Shown here piece after piece: positions 1-64,000 of a DNA stretch of 64,000 nt. The first letter of the stretch is position 1, and the number at the start of each line of letters is the position of its first letter. Where the stretch lies: the NCBI RefSeq assembly GCF_004010195.1, contig NC_057719.1, positions 38,376,758 through 38,440,757 on the forward strand, read 5' to 3'. The notes beneath the pieces are model-generated. The model made no database searches. It had not been told where the DNA came from and saw nothing but the letters and a program-made list of their open reading frames with translations. The stretch is from Chiloscyllium plagiosum (lineage: Eukaryota). A program made the position numbers and the translations under genes.

Positions 1-293
1 CGCCTTCCTAACCTGAGATCTTCTTCCCGACCTCTCCGCCCCCACCCCAGTCTGGCCTATCACCCTCACCTTGACCTCTTTCCACCTATCGCATTTCCGA
101 CGCCCCTCCCCCAAGTCCCTCCTCCCTACCTTTTATCTTAGCCTGCTGGACAAACTTTCCTCATTCCTGAAGAAGGGCTTATGCCCGAAACGTCAATTCT
201 CCTGTTCCCTGGATGCTGCCTGACCTGCTGCGCTTTTCCAGCAACACATTTTCAGCTCTGATCTCCAGCATCTGCAGACCTCACTTTCTCCTC
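1..293 (+). mobile_element. Penelope-like element 3' end (family A) with hammerhead motif at 163-198
   Basis: Same terminal repeat as the GIY-YIG-bearing copy at 31833-32535. Confidence 0.85.
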
Positions 294-359
294 AAAGATT
301 TTTACTTTTGACCCTCATATACTGTCTGCCCACTGCCCTTGGTTTATAATTAAAATGGA

Positions 360-1810
360 GAGGAATAGAGAGCAGTTATTTTGGGATTCAAAGGAGTTAT
401 ATAATGCAGTTCCTCAGGGGTCAGCCCTAGAAACAATGCTTGTCTGGATATATATTCATAGCCTAGATGTAAATGCACAGGGAACAATTGCAAAATTTGC
501 AGACACAAGATGCAAGTATGATGACTGTGATGAGGATAGTGATAAAGTTCAAGCTGGTTGACTGGGCAACCATGAAATTCAATGCAGAGAAATGTAAGAT
601 GATGCATTTTGGTAACAAGGATGGGGAGAAAAAAATAAAAAAAAGACAATTCTGAAAGGGATGCTGGAACAAATACTTTAGGGTTCACATGCATAAAGAT
701 CATTTATTATAAGAGGACTTTGGATATAACAGTCAGAATACAATGCTTCAGTTATAGAAGGCTGAGATCACTCAAGTTAGAAATAGGTTTTATTTTTCAT
801 GTGTACTTAGGCAGAGGGATAGAGGAGTATAGGGAAACATTTACAACGTCTCCATTCACAGCACCACCTTAGGTACAAGGTACCTAGAGGCAAAATCTGA
901 GGTGAGGAGTAGAAAAGTAAGTTAAAAGTTCAACATTACAGTTCTTGTCAGTATGAAGTAGGAAATAAGGAATAAAGTTAAAAGGTCCAAATTACATTCC
1001 TTCTTTAACCGTGGGCCTGCAGTTGCTCCACACTGGCTCGCCCCACAAGTGTCTCTCCCCTGCGCTGGGTTTGATCTCTTGAGCCCGCGCCTTCAAACTG
1101 CCATCTCACCACCAGCCACCATCCAGATTCACCAGCCACCTCACCCTAGTTGCCAGATTTCTGCCCGGGTACATCAACTGCCTCGTGGCCAACTGACAAA
1201 GTCTCCGCTCTGGACCTCCAGCTGCTGCCGTTGCCATGTCTGCCTCCGTGACCGAGCTCTCTGCAGATTGTAGGACAAGCTCCAGCTCAGGAACCCTACT
1301 TCACCGCCATCTTGGAACTGCATAATCTTGAATATTATGCACAGTTTTGGTTGTCTTTTTTAAGGAAGGATGTAAACACATTGAAGGTGGTTAAAGCACC
1401 TTTACTAGATTGATATCTGCAATGAACAAAATATCTTTTAGGAAAGGTGGGACAGACTGGGCTTGTGCCACTGGAGTTTAGAAGAACAAGGGTGGACTTG
1501 ATTGGACTGTGTAAGATCCTAAATGGTCTTGACACTAGGGGACACTATTTTAAGATTAAGGGTTACTGTTTCATGACAGAGATGAGAAGATTGTTTTTCT
1601 TGGAGGGTTGTGCAACTTTGGAACTTTGCCTCAGAAGGTGGTGGAGGTGAAGTCATTAAATATTGTTAAGACAGTGACAGATTGTTTCTTATTAAACAAA
1701 TTGTGGATCTCAGGGGTAAATGAGAATTTGAGAAATAAACTGATCAGCCATGGTTTAATTGAATAGTGCAGCAAGTTCAAGGGGCTGAATAGTCCACTCC
1801 TATTCTTACT
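360..1810 (+). mobile_element. Decayed CR1 LINE RT/3' fragment, split by an insertion at ~775-1325
   Basis: AVPQGSAL, KFADT, MKFNAEKCKMMHFG, then LEYYAQFW and RRTRVDLI after the insertion. Confidence 0.75.
775..1325 (-). mobile_element. Non-coding interspersed element with 5' CAAGATGGCGG motif and LINE-like tail; partial second copy at ~13560-13730 (+)
   Basis: Interrupts a CR1 reading frame; 840-950 matches the reverse complement of 13560-13680. Confidence 0.55.
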
Positions 1811-2317
1811 TTGTATGGTCATAAGTTGTTGAGAATGACAGGATGGCTCAAGAAAATAGTTAAAGAAGCATCTTGATGTTTGTAAACACAGGTATGAAGT
1901 ACAAAAGTTATAATTAAACTTGATGAAATACTGGTTCATCCACAATTGGAATATTGTGTCTAATTCTGAGCACCACATTATTAGAGAGGATTTTAGAGAG
2001 GGTGCAGAAAATATTTATGAAAATGGTTTCAGGATTTATATGCATAAGTAAAGGGGGTAGGGATGTCCTCCTTTAAGAAGAGAAAAAAATGGCAAGATTT
2101 GAATGAATTGTTCAGAATCATGTAGTGTCCAAACAGAGAAACTGTTGCCATTGGTGGAAGGGCAGCACTTTCAGAAACTTTTTGTATGAAAACCAGCAGT
2201 AGTATGAGGAATACTTACATTTGGTGAGAATTAGGATTTTAAATGCAACATCTGATAGTGTGATAGAGGCAGATACAAGTAGGAGGGATTTTCATTAGTG
2301 TCAGTAGCAGTGGTTAG

Positions 2318-2668
2318 AGTGGCAAGGTGACTCAGTGGCTAGCACTGCTGCCTTACAGTGCCTAGCACTGCTGCCTTACAGTAGCAGGGACCCGGGTTCG
2401 ATTCCAGCCTCAGGGGACTGTCTGTGTGGAGTTTGCACGTTCTCTGCGTGGGTTTCCTATGTATGCTCCAGTTTCCACTGTCCAAAGATGTGCAGATTAG
2501 ATGAATTGTCCATGCTAAATTGCCCATTGTGTTAAAGGATGTGTAGGTTAGGTGCATTAGTCAGGGGTAAATGTAGGGTAGGAGAAATGGGTCTGGGTGG
2601 GTTACTCTTCGCAAGGTCATTTGGGCTGAACGGCTTGTTTCCACACTGTCAGGATTCTATGATTCTAA
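2318..2668 (+). mobile_element. HE1-like tRNA-derived V-SINE
   Basis: tRNA-like head (gggttcgattcc B-box), V-domain gtgtggagtttgcac...gcgtgggtttcc, CR1-type tail ending ttctatgattcta; 19-nt internal tandem duplication. Confidence 0.85.
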
Positions 2669-4049
2669 TGTCTCTTATCAACTCGATGAGATCTTGAACA
2701 ATCTCACTTGCCTTCCTCCAGTTTGCGCACATTGTTATTTCATTGTGTCCATGGTGCCAGTGTGAATTGCTGATTTGGTGCTTCCAGCATGCGGCCTCCC
2801 ACTTGACTCTGTATATCTGTCCTCCACCACAGTTCCTGCTCCAGCAGTCTGACTTAAATTCTATTCATAATTCTTAGGAGTGGATATCAGAATAATGCTG
2901 TTGTATAAGGAAATAGTTCTGAAAAAGTTAATGTTCAAGTTGCATTAGCTCCACCCAATGTGATGATTTCATTTGCAGTCTTTGGATAGAGACAAGTAGT
3001 TTGACATAAACCTTTGTGGGGAGCAGACATATTCTCTACAGTTCTTACCAGTATTCCTTCTGAGTTTCTGTTCTTGGTTGCATGGATCTCCAAAGTCTGT
3101 GCACAGTAGTGTCCTCTGGAACTGGGGATCAATGCCATATTGGTGTCAACACAGAGGTCATCATGCACTGACCCTCAGAAAGGCTCCATGCATGTGCAGC
3201 AACACAATGTTGAGGGAGCGCTGGTTCTTTGTAACTATGTCTCTCAGTAACGTAAATTGTACTTTTTGCTTTCATGCAACCTTGGTAACTAAAACAAGTG
3301 TCTCTTCTGTTTAGCCTAGCCGGAGGTCCATCCTCTGCCACTGATCATTAAACAGATCTGAGACAGTGTAGACAAAGGAGGATATGTTGCTTTGAACAAC
3401 TTTTATACTGTGCTATATACCAGCAGAGGTGCTAGATACCACTAAGTGACAGCAGTAGCAAACAGTGCACACATCACTAATGTTTCCCCCAGTTGGGTGT
3501 GTATAAATAGAAAGTTACCATTTCAAACTAATTTATGACTAGGGAGAATTTTTTTCTTCACTGAAAAGGTTGTGAATCTCTTATCCTTCAACTTTGAGAG
3601 CTATGATTACTCAGTAATTGAGCATTTTCAAGACAAACATTGAAAGAAGATTGGATATTAAGGGAATCAAGGGACACCGGGAGAGTGTAAAATGCAGTTG
3701 TTGAGGTGGAGAGTCAGCCATGGCTGTACTGTTGGTGGAGCAAGCTTGACATTCTACACAGTCTACTCTTGTCCCTATTTCTTATGTGGAACTCAACATT
3801 TCTTCTCTACTCTAATTTCATTGCCCCTCGATCCTGCTTTCATTGCAATCTCCAGTTAACTCTGCTATTCCGATTTATGAACAAAAGTCTCTGGGTGGGG
3901 CATGAATCTATGACTTTTATCTCTCTTGAGAGTACCAGCACTGTTAATAGCTGAGACTGCTTATTTACCATCTAGATATAGATGAGCTCAAAACTCATCT
4001 AATTAAGCATCAGGAAACCAACATTGTTTTCAGTACCACTGAAAAATGC

Positions 4050-4980
4050 CATCTCTCATTACCAATTCCAATCCTTTTCCCAGTAACCGCCCTTGGGCTG
4101 AATCAACCAGTCTTCTATGATCTCCTACTCTACTCCATCACAAATATCATCAACTTTCACCATTGTAAAGTTAGCCTTAATTGCATCTGTCTCAGTCCAT
4201 CTCCTCTTGAAGCCCTGACCCACACCTTCATCTTCGAAGGGAAAGTGAGGACTGCAGATGCTGGAGATCAGAGCTGAAAATGTGTTGCTGGAAAAGTGCA
4301 GTAAGTCAGGCAGCATTCAAGGAGCAGGAGAATCGACATTTCCTGAAGAAGTGCTTATGCCCGAAACGTCAATTCTCCTGCTCCTTGGATGCTGCCTGAC
4401 CTGTTGCGCTTTTCCAGTAACACATTTTCAGCCCACACCTTCATCTCCAAACTGAAGTCTTCCGGTGCTTTCTTGGCATCCCTCAAATCTTCAGCTTTCA
4501 ACTCAACTGAACCTGTTGCCTGCATCCTATCCTCAGTCCCATTCACCCATTGTCACTGTTCTTGCTCACCTATCTGGCTTCTACCTCCTAACACTCAAAA
4601 TTAAATTGTTCTTCATGTGTGTAAACACACTTCCTTGCCTCTCCCCTTCCTATGACTGTACCTCATCCAACATGACAACTCTTCTGAAATTCTACATTCT
4701 TCAAACTCTGACTTTGCATGACACCCACTCCCACTTTATTCATTTCACCATTGGCATACCTGCTTCAATCATCTAGATTCAACACTCTGGAATTCTCTCC
4801 CAAAACCACTCTGTTACTTTACTCCTCTCCCTTCTTTTACCACAGTATATCTGATTTAAAAAGTATATCTATTTGACCAAGTTTTAGTTACCCCTGCCAA
4901 TATTTGGCTATGATTCATTTTTTTGTCCAAATATTGCTTCTCTGAAGTGTCATAGGTTGTTTTACTGCATTTAACCTGCA
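4050..4980 (+). mobile_element. Old L2-like LINE ORF2 3' fragment, interrupted by a PLE fold-back
   Basis: Degenerate ...HTFISKL..., SPIVTVLAHL.WL..., LWNSLP motifs typical of the L2 C-terminus. Confidence 0.6.
4239..4431. mobile_element. PLE terminal-repeat fold-back mini-insertion (family A)
   Basis: Two inverted copies of the terminal repeat; TSD cccacaccttcatct at 4219-4233 and 4432-4446. Confidence 0.85.
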
Positions 4981-5588
4981 ACTTAATGTTGTTGGCTCAG
5001 AGACAGCCACTTGTGCAGAATTACAAGCAGTATCATGTATTCATGCCCATTAGGAACTGAGTTGAGTTTGTCAAATTCTTTTCAGGTAGGATTTTTACAG
5101 CTAATAGAAAGAAGAAAATCTACTTCTCATAGTGTACATAGTCCAAGAAAACATTGGATATAACGAGTGCACGTTATGGACAGTTTAATGCTAAGCTGCA
5201 CAATGTTACTGAGAGACCTTGATTTGACTCGTACTGAATTGAAAATGTTATTCTAGAGCAACAATAATACATTTCCAAAGCTGTGATAAACTGGAGGATC
5301 CTTTATCCTGTAGTAAATCTCTGCTGATGCTGATAGACTGTGAAATAAGTATTCACAATTTTCTAAAAGGCATGGAAATCTCACATTAACAATAATTAAT
5401 AATCACTGAAAACTGCAGGGAAAAATAATGTACATCACACAATGTAATATGTTGAAATATTACCTCAGACCATGCTCTACAACAGTGAGTCCTGCAATAT
5501 TGTTCAGTATTTAGAAAGCTGATCAGTTTGAACTGTCATCCATTTAAATTGAAAAGAATCTACCTTTTTTTATACTTGATCTGTTTAG

Positions 5589-5676
5589 TACTTACCTCTT
5601 GATGGAGAGTTCATCCTCGGTCATGAAGCTGGATTGGCTGCCAGTGATGGTCAGAGTGTACTGGGATGTGAAAGAG
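5589..5676 (+). CDS. AMN: AMN exon (exon 4 equivalent): [29 protein letters not shown]
   Basis: tttag|TAC ... AGA G|gtac; 88 nt; resembles human LLPLDGELVL..G.GF segment. Confidence 0.93.
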
Positions 5677-8600
5677 GTACGCTATCATATCACTTCCATG
5701 TTTTATTTTAAAGAAGCAAATTCCCTAAAGCCTTTTAAAGTCAATGTCCATCATAACCTTGTTCCTAATACAGAAACATTTCCATGCTCTAACGTCAATT
5801 ATACAGAGTCATAGATAGAGTCATAGAGATGTACAGCATGGAAACAGACCCTTCGGTCCAACCCGTCCATGCTGACCAGATATCCCAACCCAATCTAGTC
5901 CCACCTGCCAGCACCCGGCCCATATCCCTCCAAACCCTTCCTATTCATATACCCATCCAAATGCCTNNNNNNNNNNNNNNNNNNNNNNNNNNNNNNNNNN
6001 NNNNNNNNNNNNNNNNNNNNNNNNNNNNNNNNNNNNNNNNNNNNNNNNNNNNNNNNNNNNNNNNNNNNNNNNNNNNNNNNNNNNNNNNNNNNNNNNNNNN
6101 NNNNNNNNNNNNNNNNNNNNNNNNNNNNNNNNNNNNNNNNNNNNNNNNNNNNNNNNNNNNNNNNNNNNNNNNNNNNNNNNNNNNNNNNNNNNNNNNNNNN
6201 NNNNNNNNNNNNNNNNNNNNNNNNNNNNNNNNNNNNNNNNNNNNNNNNNNNNNNNNNNNNNNNNNNNNNNNNNNNNNNNNNNNNNNNNNNNNNNNNNNNN
6301 NNNNNNNNNNNNNNNNNNNNNNNNNNNNNNNNNNNNNNNNNNNNNNNNNNNNNNNNNNNNNNNNNNNNNNNNNNNNNNNNNNNNNNNNNNNNNNNNNNNN
6401 NNNNNNNNNNNNNNNNNNNNNNNNNNNNNNNNNNNNNNNNNNNNNNNNNNNNNNNNNNNNNNNNNNNNNNNNNNNNNNNNNNNNNNNNNNNNNNNNNNNN
6501 NNNNNNNNNNNNNNNNNNNNNNNNNNNNNNNNNNNNNNNNNNNNNNNNNNNNNNNNNNNNNNNNNNNNNNNNNNNNNNNNNNNNNNNNNNNNNNNNNNNN
6601 NNNNNNNNNNNNNNNNNNNNNNNNNNNNNNNNNNNNNNNNNNNNNNNNNNNNNNNNNNNNNNNNNNNNNNNNNNNNNNNNNNNNNNNNNNNNNNNNNNNN
6701 NNNNNNNNNNNNNNNNNNNNNNNNNNNNNNNNNNNNNNNNNNNNNNNNNNNNNNNNNNNNNNNNNNNNNNNNNNNNNNNNNNNNNNNNNNNNNNNNNNNN
6801 NNNNNNNNNNNNNNNNNNNNNNNNNNNNNNNNNNNNNNNNNNNNNNNNNNNNNNNNNNNNNNNNNNNNNNNNNNNNNNNNNNNNNNNNNNNNNNNNNNNN
6901 NNNNNNNNNNNNNNNNNNNNNNNNNNNNNNNNNNNNNNNNNNNNNNNNNNNNGTGACTATCGATGATACAAATATCTCAGCAAGAGGCCCAGCAATCACT
7001 TCTCTAGCTTCCCACAGAGTTCTCGGGTACGCCTGATCAGATCCTGGGGATTTATCCACCTTTATGTGTTTCAAGACATCCAGCACTTCCTCTTCTGTAA
7101 TCTGGACATTTTGCAAGGTGTCACCATCTATTTCCCTACAGTCTATATCTTCCATATCCTTTTCCACAGTAAATGCTGATGCAAAATACTCATTTAGTAT
7201 CTCACCCATTTTCTGCGGCTCCGCACAAAGGCCGTCTTTTTGATCTTTGAGGAGCCCTATTCTCTCCCTAGTTACCCTTTTGTCCTTGATGTATTTATAA
7301 AAACTCTTTGGATTCTCCTTAATTCTATTTGCTAAAGCTATCTCATGTCCCCTTTTTGCCCTCCTGATTTCCCTTTTAAATATACGACTTCATTTATACT
7401 CTTCTAAGGATTCACTTGATCTATCCTGTCTATACCTGACATATGCTTCCTTTTTTTTCTTAACCAAACCCTCGATTTCTTTAGTCATCCAGCACTCCCT
7501 ATATCTACCAGCCTTTCCTAACAGGAATATTCCTTCTCTGGATTCTCGTTATCTCATTTCTGAAGGCTTCCCATTTTCCAGCTGTCCTTTTACCTGCGAA
7601 CAGCTGCCCCCAATCAGCTTTCAAATGTTCTTGCCTAATACCATCTCCAGTTTAGAACCTCAACTTTTAGATCTGGTCTATCCTTTTCCATCATTATTTT
7701 AAATCTAATAGAATTATGGTCGCTGGCCTCAAAGTGCTCCCCCACTGACACCTCAGTCACCTGCCTTGCCTTATTTCCCAAGAGTAAGCCAAGTTTTACA
7801 CCTTCTCTAGTAGGTACATTCACATACTGAATCAGAAAATTTTCTTGTACATACTTAACAAATTCCTCTCCATCTAAACCCTGAACACTATTGCAGTCCC
7901 AGTCGATGTTTGGAAACTTAAAATCCCTTACCATAACCACCCTATTTTTCTTACAGATAGCTGAGATCTCCTTACAAGTTTGTTTCTCAATTTCCCTCTG
8001 ACTATTGGGGGGGGGGTCTATAATACAATCCCAATAAGGTGATCATCCTTTTCTTATTTCTCAGTTCCACCCAAATAACTTCCCTGGATGTATTTCTGGG
8101 GATGTCCTCCCTCAGCACAGCTGTAATGCTATCCCTTATCAAAAATGCCACTCCCCTCCCTCTCTTGCCTCCCTTTCTATCCTTCCTNNNNNNNNNNNNN
8201 NNNNNNNNNNNNNNNNNNNNNNNNNNNNNNNNNNNNNNNNNNNNNNNNNNNNNNNNNNNNNNNNNNNNACAGGAGTGTTGTAGTGAAGTTTATTATACAC
8301 ACTGTAACACAGGAGTATTGTAGTGAAGTTTATTATACACACTGTAAGACGGGAGTGTTATAATGAAGTTTATTATTCACACTGTAACACAGGAGTGTTG
8401 TAGTGAAGTTTATTATACACAGTGCAACACATGAGTCTTATGGAGACTGGGCGCCTCCTAGCAGAGCGCTTTAGGGAACATCTCCGAGACACCCGCACCA
8501 ATCAACCACATCGCCCAGTGGCTCAACATTTCAACTCCCCCTCCCACTCTGCCGAGGATATGGAGGTGCTGGGCCTCCTCCACCGCCGCTTCCTCACCAC

Positions 8601-11600
8601 CAGACGCCTGGAGGAAGGACGCCTCTTCTTCCGCCTCGGAACACTTCAACCCCAGGGCATCAATGTGGATTTTAACAGTTTCCTCATTTCCCCTTCCCCC
8701 ACCTCATCCTAGCTTCTAACCTCCAGAAACTCGATCCCCTGACCTGTCCCCCCTGCCCCGCTCCTTTTCCACCTATCCACTCCACCCTCTCTTCCCTGAC
8801 CTATCACCTTCATCTCCTTCCCCACTGACCTATTGTACTCTATGCCACTCTCTCCCCACCCCCACCCTCCTCTAGCTTATCTCTCCACGCTTCAGGCTCT
8901 CTGCCTTTATTCCTGATGAAGGGCTTTTGCCCGAAACGTCGATTTTGCCTGTCCTCGGATGCTGCCTGAATTGCTGTGCTCTTCCAGCACCACTAATCCA
9001 GAAAGAAGTACATATCACTCTATTAAAGGCCATTTTTGCTCCTTCCCAATCTACAGACCCAGAAAATAACACCGTCTTATTCCTCTACAAACACTGCCCC
9101 AGGTTACATTAATAGCTATGGCTTATATTTTAAATTTAATCAAGAGGCATATCTCCAAAAACATATAATTAAGAAAGAACCTACTCAAACTCACTACTGC
9201 AGATTCTCTGTAGGCCACACTTAAAACTAAATTAACTTATCTGATTCTGTGTTGTGAACTTTGCCCAACAGTTCCTCCAAGATTAGTTGTGAATTTCACT
9301 GTTTGCTAATTTTCCCAGATGCACTCCGATGTCCAGCGATACACGAATTCAAACAGCAAAGGCAGTAACTGTAGGTTCTCTCTCTCTCTCTCTCTCTCCT
9401 GCAATGACCTCACCATGTGTTTCCTTCTTTAACATATTTTAATTCTAAAACTTTGCAAAAGCATAGCTAATTATGTACACTGGTAACCAATTTGCTATCA
9501 GCAGGAAGAATACAAAATGTCAGACAAAGTGTACTTTTAAGCTAAAGCTGTCAAAATTCTATCCATCTCACAAGCTAAAGATAACCAATATCTATCCCTG
9601 CTCTACAGATTTCTGGGAAACATAATTTTGGCTTTGATATTTTTATCTCTCCTGACTCCAGCGGTTGACCCGTGGATTCCTTTAGTGTTCCTAGTTCTGG
9701 ATTACAATTTTCTGACAATTTACTTTCTGCTTCTTTTTTTATCAATGAATTCTTGCACTTGAGATGTAACCCCTGGCAATTTTTTTAAACCTGTAATTTG
9801 CACTCAACGCTTATTGGCTTTTTATGCATTAGGTGCTCTTAGTGTATGAAGCCTTTATTTTTTTTACAAGACAACCAGTTCAATCACCGCACCTTAATCT
9901 CCACACCCTTCAAAGGGCAAAATAAGTCTTTGTTCTTGTAATCCTTCACAGTGTTTTTTTGCATGTTTTAGTAAATCAATCCAGTGGCAAACATATTTTC
10001 AAAGAACAATAAGAATGCACAATGGGTCTTGCTACACTGAAAAAAAGGGAAAGATAGGTAAAGTATTTGTCTTACTTTCACATGAAGCAAATACACCATC
10101 GTACATGCAGTCTATTCTTTCCGCATTTTCACAGGTTTGAAATCAAGATTGCAACTTGAAATTTTTTTCCAAAACTTCAAAATGTGCAACTTCTACCTTC
10201 CTTCAGGTTGCTCCTTTCTCCAGTAGTCTTCGGTCTTAACGTAATCTCAAATTTATCTTCGGGAATGATTCAAATCTGTCACAAATCCTTCCAATGATAA
10301 GGGTCTCAAGCTAAATGCATTCTCAAATAAGTGTCACCCATCTATTAGGTGCATTGGCGCAAATTTTATGAAAATCACCATTGTGCACAACAATCGTCTC
10401 TCAAATAAGCTTTTACGCTTGAAAGATAGGGTCATCCAACACTGATGTTACCTCAGAAATTCCAGTTAAGGCAGACTGAAATGATTGTCTAGGATTTTAT
10501 TTAATGACTGTTAGCCACTCGATAGCTCAGAATATTTAACATTCATACTAAGTTCCCAAGTGGGAAACACTCAATGGAACAATTAATTTTAAGACATTAA
10601 CCCTGAAGTGCTAAGATGACGTGGTCCTTTTGTTCACCTGCAGGTGAGGATATCACTTTCAAAGACCCTAACCAGTATAAATGGTATAATCCCAAGTATT
10701 GGCAGGTTTTATCAATGAGTGACCTGGAAAATAAGAATTACCTGTTCACCTTGGATGAAGAAAGTGTTCCCTGCCAACATGATGATGTCATTTTTCGACC
10801 TGAAACATCTTTCCATGTGGACCTGGACAGTGATATACAAAATGTCAATGTTAAAACCATTTCTTTAATGAATAGGGTGAGTCTTCCACTTCTTCAAATG
10901 CTGTGTTTTGATCAGTCCTTTGATCCATACCATCCACATATTCAAAAGTGAAATAATGTTTGTGATTTGCAGAAAACTCTTTTGAGAAAAATAACAAATA
11001 ACCTCAGGCTATTTTTCAAAAGGTCTAATGCATCCACCTGAACAGGCCTGTTTTATCAAGTCCTGTGAGACAGAACTGCCTTTAGTAGAACTGACAATAG
11101 GTCTTCGAGGTACATTTGACTCATGGCTGCCATTGAAAATGTAAATTTGTTTTCTATGACACTCCTTCCTGCCACTTGATGTTATCTTCATGTTCATTGG
11201 AGTTTCTGAAAACTGGTTTATGTGAATTCCTAGGCTGTCAGTATTTTGAATACATTAATCAATGCGAAATGTCATGTCCTTAACTATTGTCCGTTGCCCA
11301 TTGCGATGATATGGTTAAATATTTCATTTTTCATCATAGACGTTTACAAGCAATGAAGTATTTGCTGAGTACATGTGGTCAAATACTGGAAAATTACAGT
11401 TCCAAGGAAATGGCTCGATCACTGTGACCAATGCCAAGTGTAAGGATAAATCTGGCTGTGATTGTGGTAACTTTGGTGTAAGCATCTAACTCAAACCAAA
11501 TTACTGTGCTAATCTTAGATCTGTGAAGCATACATTTTCCAAATTCCATGAAGAAATAGTTATTTAGACCATGCTTTCTTAAAATTGAGAGAAGACAATA

Positions 11601-14600
11601 GGTGTGGTTCTTTTTAAGCTGTAAGCTCTTAACACTTAACTATGTTTGCAGTAGGGTAAAGAAAAAGGAATACAGCTGGCTTATTTGCATCTAAACCTTC
11701 AGTGAAATATTTATGACGTTTTGACTACAAACACGCACACCCATAACCGGAATGTTGTTCCCAATGAACCAGCATGTGGCATTACATGCCCTGGACAGCT
11801 GTTCAGCTTGCCTCACTTTCCACCATCTTGCCTCTGTGTCAAGATCCAGTCCATATTTCAACTATTATTCTAGGCTGATATTCTAGTCCAGTGCAGAGTC
11901 AGTGCCACAGTATTGAATGGGAGTCATATGAAACTTTACTCTGAAGTACCTGTTATGTTGGCTGTACAAGATATTGAGGCCCTGTTTGAAAAGGAGTAGC
12001 AAGTTCTCTAGTTCTTGACAAACATCCCTCACCACCCCATCAAAAGTAAGTTTGGTAACTTGTCCATGAGGCTTTGCTGTGTGCAGCAGTTACTTCATTT
12101 ACCTTTACAACAATGACAATGGAACTTTGTCAGTAATTGGTTCCAGTGAACTTTGGGATATCTTGAGGGTAGGAGAAAGTGAGGACTGCAGATGCTGGAG
12201 ATCAAAGCTGAAAAATGTGTTGCTGGAAAAGCGCAGCAGGTCAGGCAGCATCCAAAGAGCAGGGGGATCGACGTTTCGGGCATAAGCCCTTCTTCAGGGC
12301 TTATGCCTGAAATGTCAATTCCCCTGCTCCTTGGATATCTTGAGGGTATCATTGATAATGATTTTGGAACTGTGAATCTTTTTTTCCTTCAAATGTAACA
12401 TTGCCTCTTACAGTAATAGCTGGCTGTAATTGATACCAAGCTGTATATGTACTGCTGTATTCCAATAGCAGAGAAATGTAGACTCTATTGGACCATGTGA
12501 CTTCAGCGACAAATTAAAACACAAATTTATTAACAAGTGAAGGGTGAGCAGCAGAATAAATTCCAATCATGTCAATTCTGTTATGAAATTGCCCACATAA
12601 CTCCTGATTCCGATGAAACAAAAGGTGCACCTTTGTTCATTCTCTTAATAATAATCCTAAATCATAAATGTCATAGGTCCATTTGAAGTCTGTGTGACTT
12701 CGCCACCCATGTTCCAGTACTCTGGTCTGGCTTCATCACTCCCCTCCCCCCCGCCCACCCCGCATCCCTCCTATTTATCTCTCAGTCCATGGCTCACAAG
12801 CCTCATTCCTGATGAAGGGCATATACCCAAAAACGTCGATTCTCCTGCTCCTCGGATGCTGCCTAACCTGCTGTGCTTTTCCAGCACCACACTCTCAATT
12901 CTGAGAAGAACATGGCAAAGTTGTCACGTTTATCCTTCAAAAATTATAGCTTCTTGAATTGTCAATCAATAAACCAAAGTGACTTCATTTGTCACCTGTC
13001 TCCTGGGATCCAAAGGAACAATATATTAATAAACATGATGCAATAGAAAGATACCTTAGAGGTTAGTTGGTACAATATCCATACTACACTCTTAAAATAT
13101 GCCACTATATTAAGGTCCACTAGTGAAATGGTAAATCTGTTCAGCTGTCTAACCTGTGGACCTGGTTCACCTCAGTATACAAATTTGAGCCATGCCTACA
13201 GAATGAAGATTCTGTCTCTCCCAGGGACTTGCAAATATTGTAACATCAATTTAAAGTGGCAACCAGTATTTCATATATAGAACAAAGCACAAAACAAAAA
13301 TCAAGAATGCTGTGGATATGGAAGTCTGAAAACAAAGAGAAATACTGGAAAAATGCAGAAGGTAGACAGTATCTGTTTAGAGAGACAAATAGCATGGTTA
13401 AGCACTTAAGAAAGACTATAATGGCTGAATGTTTAGCTTTATTTCTTTATTTTTTAACTTAATACTAAAAAGGACTGTACTGCTTAACTTTCACCTTTTT
13501 TATGCTGTACTAAGAGAAATAAGGAACTAAGAAAAATTAAACATTACATTACATTTAATGTAATGTTTAACTTTTAACTTAGTTCCTTATTTCTTTCTAC
13601 CTTGTTTTTAGGTTTTTGTACCTAGGTACTTGTACCTAAGCTGGTGCTGTATATAGTAACCTTGAACATTTTGCACTGTACTCCTATAGTTTTGTACTTG
13701 AGTATATATGACAACAAAGTCTAAATCTAATGAGTTGAATGTTCAATGTTTTAACAAAGGCTTCACAAGCTTTTTGAGGAAGTAACAAAGAGGATTAATG
13801 AAGGTAGAGTGGTAGACATGGTCTATACAAACTTCAGTAAGTCATTCAACAAGGTTCCCCATGGGAGACGGATTATCAAGGTTAGATCTCATGGAATACA
13901 CTAGCCATTTGGATACAGAACAGGCTGAAAGGTAGAAGACAAAGAGTGGTAGTGGAGGGTTGTTTTTCAGGCTGGAGGTCTGTGACATGTGGTGTGCTAC
14001 ATGTGGTGCTGGGTCCAGTGCTTTTTGTCATTTACATAAACAATTTGGATGTGGGCTTAAGAGGAATAGTTAACAAGTTTGCAGATGACACCATAATGGG
14101 AGGTGTAGTGGACGGTGAAGAAGGTTACCTCAGACCACAACAGGATTTTGATCAGATGGGCCAATAGGCTGAGGAGTGGTAGATGGAGTTTAACTTAAAT
14201 AAATGCAAGGTGCTGCAGTTCCAAGACTTATACACTATGGTAAGGTCCTAGGGACTGTTGCTGAACAAAGAGACCTTGGAGTGCAGATTAATTGTTCCTT
14301 GAAAGTAGAGTCGCAGGTGGACAGGGTAATGAAAAAGACGTTTGGTATGGTTTCCTTTATTGGTCAGAGTATTGAGTACAGGAGTTGGGAGGTCATGTTA
14401 TGGCTAATGTAGAGGACAGTAGTTAGGCTACTTTTGGAATATTGCGTGCAATTCTGGTCTCCTTCCTATTGGAAGGATGTTGTGAAACTTGAAAGGGTTC
14501 AGAAAAAATTTACAAGGATATTGCCAGGGTTGGAGAATTTGAGCTATAGGGAGAGGTTGAATAGGCTGGGGTTGTTTTCCCTGGAGCGTCAGAGGCTGAG

Positions 14601-17600
14601 GGAGTGACCTTATAGAGGTTTATAAAATCTTGAGGGGCATGGATAAGGTAAATAGACAAAGTTTTTCCCCGGCTTGGAGGAGTCCAGAACTAGAGGCCAT
14701 TGGTTTAATAGTGAGAGGGGAAAGATATAGAAGAGACCTAAGGGGCAACTTTTTTATGCAGAGAATGGTGCGTGTATAGAATGAGCTGCCAGAGGAAGTG
14801 GTGGAGGCTGGTACAATTACAATATTTAAAAGGCATCTGGATGGGAATATGAATAGGAAGGGTTTGGAGGGATATGGACCCAGTGCTGGCAAATGGGACT
14901 AGATTAGGCTGGGATATCTGGTCGGCATGGACTAGTTGGGCTGAAGGGTCTGTTTCCATGCTGCGCATCTGAATGACTCTATGTGAAACACGGTCTGCTC
15001 TGTTCTTTCAAACAGCACCAATGTGGAACAGTCAGCCTTATCTCTATTAGAAAGGAATTACATTTCAAGAAGAATAAAGATGTTAGATTTAGCTAATGTA
15101 GTACAGAGAAAGCTGAGTAATATACACAGTGTACAGCAACAACTCACTTTGATAGCATAGATAATCAAACTTCCCACAATTAGTTTGAAATGGAGATGAA
15201 AGATGTTGAGGGTGAAAGAAAGAATGGGACATGAAGACAGCTGTGAAGGACAGAACATCTCTCAGTGTTCCAGTGGGAATAAAAGTGATTTGCAGCCTAT
15301 TGAATCATTAAATACACTGCATTTCCATAACTCATGTTCTACTTTGCAGAACCTCAGAAGAATTTGCTCTAATTTGCGAAAAGAAGCAGGAAGCCAATGT
15401 TCAGAGCTTATTTGCACAAATCCCTTGAAGCCTCAAGGTCATTGCTGTAACATATGTGGTGAGCGTTGCTAATGTTAATTTTTAAAAGTTCTATCTTGAT
15501 CCATTTCAGTTATAAATGATCTCTAATAACCTATTTGGTTAATTTTCACATTTTTGTGAATTTGATGAGTTATTGTTATGGTGAAGGGCATCAGTATTAT
15601 GAGAATAAGATATTTCCATCATCCTTTCCTCTGCCAGGTACAAGCAGTTAAATGGAGAGTAAATCTCCCTCTCCTCTGTCCAATTACTGTACCAGCGGAA
15701 CCTTTAGAAAAGCATCCTAATCTGAATTAAAATGATGACTTATTATTTCATACACCAAATCAAGGATGTCTCAGAGAGGGTGCAGAATGTTCTCATGGGG
15801 GAGAGGGGTCAGCAGGAGGTCATTGTACACATTGGAACCAATGATATTGGAAGGGAAAAGGTTGAGATTCTGAAGGAAGATTATAGAGAGTTAGGCAGAA
15901 ATTTAAAAAGGAGGTCCTCAAGGGTAGTAATATCTGGATTACTCCCAATGCTACGAGCTAGTGAGGGCAGGAATAGGAGAACAGAGCAGATGAATGCATG
16001 GCTGAGGAGCTGGTGTATGGGAGAAGGATTCACATTTTTGGATCATTGGAATCTCTTTTGGGGTAGAAGTGACCAGTACAAGAAGGACAGATTGCACATA
16101 AATTNNNNNNNNNNNNNNNNNNNNNNNNNNNNNNNNNNNNNNNNNNNNNNNNNNNNNNNNNNNNNNNNNNNNNNNNNNNNNNNNNNNNNNNNNNNNNNNN
16201 NNNNNNNNNNNNNNNNNNNNNNNNNNNNNNNNNNNNNNNNNNNNNNNNNNNNNNNNNNNNNNNNNNNNNNNNNNNNNNNNNNNNNNNNNNNNNNNNNNNN
16301 NNNNNNNNNNNNNNNNNNNNNNNNNNNNNNNNNNNNNNNNNNNNNNNNNNNNNNNNNNNNNNNNNNNNNNNNNNNNNNNNNNNNNNNNNNNNNNNNNNNN
16401 NNNNNNNNNNNNNNNNNNNNNNNNNNNNNNNNNNNNNNNNNNNNNNNNNNNNNNNNNNNNNNNNNNNNNNNNNNNNNNNNNNNNNNNNNNNNNNNNNNNN
16501 NNNNNNNNNNNNNNNNNNNNNNNNNNNNNNNNNNNNNNNNNNNNNNNNNNNNNNNNNNNNNNNNNNNNGATTCAGTATGTGGATGTACCTACTAGAGAAG
16601 GTGCAAAATTTGACCTACTCTTGGGAACTCAGGCAGGGCAGGTGACTGAGATGTCAGTGGGAGAGCACTTTGGGGCCAGCGACCATAATTCTATTAGATT
16701 TAAAATAGTGATGGAAAAGGATAGACCAGATGTAAAAGTTGAGGTTCTAAACTGGAGAAAGGCCAATTTTGACGGTATTAGGCAATAACTTTCGAAAGCT
16801 GATTGGAGGCAGATGTTCGCAGGTAAAGGGACAGCTGGAAAATGGGAAGACTTCAGAAATAAGATAACGAGAATCCAGAGAAAGTATATTCCTGTCACTG
16901 TGAATTGGAAGGCTGTTAGGTATAGGGAATGCTGGATGACTAAAGAAATTGAGGGTTTGGTTAAGAAAAAGAAGGCAGCATATGTCAGGTATAGATAGGA
17001 TAGATCGAGTGAATCCTTAGAAGAGTATAAAGAAAGTAGGAGTATACTTAAGAGGGAAATCAGGAGGGCGAAACGGGGACATGAGATAGCTTTAGCAAAT
17101 AGAATTAAGGAGAATCCAAAGGGTTTTTACAGAAACATTAAGGACAAAAGGGTAACTAGAGAGAGAATAGGGCTCCTCAAAGATTAGCAAGGTGGCCTTT
17201 GTGTGGAGCCACAGAAAATGGGGGAGATACTAAATGAATATTTTGCATCAGTATTTACTGTGGAAAAGGATATGGAAGATATAGACTGTAGGGAAATAGA
17301 TGGTGACATCTTGCAAAATGTCCAGATTACAGAGGAGGAAGTGCTGGATGTCTTGAAATGGTTAAAGGTGGATAAATCTCCAGGACCTGATCAGGTGTAC
17401 CCGAGAACTCTGTGGGAAGCTAGAGAAGTGATTGCTTGGCCTCTTGCTGAGATATTTGTATCATTGATCGTCACAGGTGAGATGCCGGAAGACTGGAGGT
17501 TGGCAAACGTGGTGCCACTGTTGAAGAAAGGCAGTAAAGACAAGCCAGGAACTATAGCCCAGTGAGCCTGGCGTCGGTGGTGGGCAAGTTGTTGGAGAGA

Positions 17601-20600
17601 ATCCTGAGGGACAGGATGTACATGTATTTGGAAAGGCAAGGACTGATTCGGGATAGTCGACATGGCTTTGTGCGTGGGAAATCATGTCTCACAAACTTGA
17701 TAGAGTTTTTTGAAGAAGTAACAAAGAAGATTGATAAGGGCAGAGTTGTAGATGTGATTTCTATGGACTTCAGTAAGGCGTTCAATAAGGTTCCCCATGG
17801 GAGACTGATTAGCAAGGTCAGATCTCATGGAATACAGGGAGAACTAGCCATTTGGATACAGAACTGACTCAAAAGTAGAAGACAGAGGGTGGTGGTGGAG
17901 GGTTGTTTTTCAGACTGGAGGCCTGTGACCAGTGGAATGCCANNNNNNNNNNNNNNNNNNNNNNNNNNNNNNNNNNNNNNNNNNNNNNNNNNNNNNNNNN
18001 NNNNNNNNNNNNNNNNNNNNNNNNNNNNNNNNNNNNNNNNNNNNNNNNNNNNNNNNNNNNNNNNNNNNNNNNNNNNNNNNNNNNNNNNNNNNNNNNNNNN
18101 NNNNNNNNNNNNNNNNNNNNNNNNNNNNNNNNNNNNNNNNNNNNNNNNNNNNNNNNNNNNNNNNNNNNNNNNNNNNNNNNNNNNNNNNNNNNNNNNNNNN
18201 NNNNNNNNNNNNNNNNNNNNNNNNNNNNNNNNNNNNNNNNNNNNNNNNNNNNNNNNNNNNNNNNNNNNNNNNNNNNNNNNNNNNNNNNNNNNNNNNNNNN
18301 NNNNNNNNNNNNNNNNNNNNNNNNNNNNNNNNNNNNNNNNNNNNNNNNNNNNNNNNNNNNNNNNNNNNNNNNNNNNNNNNNNNNNNNNNNNNNNNNNNNN
18401 NNNNNNNNNNNNNNNNNNNNNNNNNNNNNNNNNNNNNNNNNNNNNNNNNNNNNNNNNNNNNNNNNNNNNNNNNNNNNNNNNNNNNNNNNNNNNNNNNNNN
18501 NNNNNNNNNNNNNNNNNNNNNNNNNNNNNNNNNNNTGGGTATATGAATAGGAAGGGTTTGGAGGGATATGGGCCGGGTGCTGGCAGGTGGGACTAGATTG
18601 GGTTGGGATATCTGGTTGGCATGGACGGGTTGGACCGAAGGGTCTGTTTCCATGCTGTACATATCTATGACTTATAAGACACATACAGCCTCTCGAAGTG
18701 GGACTGTTAGTTTAGTGACAAATTGGAAAGCGTTTATATTTCAGTGAGCAATTGAATTAACCGCCAATTAATTAAAATCTAGTTTGTTTGTTATTACAAA
18801 CCTTTCAATTATGAATCAACAAAGAGCCCCTAACCCGCAAGGTTTTGATCTATGCCAAATTACCAATAGTAAACAGATAAAACACTGTGCGCCACCCAGT
18901 GGTACCTTATGTATTGAAATATGTTCACTCCCTGCACCATTCAAAACTTAAATTTGGTAATCTTCTGGAAAAAAAACGAAAAATCAAATAATATCCAGGC
19001 CAATTTGAGAAAATCTGGGAAATTCCTCTTCAACCTATTGAAAAGAAACTATTCTCAAGTAACTTATCTTTTCCTGTACGACCCTATCTGAATTTTACTC
19101 ATCCCCAAATTTAATGATTAGCTTGCAAATAAAGAAAAGAGTTTGCTTTCAAAAGGAATTTAAGTATGTATGTGTTCCCAGGGTGTAATGCCCATGACTA
19201 CCAAATGTATGAATAAAGATTCAAATGGAACATCAAGTCTGTATGTTCAGGAATAAAATAAAAACAAGGTGCTGTAAAAACTCAGCTGTTTTTCTCTCTC
19301 CATAGATGCTGCCAGACCCATTGAGTTTCTCCAGCACTTTTCAGATGTTCAGCACCTACAATACTGTAGTTTGCAACATTACAACTTCAACAGTACTTAT
19401 TGATTTCATTTGGGGTACCTTTTGAATGTGGAAGATGTTAGAAGTTCATTTGTTTTTGTTTATTATGGAATACAGGACCATAATCCAGCTTTATTACTGG
19501 ACAAAAAAAAACCCACAGTGGCCAACTTAGTCCTATCAGATCCCAAAAAACGTAACAAAGGAAATAACCAATCATTCGGTTTAGTGATTTTGGTCAAGGG
19601 AGAAATGTTGATGAGGACAACAGGAACCATCCTAGTCTTTGAATAGATCTTTAAATCATCTGCTACACAACTGAGAAAGCAGAAAGGATCTCAATTTGAA
19701 GACTCACCTAAATAACAGTATTATTGAAAGTACAGCAATCACTCAGTATTGCATGGAGCTGTCAGCCTCGATTATGTGCTGAAATCCTGGAGTGGTGTTT
19801 GAACCAAGTACTTTCTAACTCTGAGGGGAGTATGAAACTGAGCTGACACAGACACACAACTTATTAAATGATATCTATTGTGTAGCAGCACAATATCAGG
19901 ACACAAAATTCATCTGCTGTCACAAATCTCTAAGGATGTATTTACGTTACCATGCCGGAATTCAGTTTTGCTTCCTAGTAATGTTATTATTTCAGTGTAA
20001 ATACAAACTGAATCTGGTACCACAGCCTGACTTGATGAATATATGCTCCCTATACCCTGGATTCAAAAGGAGGTCCTGACATCTAATTTGTGCTTCACAA
20101 ATCTAATATCAGCAAACTTCAGATTGAAACATCATAAAAGCCAGTAAGAAGCAAGTCTAAAATTGTTATCCAACATCCAACAATAGTAAACTGGAGGCAA
20201 ATTTATCACATGTACCTAATGTTTGAGATTTACAACATTATTAAAATTACTGATTACAGTGAATTAATAATTAGTTTTGCAGTCATGATTTTTTCAAAAG
20301 GTTGGATCAATAACTAATTAGTACTGTCACATTGAATTTCAGGTGCCATTATTTATCTAGAATATGGTCCAGAATTTGATCGAGAATCATACCGGGCCCA
20401 TCTTATTGACTCGTTCCTTGGCATGGTATGTTGTCTCCAATTCTCACAGTATTACATTGCTTTTTTATCAAATAAAGAAATAAAGCTAGCCCAGCAACAT
20501 TAGTCAAATATTTTCAAATACTGTTTTCTCTCTTTACTCCAGTCTTTCTTTCAGCCTTATTCAAGGATTTTAAAAACAAGATTTCATGCATTAATACTTA

Positions 20601-23600
20601 TTATTATTACAGAATTAATCTCTATAATACTTATTACGACCTACTGGAGCAATGTGTTGTAAATCAGGCTTCTTTATTCCTGGACTTGTAAGAAAGTTAA
20701 ATTTTTTAAGATACCCATAATATTCCAATTTGGCAGACATTGAGACTAAGATGCATAGAATGCACAGAGCACGTTTCTGAACTAAACTGAATGACTTGTT
20801 ACAAGTTTGACTATAGCTACAGGTAAACAAAGATAAACAGTGTGCAGATAATACTATTAACTAAAACTCTAATCCACTTATAAACTTCTGCCTCACTCAC
20901 TCACTTTCTCTCTGTCACACACAAGCATGCGCTCCCATGCATGTACGTACACACATATTGGCGAAGGAAGAAGAAAGGAAAATCAGTACAGTGGTTTTTG
21001 CTTCCTGATTGTGATGTTAAGATGATCGTTTGGCCAGCCAGGTCTTTGGTGTTCAGTTTTCTTCTTCTGGAAGTTTCTGCTGATCTTTAAGAAATATAGA
21101 GCAAATAATTCATTGGAAAATGTCTCTGGTTTATCAATTGGAATGTCACATCTCACAGTAACTGCTGCAGGAAGGGTAACTAGTTTTCTTCAAGATTAAA
21201 CTGAGTTTTTTACTGCAAAGAACAGGCAGCTTTCTGCTGGGGAGCACAATACACACTTCTGTCTGTCTTTGTCTGCCCGTATCTCTGTTTCTCATTTCCA
21301 GTTCCAGTTCCAAGCTGTTGAATGAGAACCAACCATATTCACTTGTAGATAACTCTCCGATTCTTGAGTACCTGCACATTGTGGAAAAATAGAGTGCACA
21401 GCAAATATTCCGTTCCTTGCTGTGAAATTATGCAACCATCCTGGTAATTTTTTTATTTAAAAGTAATTCTTTCTCATTGTAGACCACAATGTCTAAAGGT
21501 ATAAAAGTAAAATGACATGTCCTTACATACTCGCCCAGTCATATTTCATTTGAACCTTCAAGATTGTAACTTTCTTACAAAGATCAGTGAAGCTTGACTC
21601 TTTATACTGTGTGATTTTCCATTCCTAAAGCACCCTTCACCACATGCTATTACCTGAGTGTGCTTTCTTCATTTATAAGCAGAAGAGGTAAGTATCTGTC
21701 AGTTTTATAAAGTTGACATCTTTGCAATGACAAATGGAAATGGCAGTGATGTGACTGTTATTGTTGTCTCTTTCCATGCTGTGTCCTGGTAATGAAAAGG
21801 CCATGGTCTTTGGGTGCTGAATCAGTGACTTAATAATTTTATATCTTGTCACTGTGGACTCAATCAAAGTCAGATCATAAAATTTACTTTTCAGTTCAAG
21901 AGTAGCATTTTTTTTAATGGCAGGGAATGGTTGTGCAGCATGTTCATCCATGTAGTAATTTTGGCAGCAAATGTAGTCTTAGTTGGTTATGACTGATGCC
22001 AGTGACCATCTCTGAACCTTCTTGTGAAGTGTGTATACAAAACTTGTATCATGATAAAAGTGCATACTGAGTACAGGTGCACAATCCTTTATCCGAAATG
22101 CTCGGGATCAGCTGATTTTCGGAATTCCGAATTTTTTCGAATTTCAGAATAAGTGGCAATTTGATGGTGAAATTTTAAAAAAATCTTTCCAAAGAATAGA
22201 CTTGCTCTGAGTAAAACAGGCCCTGAAGCAAAATTGAGGCCTGCCACTGCTGGGCCACACCCCCACATGTCACATCTGAGTGACACGCATCGAGTGGGTG
22301 TCGACTTGGGTTAACTGTTTGCACGCCAAACAACCTTGTTAATATGAAAAAAAATTCACTAAAAAAACCTTCCGACTTTGGAGCTTTTTGGATTTCGGGA
22401 TTTTGGATAAAAGGTTGTCTACCTGTATTTTCATGCTGTCATGCAGCTGAAAGTTTGCTTTCATGTTTATTAGGACAAATACCAAGGTGTGCAGATATCT
22501 GTGACAAAGGTTTACAAGAAGCAGCTTTCAAAGAAAACCCTCCTGGTCGATGCTGCTCCACATATTCAAATTGTATTAATTGATAATGAGACTGAGTTGG
22601 CAACAGGAACACTTGCAGCTGCACTAGCACTTGATATTATGGAGGATATCATTTCCCGAGGTAACTACATATCTACCTCTGATTAAATAATCCTGCCCCT
22701 GAGATACTTCATGGAAATCCTGAAATCAACCTGTGCTGTTCCTGTAACATATCTGGGCTGTGCTGTTGATCTGGACTGCATATTTGTATCTTTCAATCTT
22801 TCTGATAACCATCTAAAGAAATGGGTAGTGAAAACATTAAACAAAAAAAAACTGGGAAAATGCAGCAGGCTTGGGTGCATCTGCAAAGTGAAACAGTCAT
22901 GTTTAGGATCAATTACCTTCTGTCAATATCCCCAGTACTTTGCTTCGGTATCAGTGAGTAAAGGTTTGGTTTGAACCAATTGATTGCTTTGTTTCACAGT
23001 TAGGGTAACCTACAAAGGATTGGCTATGCAACATTCACACAGGGAGGGGATGGGTGTGGGCCATCCATATGGCCAGCCACATCAGTGATAGCCAGCATTG
23101 TCCAATCCATTGGAGTTGAGATGGAGGAGCATAACTGACCTTTGCTGGTTAGCTGCTGCTGCCTCTGTTTATAGACTGACTTGTCATGACGTTGGGAGGC
23201 AAGTGCCAGTGGTTGTGGTGCAATGCTCGAGTCACATGTCTGCCAAGGTGTAGATTTAGGCACAGTGTGTAAGCTTTCACAGGGGAGTGTGAGACTTGAT
23301 GCAGTCTAAATGTGGGAGAATAAAGTGAGGCAATGAAACTGTTAGAAGGCAATTTGAAGGAGGGGTTAATGAATTCAGCATTGCATGAGGTTAGTAGTTG
23401 GTTTCTAAGGATATGAGGCTGAACTTTTCAGTATAAATCGCGAAATGCGAGTTAGTATTGTTATGAAGATGTAAGTGTACTGTACCTTGAAGAAAGTTAA
23501 AAGCTAGCAGAAATACCTGACAGCACCAAATGCTCTGAACAAGATATAATGTAACCTTTTGGTCCAGCAGCTAGTGTAGCTCATTGCCTGAGACAAAATC

Positions 23601-26600
23601 AAATTTGAATTAGGCCAATCAGTTTAAATTATACCCCCCCAAAATACTAAATCCAATCAAGTTTGAATTGAGTATATTGACAATATTACAGGCCAATGAC
23701 ACAATCCAATGCTTTGGGTGTATAAGACCAGGAAAAACTGAACAGTTGGGAGGAGAACTGCCAAAAGACCCACTGATGTAGACTGCTAGTCAGAACTCAC
23801 TGAGAGGTAGCTGTCCAGAGAGGAGTTTGCACAGAAAAAAACATTGACACCAACCTGGCGAGCAAATCTGCAAAGAGATTTGATAGCCGGCTGGTTTTGA
23901 AATTTGAATTTTTCAGTAAATCTTAGTTGGGGGAGTTTATCAGACTGGTATTATAGAAGGGAAAGTAAAAGATAGGATAGAAGAAGTGTTGTAAATAGTT
24001 GTTAATTATTTATTCTCTGTTACACTTTCAAAAATAAAGTTGTTAATTTGTACTTTAAATAATTCTTGCCTCTCAAATTTTCACAGATTACTGCATGGGA
24101 TAAATCTTTTCCGTGTTGCAGGTTTAAATTAAGCAGGAGGGTTTACCTTGTTGTTGTGGTTCTGTTCGCCGAGCTGGAAATTTGTGGTGCAGATATTTCG
24201 ACCCCTGTCTAGGTGACATCCTCAGCGCTTGGGATCCTCCTGTGATCTTTTCTCTGGCATTTATAGTGGTTTGTCTCTGCCGCTTCCGGTTGTCAGTTCC
24301 AGCTGTCCGCTGTAGTGGCCGGTATATTGGGTCCACAAGGTTTACCTTGTGTCATAAAGGTTTGGAGGCTCATTGTCAGGATTTGAACTGGTTTAGACAC
24401 ATTTGAATAGATTTAGGGGTACAAAAATCCCAGTAGATTTAAACACAGCATTACAGCTGTGTTGAGGAGGATATTCCTGGAAATACATCCAGGGAAGCTA
24501 TTTGGATGGAACTGAGAAATAAGAAAGGGATGATCACCTTATTGGGATTGTATTATAGACCACCTAATAGTCAGAGGGAAATTGAGAAACAAACTTGTAA
24601 GGAGATCTCAGCTATCTGTAAGAATAATAAGGTGGTTATGGTAGGGGATTTTAACTTTCCAAGCATAGACTAGGAATACCATAGTCTTAAGGGTTTAGAT
24701 GGAGAGGAATTTGTTAAATGTGTACAAGAAAATTTTCTGATTCAGTATGTGGATGTACCTACTACAGAAGGTGCAAAACTTGACCTTCTCTTGGGAAATA
24801 ATACAGGGCAGGTGACTGAGGTGTCAGTGGGGGAGCACTTTGGGGCCAATGACCATAATTCTATTAGATTTAAAATAGTAATGGAAAAGGATAGGCCAGA
24901 TCTAAAAGTTGAAGTTCTAAATTGGAGAAAGGCCAATTTTGACAGTATTAGGCAAAAACTTTCAAAAGCTGATTGGGGGCAGATTTTCGCAGCAAAGGGA
25001 CGGCTGGAAAATGGGAAGCCTTCAGAAATGAGATAACGAGAGTCCAGAGAAAGTATGTTCCTGTTAGGGTGAAAGGAAAGGCTGGTAGGTATAGGGAATG
25101 CTGGATGACTAAAGAAATTGAGGGTTTGGTTAAGAAAAAGAAGAAAGCATATGTCAGGTATAGACAGGATAGATCGAGTGAATCCTTAGAAGAGTATAAA
25201 GGCAGTAGGAGTATACTTAAGAGGGAAATCAGGAGGGCAAAAAGGGGACATGAGATAGCTTTGGCTAATACAATTAAGGAGAATTAAGATGTTGCCACGG
25301 TTGGAGGATCTGAGCTATGGGGAGAGGTTGAACAGGCTGGGGCTGTTTTCCTTGGAGCATTGGAGGCTGAGGGGTGACCTTATAGAGGTTTACAAAATTA
25401 TGAGGGACATGGATAGGGTAAATAGACAAAGTATTTTCCCTGGGGTGGGGGAGTCCGGAACCCGAGGGCATAGGTTTAGGGTGAGAGGGGAAAGATATAA
25501 AAGGGACCTAAGGGGCAAGATTTTCATGCAGAGGGTGGTACATGTATGGAATGAGCTGCCAGAGGAAGTGGTGGAGGCTGGTACAATTGCAACATTTAAA
25601 AGTCATTTGGATTTGGAGGGATATGGGCTATGTGCTGCCAAGTGGGTCTAGATTGGGTTGGGATATCAGGTTGGCATGGATGGGTTGGACCAAAGCGTCT
25701 GTTTCCATGCTGTACATCTCTATGACTCTTTGACCTGCAGGTTAGTCCTAGATCTTTAAATAAAATATAAGTGAAGCAATTTGCAACTATACAAAACGCT
25801 GGCCACACTTAGAATATTGTGTACAGTTCTGGTCCCCATATTTCGGGAAGGATTTGGAAGCATTGGAAAAGGTGCAGAGGAGATTTACCAGAATGTTGCC
25901 TGGTCTGGAGGGAAGGTCTTATGAGGAAAGGCTGAGAGTCTTGGGTCTGTTCTCATTGGAAAGAAGAAAGCTAAGAGGGGATTTGATAGAGACAAACAAG
26001 ATGATACAAGACATACAAGGATTAGACAGTGAAAGTCTTTTTCCTAGGATGGTGATGTCAGCTTGTACGAGGGGGCATAACTACAAATTGAGGGGTGATA
26101 GATTTAAGACAGATGTCATAAGCAGGTTCTTTATGCAGTGAGTGGTAAGGGCGTGGAATGCCCTGCATGCTAATGTGGTCAATTCAGTCACATTAGGGAG
26201 ATTTAAACAATCCTTAGATAAGCACATGGGTGATTTTGGGATAGTGTAGGAGGACGAGTTGAGAATAGTTCACAGGTCGGCGCAACACCGAGGGCCTGTT
26301 CTGCGTTCTATTTGTTTAATTTCGGTGACTTGTGGTTGACTAAATTAAAAGTGAGAGAAATGACTCTTAAAATTGCTAAAGAGGTTCTGGAATTTGAAGA
26401 TGATTCTCAAATTTGCCAAAAAAGGTTTAGAAGGAAAGAAAAAGGCCATACTTCTTTAATTAGCAAATAAGTTAGATTTGGGTTTAACTAAGGACAAAAA
26501 TAAAGCTGAAATTGTAAGGGAGTTACGCAAGTACTTAGGTGTGTCAGAGAAACAGACAAGTACAATGGAGATAGAAAAACATAAATTACAATTGAAGAAA

Positions 26601-29600
26601 ATGGAGTTAGAAGATAAACAAAGAGAGAGAGGAGAGAAAGAGAAAGAGAGAGAGGAAAAAGAGAGAGAGAAAGTTCTTGGCTGAGCAAAGAGAGAGAGAA
26701 GAAAGGGAGAAAGAAAGAGAGAGAAGAAAGGGAGAGAGAAAGAGAGAGAGAAAAAAACAAAGAGAGAGAAGGTTCTTAACTGAGCAAAAAGTCAGAGAAT
26801 TTGAACTTGAGAAGTAGTGACCTAGTCAGCCAAGTCAAGTTATTAGGATGGAGATTAAAAGAGAAGGTAATTATATATATATATATATAAATATGTCAAA
26901 CTCGGCCACATTTTGATGAGAAAGGTGTTGAAGCCTTCTTTATTTCATTGGCTGGGCAGATAGAGTGTTCTGAGGATTTTTGGGTAATGCTAGTTCAGGC
27001 TAAACAGGTAAGGAGAGCTAGTGAGGTATTTGACGCACTGCCAGGTGAGGTGTCAAGAGATTATGAAGAGGTTAAACAGGTTATTTTAAGTGCTTATGAA
27101 TTGGTACCAGAATCAGTAAGACAGTGGTGCAGAAATACAAAGAAGGAACCAGGTCAGACTTATGTTGAGTTCAAAAGAATTAAACATAGTCATTTTGATC
27201 GATGGGTACGTGCTTTGAAAATAGATAGGACCTTGAGGCTTTAAGAGAGATTATTCTGCTGGAGGAGATTAAAAACTCACTTCCAGAAATGGTAAGAATT
27301 CACATGGAGGAAAAGAAAGTTCAGAAAGTGAGAAGGGCAGCAGAATTGGCAGATGAGTACATGTTGGTGCATAAGGCAAGCTTTCAGCCAGAATTTCGTC
27401 CTGTGGGAGATGGAAGTTGGGAGAAGGGAAGATCCTGCACTACAAAACCAAGAGTAAAGTGCACTGGTAAGAATTTACCACAGGATAAAAAAGAAGCCAA
27501 GAGGGTGGACAGGAGGTGAAAGGCCTCATGTGTTTTCACTGTAATGGAGTGCGACACGGAAAATTACTGTGCTGGTGGGTACAGAAGGGCACTGGGAAAA
27601 AGTGCCTTCACTGCCAGAAAGTGGGACACGTAAAGTCACAGTGCTGAAGGTTAAAGAAAGGCACTGTGGGAAAACATGTGGTAAAAGAAGCTAAGCCACT
27701 GGCATTAGTGAAGGTAGTAAAGGAGACCCCAAGAAGAGCCGAGGAGCTGCAAGAGAGTGCACAGCCTAGGCAGGGGCTGGGTATGGAGTTAGTACCTGAT
27801 CTCTACAAAGAATTCACTTCTGTAGGTGAAGTTTAGTGAGAAAGAACAGGGGGACAAGGACAAGAAGTTATAATTTTGAGAGATACAGGATCTAACTGAT
27901 AGTAAGGGATTAGCGAATACGCACTCTTTCTGATCAGTTACCCGAGAGTGTGGTAATTTGTGGGATAAGTGGACAGAAATTTAGCATTCCCCTATGTAAG
28001 ATCAGGTTGGAGTGCCAGCTCAAGACTGGGGAAGTTACAGTGGGAGTGATTGACAGAGTGTCAGTTCCAGGAATTCAGTTTGTTCTTGGGAATGATTTGG
28101 CAGGATCCAAGGAAGGAGTGACACCCCTTGTTGTGGAGAACCCCAAGGAAGACCAAGAAACTGAGGAGTTAAATCAGAAATATTCTGATATTTTCCCAGA
28201 CTGTGTAGTAACCAGATCCCACTATCATAAGTCACAGCACAAAGTGAAAAGTGAAGAGAAAGATGAAAGGAGTTGAGGTTCATTAGCGGATATCCTGTTT
28301 GACATAATGGTGCAGAAAACCCTGAACAGGCAGAGGGTCAGACAGAAGTGTTTAGTCCTGAAAGGCTAAGGGACTTGCAAAAGCAAGACAAAACAATAAA
28401 AGATGTATATGTGGATGTGTACTCCAAAAAGAAGGCAGAGAATATTCCTGAGAGTTATTATCTGAAAGATAGAATCCTAAGATGGAAATGGAGACCACGG
28501 CAGGTTAGTGCAGAGGAGAAAAGGCTGAAGTGTACCAGATTGTGTTGCCAGTAGCACACAGACAGGAGGCGTTACGGGTAGCACAACAAGGGGTGTCACT
28601 CCTACCTTGGACCCTGCCAAATCCTATGAAAGACTCAGACTAAGGTACATTTTTATTGGCTTATAATGCACAAGGATGTGGTTAATTTTTGATGTACGTG
28701 CCACACATGCCAAATGGTAGTTAAGCCACAGGTGGTAATAAAACCTTTGTTGCCAATGCCCACATTTGAAGAACCTTTCACACGGGTTATAATTGATTGT
28801 GTGGGTCCCCTCCCGAGAACTAAAAGTGGGAACCAATCCTTGTTAACCATAATGGATGTGTCTACCAGATTTCTGGAGGCAATTCCATTACGGAGTATCA
28901 AGGCAAAAAGGGCAGTAGAGGAGTTAGTAGCTTTCTTCACACAGTATGGGCTACCCAGAGAGATTCAGTCAGACCAAGAGTCAAATTTTACTGCTAGGCT
29001 GTTTAAGGAGGTTGTGGATAGCTTAGATATACAGCACTTTAAATCCATTGCGTATCATCATGTATCCCAGGGAGCTTTAGAAAGTTGGCATCAGACCTTG
29101 AAGACCATGTTGAGACCATGCTGTTAGGATTACTCAAATGATTGGAATAAAGATATACCATTCGTATTGTTTGCCATTGGAGATGCCCCAAATGAATCTA
29201 CTCAGTTCACTCCCTTTGAGTTAATATTCTGGCATGAAGTGAGTGGCCTTTTGAAATTAATTGTAGAAAAATTGACAGGACCAAAGTTGGAGATCTTACA
29301 CTTAGATTATGTATCAGAGCTGAGGGAGAGACTAAATAGAGTAGGTGAGTTAGCTAAACAGCACCTAAAAAGGGCACAGTATAGAATGAAGCAGGTGGCA
29401 GATAAAAGCTCTGAGACTCTGACGTTTTCCCGAGGGGATGACTTGTTAGTACTGTTACCAGTGATAGGGGATCCCTTCAAAGCCAAGTGTAGTGGTCCCT
29501 AACAAATTGAGAAAAAGTTGAGTCAGGTGAACTATCTAGTAAAGATGTCAGATAGCAAAAAAAGTATCAGTTATGTCATGTGAACATGTTGACACTATTA

Positions 29601-32600
29601 TACTAGAGAGAAAGAACTGGAGAAACAGGTGTTAGTTACTGCGCCGCAGAGAGAGGAATCAAATCCAGATAATGTGGATTTTGATGTGCCTCAAAATAGA
29701 TTAAAAAATGAAGAAGTCCTTCAGGAGTGGGACAGGTTAGTAAGCTATATATCTCAGGAGTAAAGAACACAGTTGCAAGATTTGTTACTGCAGTATAAGG
29801 ACATATTTAAGAATCAGATGGGGAAGACTAATGCTATTGTACATGAAGTAGACATAGAGAATACTGCTCCAAAAAAAAACCCTATCGGCTTAATCCTCTC
29901 AAAGCCAGACAGGTCCAGATGGAGGTGGAGGCCATGCTCGATGAGGACATCATCAAACCAAGCCAGAGCGAGTGGAGTTTGTCGGATTGTCTTAGTTCCC
30001 AAACTGGACAGGACTCAATGATTCTGCGTAGATTATTGGAAGGTCAACGTTGTTACAAAATCAGACTCATATCCAATTCCTAGATTGGAGCACAGTATCA
30101 AGAAAGTTGGAAAAGCCAGTTACATCACCAAGTGGGACTTGAAGTGTGGTTACTGGCAGGTACCTTTATCAGAGACAGCGAAAAATGTCTGCATTTGTAA
30201 CTCCAACTGGGCTATATCAATTTAAAGTGATGCCCTTTGGAATGAAGAACACACCCGCCACATTCCATGAACAGGGTTGTGGCTGGGTTAACAAATGTGC
30301 AGTCTATTTGGATGATGTAGTGATCTTTAGTAAGTCCTGGAAAGATCCATGGTACAGTTGGCAGAGCTCTTTGAATGACTACGAGAATCAAAACTGGTGA
30401 CAAACGTAAATAAAACTGAATTCGCGAAAGCAGAGGTTACATTCTTTGGACATAACACCGGTCATGGAAGGTTGACCCCATGGAATGCAAAGACGAAGGC
30501 TATCGAGGAATCTCTAAGACAAACCTCAAAGAAAGAGGTACTTCGATTCTTAGGATTCAGCAGATTCTATCGGAAGTTTGTTCCAAACTTCAGCAGTGTA
30601 GTGGCACCGTTAACCAATTTGCCAAAGAAGAACAGAAAGTTTCGGTGGACAGAACAAAACCAGGAGGCATTCAAGCATTTGTAAGCAATATTAACCACCA
30701 AATCAGTTTTAGCTACACCAAACATTTCAAAACCTTTTAAAGTTGCCATCGATGCTAGTGACATTGGAGTTGGGGCTGTACTCCTACAGAAAGATGAGGA
30801 TGGGATTGAACTGCCAGTTGGTTACTTTTCGAAGAAGGTCAACATCCACCAGAGGAAATACTCAACAATCGAAGAACTATTGAGTTTGGTACTGGTCTTA
30901 TAACATTTTCATGTATATGTCATGAACAATGTGTCGGAGATGGTTATGGTCACGAACCACAATCTGCTTACATTCTCAGAGTACTTCAAAGATAAGAATA
31001 TAAGACTATATCATTGGAGTCTTATGATACAGACTTTTAATTTAAAAATCGTACATGTTGCGGATCGTGAGAATGTAATTGCAGATGTGTTATTGCAGAT
31101 TTAACTGATAAATACAAATATAACATCTAAATATAAATATAACATTAAATAAATATAAGGTTTTATATATATATAGTCATATGGAAAGAAGTAAAGATGA
31201 ACTTAGATTAAAGTTATTTGTATGTTAAAGTAATGTGTTTAAAGAACAGAAAAAGGACTGAAGTCATCTTTTCATTATGATGGTTCATCTTTTCTTAAGG
31301 GGGAAGGTATTATGAAGATGTAGGTGTACTGTACTTTTAAGAAAGTTAAAAGCTATCAGAGCTACCTGACAGCACCAAGTGTTCTGAACAAGATATAATG
31401 TGACACGTGATCCAGCAGCTAGGGTAGCTGGTTGCCTGGAGACAGAAACAAATGTGAATTCGGCCAATCAGTTTAAATTATATCCCTTCCCCCCCAAAAA
31501 AAAACAAACTCCAATCAAGTTTGAATTTAGAATATTGACAATAATAAAAGCCAATGACACAATCCAATGCTTTTGGGGTATAAGACCAGGAAAAAATGAG
31601 CAGTTGAGAGCTAGTATTGTAGAAGGGAAAGTAAAAGATAGGTAAGAGGAAGGAGTTGTAAATAGTTGTTATTTAATTATTTTCTGTTATACTTTAAGAA
31701 ATAATGTTGTTAATTTGAACTTTAAATAGTTCTGGCCTCTTGAATTTTCACAGATTACTGCACGGGATAAATCTTTTCCGTGTTGCTATTTAAATTAAGC
31801 AGGAGGGTTTACCCCATTTTGTAAAAGTATATAGCTGAAAATGTGTTGCTGGAAAAGCGCAGCAGGTCAGGCAGCATCCAAGGAGCAGGAGAATCGACGT
31901 TTCGGGCATGAGCCCTTCTTCAGGAATGAGGAAAGTGTGCCAAGCTGGCTAAGATAAAAGGTAGGGAGGAGGGACTTGAGGAAGGGGTGTTGGAAATGCG
32001 ATAGATGGAAGGAGGTAAAGGTGAGGGTGATAGCCTGGAGTGGGGATGGGGGCGGAGAGGTCAGGTTAGGAAGGTGGTGCTGAGTTTGAGGGTTGGGACT
32101 GAGACAAGGTGGGGGGAGGGGAAATGAGGAAACTGGAGAAATCTGAGTTCATCCCTTGTGTTTGGAGGGTTCCTAGGCGGAAGCTGAGGTGCTCTTCCTC
32201 CAGCCGTCGTGTTGCTATGGTCTGGCGATGGAGGAGTCCAAGGACCTGCATGTCCTTGGTGGAGTGGGTGGGGTTGTTGAAGTGTTGAGCCACGGGGTGG
32301 TTGGGTTGATTGGTCCAGGTGTCCCAGAGGTGTTCTCTGAAACGTTCCGCAAGTAGGCAGCCTGTGGAGAAATATGAGTTCATCCCTTGTGGTGGAGAAA
32401 TCTGAGTTCCTGAAGAAGGGCTCATGCCCGAAACGTCGATTCTCCTGCTCCTTGGATGCTGCCTGACCTGCTGCGTTTTTCCAGCAACACATTTTCAGCT
32501 CTGATCTCCAGCATCTGCAGTCCTCACTTTCTCCCGTAAAAGTATAAACCCTAGCTTTGGAAACCTGAGCTCATCACGTGAATCATAGAATCCCTATAGT

Positions 32601-35600
32601 GTGGAAGCAGGCCATTTGACCCATCAGGTCCACACTGACCCTCTGAAGAGCATCCTATCCAGACCCCCTATCCTATCCCTTTAACTTTGCATTCTTCATG
32701 GCTAATCCACCTAACCAACACATTCCTGGACACTGTATCAGTTTATCATTGCCAATCCACCTAACCTGCGCATCTTTGGAACTGTGGGAAGAAACTGGAC
32801 CACCCAAAGCAAGCTCACACAAACAGAGGGAAAATGTGCAAACTCCATGCAGACTGTTGCGCAAGGGTGGAATCAAACCCAGGTCCCTGGCACTGTGAGG
32901 GAGCAGTGCTGACCACTGAGCCACCGTGACATGCCATATCTGCCACTTATTACTTTCTCAGAGAAGTGAATGGACAATGTTTGGGTTTCCTGACTCCTGA
33001 GGCAATGTCAGAGGAGTATGGGTGACAAGGTAGACTGGCCAGAGGGTCTATCTCCTTTTGCTGGAACATAGGCCCTGTTCTCCACATCATTCTTATGCCA
33101 CCTCACTCTCAACCTTACTCCTCATGTATCTGTCTATTCTGCCTCATACCAGCAGCACTCACTCTGCCATGTCCCTATCAGCAGTGCTAGGCACATGTGA
33201 ACTTGATGTCCTGCTGAGTTGGGAAGCCATTGTACTGTGTACTTACTGCTGTAATACATATTGTTTCCATTCAATTTAACAGACAGCTCAAAGTTTGTGC
33301 CATTATTACGAACAGGCACAAATTAATCGCACTTTAAGATCCCTACACTCAATTACCAGCTTCATCTAATCACCTGACTTTATTTTAATGACCCTGAATA
33401 CTCCACAACGTTAAGAAAGAACAGTTTTATTCTTCAATCATTGCTGTGGAAAAACAAAGAGTGTAACCTCTCAAAATGTGGTGCACCTTTCCCAACACAA
33501 TCCCAAAATGTTTATTCTTGTAGTCAAAAAGGAACAATGCATTTCAAAAGTAAAATACTGTTCTGACTGTGCCTGGTGTGTTTGAATGCAGGGGCCATAT
33601 TGGGAATCACAAATGCTAAACTTCAGGAAAGCACCAACAGTGAACAACAGGAGGAGAGAAATATGAATGATGGAGAGATCATGGGGATGGTGGTCGGTGT
33701 TTCCATTACTGTCCTGTTATTTGGAAGCTTGTTATACCTCATCATTTTGGAAAGAATAAGGTGAAATGAAATTCTTATGGAATAGCAGAAATTTACAAAT
33801 GTTCAATTTGAATTCAGGAAAAAATATTGTGCTGTTGCCATTAGATTGCTTTTAACAAAGCATTCAAAAACTTCTAAATGTTATCACATTTGGGGTAGAA
33901 TTTGCACTTCTTAGGCTAAACCAGAAGTCGCATTCGGTCAGGTTATAGTCCACCAGGTTTATTTGAAATCACAAGCTTTCGAAGCGTTGTTCTTATATCA
34001 CTTCACCTGATGAAGGAGTAGCGCGCCATAACCTGGTGTCATGTGACTTCTGACTTTGTCCACCCGAATCCAACACCGGCACCTCCACATCATAGACCAA
34101 ACCAGGTGGAATCAGCCAAACTAGTGAAAAACAGGTGATTGCTCTGCTATTTCTGTTGACAGAAAAGTAATATCTTCTAAAATCTATGTCCTGATGGTTG
34201 CACTGGAGGTCAATGTTAGGGGCAGGGGCTTACAGTTGTTTTAATGCCTGAGTGTGTTGGAACTGAATGTGTATACATTATTGATGTTCACTGGCTGATG
34301 TGAAAATTCAGTGTCCATAGTTCTTCCAAGCAAACTCTTCTCCAAATGTGTTCCTCATTCATTTGTCTTGAATTCTCCCTCTGCTTTTGGGTAACTTGAT
34401 GATGCCTCAAAGCTCTGTGTTATGTTTGCTGCAATTCGCACCTTTCACTTCCAAAAATTAACAAATATGAAAACTTTCAAATATGATGACCTTATTTTAA
34501 TTGGAATTCTTTCCAACCTTGTTACTTTTAGGACGATCCTTGAAGAGACTTGTTTTAGGAGTAGAATATGTTCTAACCAGTGTCTCTACAGATTGTAATG
34601 CTATTCAAAATGGTGGTTTGGGAGATAATTAACCTGCTCATGTTGTTGAAATGCTGTCTGGTGCAGCCTGCATAGTTTACATGGTGACATTTGTGAGCAA
34701 TTTTATATATTCTTTAAACAATTTTTAAAAAACTTTTAATGGATGTTAATTTTAACTTAAGATGGATCTAAAATTTCTGAAAAGTTGGTAGATCAACTCA
34801 GCAAAGTAGCTCCCACTTTAATAGGGTTTCAATCTGGCAACTGGCCAACTGGGGTGTAGGGGAAAATGAAATTGGTCCCATAACAATTATTTCATCACCA
34901 TTATTCAGTGACTTACTGGATTGTACCCCACAGTCATAGAGCCATAGTGTCATACAGCATGGAAACAGACCCTTCTGTTCAACTAGTCCACACTGACCAC
35001 GTTCCCAAACTAAACTAGTCTCACTTTGCATTTAGCCTATATCCCTCCGAACCTTTGCAATTCATGTAATTATCCAAATATCTTTTAAATGTTGGAACTG
35101 CATCTACCATTTCCTCTGTAGTTTATTCCAGTTCATGAATGACTCTCTATGGAAAAGACTCTTGCTATTCAGCTGATCTAAGTCCCCCATGATTTTATAA
35201 ACTTCAATAAGGTCATCTCTCATCTTCCAACGCCCCAGTGAAACAAGTCCCAGCCTATCCAGTCTACTTTTAGAATTCAAAGCCTCCGTTTCTGGCAACA
35301 TGATGGTGAATCTTTTCTGAACGTTCTCCAAATTAATTATATCCTTCCTATAGCAGGGTGACCAGAAATGCACACAGTACTCCCGAAGAGGCCTCACCAA
35401 CATCCTGTACAACCTCATCATGAAATCCCAACTCCTGCATTCAAATGTCTGAGCAATGAAGGCAAGCGTCCTTTAAATTGCAAGGTCTAGACGTTGAACA
35501 CAGATGAGGAATTGTTTGTCTAACGCAGTCTTATCTCATTGGAGGGAGATTTTTGTAAGCTCTTGTAAAGTACAGTAGTCACTGCTTCTTTATCAGAACG

Positions 35601-38600
35601 CAATTGTCAGGCACCAATCTAAGTGCACCAGCGTGCATCCGAATACAGCAGTTGGCTTCTTGCTGTGACTTGGTTGGCTGATGGGCAGGCATTGAGCACA
35701 ATGCAGCAGCTCAAATCTCTGCTCCCATCTATGTCCAATTGCCATGATGTCATGATTTTGCCCTCGTGATTTTGAATATTGCATCTTAAGGCAATAACAA
35801 ACAAAATCTGATGATTTCTTCTACAGAATCATGGTTCCATTATGCCTCATCTGTTTAAATAAATATTTTAAGTTTGACAATGAAGAAACTATTGAAAACG
35901 GCTTCAGCAATTTGATGTTTGGTTCACCAACCAACCTGCCGCAAGTAAGTCTCTAAAAATCTGATCCTTTCCATTGTGAATAGTAAAGGATATTTGAAGG
36001 ATGCTCCAAGCTTTAACCAAATAAGCTGTGAAGGAGAACAGTATTTCATTAACAAGCTGAGTCTTCACATGTACTTGTTTCAAGCTAGTTCTTAAATGGG
36101 GAGTTTCCTCAGAGTATGAGACAGGATACTAGAGATCATTACAAAAGATCAGAAAAAAACAGTTTAGTTGTTGGGGAAGTGAAGAAGAAAGCTGTAACCC
36201 TGTATTTCCCAAGGCCAATCCACCTAAACTGCATATCTTTGGACCAATCTCCCTTTCTTCCTGTAACTCTGCACATGTGTTCCTATTTAATTAATCATTC
36301 AGTACCGTCTTGAGTGCCTCAGTTGGACCAACTTCCACCATGCTTCCAAACAGTGCATTCCATCCCCTAACTACTTGTTGAAAGAGAAAGATTTTTCTCA
36401 TCGAGCATTTGCTTCTTTTGCAAAATACTTTCAAACTAGTTCTTGGTCCATTTACAGGTGGGAGCAGGTTCTGTCTGATCCACTCTGAAATGAGCCCTCG
36501 TGATTTTGAAAACGTCAATTCCATCTCCTCTTCGCCTTCCTCTTTTCGATGGAAACAGTCCCAACTTCTCCAATGTTTCCTCTTAACTAAACTGTCTCAA
36601 TGCTGGATCCATTCTTGTAATCCTCTGCTGCAAACTCCCCAGTGAGTTCTCATTCATCCTTCCTTTATCATAGGCAGCTAGGCTTCCCTGCAACATGGCC
36701 TCACCTCTGAGCTAATTAAATTGTTGTCAGACATCTTTGTCCATCGACTGTTTAGGCAGCGGTTGGGGGGGAGCCATAAAGATCCTTTGTTGGTCCTATC
36801 CCACCCACTTTCACTTGCTACTGCAAAAGCTCATGAAAATTTAATGGGAACTAATTCATTGCTTTTTCATTATGAAATGTGACGTATATTTCAAAATTAA
36901 TTATCTATGTAAATTAATAATTCATGCCTGAAACCAATTTATGGACATTTTCACATTATAAATATTAATACTTAAGCGAACATGTTTATCTTGAAAGTTT
37001 CTGAAATTTTATTAAAATCATCACAGTACTTTTCTTCCGAAAAGCTAATATTTATAGCAAAACTAACAGAAAAATAAATGTTGCTTATAAAATGACATTG
37101 TTATTGCTTTTGCTTCTGATGACTTGTACCCCACAAAGGGAGTTGTTCCAGTTGTGTGATGTGAAGCAAATGGTGGTGATGACAATTCTGGCCTTTTCTC
37201 TATTGTGGCCTTAGCCATGATAGTGTACATCAGAGATAAACATTGTGGGTCAGGCCGAGGACGCTTGCAGATTACCAGTGTCCCACAAGCTACATGCTGA
37301 AAACAACAAATCTAATACTATTACCGTTATCAATTCCCAACTTCTGAATTTCAGTGAAGTCATTGTTTGCCTGAGACAAGAACATCACACCCTGACAAAA
37401 TTTTGCTCATTAAATAGGTGGTAATGCAAGGTTGGTGAGAAGATGGTGTCACACTGCAGTCACCCTCAGCCCTCACACCTCCTGTTCTCGTTTAGGATTA
37501 ATTTAGTTCTCGGCAGGTGACTGCCTGACTAAATGTATCTCAGCAACACTGGTATTTGACAGTGGGTTTGCATGATATTCATGATTGATGTAGATGAGAA
37601 TTTGAGAGAGATGATAAGTAAGGTTGTGGATTAGATAAAGATTAGCTGGGGATAGGGGTGGCAGTGAGCAGCAAGATATTAGGTTACAGGAGGATATAAT
37701 TGCATTGTCAGATGAACAGATCTGAGCAGATGGGAATGAAATATGATAAACCTGATAAATAAGAGCTAATGTATTTTGGAAGAAGGAACAAGACAAGACA
37801 GCACTCAATGAAAAACAAGGCACTAGAAAGCTCACCGGTACAGAGGGATCTTGAGGTGCTTGTTCAAAGATCCCTCAAGATGGTAAGACAGGTTAATAAA
37901 GTAGTTAAGGAAGCATATGGGGCACTTCCCTTTATCAGTCATGGCACAGATCATAAGCACAGGGAGATTATGTTGGAGCTGAACAGAACTTTGGTTGGGC
38001 CACAGCTGGAGTACTGTGTGCAGTTCTGGTAACCGCACTATAGGAAGAATGTGACTTCTTTGGATGGGGGTGAAAAGGAAATGTTGACCAAGATATTATC
38101 TGGGATGGTGGATTTCAGTTTTGACGAGAAGCTGGAAAAACTCAGGTTGTCTTCTTTAGAGCAGAGGAAGTTGAGGGGAGATCTAATTGAGGTGTATAAG
38201 ATTATGAAGATGAATAGAAAGCAGCCGTTCCGTATTGCTATTGAACAGTCACCTTCAGGAAACCTATTGAGAAATTTTAAAAATTATCAGAGTTTTGACA
38301 GAGCAGGCTGAAAGAAACTATTTGTTCTGCCAAATTGATATTCCCACAAGTGGGAAGTTGTGTGTGGACCCTGTGGAGATTGGAGAGGTGCTAAACGAGT
38401 ATTTCTCATTGGTTTTCACTCAGGAAAAGAAGAATATTGTAGAGGAGAAGAATGAGATATGAGTTGTTAGACTAGAAAGGATCAAGGTTAGTAAGGAAAA
38501 TGTGTTATCAATTCTAGAAGGAGTGAACAGATGGGACAGATGGGATTTATCTGAGGATTCTCTGGGAAGCTAGGGAGGAGATGGCGGAGACTTTGGCTTT

Positions 38601-41600
38601 GATTTTTGAGTCATCATTGTCAACAGGTTTAGTACCAGAGGACTGAAGAATTGCAAATGTTGTGTCCTTGTTCAAAAAGGGCAGTAGAGGTAACCCAGAT
38701 AATTATAGACCTGTTGTAGGAAAAGTTTTGAAAGGATTATAAAAGATAGGATTTAAAATAATCTAGCAAGCAACAATTTGAAGTCAGATAGTCAACAAAG
38801 TTTCGTCAAAGGCAAGTCATATCTCACAAACCTCACTAAGTTTTTTGAGAAGGTGACCAAGCATGTAGATGAGAGTAGGGCAGTTGACATGGTATACATG
38901 AACGTCAGTAAAGCTTCGATAAGGCTGTTGGAGAAAATGCAGAGGCATGGGATTGAGGGTGATTTAGCAGTTTGGATTAGAAACAGGCTTTCTGAAAGAA
39001 GTGGTGGTTGATGGAAAATATTCAGCCTGGAGTCCGGTTCTCATTGGAAAGAAGGAAGCTAAGAGGGGATTTGATAGAGACATACAAGATTAGATTACAG
39101 TGTGGAAACAGGCCCTTCAGCCCAACAAGTCCACACCGACCCGCCGAAGCGCAACCCACCCATGCCCCTACATTTACCCCTATACCCAACACTACGGGCA
39201 ATTTAGCATGGCCACTTCACCTGACCTGCACATCTTTGGACTGTGGGAGGAAACCGGAGCACCCGGAGGAAACCCACGCAGACACGGGGAGAATGTGCAA
39301 ACTCCACACAGTCAGTCACCTGAGGCGGGAATTGAACCCAGGTCTCTGGCGCTGTGAGGCAACAGTGCTAACCACTGTGCCACCGTGCCGCCCATGGTGA
39401 TCAGAGGATTAGATAGGGTAGACAGTGGAAGTCTTTTTCCTAGGATGATGACATCAGCATGTACGAGGGGGCATAACTACAAATTGAGACGTGATAGATT
39501 TAAGACAGATGTCAGAGGCAGGTTCTTTGCTCAGAGAGTGGTAAGGGCATGGAATGACCTGCCTGCCAATGTAGCTAACTCAGCCACATTAGGGAGATTT
39601 AAACAATCCTTGGATAAATACATGGATGATGATGGAATAGTGTAGGGGAATGAGCTTAGCTTAGTTCACAGGTTGGCGCAACATCGAAGGCCGAAGGGCC
39701 TTTTCTGTGCTGTATTTTCTATGTTCTAACCAAAGCAACCAAAGAAGATATACTGAAAACAATTTGCATCAGAGTTAAAGGAGAAAAGAGAATCTTTTCC
39801 AAACAGAGCATTGTCAAGTTCTGGAATGCACTACAAGAATGGAAGCATTGGATTCTGTTTCAGGCTCACCAGGCAGCCCCTGTCCTTGATTTGATTTATT
39901 TATTGTCACATGTACTGAAATACAGTGAAAAGCTTTGTTTACCAACAGTACAGGCAGATCATAGTAAGCAAGGACATACAGGTCATAGGTTGAACAAAAA
40001 CTTAGAGGTATAAATTTACATCACACAGTGTGTGCACTAGGCAAGATCAACATTAGCAAGATCAGCATTATTTGAATTTAGAGAGTCCATTCATCAATCT
40101 AATAACAGCTGGGAAGAGATTATTCCTGAACCTGGTGTTTAAGCTTCTGTATCTTCTCCCTGATGGAAGATATTTACTGGGGTGATCATTACTGGGGTGC
40201 AATGGGTCTTAAATGATGTTGGTCGCCTTTCCGCAGCGGTGAGCCATGTAAATGGAGTCCCCCATTTTTTTGTAGTTATGTCACCATTGTGTTACCAGAC
40301 TATAGGGGGCTGCTCTCTCATTACAGAAAAGCAACTGATTGTGATTTAACCTGACAGCCAACAGACCTCAGGCAAGGGAAGAGGGTGAAAAGAAGAGTCC
40401 TTCATGGAAACCTCAAACTGGTGATGGGAATTGAACCTACGCTGTTGGCATCACACTGCTCTGTAAACCAACAATCCAGTCAACTGAGTGGAGTTCATGG
40501 ATGGGGGGTTGGCTTCTGTGATGGTCTGGGCACACAACCTTCTGTAATTTCTTACGGTCCTGGGAAGAGCACTTGCTGAACCAGGCCATTATGCAACCAG
40601 ACTGAATGCTTCAATGGTCTATCTATAGAAGTTAGTGAGGGTCTTTATGGACATGCTAAATTTTCTGAGTCACCTGAGGAAGAAGGGCACATTGTTGTGC
40701 CTTCTTGTGTTGTTGGCTATCATCACGCTAAGGAACTTGTGGCTCTCACCCTCTCAACCTCAGTTCCATTGATGTAGATGGGACGGTGTTCTCCTCGTTT
40801 TTTTCTGAAGTCAATGATCAATTCTTTAGTTTTGTTGACAGTGAGAGAGAGTTTATTCTCATTGCACCATGACATCAGGCCCTCTAACTCCTTTCTGTAT
40901 TCTGACTCATCATTGTTAGATATCTGTCTTACTGTGGTGGTGTTGTCAGCAAACGTGTAGGTGTCTGCACAGTGTCTTCATTGAGGGCCTTGTGCAATGG
41001 TTGCTTCCAATATGTGTGCTTCATGGTAGAGACCAAATGACTACAACAGATCAAGAAGGATATTTGTCAGTGATTGCATTTCAATCCAACCAGATTGTAT
41101 AGGAGAACTTTAATAGGAGAACTAGATGTGTAATTGATGATAACAAATTTGCATGATTTAGAATGTGGGAATAAATTGAACAGCTGTTTAAAAGAGCTAG
41201 CACAGGTGCAATGGTTGAATGGCCTCTTCTTGTGCTGTAAGATTGTATGAACATAGAAATTAGGAACTGAAGTACATCACTCAGTCCTTCAAACCTGCTC
41301 CACCATTCAATAAGATCATGGCATTCAGAATTCCTCATTCCCATCTATCGCCGATAACCTTACCTTCTTGTTGGGAAGGGAATCCATCCATCTCCATCTT
41401 AAGGATATTCATTGAGGCAGAGTCCCAAGAAAGAAAGGAATTCCCTTCATCTCTATCCTAAGTGATTCTGAATTTGCAGCTGTGTGAACATGTTCCTTGG
41501 AGGGAACATAACCTCCCAGCTTCTACCCTTCAGAATTGTGTAGGTTTCATTGAGATCACCTTCTAGAGCTTATTACCTAATTTATTTGGTTTCTTATCTT

Positions 41601-42270
41601 GGATACCCCCCTCAACCCAGGGACCAATCTGTGAATATTCACCGTATTGCCTCCAATGCAAATATATCCTTCCTTAGTTAGGGAGACCAAATCTGTGTAC
41701 AGTACATCACATGCGGTCTCACCAAAGACCTGCTGCACTTTTCCAGCAACACATTTTCAGACCTGTACAATTACGGTGTACTTTCTTATACTTGTAGTAC
41801 AATCACCTGCAATAAATGTGAGAAACAAAATGTAACAGCACAGATTGCAGTCCCTCCTGTTCTGTCTGGCACAGGCTCTAGCACAGCTGAAGATCAGGAG
41901 ATTAGTGTGGTCTGGCCTGTGATTCAGTTGCATTATAGGATAACTCAACTCGTGTTAGTTTTTCTTTTGCATGTGTGTAATATTATCAGAGGCTTTGAAA
42001 CCAACTGAACTAAGGCAAGTAGAAGATAAATCCAGGACTCAAGATAAATATTTTAGAGCACTGCAATAGAAACGGGCATGTCAACATTTATTCAGTAGCC
42101 CAATGATAATAGTCAACATGTACATGGGTAGCCTGATTCAGATTAACTTCTTTGTGTTTTTTTAGGATTTTAATGGTGCCTGTTCTGGAGGACAAGTAAT
42201 AAATTTTGTCGCAAGTCAAAATTTCACTAACCCAGCCTTTGAGCAACACTTTGGTGAACAAGATTGTTAA
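5589..42270 (+). CDS. AMN: Amnionless, 5'-partial spliced CDS: join(5589-5676,10644-10876,11340-11477,15350-15458,20343-20425,22474-22660,33592-33760,35827-35944,42166-42270)
   Basis: Nine AG/GT-bounded exons with compatible phases sum to 1230 nt, one open frame ending in TAA. Translation has AMN hallmarks: [22 protein letters not shown] cysteines (GCDCGN...[13 protein letters not shown]), TM helix, FTNPAF. Confidence 0.96.
5805..8187 (-). mobile_element. CR1 LINE (major family), antisense in AMN intron 4; contains a gap
   Basis: APE motifs ([17 protein letters not shown]), [15 protein letters not shown], 3' tail of ctctatga repeats. Confidence 0.92.
8269..8421. repeat. 40-bp minisatellite, about 4 visible units next to a gap
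   Basis: Unit acaggagtgttgtagtgaagtttattatacacactgtaac repeats with few changes. Confidence 0.9.
8441..9003 (+). mobile_element. Penelope-like element 3' fragment: GIY-YIG endonuclease C-terminus plus terminal repeat
   Basis: [13 protein letters not shown]...PVAQHFN...[10 protein letters not shown] (ORF 8422-8712), then hammerhead motif. Confidence 0.9.
8909..8944 (+). ncRNA. Minimal type I hammerhead ribozyme motif (PLE family A type)
   Basis: CTGATGA-A-GGGC-TTTT-GCCC-GAA-ACGT-C: core boxes, perfect stem II, palindromic ACGT in place of helix III. Confidence 0.75.
10644..10876 (+). CDS. AMN: AMN exon (exon 5 equivalent): (G)[20 protein letters not shown]...[18 protein letters not shown]...ISLMNR
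   Basis: ctgcag|GT GAG ... AGG|gtgagt; 233 nt; lies within ORF 10616-10951. Confidence 0.96.
11340..11477 (+). CDS. AMN: AMN exon (exon 6 equivalent): [46 protein letters not shown]
   Basis: catag|ACG ... GGT|gtaagc; 138 nt, phase 0/0. Confidence 0.95.
11840..12170 (+). mobile_element. Ancient Deu-domain-type SINE relic
   Basis: Degenerate ...ctgtttgaaaaggagtagcaagttctc...ttgctgtgtgcag, shared with other relics in the window. Confidence 0.45.
12172..12332. mobile_element. PLE terminal-repeat fold-back mini-insertion (family A)
   Basis: Inverted arms meet inside the hammerhead; TSD ggatatcttgagggta at 12156-12171 and 12333-12348. Confidence 0.85.
12740..12898 (+). mobile_element. PLE 3' terminal fragment with mutated hammerhead motif
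   Basis: ctgatgaagggcatatacccaaaaacgtcgattctcctgctcctcggatgctgcc. Confidence 0.75.
13760..14982 (+). mobile_element. CR1 LINE, 5'-truncated (RT to 3' tail), AMN intron 6
   Basis: KFADDT, RDLGVQ, QFWSP motifs; tail gactctat. Confidence 0.92.
15350..15458 (+). CDS. AMN: AMN exon (exon 7 equivalent), VWC domain: [36 protein letters not shown]
   Basis: ttgcag|AAC ... TGT G|gtgagc; 109 nt. Confidence 0.95.
15755..18672 (+). mobile_element. CR1 LINE with ORF1 esterase remnant, APE and RT; two gaps; AMN intron 7
   Basis: [11 protein letters not shown] (SGNH esterase of CR1 ORF1), [28 protein letters not shown], 3' tail. Confidence 0.93.
19570..19850 (-). mobile_element. Ancient Deu-domain-type SINE relic
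   Basis: Reverse complement shows a tRNA-like head (ggttcaaacaccactccagg) and ggctgacagctcc..tgcaatactgag segment. Confidence 0.5.
20343..20425 (+). CDS. AMN: AMN exon (exon 8 equivalent): (G)[27 protein letters not shown]
   Basis: tttcag|GT GCC ... ATG|gtatgt; 83 nt; resembles human [28 protein letters not shown]. Confidence 0.95.
22074..22425. mobile_element. Tc1/mariner (Tigger/pogo-like) MITE
   Basis: TA TSDs (22072-73, 22426-27); imperfect TIRs CAGGTgcACAATCCTTTATCCGAAAT / ATTTTGGATAAAAGGTTGTctACCTG; no transposase ORF. Confidence 0.85.
22474..22660 (+). CDS. AMN: AMN exon (exon 9 equivalent): [17 protein letters not shown]...[32 protein letters not shown]
   Basis: attag|GAC ... CGA G|gtaac; 187 nt. 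Confidence 0.94.
23459..24358 (+). repeat. 5' LTR (contains a PLE insertion at 24152-24338)
   Basis: Starts TGTTATGAAGATG; collinear with 31308-31826. Confidence 0.9.
24152..24338 (-). mobile_element. Probable PLE 3' end (family C) with degenerate hammerhead at 24188-24228, nested in the 5' LTR
   Basis: TSD ggtttaccttgt at 24140-24151 and 24339-24350; minus strand gcgCTGAGGAtgtcacctagacaggggtcGAAAtatctgc; ends in (caa)n. Confidence 0.7.
24363..24388 (+). promoter_or_regulatory. Primer binding site, tRNA-Pro type (degenerate)
   Basis: TGGAGGCTCattgtCAGGATTTGAAC resembles the complement of the tRNA-Pro 3' end (TGGGGGCTCGTCCGGGATTTGAAC), just after the 5' LTR. Confidence 0.7.
24445..25730 (+). 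mobile_element. CR1 LINE with large internal deletion, nested in the LTR element leader
   Basis: APE region jumps at ~25285 (LANTIKEN) straight to the ORF2 C-terminus ([10 protein letters not shown]) and 3' tail. Confidence 0.9.
25790..26312 (+). mobile_element. CR1 LINE 3' fragment (second family), nested in the LTR element leader
   Basis: [17 protein letters not shown]...RGHNYKLRG; same family as 38345-39730. Confidence 0.88.
31298..31826 (+). repeat. Polypurine tract and 3' LTR (31308-31826)
   Basis: aagggggaagg precedes tattatgaagatg; lacks an internal block present in the 5' LTR. Confidence 0.9.
31833..32535 (-). mobile_element. PLE (family A): GIY-YIG fragment with inverted terminal repeats and two hammerhead motifs (31892-31927 minus, 32407-32441 plus)
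   Basis: ORF 32066-32425 (LAERFREH...PVAQHFN); TSD gtaaaagtata at 31821-31831 and 32536-32546. Confidence 0.92.
32580..32928 (-). mobile_element. HE1-like V-SINE
   Basis: Reverse complement of tRNA head, V-domain and CR1 tail. Confidence 0.85.
33592..33760 (+). CDS. AMN: AMN exon (exon 10 equivalent) with transmembrane helix [24 protein letters not shown]
   Basis: tgcag|GG GCC ... ATA AG|gtgaaa; 169 nt; ORF 33576-33764. Confidence 0.93.
33923..34092. mobile_element. PLE terminal-repeat fold-back mini-insertion (family B), partly deleted
   Basis: Inverted and direct pieces of the 49095-49217 terminus; imperfect TSD taggctaaaccag / tagaccaaaccag. Confidence 0.7.
34933..35470 (-). mobile_element. 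CR1 LINE 3' fragment
   Basis: ORF 35104-35421 ([19 protein letters not shown]). Confidence 0.88.
35827..35944 (+). CDS. AMN: AMN exon (exon 11 equivalent): (R)[39 protein letters not shown]
   Basis: ttcttctacag|A ATC ... CAA|gtaagt; 118 nt; phase 2/0 bridges the neighbouring exons; GFSNLMF aligns to the first GFxNPxF motif. Confidence 0.85.
36280..36670 (-). mobile_element. Old CR1 3' fragment
   Basis: [24 protein letters not shown]. Confidence 0.6.
37630..38230 (+). mobile_element. CR1 RT C-terminal fragment
   Basis: [34 protein letters not shown]. Confidence 0.85.
38345..39730 (+). mobile_element. CR1 LINE (second family) with internal deletions and a nested SINE
   Basis: [16 protein letters not shown]; jump at ~39040 to [12 protein letters not shown]; tail ttctatgttcta. 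Confidence 0.88.
39088..39393 (-). mobile_element. Well-preserved HE1-like V-SINE nested in CR1
   Basis: CpG-rich head ggcggcacggtggcacagtggttagcac (reverse strand); interrupts the CR1 YKM-IRG segment. Confidence 0.9.
39886..40960 (-). mobile_element. Rex1/Babar-like LINE 3' fragment with an insertion at ~40260-40490
   Basis: Minus strand [11 protein letters not shown]...[23 protein letters not shown]; tail cactgtatttcagtacatgtgacaataaa. Confidence 0.7.
41200..41790 (-). mobile_element. Old CR1 3' fragments abutting tail to tail
   Basis: 3' stem-loop/tail motifs on + (41200-41247) and - (from 41248). Confidence 0.6.
42166..42270 (+). CDS. AMN: AMN terminal coding exon: [34 protein letters not shown]
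   Basis: Strong polypyrimidine tract ...gtttttttag|GAT; FTNPAF motif; TAA at 42268-42270. Confidence 0.9.
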   Translation, partial: DFNGACSGGQVINFVASQNFTNPAFEQHFGEQDC

Positions 42271-43239
42271 AACTTATCGGTACATATGTCTGTTTGTAAT
42301 ATTCGAAAATCCAAGGAAATTTGCAAGTAGTCATTTTTCATCTTCACCAACCACTCATATGAGGGAAATGTATGGGTTAACCACAAACATAGAAAATTTT
42401 ATTAACTTCATTTTCAATCTTTGCTCAGTTAAAGTTTTCTTGGCAATGTGCATGGTTAGGGTATTCAATGATATCTAAAAGTATGTATTTTTCCAAAATA
42501 TTTTTAAAAAGCCTTAACATTTTGCTCTTCAATCCACTGACATCAGTTCAGTTAAGCATTACCTGTTAGAAACTCTATCTTGCCATTGCCAAGAAAATCT
42601 CATGAACATACAATATGCTGTCTCCCTTCTGTCTGATGCTAAATATTGGCTTCCAGTCTTACTAATTCACTTAATTGAATTTTAGACTGAACTAAGAAAA
42701 ATAATTAACAAAAGAAAACATTAACAGATTGATAGCAACAATGGTTAAAAAAAAAACGGAATGACATGCTAATTTGGAAAGGCAAAAGGAAGAGCAGCAA
42801 AGGATATTTTTTGATGGATAACTAAACTGACAGAAACTGGGTTAACTTTTCATTTATCTTGCAATCACTATAATGAATCCTTTTAGTCTTGCAGCTGGAT
42901 TATGAGGATTAGATGTCAGTTAACTGACTTTAATTCTTCTGATGGTCAGGCTCAGTCCATATTCAGCTTCTGTTATGATTAAATTGTCAGACTAACAGAG
43001 ACAAATGTCTCTTTTCCACAGAGAAGGCCACCAGACATTTATTACAATCTCATTTCTGTTATTTTGATTCAGGGTAACGTGGCGGGTAAGCAATGAAGCT
43101 TTTCCTTTGGAACATGAACAGACATTTTAGCATTGCTTTAATTATGTTTGATTATTTGATGTAAATTTTATCAAATGTAGATGGCTACCTACACTGAGAT
43201 GTGCAAATAAGTATCTGTTTATGGTGCCCTGTCTTCAGA

Positions 43240-43381
43240 AATAAACCAGTGATTACAGAGACAGATATATAGATGGATAATAATTTTATGACTTCCATTT
43301 TAATGTCAGTCCCTTTTGTCTTCGTGTGTATTAAATGCATTTTATTTTGAACTAATGTTTTTAAGCAATGGTTAAAATAAA
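43240..43381 (+). promoter_or_regulatory. Candidate AMN polyadenylation signals (AATAAA at 43240-43245 and 43376-43381)
   Basis: Hexamers in an AT-rich stretch with no repeat I recognise, about 1 kb after the stop; T/GT-rich sequence follows the second. No transcript evidence. Confidence 0.35.
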
Positions 43382-44399
43382 ATTATGATTGATGCTTCCT
43401 GAGAAATGTGTTATTTTACATTTTTTACTTCCCTGAGTAGTTTTATAATTCATTATCCTATTTTTAGATACTGATGGAAAATTGTAAAAGTTATAAACCC
43501 ACTATATAAGCTGTTGTCTTTGTGCAGTTTAAAATGTTAATGTAATTGGTCACTATCTTTAGTAAAAAAACCTAAGCTCCTTATTCCATCAGATGAAGCC
43601 ATTAATGTCCATCTGATTTTTCTCTTGTCATCATTTGTAAGGGTTGGGCCAATTACTGAGACGAACACTGTAATGATTTGCCATTGCCTTCTGCAGGATG
43701 GAGGTGACCAGGAAACTCACCCACTCTACTATCCACCATCAGGAATATTGAAAGGATTTATAAACTGACAATCAACCTCCTTGCCCAAAATACAAACCCA
43801 GTCTCCAGAGCAAGCATATGCTCAAACCCAATCATGTGACCCACTACACCACAAGACATGACATAAAGGAAATAGGATAAGCCATAAGATTCTTCAGCTT
43901 ATAATTGCTGTTTTAAACATTTGTTCGGCTGAAGTGGTGTTTAGAGTATTGAGTGTGTCCAATTTCATTTTATTTTTCAATTTTAACCACTTACTTTAAA
44001 GCAAAATGGTCCACACATATTTGGATTAAAGAACCCCTGTTTTGAAATACTCTCTCTATCACCAGGAAAAGTAGTGCAAAACCATATCAAAACCCACAGA
44101 CAGCATCCTTGGATTTTGGCGCCATGAATTACCGAAAGAAAATGACATAACTAGGAAGGATGATGTGATTAGTTGCTTTATGCTCTGTAACTCTCCAATA
44201 GAAAGTATTTTATTTATACAAAGATATTTTTGAGCCATGACTCTCTCTCAGATTTTAACACAATATCTGAAGGAATAAATGACATGGTATTTGTAGACAG
44301 AATTACAGGCTCAAGGTAAGCAAGCCAACTATTGTTCTATATTTCTGCTTAGATATTAGGGAAGTGTCCTGTGTTATCTGCTCCTCAGTTTCCATCCTA

Positions 44400-45050
44400 G
44401 CCCAAGAGCAACATGGTTTATCTCCTCTGATAACTATCCCTCCCTTGTTTACCATGAATCTATCTATTTTTGCCTTAAAAACATTTGAAGATTCTACTTC
44501 ACCAACTTCTGTGATAGCTCCAAAGATTTGCGATCCTCCTAGAAAAAGCAACCTATCTCTTCATCTTGGTCTTAAATGGACGATCTCCAATATTTAAACC
44601 ATGACCCCGATTCAAGATTCTATCACATGAGGAAATATCCTTTCCATATCTTGCCTGTCTGACCCCTTGATCTATGTTTCAATCAAATGTCCTCTTCAAG
44701 TAAGAGAACAGATACAAGACTAGCTTGTCCAACCTTAACCTTGTAAGACAACCTACACATTGCAGGTATTAGTCTGGTAAACCTTCTCTGAATTGCCTCC
44801 AATGCATTTAGATATCATCTTACATAAGGAGACCAATATTGTGTGCAGTATTCTAGATGTGGTACCACCAGTGCCTTTTTTTACAGAACTGCCTGTACTT
44901 TTTATTCAACTCCTTTAATAAGCCAAAACATCCTATTAGTTTTTCTAATTGCTTGCTGTATTTGCATAAATATCTTTTGTGATTCATGCACAAACCCCCA
45001 GCTCCGTCAAAACCTTAGAGGTCTGTAATTCCTCACCATTTAGATAGTAA
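44400..45050 (-). mobile_element. Old CR1 3' fragment
   Basis: Reverse strand LVVPHLEYCTQYWSP; VFKAKIDRF. Confidence 0.7.
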
Positions 45051-45184
45051 GATCCTAACATTATTTTGTTTTTCTTATTTTCACTGTCAAAAAAAAACAT
45101 GTGAAACAAAAAAGACTTGAACCACTGTTGAAAACAGCTCAGCAAAAGCAGTGCAATTACTGAATAGTTACATGGAGAAGCCTT

Positions 45185-45460
45185 TGGGAGATTTCAAGAC
45201 TAAGGGGCATATTTGTAGGGAGAGTGCAGAAAGACTTAAAAAGGACATGAGTGGCAATTTTTTTACACAGAGTGTACAATTAACTTCCAGAGGAAGGGTG
45301 GATGTGGATGAAGTTACAACATTGAAAATACATTGAGGTAAGTACATGAATAAGAAATATTTAGAGGGATACGGGCCAAGCACAGACAGGTGGGATTAGT
45401 TTAGTTCGGTTTAGGACTAGTTGGACCAGAGGGTCTGTTTCCATGCTGTATGACTCTATA
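45185..45460 (+). mobile_element. CR1 3' end
   Basis: GNFFTQ; tail gggtctgtttccatgctgtatgactctat. Confidence 0.8.
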
Positions 45461-46287
45461 ACTAACATTTACAAAAGGTTGGGAACAGTAGGCATGTGAC
45501 TCCCAAATTCCCTAGTATGAATTGGAAGGCCATAGGTGTCCTATCCAATTCAGCTTTTTTAAGTAAAGGGTGGAATTATGCTTTTCATACTTACTTACTG
45601 TAGAGCCAGATAAACAAGGAGTAAACGTAAAATAGTCACTGAAATTTGCATAGCTTAACACTTCATTCCTGTCCAAAGAGGACCTGAAAGTTCCTGCTAA
45701 GCTATAGGGAATGCTGGAGGCTTAGCTTTATGTTAAAGTGAACTTTATAATTCACTCTCTCAAGCTTATCCCTTACAGCCACAGAATCAATTGATCAGTA
45801 GGAACTATGGAAGGGCAAGGATTGTGATTTGTCCCAGGCCATGCTATTTGATTGGATAATGCAGCTGGTTGAAACATCAATATCCATCAAAGTGTTCCTT
45901 GGAGAAATAGAAATGTCATGACATTTGACACATTGCTAAAAGACAGAACAAAATATAAAGCAATTGGAGCTAAGCAACAACATCTACAAGCATGTGGGGC
46001 TGTTATCAGTATTGGTACAAAGGCCAGCGTGCAGAATGTAAGCAAATTATTAGGGAAATGAAGTTGTCCTCCTTCCAAGATCTTTGTAATCATTCAATGC
46101 AAAATGGCACTGGCTTTCTATATAAGAAATCTGCATCCAAAAATACAATCGGAGGTTACAATAGGGCACCACCAAGCAAAACACCATCCAAGACATGTTG
46201 GTAACAATGGACAGTACACTGGAGTCCTGCATAAACTTAAATACATCTACATGCTGCAAAACTGAATGTAACACAATGTGTAGAACA

Positions 46288-47681
46288 AGACAAAGTGATG
46301 ACTACAGACGCTGGAGATCAGAGTTGAAGAGTGTGTTGCTAGAAAAGCACAGCCTGTCAGGCAGCATCTGAGGAGCAGGACGTTTTGAGCATAAGCTCTT
46401 CATCAGGAATGAAGGGGTGGACAGGGGGCTGAGAGATAAATGGGAAGGAAGTTGGACTGGTGGGAAGATAGCTGGGAATGCAATATGTAGATGAAGGTGT
46501 GGGAGAAGGTGATAGGTTGGAACGGAGGATGGAGTGGATAGGTGGGAAGGAAGCTGGACAGGTAGGACAGTTCAAGAGAGTGGTGCCGAGTTGGAAGGTT
46601 GGATCTTGGATAAGGTGGAGGGAGGGAAAATAAGAAAACTGGTGAAATCTACATTGATCCCATGTGGTTGGAGGGTGGAAGATGAGGCATTCTTCCTCCA
46701 GGTGTTGGGTGGCTAGAGTTTGGTGGTGGAGGAGGCCCCAAACCTGCATGTCCTTGGCAGAGTGGGAGAGGGAGTTAAAGTGTTTGGCCACAGGGTGGTA
46801 GGATTGTTTGGTGCAGGTGTCCCAGAGATGTTCTCTGAAATGTTCTGCAAGTTGGCGTCCTGTCTCCACAATGTAGAGGAGATCACATCAAGTGCAATGG
46901 ACGCAATAGATTATGTGTGTTGAAGTATAAGTAAATCTCTCTTGGATGTGAAAGGATCCTTTGGGGCCTTGGACGGAGGTGAGGGGGGAGGTGTGGACGC
47001 ATGTTTTGCACTTCTTGCAGTGGCAGGAGAAGCTGCCGGAAGGGTAGGTATGGACCTAACAAGGAAGTTGCAGAGGGAATAGTGTCTATGGAACACAGAT
47101 AGTAGTGGGGAGGGAAATATATCTCTGGTGGTGGGGTATGTTTGTGGGTGGCGGAGGTTGTTGGGATGGAAAGTGAGGACCGGGGGGTTCTGTCCTTGTT
47201 GTGATTGGAGGGGTGGAATTGAAGAGCGAGGTGCAGGAAGTGGAGGAGATGCACTGGAGGGCATGATCGACCATCTGGGAGGGGGAATTGTGATCCTTGA
47301 AGAAGGAGGCCATCTGGGATGTTCTGTGGTGGAAGTGGTCCTTCTGGGAGCAGATGCAGCGGAGGCAGAGGAATTGAGAATAAGGGATAGGGTTTTTACA
47401 GGAAGCAGGATGGGAGGAGGTATAGTCCAGGTAGCTGTGGGAGTTGGTGGGTTTGAAGTAGATGTCCGTATTGAGTTGGTTGCCGGAAATGGATCACCTT
47501 CACCCCCACCTTCATCTACCTATCACATTCCCAGCTACCCTCCCCCCCAGGCTCACCTCCTCCCATTTCTCAGCCCCCTTGGGCCACCCCCTCATTTCTG
47601 ATAAAGAGCTTATGCTCAAAATGTCGACCCTCCTGCTCCTCAGATGTTGCCTGACCGGCTTTTCCAGCACCACACTCTTCT
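46288..47681 (-). mobile_element. PLE: RT C-terminus plus GIY-YIG, with inverted terminal repeat at 47494-47681
   Basis: Minus strand KPTNSHSYLDYTSSHP...IPYSQFL; ETGRQLAEHFREH; near-perfect TSD aatgtgtagaaca / aatatgtagaaca (46275-87, 47682-94). Confidence 0.92.
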
Positions 47682-48261
47682 AATATGTAGAACAGTTCAA
47701 TTAGTTAACAGCTTTTGGCATTATTGACATTATATACCTGAAGAAAATTGACAAATGCATGACCAAATTCATGACAGAAGGTAGTGAAAATATCCTACTG
47801 GTCAGAATTCTGAAGGATATTTATCTGGATCATTGAAAGACAGTGATACAACTGATATTGGTAACATTAACTACATGGAAACCACATGTATTTTACCTGG
47901 TGGATATGGATTAATGACCAATTGCAGCACCACCAGTGTGTATGGACTGAACATGGTGACATTAATAAAGTCATCAAATTACTTAACAAAGCAGAACAGG
48001 TCAAGAATGCATATAAAACAGTCCAGGACTTACAATACACCCAGACAGATTCAATGCAATAGGAAACTTCAACGATAATACTGACTTGCATCTGAAAGAA
48101 GATGCAATTCCATGAATTAATTCACCCAGAAAGTGCAGTGTTCACACACGAGAGTTTGAAGACCAAGTTGGATGATACGGAATGTAATGGTATGGTGTTT
48201 TGTGTACATCAGTGTATAGACCATTAAGTTAACAAAATCCTAAAATTCTAAAATCCTAAAA

Positions 48262-49217
48262 CGTGTCAGATTGTGGACATGGATACCACTATTACGCGTG
48301 GGAACACCTCCCACCATGTACATGGCAGGTACTCATGTGACTCAGCCAACATTGTCTATCTTATACGTTGCAGGCAGGGATGCCCAGAGGCATGGTACAT
48401 TGGGGAAACTGAGCAAAGGCTACGACAACGGATGAATGGGCACCTCACAACTATCAACAGACAGGAGTGTTCCCTTCCAGTTGGGGAACACTTCAGTGGT
48501 CCAGGACATTCAGCCTCGGACCTTCGGGTGACCATCCTCCAAGGTGGACTTCGGGACAGGCAGCAGAGAAAAGTGGCNNNNNNNNNNNNNNNNNNNNNNN
48601 NNNNNNNNNNNNNNNNNNNNNNNNNNNNNNNNNNNNNNNNNNNNNNNNNNNNNNNNNNNNNNNNNNNNNNNNNNNNNNNNNNNNNNNNNNNNNNNNNNNN
48701 NNNNNNNNNNNNNNNNNNNNNNNNNNNNNNNNNNNNNNNNNNNNNNNNNNNNNNNNNNNNNNNNNNNNNNNNNNNNNNNNNNNNNNNNNNNNNNNNNNNN
48801 NNNNNNNNNNNNNNNNNNNNNNNNNNNNNNNNNNNNNNNNNNNNNNNNNNNNNNNNNNNNNNNNNNNNNNNNNNNNNNNNNNNNNNNNNNNNNNNNNNNN
48901 NNNNNNNNNNNNNNNNNNNNNNNNNNNNNNNNNNNNNNNNNNNNNNNNNNNNNNNNNNNGAAGTGAAACTAACATGGTATTCGAACAGATGAAAGACTCA
49001 ACAGACAAGACAATCAATTCTTCAATGTATAATTTCAGTTACATCACACTGCAAATTTTTGCTATAAATTCTGTATTACGATCGAGCCCTCCACAATCAC
49101 CTGATGAAGGAGCGTCGCTCCGAAAGCTAGTGTGCTTCCAATTAAACCTGTTGGACTATAACCTGGTGTTGTGTGATTTTTAACTTTGTACATCCCAGTC
49201 CAACACCGGCATCTCCG
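48262..49217 (+). mobile_element. PLE (family B): GIY-YIG domain and terminal repeat; contains a gap
   Basis: SCDSANIVYLIRCRQGCPEAWYIGETEQRLRQRMNGH; TSD aatcctaaaa at 48252-61 and 49218-27. Confidence 0.93.
49097..49133 (+). ncRNA. Minimal type I hammerhead ribozyme motif (PLE family B)
   Basis: cac-CTGATGA-A-GGAGC-gtc-GCTCC-GAA-AGCT-A-gtg: stem I cac/gtg, 5-bp stem II, palindrome AGCT. Confidence 0.75.
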
Positions 49218-49248
49218 AATCCTAAAATGTATGTTTGGATCCAATATC

Positions 49249-49402
49249 TAGAACATAGAACATAGAACATTACAGCGCAGTACAGGCCCTTCGGCCCTTG
49301 ATGTTACGCTGACCTGTGGAACCAATCTCAAGCCCATCTATCCTACGCTATTCCATTTTCATCCATATGTTTATCCAATGACCATTCAAATGCCCTTAAA
49401 GC
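49249..49402 (-). mobile_element. CR1 3' end
   Basis: (tagaaca)n tail and aggcccttcggccc stem-loop, reverse strand. Confidence 0.8.
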
Positions 49403-52143
49403 TGTCTCCAAAGAGAATATGAGAAGAATTCAATCTCAAATTCTATAGGAGCTAAGTTCTTTTCCAACCTGGATATTGGTAAAGGAAACGCCAGAAATGA
49501 TTACTTTCAGATTATTACTAATTATTACTTTCAGAGCATATTTGGAGCATATGGCTTCCAGAGACTAACACTCAGTCTATCTGTCAAGCAGGGTCTCTTA
49601 TTGCAGCAGAATCACAGAAAATAGTCCTGGATGTGTTTGTTTTGCTGATTATATTGTAGTGATGGACAAAACCCAAGAAGACCTCGTCCAAAATCTACAC
49701 ACTAAGATGGCAGCAGCTGATCATCAAGTATTCTCCTTTAACAGCAAGATATGTTTGGAGAATGTCAATCACCATTTTGGTTTTATTTGTTCAGGTAATG
49801 GGATCTGTCCTGACCCAGGCACACACCTCCTCCCAAAGCTAAAGAAGACCTGCAGAGTCCTCCCTGTTTTCATGTAACTTCCTAGCTACACATAAGTATT
49901 TCCAACCAAGCAGCGCCATTGTAACACCTATTAATAAAATAAATCCTGTATGTGGGGCAGGGGAATCATCAACACATATTCAAATCACTCAGGCGAGCAT
50001 TGTCAGCAGAAACTTGTAACCCAACGTAATGCAACTTGAGGAAGAAGGCAATTCTGCAAGCTGATGGTCTCAGGAAGGATTAGGAGCATGCATCATACAA
50101 ACTGCCAAGCCAGTTACCTTTGGATCGAAAAGTTAAACTTGCTGTGTTGTTTGATTTCATAAGATTTCATACATACCTGTTTGATAAGCAATTCACTGTG
50201 GAAACCACTCACAAACCCTTGGAAATGATTTGGCTCGAACCATTAATGAATGCATCTCCTAGTCAACAACAACTTCTCATAAAAGTTCCGGAATGCAATT
50301 TTGACATCAACGACAAGCCTGGTACAAAAATGGCTACCTCAGACCAGCTAGGCAGAATCCAAATAGCAATGCAGAAATCCCATTGCACCAACAAGCAAAC
50401 AGGATGTATATCAAGGTCAAGGTCAAATGTAATCAACTTTAGGAAGAAGTACTTAATAATCTGTAACTGGATACACTTTGGAATGTTATTATGGACAGAA
50501 AGCCTGACACAACACAAAGAGGTGCCAGACATATGCTTCAATTTTATATGCTTTTGGTCATACAAGAGACAAAATTGGTATCTTAAGAGAGTAATTTTTA
50601 TAGGGAAACAATTGCATGTATCCACGACTCTCCACCAGGACATAGTTTCATACTTTCAGCAGGGATATATTGGCATGGAGTTGTTGTGGTACCAAACAAT
50701 TGGGAAACACAGATACAGGTTATGATTGTTTATTCATCTATATGTCCGGGCTGCATCCTTGTTTCTAACACCATACTCCCTGATCCTTTTCTTGAATCTC
50801 ATCCAGTGTAGAGTACATTCATTAATCTTCTGTTTTGCTCTTTCCTACTTACATCTTATATCACTCAAAGACACTGTTCAACTCTTCCAGAGCCATCAAA
50901 ATGGTTCATCAGGAGTCAACAGTGACATAGAGAAAACAGTGAGGATGTGGAAGGTATAAAATAAATGAAGAGTTCTTGGAATGAACAGTTTCCTAAAACT
51001 ATGTTCTAGAGCCAACTGCAGAGACCAGGTATTGCGCAATCAGATATGATTAATTAATAACCTCATAGAGAAGGCATCCTTACATAATGGCCATCATAAT
51101 ATGATTCAATTTTAAATTCAGTTGAGATAGAGAGAGAGGGAGAGAGAGAGGGGCCGCGGGGGTGTGTGGAGTGGAGTCCAAGAATATAACTTTAAACTTA
51201 AGGGCAATTATGACAGTATGCAAGCAAATACCAAAACAGGGATAGCAATTTATACTGAGGTAACAATCTGGAACATATTGAATCAGTTGGGCAAATTATC
51301 AAAATGGCATCAATAATCCTAGTTAGAATTTAACTTTAAGTAAAGTGCATAGGAAAACAGAATTGACAATAATATCCATGAATGCTGCTTAATTTAAGTG
51401 AATCTACAGCAGATAGTGTATGTGTTATGATACTTGGCTGGGCTCGAATTGTGCTATGGTACAGGATTGGACACTAAATTTATGTTGTGATCTTGCTCGG
51501 GATGAGTAATTTTTATTGAAAGAGTAAACAAAATGTGAAATCCTAAGCACGTAAGGCCCACTCCTAGCTCCCAGGGGTTTTCTTGAGCCTTAATCACAGA
51601 TGTAACTGCTCCATCTGGTTCTCAGGACGTTTCTGAGTCTTAACTGCTTCGAAGCTATACAGCTTTCTAGTTGGAGCTTCCCCACTTAAGTACCTGACAG
51701 ATGAGCAGCTTGAAGGCAGCAATTTTCTGCTTTCACTGTCTCTGACTAACTGATGAAAACTAAACATTCAGGAAACCTTTGGAAGGCTTACCACAAGCCC
51801 TGGCTTTGCTGTTAGATAGCACCGACTTTAGCAGTCATTCTAACACCATGTTCCCTGAATGATATAATTATCCAGCTAGCTTCCTGTCCACAGCTGCCAA
51901 CCCTGAACACACCCCATACAAATGGATACAAAAGAAGGACATGTGTCAAATAATTCAAATAGCAGCTTTCTCATCTCTGAATCAGCAGTAGTGGTTTCAA
52001 GTCCCATGCCAAGACATGGGCAAAAGCATTAAACAGCACTTCTGGAAGTGCTTTCTTTTCTTGTTATAGTGTCATGGAATCTTACTGCATGGAAACTTCA
52101 CACGAGACATTAAACTGAGGCCACATTCTCTATGAGGTGGATG

Positions 52144-55100
52144 TCATAGAGTCACAGAAATGTACAGCACGGAAACTGACCCTTCCGTCTAACTCGTCCA
52201 TGCTGACCTGATATTCTAAACTAATCTAGTCCCATTTGCCAGCACTTGGCCCATATCCTTCTAAACCTTTCCTATTCATATACCTATCCAGATGCCTTTT
52301 AAATGTTGCAATTGTACTAGCCTCCACCACTTCCTCTGGCAGCTCATTCCATACACGCACCACCCTTTGTGTGAAAAAAATGCCCCTTAGATACCTTTTA
52401 AATCTTTCCCCTCTCACCCTAAACCTAAACCCTCTATTTGTGGAATCCCCTACCTCAGAGAAAAGACTGAGTCTATTTACCCCATCCATGTCTCTCATGA
52501 TTTTATAAACCTCTATAAGGTCACCCCTCAGCCTCTGACACGCTATGGAAAACAGCCCCAGCCTATTCAACCTCTCCCTATAGCTCAAATCTTCCAACTC
52601 TAGCAACATCCTTGTAAATCTTTTCTGAATCCTTTCAAATTTCACAACATCTTTCCAATAAGAAGGAGATCAGAATTGCATGCAATATTCCAACAATGGC
52701 CTAACCAATATCCTGTACAGCCACAACATGACCTCCCAACTCCTGTACTCAATACTCTGACCAATAAAGGAAAGCATACCTATCTACCTGCAACTCCACT
52801 TTCAAGGAGCTATGAACCTGCACTCCAAGATCTCTTTGTTCAGCAACACACCTTAGGACCTTACCATTAAGTGTATAAGTCCTGCTAAGATTTGCCTTTC
52901 CAAAATGCAGCACCTCGCATTTATCTGAATTAAACTCCATTTGCCACTTCTCAGCCCATTGGCCCATCTGGTCCAGATCCTGTTGCAATCTGAGGTAACC
53001 CTCTTCACTGTCCACTACACCTCCAATTTTGGTGTCATCTGCAAACTTACTAACTGTGCCTCCTATGTTCACCTCCAAATCATTTATATATGTGACAAAA
53101 AGCACTGAATCTAGCACCAATCCTTGTGGCACTCCACTGGTCATAGGCCTCCAGTCTGAAAAGCAACCCTCTACCACCACCCTCTGTCTTCTACCTTCAA
53201 GCCTGTTCTGTATCCAAATGGCTAGTTTTCCCTGTATTCCATGAGATCTAACCTTGCTAATCAGTCTACCATGAGGAAGCTTGTCAAACACCTTACTGAA
53301 GTCCATATAGATCACGTCCATCATTCTGCCCTCATCAATCCTCTTTGTTACTTCTTCCAAAAATCCAATCAAGTTCGTGAGACATGATTTCCCACGCACA
53401 AAGCCATGCTGACTATCCCTAATCAGTCCTTGCCTTTCCAAATACATGTACATCCTGTCCCTCTGGATTCCCTCCAACAACTTGCCCACCACCAACATTG
53501 GGCTTACCGGTCTATAGTTCTCTGGCTTTTCCTTACCACCTTTCTTAAGCAGTGGCACCACATTAGCCAGTCTTCCAGCACCTCACCTGTGACTATCGAT
53601 GATACAAATACTTCAGCAAGGGGCCCAGCAATCACATTCCTAGCTTCCCATAGAGTTCTAGGGTACACCTGATCAGATCCTGGGGATTTATCCACTTCTT
53701 TGTGATTCAAGACAACCAGCACTTCCTCTTCTATAATATGGACATTTTTCAATATGTCACTGTCTATTTTCCCACATCCTATATTTTTATGTCCTTTTTC
53801 ACAGTAAACACTGACGCAAAATACTCATTTAGTATCTCCCCCATCTTCTGCGGCTCCACACAAAGGCCGCCTTGCTGATCTTTGAGGAGCCTATTCTCTC
53901 CCCAGTTACCCTTTTGTCCTTAACGTATTTGTAAAAAGCTTTGGATTCTGCTTAACCTTATTTGCCAAAGCTATCTCATGTCTCCTTTTTGCCCTCCTGA
54001 TTTCCCTCCGAAGTGTACTCCTACTGCCTTTATACTCTTATAAGGATTCACGATCTCTGCTGTCTATACCTGACAAATGCTTCCTTCTTTGTCAATTTCT
54101 TTAGTCATCCAGCATTCCCTATACCGACCAACCTTTCCTTTCACCCTAACAGGAATATACTTTCTCTGGACTCTCGTTATCTCATTTTTGATGGTTTCCC
54201 ATTTTCCAGCCATCCCTTGTCCTGCGAACATCTGCCCTCAATCAGCTTTTGAAAGTTTTTGCTTAACATCATCAAAATTGGCCTTCCTCCAATTTAGAAC
54301 TTCAACTTTTAGATCTGGTCTATCCTTTTCTATCACTATTTTAAAACTAATAGATTTATGGTTGCTGGTCCCAAAGTGCTTCCCCACTGACACCTCAGTC
54401 ACCTGCCCTGCCTTATTTCCCAAGAGTAGGTCAAGTTTTGCACCTTCTCTTGTTGGTACATCCACTTACTGAATCACATTTTCTTATACACACTTACCAA
54501 ACTCCTCTCCATCTAAACCCTTGACACTATGGCAGTCCCAGTCAATGTTTGGAAAGTTAAAATCCTCCACCATAACCACCCTATTATTCTGAGATCTCCT
54601 TACAAATTTGTTTCTCAATTTCCTGCTGACTACTAGGAGGTCTATAATACAATTCCAATAAGGTAATCATCCCTTTCTTATTTCTCAGTTCCACCCAAAT
54701 AACTTCCCTGAATGTATTCCCAGGAGTATCCTCCCTAAAGTACAGCTGTAATACTAACCAGAAACAAGAAACAAAAAAAAGCAAAGAAAATTATAGCATA
54801 GGAACAGGCCCTTTGGCCCTCCAAGCCTGCACCTATCCAGATCCACTATCTATCTCCTATCTAAAAAACACAACCCTCTCTCCTCCCTTGCCCCCTTTTG
54901 TGTCCTTCCTCTAGCATTTGTATCCTGGAGCATTAAACTGCTGGTCCTGTCCATCCCTGAACCATGTTCCTGTAATTGCTATGATATCCCAGTTCCTGTT
55001 CCTAACCATGCTCTGAGATCATCTGCCTTCCCTGTTAGGCATCTTGCCAAATGCAGTTTGGCTTATCAGCCCAACCTTGTACTCTGCTTTGTCCCTGCCT

Positions 55101-55630
55101 GCCCTGATTGTTTGACACGTTCCTTTTCCCAACTGTACCAGTCTCAGATTGATCTCTTTCTTCATTATTTCCCTGGGTCCCACTCCCCAGCCTTACTAGT
55201 TTAAATCCTCCCGAACAGCTCTAGAAAATCTCCCTGCCAGTATATTAGTCCCCTTCCAATTTAGGTGCAATCCATCCTCCTTGTACAGGTCACCTCTACC
55301 CCAGAAAAGATTCCAATGATCCGAAAATGTGAATCCTTCTCCTCTGCACCATCTCCTCAGTCACACTTTCATGTTTTCTATCCTCCTATTCCTACCCTCA
55401 CTAGCTTGTAGCACCGGAAATAATCCAGATATTACTACCCTCAAAGACCTCCTTTTGAAACTCCTGCCTAACTGCCTATACTCTCCCTTCAGAATCTCAT
55501 CATTTTCTTTTCCTATGTCATTAGTACAAATGTGTACAATGACCTCCTGCTGGGCCCTCTCCCCTTTGAGAACATTCTGCACCCTCTCGGAGATATCCTT
55601 GATCCTGGCACCAGGGAGGTAACACACCAT
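52144..55630 (-). mobile_element. Near-full-length CR1 LINE (ORF1 esterase, APE, RT, tail), disrupted
   Basis: ORFs 55361-55630 (LPGARIKD...VHICTNDIG), 54238-54784, 52749-53561 (GVPQG, KFADDTK), 52226-52645. Confidence 0.95.
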
Positions 55631-55664
55631 TTTAATTTTTCACTGCTGGCTGCAGAAATGTCTA

Positions 55665-56607
55665 GGTAAAAACAATGACTGCAGATGCTGGAAACCAGAT
55701 TCTGGATCAGTGGTGCTGGAAGAGCACAGCAGTTCAGGCAGCATCCGAGGAGCAGTAAAATCGATGTTTTGTGTCCCAAATGTAAAATAGAGGTGGGCAC
55801 TCTTGTACATTGCCTATGGACCTGTCATAAGATCCGTAGATACTGGACTAAAGTAGCAAGTACCCTGACAGAAATTTTAGGATCAGAAATTAAAGTGGAC
55901 CTTTTTGGGCTTTTCGAACTTTCCCTCTCTGGACATGCACGGGAAGAGACTATTTTCTATTCTCTCTTTCTGTGCAAGGAAAAATATTTTGGTAAACTGG
56001 GTGGCTGAGGCCCCCCCTGGACTTTCAGATTGGCACAGACTAATTATGGAATGTATTCCCCTTGACTTCCTTACAAATATGGTGCACCAAAAGACCGAAT
56101 TATTTTATAAAATATGGCAGCCCTTCTTGAATTGTATGAATACAGATATTTCGGCTATCCTAACAAGGGCTTTTATTTAATTGAGATTACGAACCTGGCT
56201 GGTCCGGGGCCCCTTGGGAGAGGAATCCCGCACGAACATGGGTTTTGTTACATTTGATGTTAACACATTCCGAGCGTGTATCTCACTACCCAATTTCTGT
56301 GTTATCCATTGTTTTTTTTCTCTTTCTCTTATTTGAATAATGTAAGAGACTTAAATATACACTCTGGTTAGTTGTAGGTTAGATTAGTAGTTAGTTGAGT
56401 TTTGGGTTTTTTTCTCAGTATTTTTCTTCATGGGGACAGTGCTGAGCTGGAAGTTTGAAACTAGGATGAGGTGGGGGGAGGGGAAATGAGGAAACTTTTG
56501 AAGTCCACATTGATGCCCTGGGATTGAAGTGTTCCGAGGCGGAAGATGAAGTGTTCTTCCTCCAGGCATCTGGTGGTGAGGGAGCGGCGGTGAAGGGAGC
56601 CCAGGAT
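55665..56607 (-). mobile_element. PLE 3' fragment split by an L1 segment (PLE parts 55665-55769 and ~56435-56607)
   Basis: Terminal repeat related to 8930-9003; ORF 56461-56676 FRLGTLQSQGINVDF. Confidence 0.8.
55770..56430 (+). mobile_element. L1-clade LINE ORF2 C-terminus (CCHC finger) and 3' UTR
   Basis: CPKCKIEVGTLVHCLWTC; ARKNILVNW...FYKIWQPF; T-rich UTR. Confidence 0.85.
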
Positions 56608-56660
56608 CTGTCTGTGCCTCTGACGAGAGAATCCCGACCACAAACGATTGCTTGGAACTG

Positions 56661-56885
56661 AAAGATCCCAAGACACAACTTTGAAGAAAAGTAGGTAATT
56701 GTCCTCAGTCTGCTCGTCAATATTTATTCCTCAATCAGCATCACAAGAAATATTGTCTGGTCATTATCATATGACTGCTGCCTGACCTAACAGAAGCTAC
56801 AATTCAACAGTACTTCATTGAATATAATGTTCTGTGAGACACCTAGTGGTCATGAAAAGCACTGTGTACCTGCAAGTCTTGTTCT
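56661..56885 (+). mobile_element. Deu-domain-type SINE, 3' half (5' half at ~51960-52144)
   Basis: aggtggatgt | aaagatccca...tttgaagaa...caatatttattcctcaa...tctggtcattatca. Confidence 0.6.
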
Positions 56886-58239
56886 TTTCTGTAACTGCAG
56901 TGGAAATTCAGAAATCAAACTAAATTGAGAGTATGGTAGGTTTATGTACATCTGTCAGACACACACAGTTAGCATGTGGAACGGATCTCAGGTCAACATG
57001 CTTTCTTCAGAATTGTTCTGATGTTAATTCTGTCTCCGTTCACAAACACTACCTGACCTGCCAATTATTTTCAACATTTTCAGCCTTCAGTCTAAATTTC
57101 CAGGATCCACAGCATTTTGCTCTGTTTCTGAAGTATACTAGAAGGCCTTCTGTTTGATTTGGTTCTCCTGCATTTATTCCTGCAGGGGACACCAGGACTT
57201 TGGTGAAGTTTACTAAAAATGAGGCCTGCTGCAGAAAGGCAATACATGACTGTGGCTTTTCATGTGATTTTATTCAGAAACACATCCATCTGGAGGTTGT
57301 GCTGCAGAGCAGAAGCTAGAAAAACGTATTCATTAAGAAATTGACTGTCCAGGAGAGGGAGGAGCTGGAAGCTGCCATGAAAATAATTACTAAGTGGATA
57401 GAACTAAAGGACTAAATTTAAGATAAGAGTCAGTGTCGCATGATGGTACTAATTGAGGTGAGCCAAAGACTTGCTTGGACTCTATCCTGTGAATGACAGA
57501 GGCAATGACAGGAAGGCAGAATGTGCTGCAGAAATGGAATAAAGAGTCATAAAAGTTACTGACTGCATAGCTTGTCTATTATGGGTGTGGCAATCCAAAT
57601 ATTTCAGTTAGAGTGGCATCCTCTATATCCCATTTATCTGGCAGTTCTCTATTTACTCCATGATAATAAATTTGATACCACTTTAATAGAGAGAATCTAC
57701 TCAATGTAACCCTCAATACGTTACCTGCTGGCATGCCATTATTTGCATTTTGGAGACATGAGAATCAATGGATTTTCTATCACTAGGAAGTATGCAGATA
57801 CGTCCATTGTGAAAATTAATGCTGATTATATACAAGTAGTATATAGTGACAATGTATTGTCAATCATACACCATTTTAAATAACACTGTAACTACAAACA
57901 ATACTCCACCTATGTGGAGAGCAGCAGTTCAAGAAAGCAGATCATCAGCACCTCTCAAGGGCAACTATCAGCTGGCCAGCCAGCGATGCCTATTTCTCAC
58001 ATGTGAATGAGAAAAACCTATCCTTAATAATGTCTGAATACAGACATGTTTTTGGACCTTTTCAGCCTGCACGTTTCAAGACAAATGCAAGAATGTCAGA
58101 TTTCATATGTTCACAAACATTGTACTACAAGAATAAAGAAGTGCTGATTCGTTGGCAATCTAAGTTATAAAATCAAAGGGAAAATACAGGCTCCAAATGC
58201 TTCCAGGTAATTCAAAAAATGCACAAATTTCAAACATAT

Positions 58240-58590
58240 TCATAGGGTCCTAGAGCATGGAAACAGACCCTTAGGTCCAACTAGTCCACACTGACCATGT
58301 TCCCACATGTCAGACATTGTGTTTGGTAGTACTTGCAACTCAAATTCAGTATGTTGTACTCACCTGCCCACGTTTGACCCTTATCTCTTTAAGTTTTTCC
58401 TATTCATGTACTTATCCAAATGAGTTTTAAATGTTGTAACTGTATCTGCATCCACCCCTTCCTCTGGCAGTTCATTCCTCATATGAACCAATCTCTGTAT
58501 AAAAAAAAGTTGTACCTTAATATTCTTTTTAAACCTTTCTCTCACCTTAAATTATGCCCCCTAGTTTTGACTTTTCATTCATTGAGACCA
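58240..58590 (-). mobile_element. CR1 3' end containing a 54-bp templated insert
   Basis: Collinear with 34933-35110 except 58305-58358. Confidence 0.85.
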
Positions 58591-59267
58591 TATCCCTGTA
58601 TATGAATGTATGTTGTTTCCAGCATTTGTAAATAAGCTGCATAACTAAACTTGATCAATTATCTTAAATTGATTGTTCGTGTAGGTATTAACACACTCAG
58701 CAAGAGTTGTTTAATTGCAGAATCACAGCTAACAGCAGACAATTTGTATTGCATTTTCAAATGTGGGTTGGTTGTGTACAGTGTGTCCGCTGCCTATTGT
58801 GAACATGTTCGATTTAATCAGCCAATCATTGCAATGTACAGTCTACATACCTGGCATTATACCAGCACTGAGATCTACATAAATTTGGTGAACTGCAATT
58901 GGTAGAATGTCCTTTTGTAATAGTGGCAGTACCTTGTTTCCGTGAAGATACCACTTACATTGTAATATCTATTATTATCTGTATCGTGGCTCTCTTCAGC
59001 AATATTCAAGTTCTATGCTATTAAGCAATTATATTGTACTGCAAAAACTGAAAAGAGTTTGGTGTGGAATAATCACTAGATGGAGACAGAGTACTTTTAA
59101 GCAATGTATGTTAAAATGCAGGGAGACTTATTCATTGTCATATCGTCCAGTAATGTGTCTTCCATGAAAATTGCTAACAAGGTGCATTCTGTAACTACAG
59201 CTTAATATGTAAAACGTGTCAGATATTGTGTTTGGTAGTACTTGCAACTCAAATTCAGTATGTTGTA

Positions 59268-59510
59268 GATGTAAAAGATTTCAACAGCACTATTTAAACT
59301 TCAGGAAAAGTCTTCTTCAGTATGCTGACCAATATTTAATTTTTAAAAACTTAAAAACTTATCTGGTCATTCTCTCATCACTGTAGGAAGTTATTTTGGA
59401 CAAATTTGCTGTGACTGTTTCTGAATGACAACAGCAAATTCACCTTTAAAGTACTTCCTTGGTTGCAAGTGAGGTGAGGAAACTCGGTATATAACTGCAC
59501 ATCTCTGTTC
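59268..59510 (+). mobile_element. Deu-domain-type SINE relic
   Basis: gatgtaaaagat...gcactattt...gaccaatattt...ttatctggtcatt. Confidence 0.55.
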
Positions 59511-60536
59511 CTTTTAAAATCTCCTTACAAGAAGTTTTGCATCTTCCAGACTCCCAATAATTACCTTTGTGAAGGTAACCAAAACCAGTTAATCTAATGT
59601 GTTGCCTCCATTTTCAATATTTGTTCAATGCCTTTAAAAATTAAGTCAGAAAAAAATTCATAAAATCAGGAGATCTAAAAGATTTTATTTGTACCTTTAT
59701 TGTTTCTGCCCTAAATATCCTTTTAATGATTTAATTATTAAAAAAGAAAAAGTTCTTATTTCATTACTGCTGTATCACTGATGCCTTGACCCTGGTGCCA
59801 GTGGTCTTTGACGGGCAATGAAATGACTGGGACACTACATGATGAGAGGATATTGTCTCGGAGAAAGAAACAGATGTTTGTGCTGGTTAATTACAGAGTC
59901 ACAATGATAGGAGGAGTGGAGACATCTGCGGCTCATATCCTCCCTGCCCCTGTCTGAATGAGGTTGAGCTGGAAATTGCCTCCTGTGGGAAATATTGGGA
60001 GAGTGGTGAAGAGAAATGCGAAGAATAATCACCTATAGTGACACCACCTGTCTGCAGTAGGGGGTTGATTGGTGCCAAAAGTTAAATAATAGCTCTGACT
60101 TGACCATGAAATTGTAATCCCCTTCCCCCACTCTTCCATCTGGCGGTTTCTTTAAAGGAAATTCCAATAGAACTGTTGCAATTAACTAAGCATGCTTTTT
60201 GATGTATGGTTCGTTTTAGATTGCATATATAATTTAAACAAATAGTCTGGATGGGATCTCTTGGCAAGGGAGATAAATGAACATGCAGTTAAATTGTCAT
60301 GCATAATGTGTATACAGTATTTCTATATGAATGTTAACTAAGTACTTGCAAATTTTGGGCTCAGAAACATTTATAAGTCAGGTAATAAGAGCTTGTGTTT
60401 CATGTTTCAACTTATCACACATCTCAGAAATGCCTTAAATTGCTTCACAAGTGAAATTGTGGCAACTGGTATAATTCCAGAAAGTACAGCAGCTAAGTTG
60501 AACACAGCATGGTCCCACAAACTAAAAGAAGACAAG

Positions 60537-60867
60537 TGATGGTGGTGCAGTGGTTAGTATGGCTGCCTCAAAGTGCCAGGGACCCAGGTTTGATTCCTGC
60601 CTTGGACAACTGTCTGTGTGGAGTTTGTGCATTCTCCCCATGTCTCTATGGATTTTCTCTAGGTGCTTGTTTGCTCTATGGTGTAAATTAAGTGGATTGG
60701 CTATGCCAAAGTGTCCAGGGATGTGCAGGTTAGGTGGATGAGCCATGGGAAATACAGGATTACAGGGTTAGGGTAGGAGGATGAATCTAATTGGGATACT
60801 CTTTGGAGGGTCAATGTGGACTCGACAGGCGAAATAGTCTGCTTCCACACTGTAGAAATTCTATGAT
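60537..60867 (+). mobile_element. HE1-like V-SINE
   Basis: tRNA head, tgtgtggagtttg V-domain, tail ttccacactgtagaaattctatga. Confidence 0.82.
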
Positions 60868-62552
60868 CCGCTTTTTGGTTGAGGAAGGAATATTATCTGA
60901 GAAATTCCAGATCCTTCTATAATAATAATTTGAAAAAGAAAGTTTTAACGTCTACCCTAACCATTGGAATAAATGGATCATTCCTTGGTTCAACATCCTG
61001 TCAAAAGAATGATAAAGAATCTCAATGAGGCACAAGAAAAAAAAAGTGTGAAAACAAGGTTAATAGCAGGGTGGCAAAAATCCTAGTTTAAAAAATCGAT
61101 TTAGACTAAGGAAGGGAGGAATGCTCGAAAGATCATAGTTAAAGGAATGAAAAGTGTGTTATAGGAACTTAAGTTTCAGTTTCAGGTTTTGGGGAACTGG
61201 AGCCAATTAAGGTCTGAGGGGACATTGAGCAATGAATAGGGGGAAAAAAAACGTTGTGATATTTTAAGATAATAAAATTACAAAGTGCTGAAAATTGAGT
61301 TTACACGTGAATGCTTTTTCAAAAGGTTGGCTTTTAAAAGAAACAGTTTTTAAACATGCAGTTGTTAACAGTTATATCATTTAGACAATAGCTAAGTTGT
61401 TTCTGTGGGCCTGGCATGGTGTGTGAATCTGTTGAGAAAACAGTAGGAATTTGGAGAGTTCCTTAACTCCCAACAGCCTGTCTAAATATAATTTAAGAAG
61501 AAAAATAACTGCTAAATTTTAGTCAGAGGGCAGGGTGCAATTAAAATAACTAGCTTGATTACAAGAAGAATTATGAGAGAGTCTCAAATGTTCTAACATG
61601 TGAACTATTTTAAACATGTCTGCAGCTAAAAATACTAGTTATTTTCTCAATATTGTTTTGTAGGAGGCTTTAGCTTGGTGACACAGGGAGCCACAACATA
61701 TGGCACAAAAACCTGATGAACTTTCCTAAATTTATATCTTCATCCATTGAGCTAATGAATGGAGCCAGTGGAGCCAGTGCTTTTTCTATTTGAACTGTTG
61801 GATTAAGCCTGTGAGACAAGTAATGCAGATTCATATTTCATAACTCTGCAGAATGCAGTCTCACACTTTTTAAAAATCACCCGTGTATAGCTTATTAAGT
61901 TCACCAAGTCATCTGTGACCCTTTTATACAGGGCACAGTACATTTAGAATTTTCCAGAATAGCAAGCCTGCTGCAGTACTCAAACTTCTAGCATTCGTTG
62001 TAATTTCTGAAATAGCAATACAAAGGTATTTCATAACCTAACAATATTTATTAATCAAGATGAAAACAAAATCAACTGAAGTAACTTATTAGGAAATTAT
62101 CCAAACGTATTTAAAACCACAATCATTAATCATGCAACCACTTCATGTCACTCTGCACTTTCACTTGTGTGAGATTTTTAGCCAGTGCTATGTCTATTCA
62201 GTAAGTGATTATGTCACAATATTCTAGTTTAATCACGGGGATAGGTTCAGACTTTTACTACCTAGAAGACACTGGGTGCAAATTTCAGTGTGCATGTAAT
62301 TACACTATACTGTACTTCCTTATTTCCATTTCTCAGGGGCAAGATATGCCACTAGCTGCTTCCTCCAATGTACAGAGATATTGGTGTACAGAGGTACACC
62401 TCTGGAAAGCATTCTGTAAAGATATGGGTGTCCACAACTACACTCCTGCTGGCAATCTGCAAAGATTGTATACAGGTGCATATATGTACCATGACATTAA
62501 CTTGCAGTATTCCAATGTCACAAAGCTTAACTGGTATGTGTTGAGATGTGGG

Positions 62553-62810
62553 CATTACTGTCTGGCCAGCAATTATTGCTTGTCCCTACTCAGCCCTTGA
62601 GAAGGTGGTGGTGAGCTGCCTTCTTGAACTGCCGCAATCCATATGCTGCTAGTTGACTCACAATGTCATTAGGTAGGGAATTCCAGGATTTTGAACAATA
62701 ACAGTGAAGGAACTCCGATATATTTACAAGTTAGGCTGGTGAGTGGCTTGGTGGAGAACTGGCATATGGTATTGATCCCATGGAGCTGCTGCCCTTGTCC
62801 TTCTAGATGG
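62553..62810 (-). mobile_element. LINE-like 3' end; related copies at 63465-63665 (+) and ~57900-58010 (+)
   Basis: Shared gcagcggttcaagaaggcagctcaccaccaccttctcaaggg motif. Confidence 0.65.
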
Positions 62811-64000
62811 AAGTTTGTGTACTCAAGAAATAAAAAGATGTGGCTTCAAGATGAACCCTTCAGTAATGTTATTTAAAGAGGTAGACAGCTAGATTTTTAT
62901 CCCTTGCAAAGTGGCACTCAATGATTTTGGGATATTTGGTGAGGTCTAGTATCTAACAGACAGCATTGCTGTTCTTTGCAGGAGTGGATGTGAGCTGTGT
63001 ATATAGAGGCTGCAACAAGTATGAGCTCAGTGGCAGCATGCATCTGAATCTGCAACATAACACAGTGGCAAGGCAGCTCTGTGCCATCCCTATACAAAGA
63101 GAAGCAAAGAATAATTAAAGAACTGTCAGCCAAAAACATTCTTCTAAAATAGTAAAAAAGTGGTGAAAGATAGGGTTTATTAGGGACCAAAAAGGAGAAT
63201 TACACAGGAAGGCAAGGGGCATGGCTGAGGTATTACATGAATATGTTGCATCTGGCTTTACCAAAGAGAGAGATGCTAGCTAGGCCATGATGAAACAGGA
63301 AGTAACCCAGAGTTCACAACTGGTAAGAAAATTATGTTGGATAAGCTGTTGGAACTCAAAGTTGCCATGTTACTTGGATCAGATGAGATGCATCCAAGGA
63401 ATGTGAACGAAGTGAGTAGAATTTGAGGGATACTGGCCACAATCTTTCAGTTTTCTCTAGTCTCCCTTTCAAGCCATGCATCATACTGACTTGGCAATAT
63501 TTCATGGTTCCTTCAGTGTGGCTGGGTCAAAGTCATTTGTCCTCAATAGCATTATGGACAAACCTACAAAATATAGACTGCAGTGGTTTGAGAAAGCAGC
63601 TCACCACCACCTTTTCAAGGGCACTAAATGCTGGTTTTGCCAGTGATGCTCACATCCCATGTATAAACTAATAAAAAAGCCAGATAGGATGATGATTTGT
63701 TGGGACTTGTTAAGGGTCCATTATACAAATTGGCTAGCATCCTCAACATACTCAGCAACATGGCCAGCATCATGATGGGAGAACTACCTTCTCTGTAGGA
63801 TTCAGGTGATGCAGGTTTTCCATCACCTGTCAATTCTGCATGGCTTCTTTCTAGCCTATCACACATTGTTCTGCAAGGACAGGCAACATATGAGTGCGAA
63901 CATAGCTCTGTGATTGAGTGACATTCCTGTCATGGCTAAATAGTTGGAAGTAGGCAGCGAGATGAATTGGAGAATGGCAACATGGGTAGATGTGTGAGGG

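Follow-up and report, generated by a model that had tools for sequence, protein, structure and literature searches.

What a self-cleaving ribozyme does in the terminal repeat of a retroelement is the question raised by a 64,000-nt stretch of the genome of the shark Chiloscyllium plagiosum (here called the window). It carries six minimal hammerhead motifs that sit in the pseudo-LTRs of three families (A, B, and C) of Penelope-like elements (PLEs), most of them within the host gene amnionless (AMN) (Table 1). Passages of PMC2377424 see no obvious mechanism for the regeneration of pseudo-LTRs. Minimal hammerheads (min-HHRs) in the pLTRs of metazoan PLEs were described by Cervera and De la Pena (2014; PMC4209133), whose main text, from the abstract to the start of the methods, names no shark; the supplements may list sharks. 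The six motifs are copies of this known fold; they are expected in any PLE-rich genome. Our literature search, with most subscription papers, Repbase/Dfam, and supplements outside its scope, turned up no publication that describes PLE hammerheads in sharks or, for any PLE, a poly(A) site or a strong stop.

Table 1. Hammerhead-bearing PLE copies and related features in the window (positions relative to C of CUGA are signed)
Feature	Position	Strand	Remarks
Family A (A1) minimal hammerhead	163..198	+	5'-truncated PLE stub ~39-291, sense in an AMN intron; stem I has lost its first pair
Family A head-to-head fold-back	4230..4432	both	+ arm 4340-4432, broken stem II; - arm 4230-4345 begins inside ribozyme
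Host gene AMN	5589..42267	+	coding exons near 5589, 10643, 11340, 15335, 20336, 22474, 33582, 35825, 42166; first exons upstream of window
Family A (A2) hammerhead, intact	8909..8944	+	AMN intron, sense; element ~8438-9003; predicted cut after 8940
Family A fold-back	12171..12336	both	- arm, intact core 12274-12297; short + arm 12296-12336
Decayed family A stub	12801..12904	+	GAAA box mutated
Family C (Poseidon-like PLE) stub	24147..24335	-	decayed hammerhead 24188-24228; antisense to AMN
Family A stub	31833..32365	-	end of GIY-YIG frame; intact hammerhead 31892-31927; antisense to AMN
Short family A arm	32407..32534	+	begins 3 nt before CUGA box; intact hammerhead 32407-32441
Older family-A-lineage element	46289..47680	both	- strand, RT remnant 46741-47493; inverted + arm 47493-47680; decayed hammerheads; past AMN stop
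Family B GIY-YIG coding remnant	48258..48578	+	93% to 437-aa RT+EN frame P0016 of L035
TATAAA box (family B)	49063..49068	+	B-lineage subfamilies retain it at -38 to -40
Predicted transcription start	49093	+	A at -8, where the 5'-end pile-up has its outer wall; TATA box 30 nt upstream
Family B hammerhead, intact	49097..49133	+	AGCU palindrome; predicted cut after 49129
ATTAAA hexamer and family poly(A) site	49141..49161	+	AATAAA in older subfamilies; poly(A) equivalents 49158 and 49161
GU-rich stretch and PLE tail	49162..49221	+	genomic copies end at +80..+87 or +119..+123

All six motifs proposed from the sequence alone were present at their positions and on their strands, and both predicted cut triplets (GUC ending at 8940 and CUA ending at 49129) were right. 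The core was intact in four of the six; the copy at 163 to 198 lacks the closing stem I pair (C opposite A). The original prediction also called family C degenerate, which holds for the decayed window copy (24188 to 24228) and not for the family, whose majority motif (49 copies) carries the palindrome ACGU and a stem II of 6 bp in which one pair is mismatched. Its listing of family A was incomplete, with further arms at 4230 to 4432 (a fold-back), 12171 to 12336, 12801 to 12904, 46289 to 46871, 47493 to 47680, and 55679 to 55771. The family B copy is not within the coding span of AMN, whose stop codon lies approximately 6.8 kb upstream of it. A sequence-blind descriptor search of 60 arbitrarily placed 10-kb stretches (573,598 non-N bases) returned 31 motif matches, far more than the 0 to 4 (mean, 1.5) found with the same descriptor in 10 first-order Markov controls. 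Scaling up these stretches gives an extrapolated genome-wide number of approximately 1.5 to 2 × 10^5 motifs. An Rfam scan (E ≤ 1) gave no hammerhead family match and three unrelated chance matches; the minimal form falls below the Rfam models.

Family B has a 437-aa frame (at least 99 genome matches) that joins a reverse transcriptase (RT) match (RVT_1, E = 1e-5, below Pfam's cut-off) to a GIY-YIG-type part, i.e., a single ORF with a PLE-type RT plus GIY-YIG at the C terminus, as in EN+ PLEs. Family A carries a GIY-YIG-type frame upstream, whose EN part is 27 to 35% identical to the family B frame, and an EN-type (GIY-YIG-type) frame was read by eye in the flanks of family C. The Pfam search gave no GIY-YIG match for the PLE frames, and we name the domain from characteristic GIY-YIG motifs. 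Pseudo-LTRs, tails, and inverted 5'-truncated arms are present, as in EN+ PLEs. Non-LTR retrozymes are tandem 150- to 1,000-nt noncoding repeats with canonical hammerheads; this identity was rejected, since the window copies carry minimal hammerheads and are ends of coding PLEs, either dispersed or arranged as fold-backs, and not tandem repeats. Families A and B are provisionally assigned to the Neptune type from the Cys-rich RT-EN linker present in both (PMC8557442), and family C would be of the Poseidon kind by its layout. The passages on Neptune/Nematis-type EN+ PLEs in PMC8557442 and PMC3846280 describe the same Cys-rich RT/GIY-YIG linker (as in A and B), inverted 5'-truncated arms, and a 30- to 40-bp tail.

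The proposal that these are minimal type I hammerheads with covarying stems was borne out. In a recount by structure, 66 of 70 stem pairs were kept across 10 families and subfamilies (shuffles: mean, 39.4; none of 10,000 as high); in a MAFFT alignment with four B-lineage rows shifted by one column, 64% of cells were paired, still above 500 of 500 shuffles. Core columns were identical in 9 to 10 of the 10 families and stem columns in 3 to 7, with the CUGANGA, GAAA, and NUH boxes conserved. The palindrome 15.1-16.1 replaces helix III, and reads ACGU in A (n = 96) and C (n = 49) and AGCU in B1 (n = 61) and B2 (n = 31); rare families have palindromes in decayed forms. Like the min-HHRs in the main text of PMC4209133, these are of type I without helix III beyond the palindromic 15.2-16.2, with an extra base between 9 and 10.1 and a G10.1-C11.1 pair, and they occur as many families per genome with covariation, mostly as single truncated copies and opposite-strand pairs. 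Unlike those, the shark stems are shorter (stem II, 4 to 6 bp; stem I, 3 bp, with U.U in family A), and the copies number approximately 10^5, compared with 4,000 to 9,000 in coelacanth and frog.

The original prediction went further, holding that family-specific palindromes restrict dimers to the same family and that sense copies in AMN introns cut the pre-mRNA. We consider this very improbable. The palindromes of A (ACGU) and B (AGCU) do exist and are not the same, double-hammerhead structures of mixed pairs score less well (A-B, -1.9; A-C, +0.3 kcal/mol) than those of A-A (approximately -10) and B-B (-17.7), and dimer cleavage of min-HHRs has been published, though weak (main text of PMC4209133). 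However, only these two palindromes occur among the well-sampled families; ACGU is common to A and C, and B1/B2 and, assuming CpG-decayed palindromes, E/F/G are cross-compatible. Since A and C share a palindrome, any dimer selectivity would come from stem I, in which one of three pairs is compatible between A and C, which would keep them apart; on paper, full compatibility extends to several further pairs of families. RNAcofold never gave the double hammerhead as the best structure for any pair, and the active dimer lies 3 to 14 kcal/mol above two folded monomers (A and B). Dimer cleavage of PLE hammerheads has reportedly been treated by Lunse et al. in 2017. For the window hammerheads, self-cleavage is putative, and RNA reads neither start nor end sharply where the cut is predicted.

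As for AMN, two intact sense copies do lie in its introns (8913 and 32410), but 23 kb and several exons separate them, and one of the two lies hidden within a fold-back. Among the five sense arms with a core, the claim that they act on the pre-mRNA is left with a single intact arm outside a fold-back: three carry damage (167, 4343, and 12812), the arm at 32410 is wholly paired in a 94-bp fold-back (94 nt with its inverted arm, 99%), and that at 8913 has a predicted inactive alternative fold. Sense arms with ribozyme sequence are not depleted (five sense and four antisense), nor do reads end sharply at the cut site. In tail-selected B1 copies, core changes (21/550) did not differ from those at other non-CpG bases (98/1,980; P = 0.31); B1 copies decay neutrally. 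Core decay exceeded non-core decay in B2-type copies (17/200 and 27/640), a difference that junction edges may cause, and fell below it in family A (39/1,030 and 315/4,120), a comparison confounded by mixed subfamilies. A RECK-type intronic hammerhead is a single locus, conserved better than neutral DNA, with canonical stems; the family copies here decay neutrally and have minimal stems. The window copies are likely mostly decaying leftovers with no effect on the AMN transcript.

The family B pseudo-LTR has a definite layout (positions relative to the C of CUGA). The spacing of its TATA box (-38) to the ribozyme is preserved among B-lineage subfamilies while the spacer diverges. Downstream, a hexamer at +40 precedes a poly(A) site used in RNA reads at +57/+60, approximately 30 nt past the cut site. 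At matching places of one family B locus (L002), 835 (374 + 461) of 2,854 reads carried loose poly(A); the run is from a shark that may be another species (86/2,854 reads at 99% identity or higher), and many of the poly(A) reads may stem from few loci. The genomic DNA downstream of the site is not A-rich, and the reads are mostly sense and run through the cut site. In full-length elements, the farther of the two genomic end points (+119 to +123) is directly followed by the start codon of the ORF (ATG after +122 in L242 and L250). In ribozyme-selected arms, on which 3' ends were counted since tail-selected copies are biased, 101 of 116 reached +75 or beyond and none ended in an A-run. Family A has no canonical TATA box, and its top loose read ends included no poly(A).

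The 5' ends of short copies form a wall at the upstream edge of the ribozyme. In family B, 32 of 63 lie at -11 to -2, compared with 0 of 31 at -21 to -12 (P = 8e-8; modes at -8 and -5), and in family A, 62 of 93 lie at -7 to +2, compared with 5 of 31 at -27 to -8 (P = 9e-7). The B junctions, sampled by exact pattern, are 97 of the first 100 tail matches on one contig (C1; three gap junctions dropped), while the A junctions, from random and flanking DNA, represent 142 copies kept of 179 and aligned to 37 clean references (those dropped were 7 gap junctions, 12 low-scoring arms of other families, and 18 arms whose loci had been picked for their long copies). Family C has no pile-up at the ribozyme (2/45 at -6 to -4). 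A small excess of family A ends at the cut site (+28 to +30; 7 versus 2.3 expected; P = 0.010) suggests that some templates may have been cut. A cap-copying signal is weak: G makes up six of nine nonreference bases at -8 in B (P = 0.012 versus genome composition), but it also precedes 14 of 42 control junctions, and 11 of 20 family B junctions continue with reference C; family A has no G excess (3/9 at -4). Splicing was rejected as the cause of the A wall, a 3' splice-site-like tract near -26 drawing 0 of 26 junctions at -27 to -18. A read-depth step near -10 was also rejected as start-site evidence because it is confounded by read length. Together with the poly(A) site, the wall at the ribozyme's 5' edge suggests that the short copies probably arose when the front end of uncut RNA was copied into DNA.

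Two other sources of the wall have to be weighed against this. The wall could arise at the DNA or RNA-structure level (endonuclease cuts at AAT/ATT, microhomology in fold-backs, or RT pausing at the edge of the ribozyme) and not from the 5' end of the RNA, with long read-through tandem RNAs as templates. Inversions do make up 37 of 54 B junctions at -11 to +8 and 32 of 62 A junctions at -7 to +2; ATT/AAT occurs at both A peaks and the B -5 peak, the lizard PLE prefers 5'-ATT-3' (experiments in PMC11167929), and approximately half of the B copies that reach -11 continue upstream unbroken. Yet the wall is also present in non-inverted copies of both families (A, 30/60; B, 11/27 at -11 to -2 and 0 at -21 to -12), ATT motifs at -38 to -50 attract few junctions, and 30 nt upstream of the wall lies a TATA box that divergent subfamilies retain, so we regard this origin as unlikely. 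Still less probable is that the main templates are unit-length RNAs (possibly circles) that the ribozyme releases from tandem transcripts, as the main text of PMC4209133 proposes. The stems and core are kept across families, and besides the seven A copies noted above, at most 3 of the 97 B copies have their start at the cut or no more than 2 nt from it (read from junctions); but starts 30 to 37 nt upstream of the cut are far commoner (A, 62 versus 7; B, 32 versus at most 3). A cut linear template is unable to yield such starts, and with a circular template no stop would be expected at that point. Polyadenylated reads cross the cut site, and hammerhead mutants left insertion unaffected in vitro (assays in PMC11167929).

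We therefore think it probable that the pseudo-LTR has an LTR-like U3-R-U5 layout, with a predicted start, and that the short copies are strong-stop-like copies of uncut RNA that decay neutrally and play no role in AMN. Family B RNA would start at -8, driven by the TATA box. Reverse transcription probably begins inside the 5' leader at the tail sites (approximately +84 and +122), as for the lizard PLE in vitro (PMC11167929), and would then copy back through the uncut ribozyme. Approximately half of the cDNAs would run off the RNA 5' end, to be inserted singly or as fold-backs; the remainder would extend into the 3' UTR and ORF, either by jumping to the repeated segment at the RNA 3' end or along a read-through tandem RNA. 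The ribozyme would be under selection only in master lineages, and it probably cuts slowly and only when assisted by the element's protein and/or another copy; cleavage would cost the RNA its cap or its poly(A) end.

One of the closest known systems is the Poseidon PLE of Anolis (Frangieh et al. 2024), in which, in the relevant parts of PMC11167929, internal RT starts make the tail and unprocessed RNA is the main substrate. As there, we found two tail-defining sites of the kind made by internal RT starts, evidence of an uncut template, and no RNA-seq ends at the cut; the Anolis ORF starts inside the ribozyme, while the family B ATG lies approximately 123 nt after the core. Cleavage in Anolis needed the element's protein, and it was dispensable for insertion in that single in vitro study; a search of the paper for the terms transcription start, strong stop, and template jump found no mention. 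In work on Neptune/Nematis-type EN+ PLEs (Craig et al. 2021, PMC8557442, and Arkhipova et al. 2013, PMC3846280), a rotifer pLTR was described with a putative TATA box plus Inr; the passages on these PLEs report no mapped poly(A) site and no 5' junction wall at the ribozyme. The family B pseudo-LTR resembles retroviral U3-R-U5 with minus-strand strong-stop transfer in a works-like comparison only. In a retroviral LTR, a TATA box lies upstream of a repeated segment bounded by the RNA start and the poly(A) site, and reverse transcription begins just downstream. Unlike retroviruses, PLEs have no tRNA primer site or integrase and are primed at nicked target DNA.

A bolder and rather doubtful possibility is that Neptune-type pseudo-LTRs are true U3-R-U5 units, with a TATA-driven start before the hammerhead, poly(A) addition after the second copy, strong-stop cDNA, and palindrome pairing of the hammerheads that joins the RNA ends for the repeat-rebuilding jump. 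If so, the ribozyme would be an end-joining and timing device and not a simple cutter. PLE tails supply poly(A) sites to shark transcripts, and the approximately 10^5 copies in the shark genome record where reverse transcription began and stopped. Their junctions point to one base as the RNA start, which, with the poly(A) site, makes the strong-stop-and-jump model directly testable.

The window lies in a 3.56-Gb genome, and its host gene is amnionless (AMN): one exon is 94% identical to a bamboo shark protein, and tblastn placed the coding exons at -8378 to 42267 on the + strand. All six hammerhead motifs of the original prediction were present as described. A family-blind descriptor detected 31 motifs in 573,598 bases (60 arbitrary stretches) versus 0 to 4 in ten Markov controls, and a 32-base word from the family B tail had 23,827 exact occurrences (reversed-word control, 0). 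The window also contained additional family A arms, many in head-to-head fold-back form. The family C stub at 24147-24335 and the family A stub at 31833 each adjoin a copy of one shared other repeat (approximately 88% alike; 23642-24147 and 31500-31813), and long dispersed repeats that are 85 to 93% alike (5815-8130, 14004-18672, 24447-25727, and 52146-54755) are probably LINE fragments.

Upstream of the family B copies, we found a 437-aa frame that contains a reverse transcriptase (RT) match (E = 1e-5) and a Cys-rich linker preceding a GIY-YIG-type domain. Family A copies carry an endonuclease end related to that of family B (27 to 35% identity), and the family C flanks, by eye, contain a Poseidon-type GIY-YIG end. 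On the basis of these coding remnants, we assign the hammerheads of all three families to the ends of Penelope-like elements (PLEs), with clade names taken from the motif and not from a tree. Two long family B elements with a leader and an ORF start (L242:3887-6627 and L250:3796-6514) both contain frameshifts or stops.

In 1.44 Mb of sampled DNA, which was enriched for these families, the descriptor had 294 hits; these fell into seven clusters with at least three members and several smaller ones. A structure-based count across ten families and subfamilies showed that 66 of 70 pairs in stems I and II and at the 15.2-16.2 position were kept. Shuffled pairing gave a mean of 39.4, and none of 10,000 shuffles reached 66, a value that is not a probability because related families have a common origin and three of the ten rows represent one copy each. 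Identity across the rows was 9 to 10 of 10 in core columns and 3 to 7 of 10 in stem columns. Among tail-selected copies of subfamily B1, non-CpG changes affected 3.8% of core versus 4.9% of other positions (P = 0.31), and all eleven core bases were retained in 37 of 55 copies; within-family selection on the ribozyme was not evident. Covariation among families, with no evident selection within them, indicates that the fold was maintained in the master elements and decays after insertion. Family A, the most abundant (e.g., 163-198 and 8909-8944), has the weakest stem I, in which the third pair is U.U, and its best predicted fold is an inactive shape where the palindrome is paired to the CUGA box. 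In the rarer family F (L037:6412-6450, L122:2295-2333, and L107), core position 3 is U and position 8 is A or G; U3-A8 is the covariant core described in Schistosoma PLEs, and CpG decay could yield the same pattern.

Contrary to the original proposal, the palindromes would not confine dimers to their own family: ACGU occurs in the family C majority motif as in family A (AGCU in B), subfamilies B1 and B2 are fully cross-compatible, and the rarer families F and G, and E with either, are likewise fully compatible if decayed palindromes are read as ACGU. In the established double-hammerhead model, as described in PMC4209133, one RNA's core must also form stem I with the other RNA. An A/C cross-dimer has compatible palindromes but keeps only one of three stem I pairs; dimer selectivity would thus be partial and set by stem I. 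The active dimer was predicted to be less stable than two folded monomers, by 9 to 14 kcal/mol for A and by 3 kcal/mol for B; the family C dimer energy was calculated with part of stem II omitted.

Sense arms with a core in AMN introns
Position	Strand	State of the ribozyme
167	+	lacks the closing pair of stem I
4343	+	stem II broken
8913	+	intact
12812	+	carries a mutation in the GAAA box
32410	+	intact, yet 36/36 bases paired with inverted arm

An effect of the hammerhead copies on AMN is improbable, and nothing supports it. The suggestion that sense copies act on the AMN pre-mRNA does not hold: three of the five sense arms are damaged, one is buried in a fold-back, and reads on family A (both strands) from X21, a run of raw single-cell poly(A) RNA from a shark designated 'organism B' of which approximately 2% was read, neither began nor stopped abruptly at the cut site. 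Four antisense arms in AMN bear ribozyme sequence, and the family B copy lies 6.8 kb beyond the stop codon. Approximately 26 nt before the CUGA box, family A has a pyrimidine tract ending in AG that resembles a 3' splice site (e.g., 120-145 and 8870-8895); it is kept across subfamilies, and sense copies could serve as cryptic intronic acceptors.

Element positions are numbered with the C of the CUGA box as 0. Among the 97 usable of the first 100 exact family B tail matches on one contig, 5' junctions per 10 nt at risk rose from 0.04 (+19 to +28) through 0.09 (+9 to +18) and 0.26 (-1 to +8) to 0.51 (-11 to -2), then fell to 0 of 31 at -21 to -12 (P = 8e-8 between the last two intervals) and approximately 0.04 further up. 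In family A, 62 of 93 junctions fell at -7 to +2 versus 5 of 31 at -27 to -8 (P = 9e-7), with a minor excess at the cut site (7 versus 2.3; P = 0.010). The wall persisted among non-inverted copies. Family C, at loci chosen for near-identity to one copy, had no pile-up at the ribozyme (2 of 45). The outer family B junction mode, -8, is an A located 30 nt past TATAAA; in divergent subfamilies, whose spacer differs, the TATA box is still found at -38 to -40, and in L185, a distant relative, it lies 30 nt upstream of a good match to the initiator consensus. The non-templated G expected of cap copying was only weakly suggested. In family C (L111-L140), TATAAA lies approximately 57 nt before the ribozyme (24250-24270, - strand), and 5' ends are dispersed and form one loose group between -90 and -113.

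From X21, 2,854 reads matched the family B repeat, predominantly in sense orientation; of these, 374 had loose poly(A) at +57 and 461 at +60. These positions are 12 to 15 nt past ATTAAA/AATAAA in locally GU-rich, not A-rich, DNA. The polyadenylated RNAs traverse the ribozyme uncut, cut RNAs being invisible to this library. In shark RNA, the family B tail thus serves as a poly(A) site, at L002:2610-2613, which corresponds to 49158-49161 of the window. Of 116 ribozyme-selected genomic arms, none ended in an A-run and 101 reached +75 or more, with clusters near +84 and +122; in two long elements, the ORF ATG directly follows +122. The polyadenylated end therefore cannot be the source of the genomic 3' ends, which match internal RT starts within the 5' leader like those demonstrated for a lizard PLE (PMC11167929). 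Element identity and covariation are shown, as are the junction walls, the TATA spacing, use of the poly(A) site, and the tail ends; we infer that family B RNA would start at -8 and that reverse transcription would run off this RNA 5' end; longer copies may reflect a jump or a read-through template.

The shark ribozyme is the published minimal PLE hammerhead (PMC4209133, PMC8557442, PMC6765202, PMC6155905, PMC7229834, PMC3846280, and PMC2377424), and a retrozyme survey included one cartilaginous fish (bioRxiv 10.64898/2026.07.22.740005). Our literature search, with supplements and repeat databases outside its scope, found no paper on shark PLE hammerheads or on a PLE poly(A) site or strong stop. 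We conclude that the hammerhead motifs are real and of a known kind. The useful remainder is a testable LTR-like layout of family B, whose tail, present in >23,000 copies, may terminate many host transcripts.
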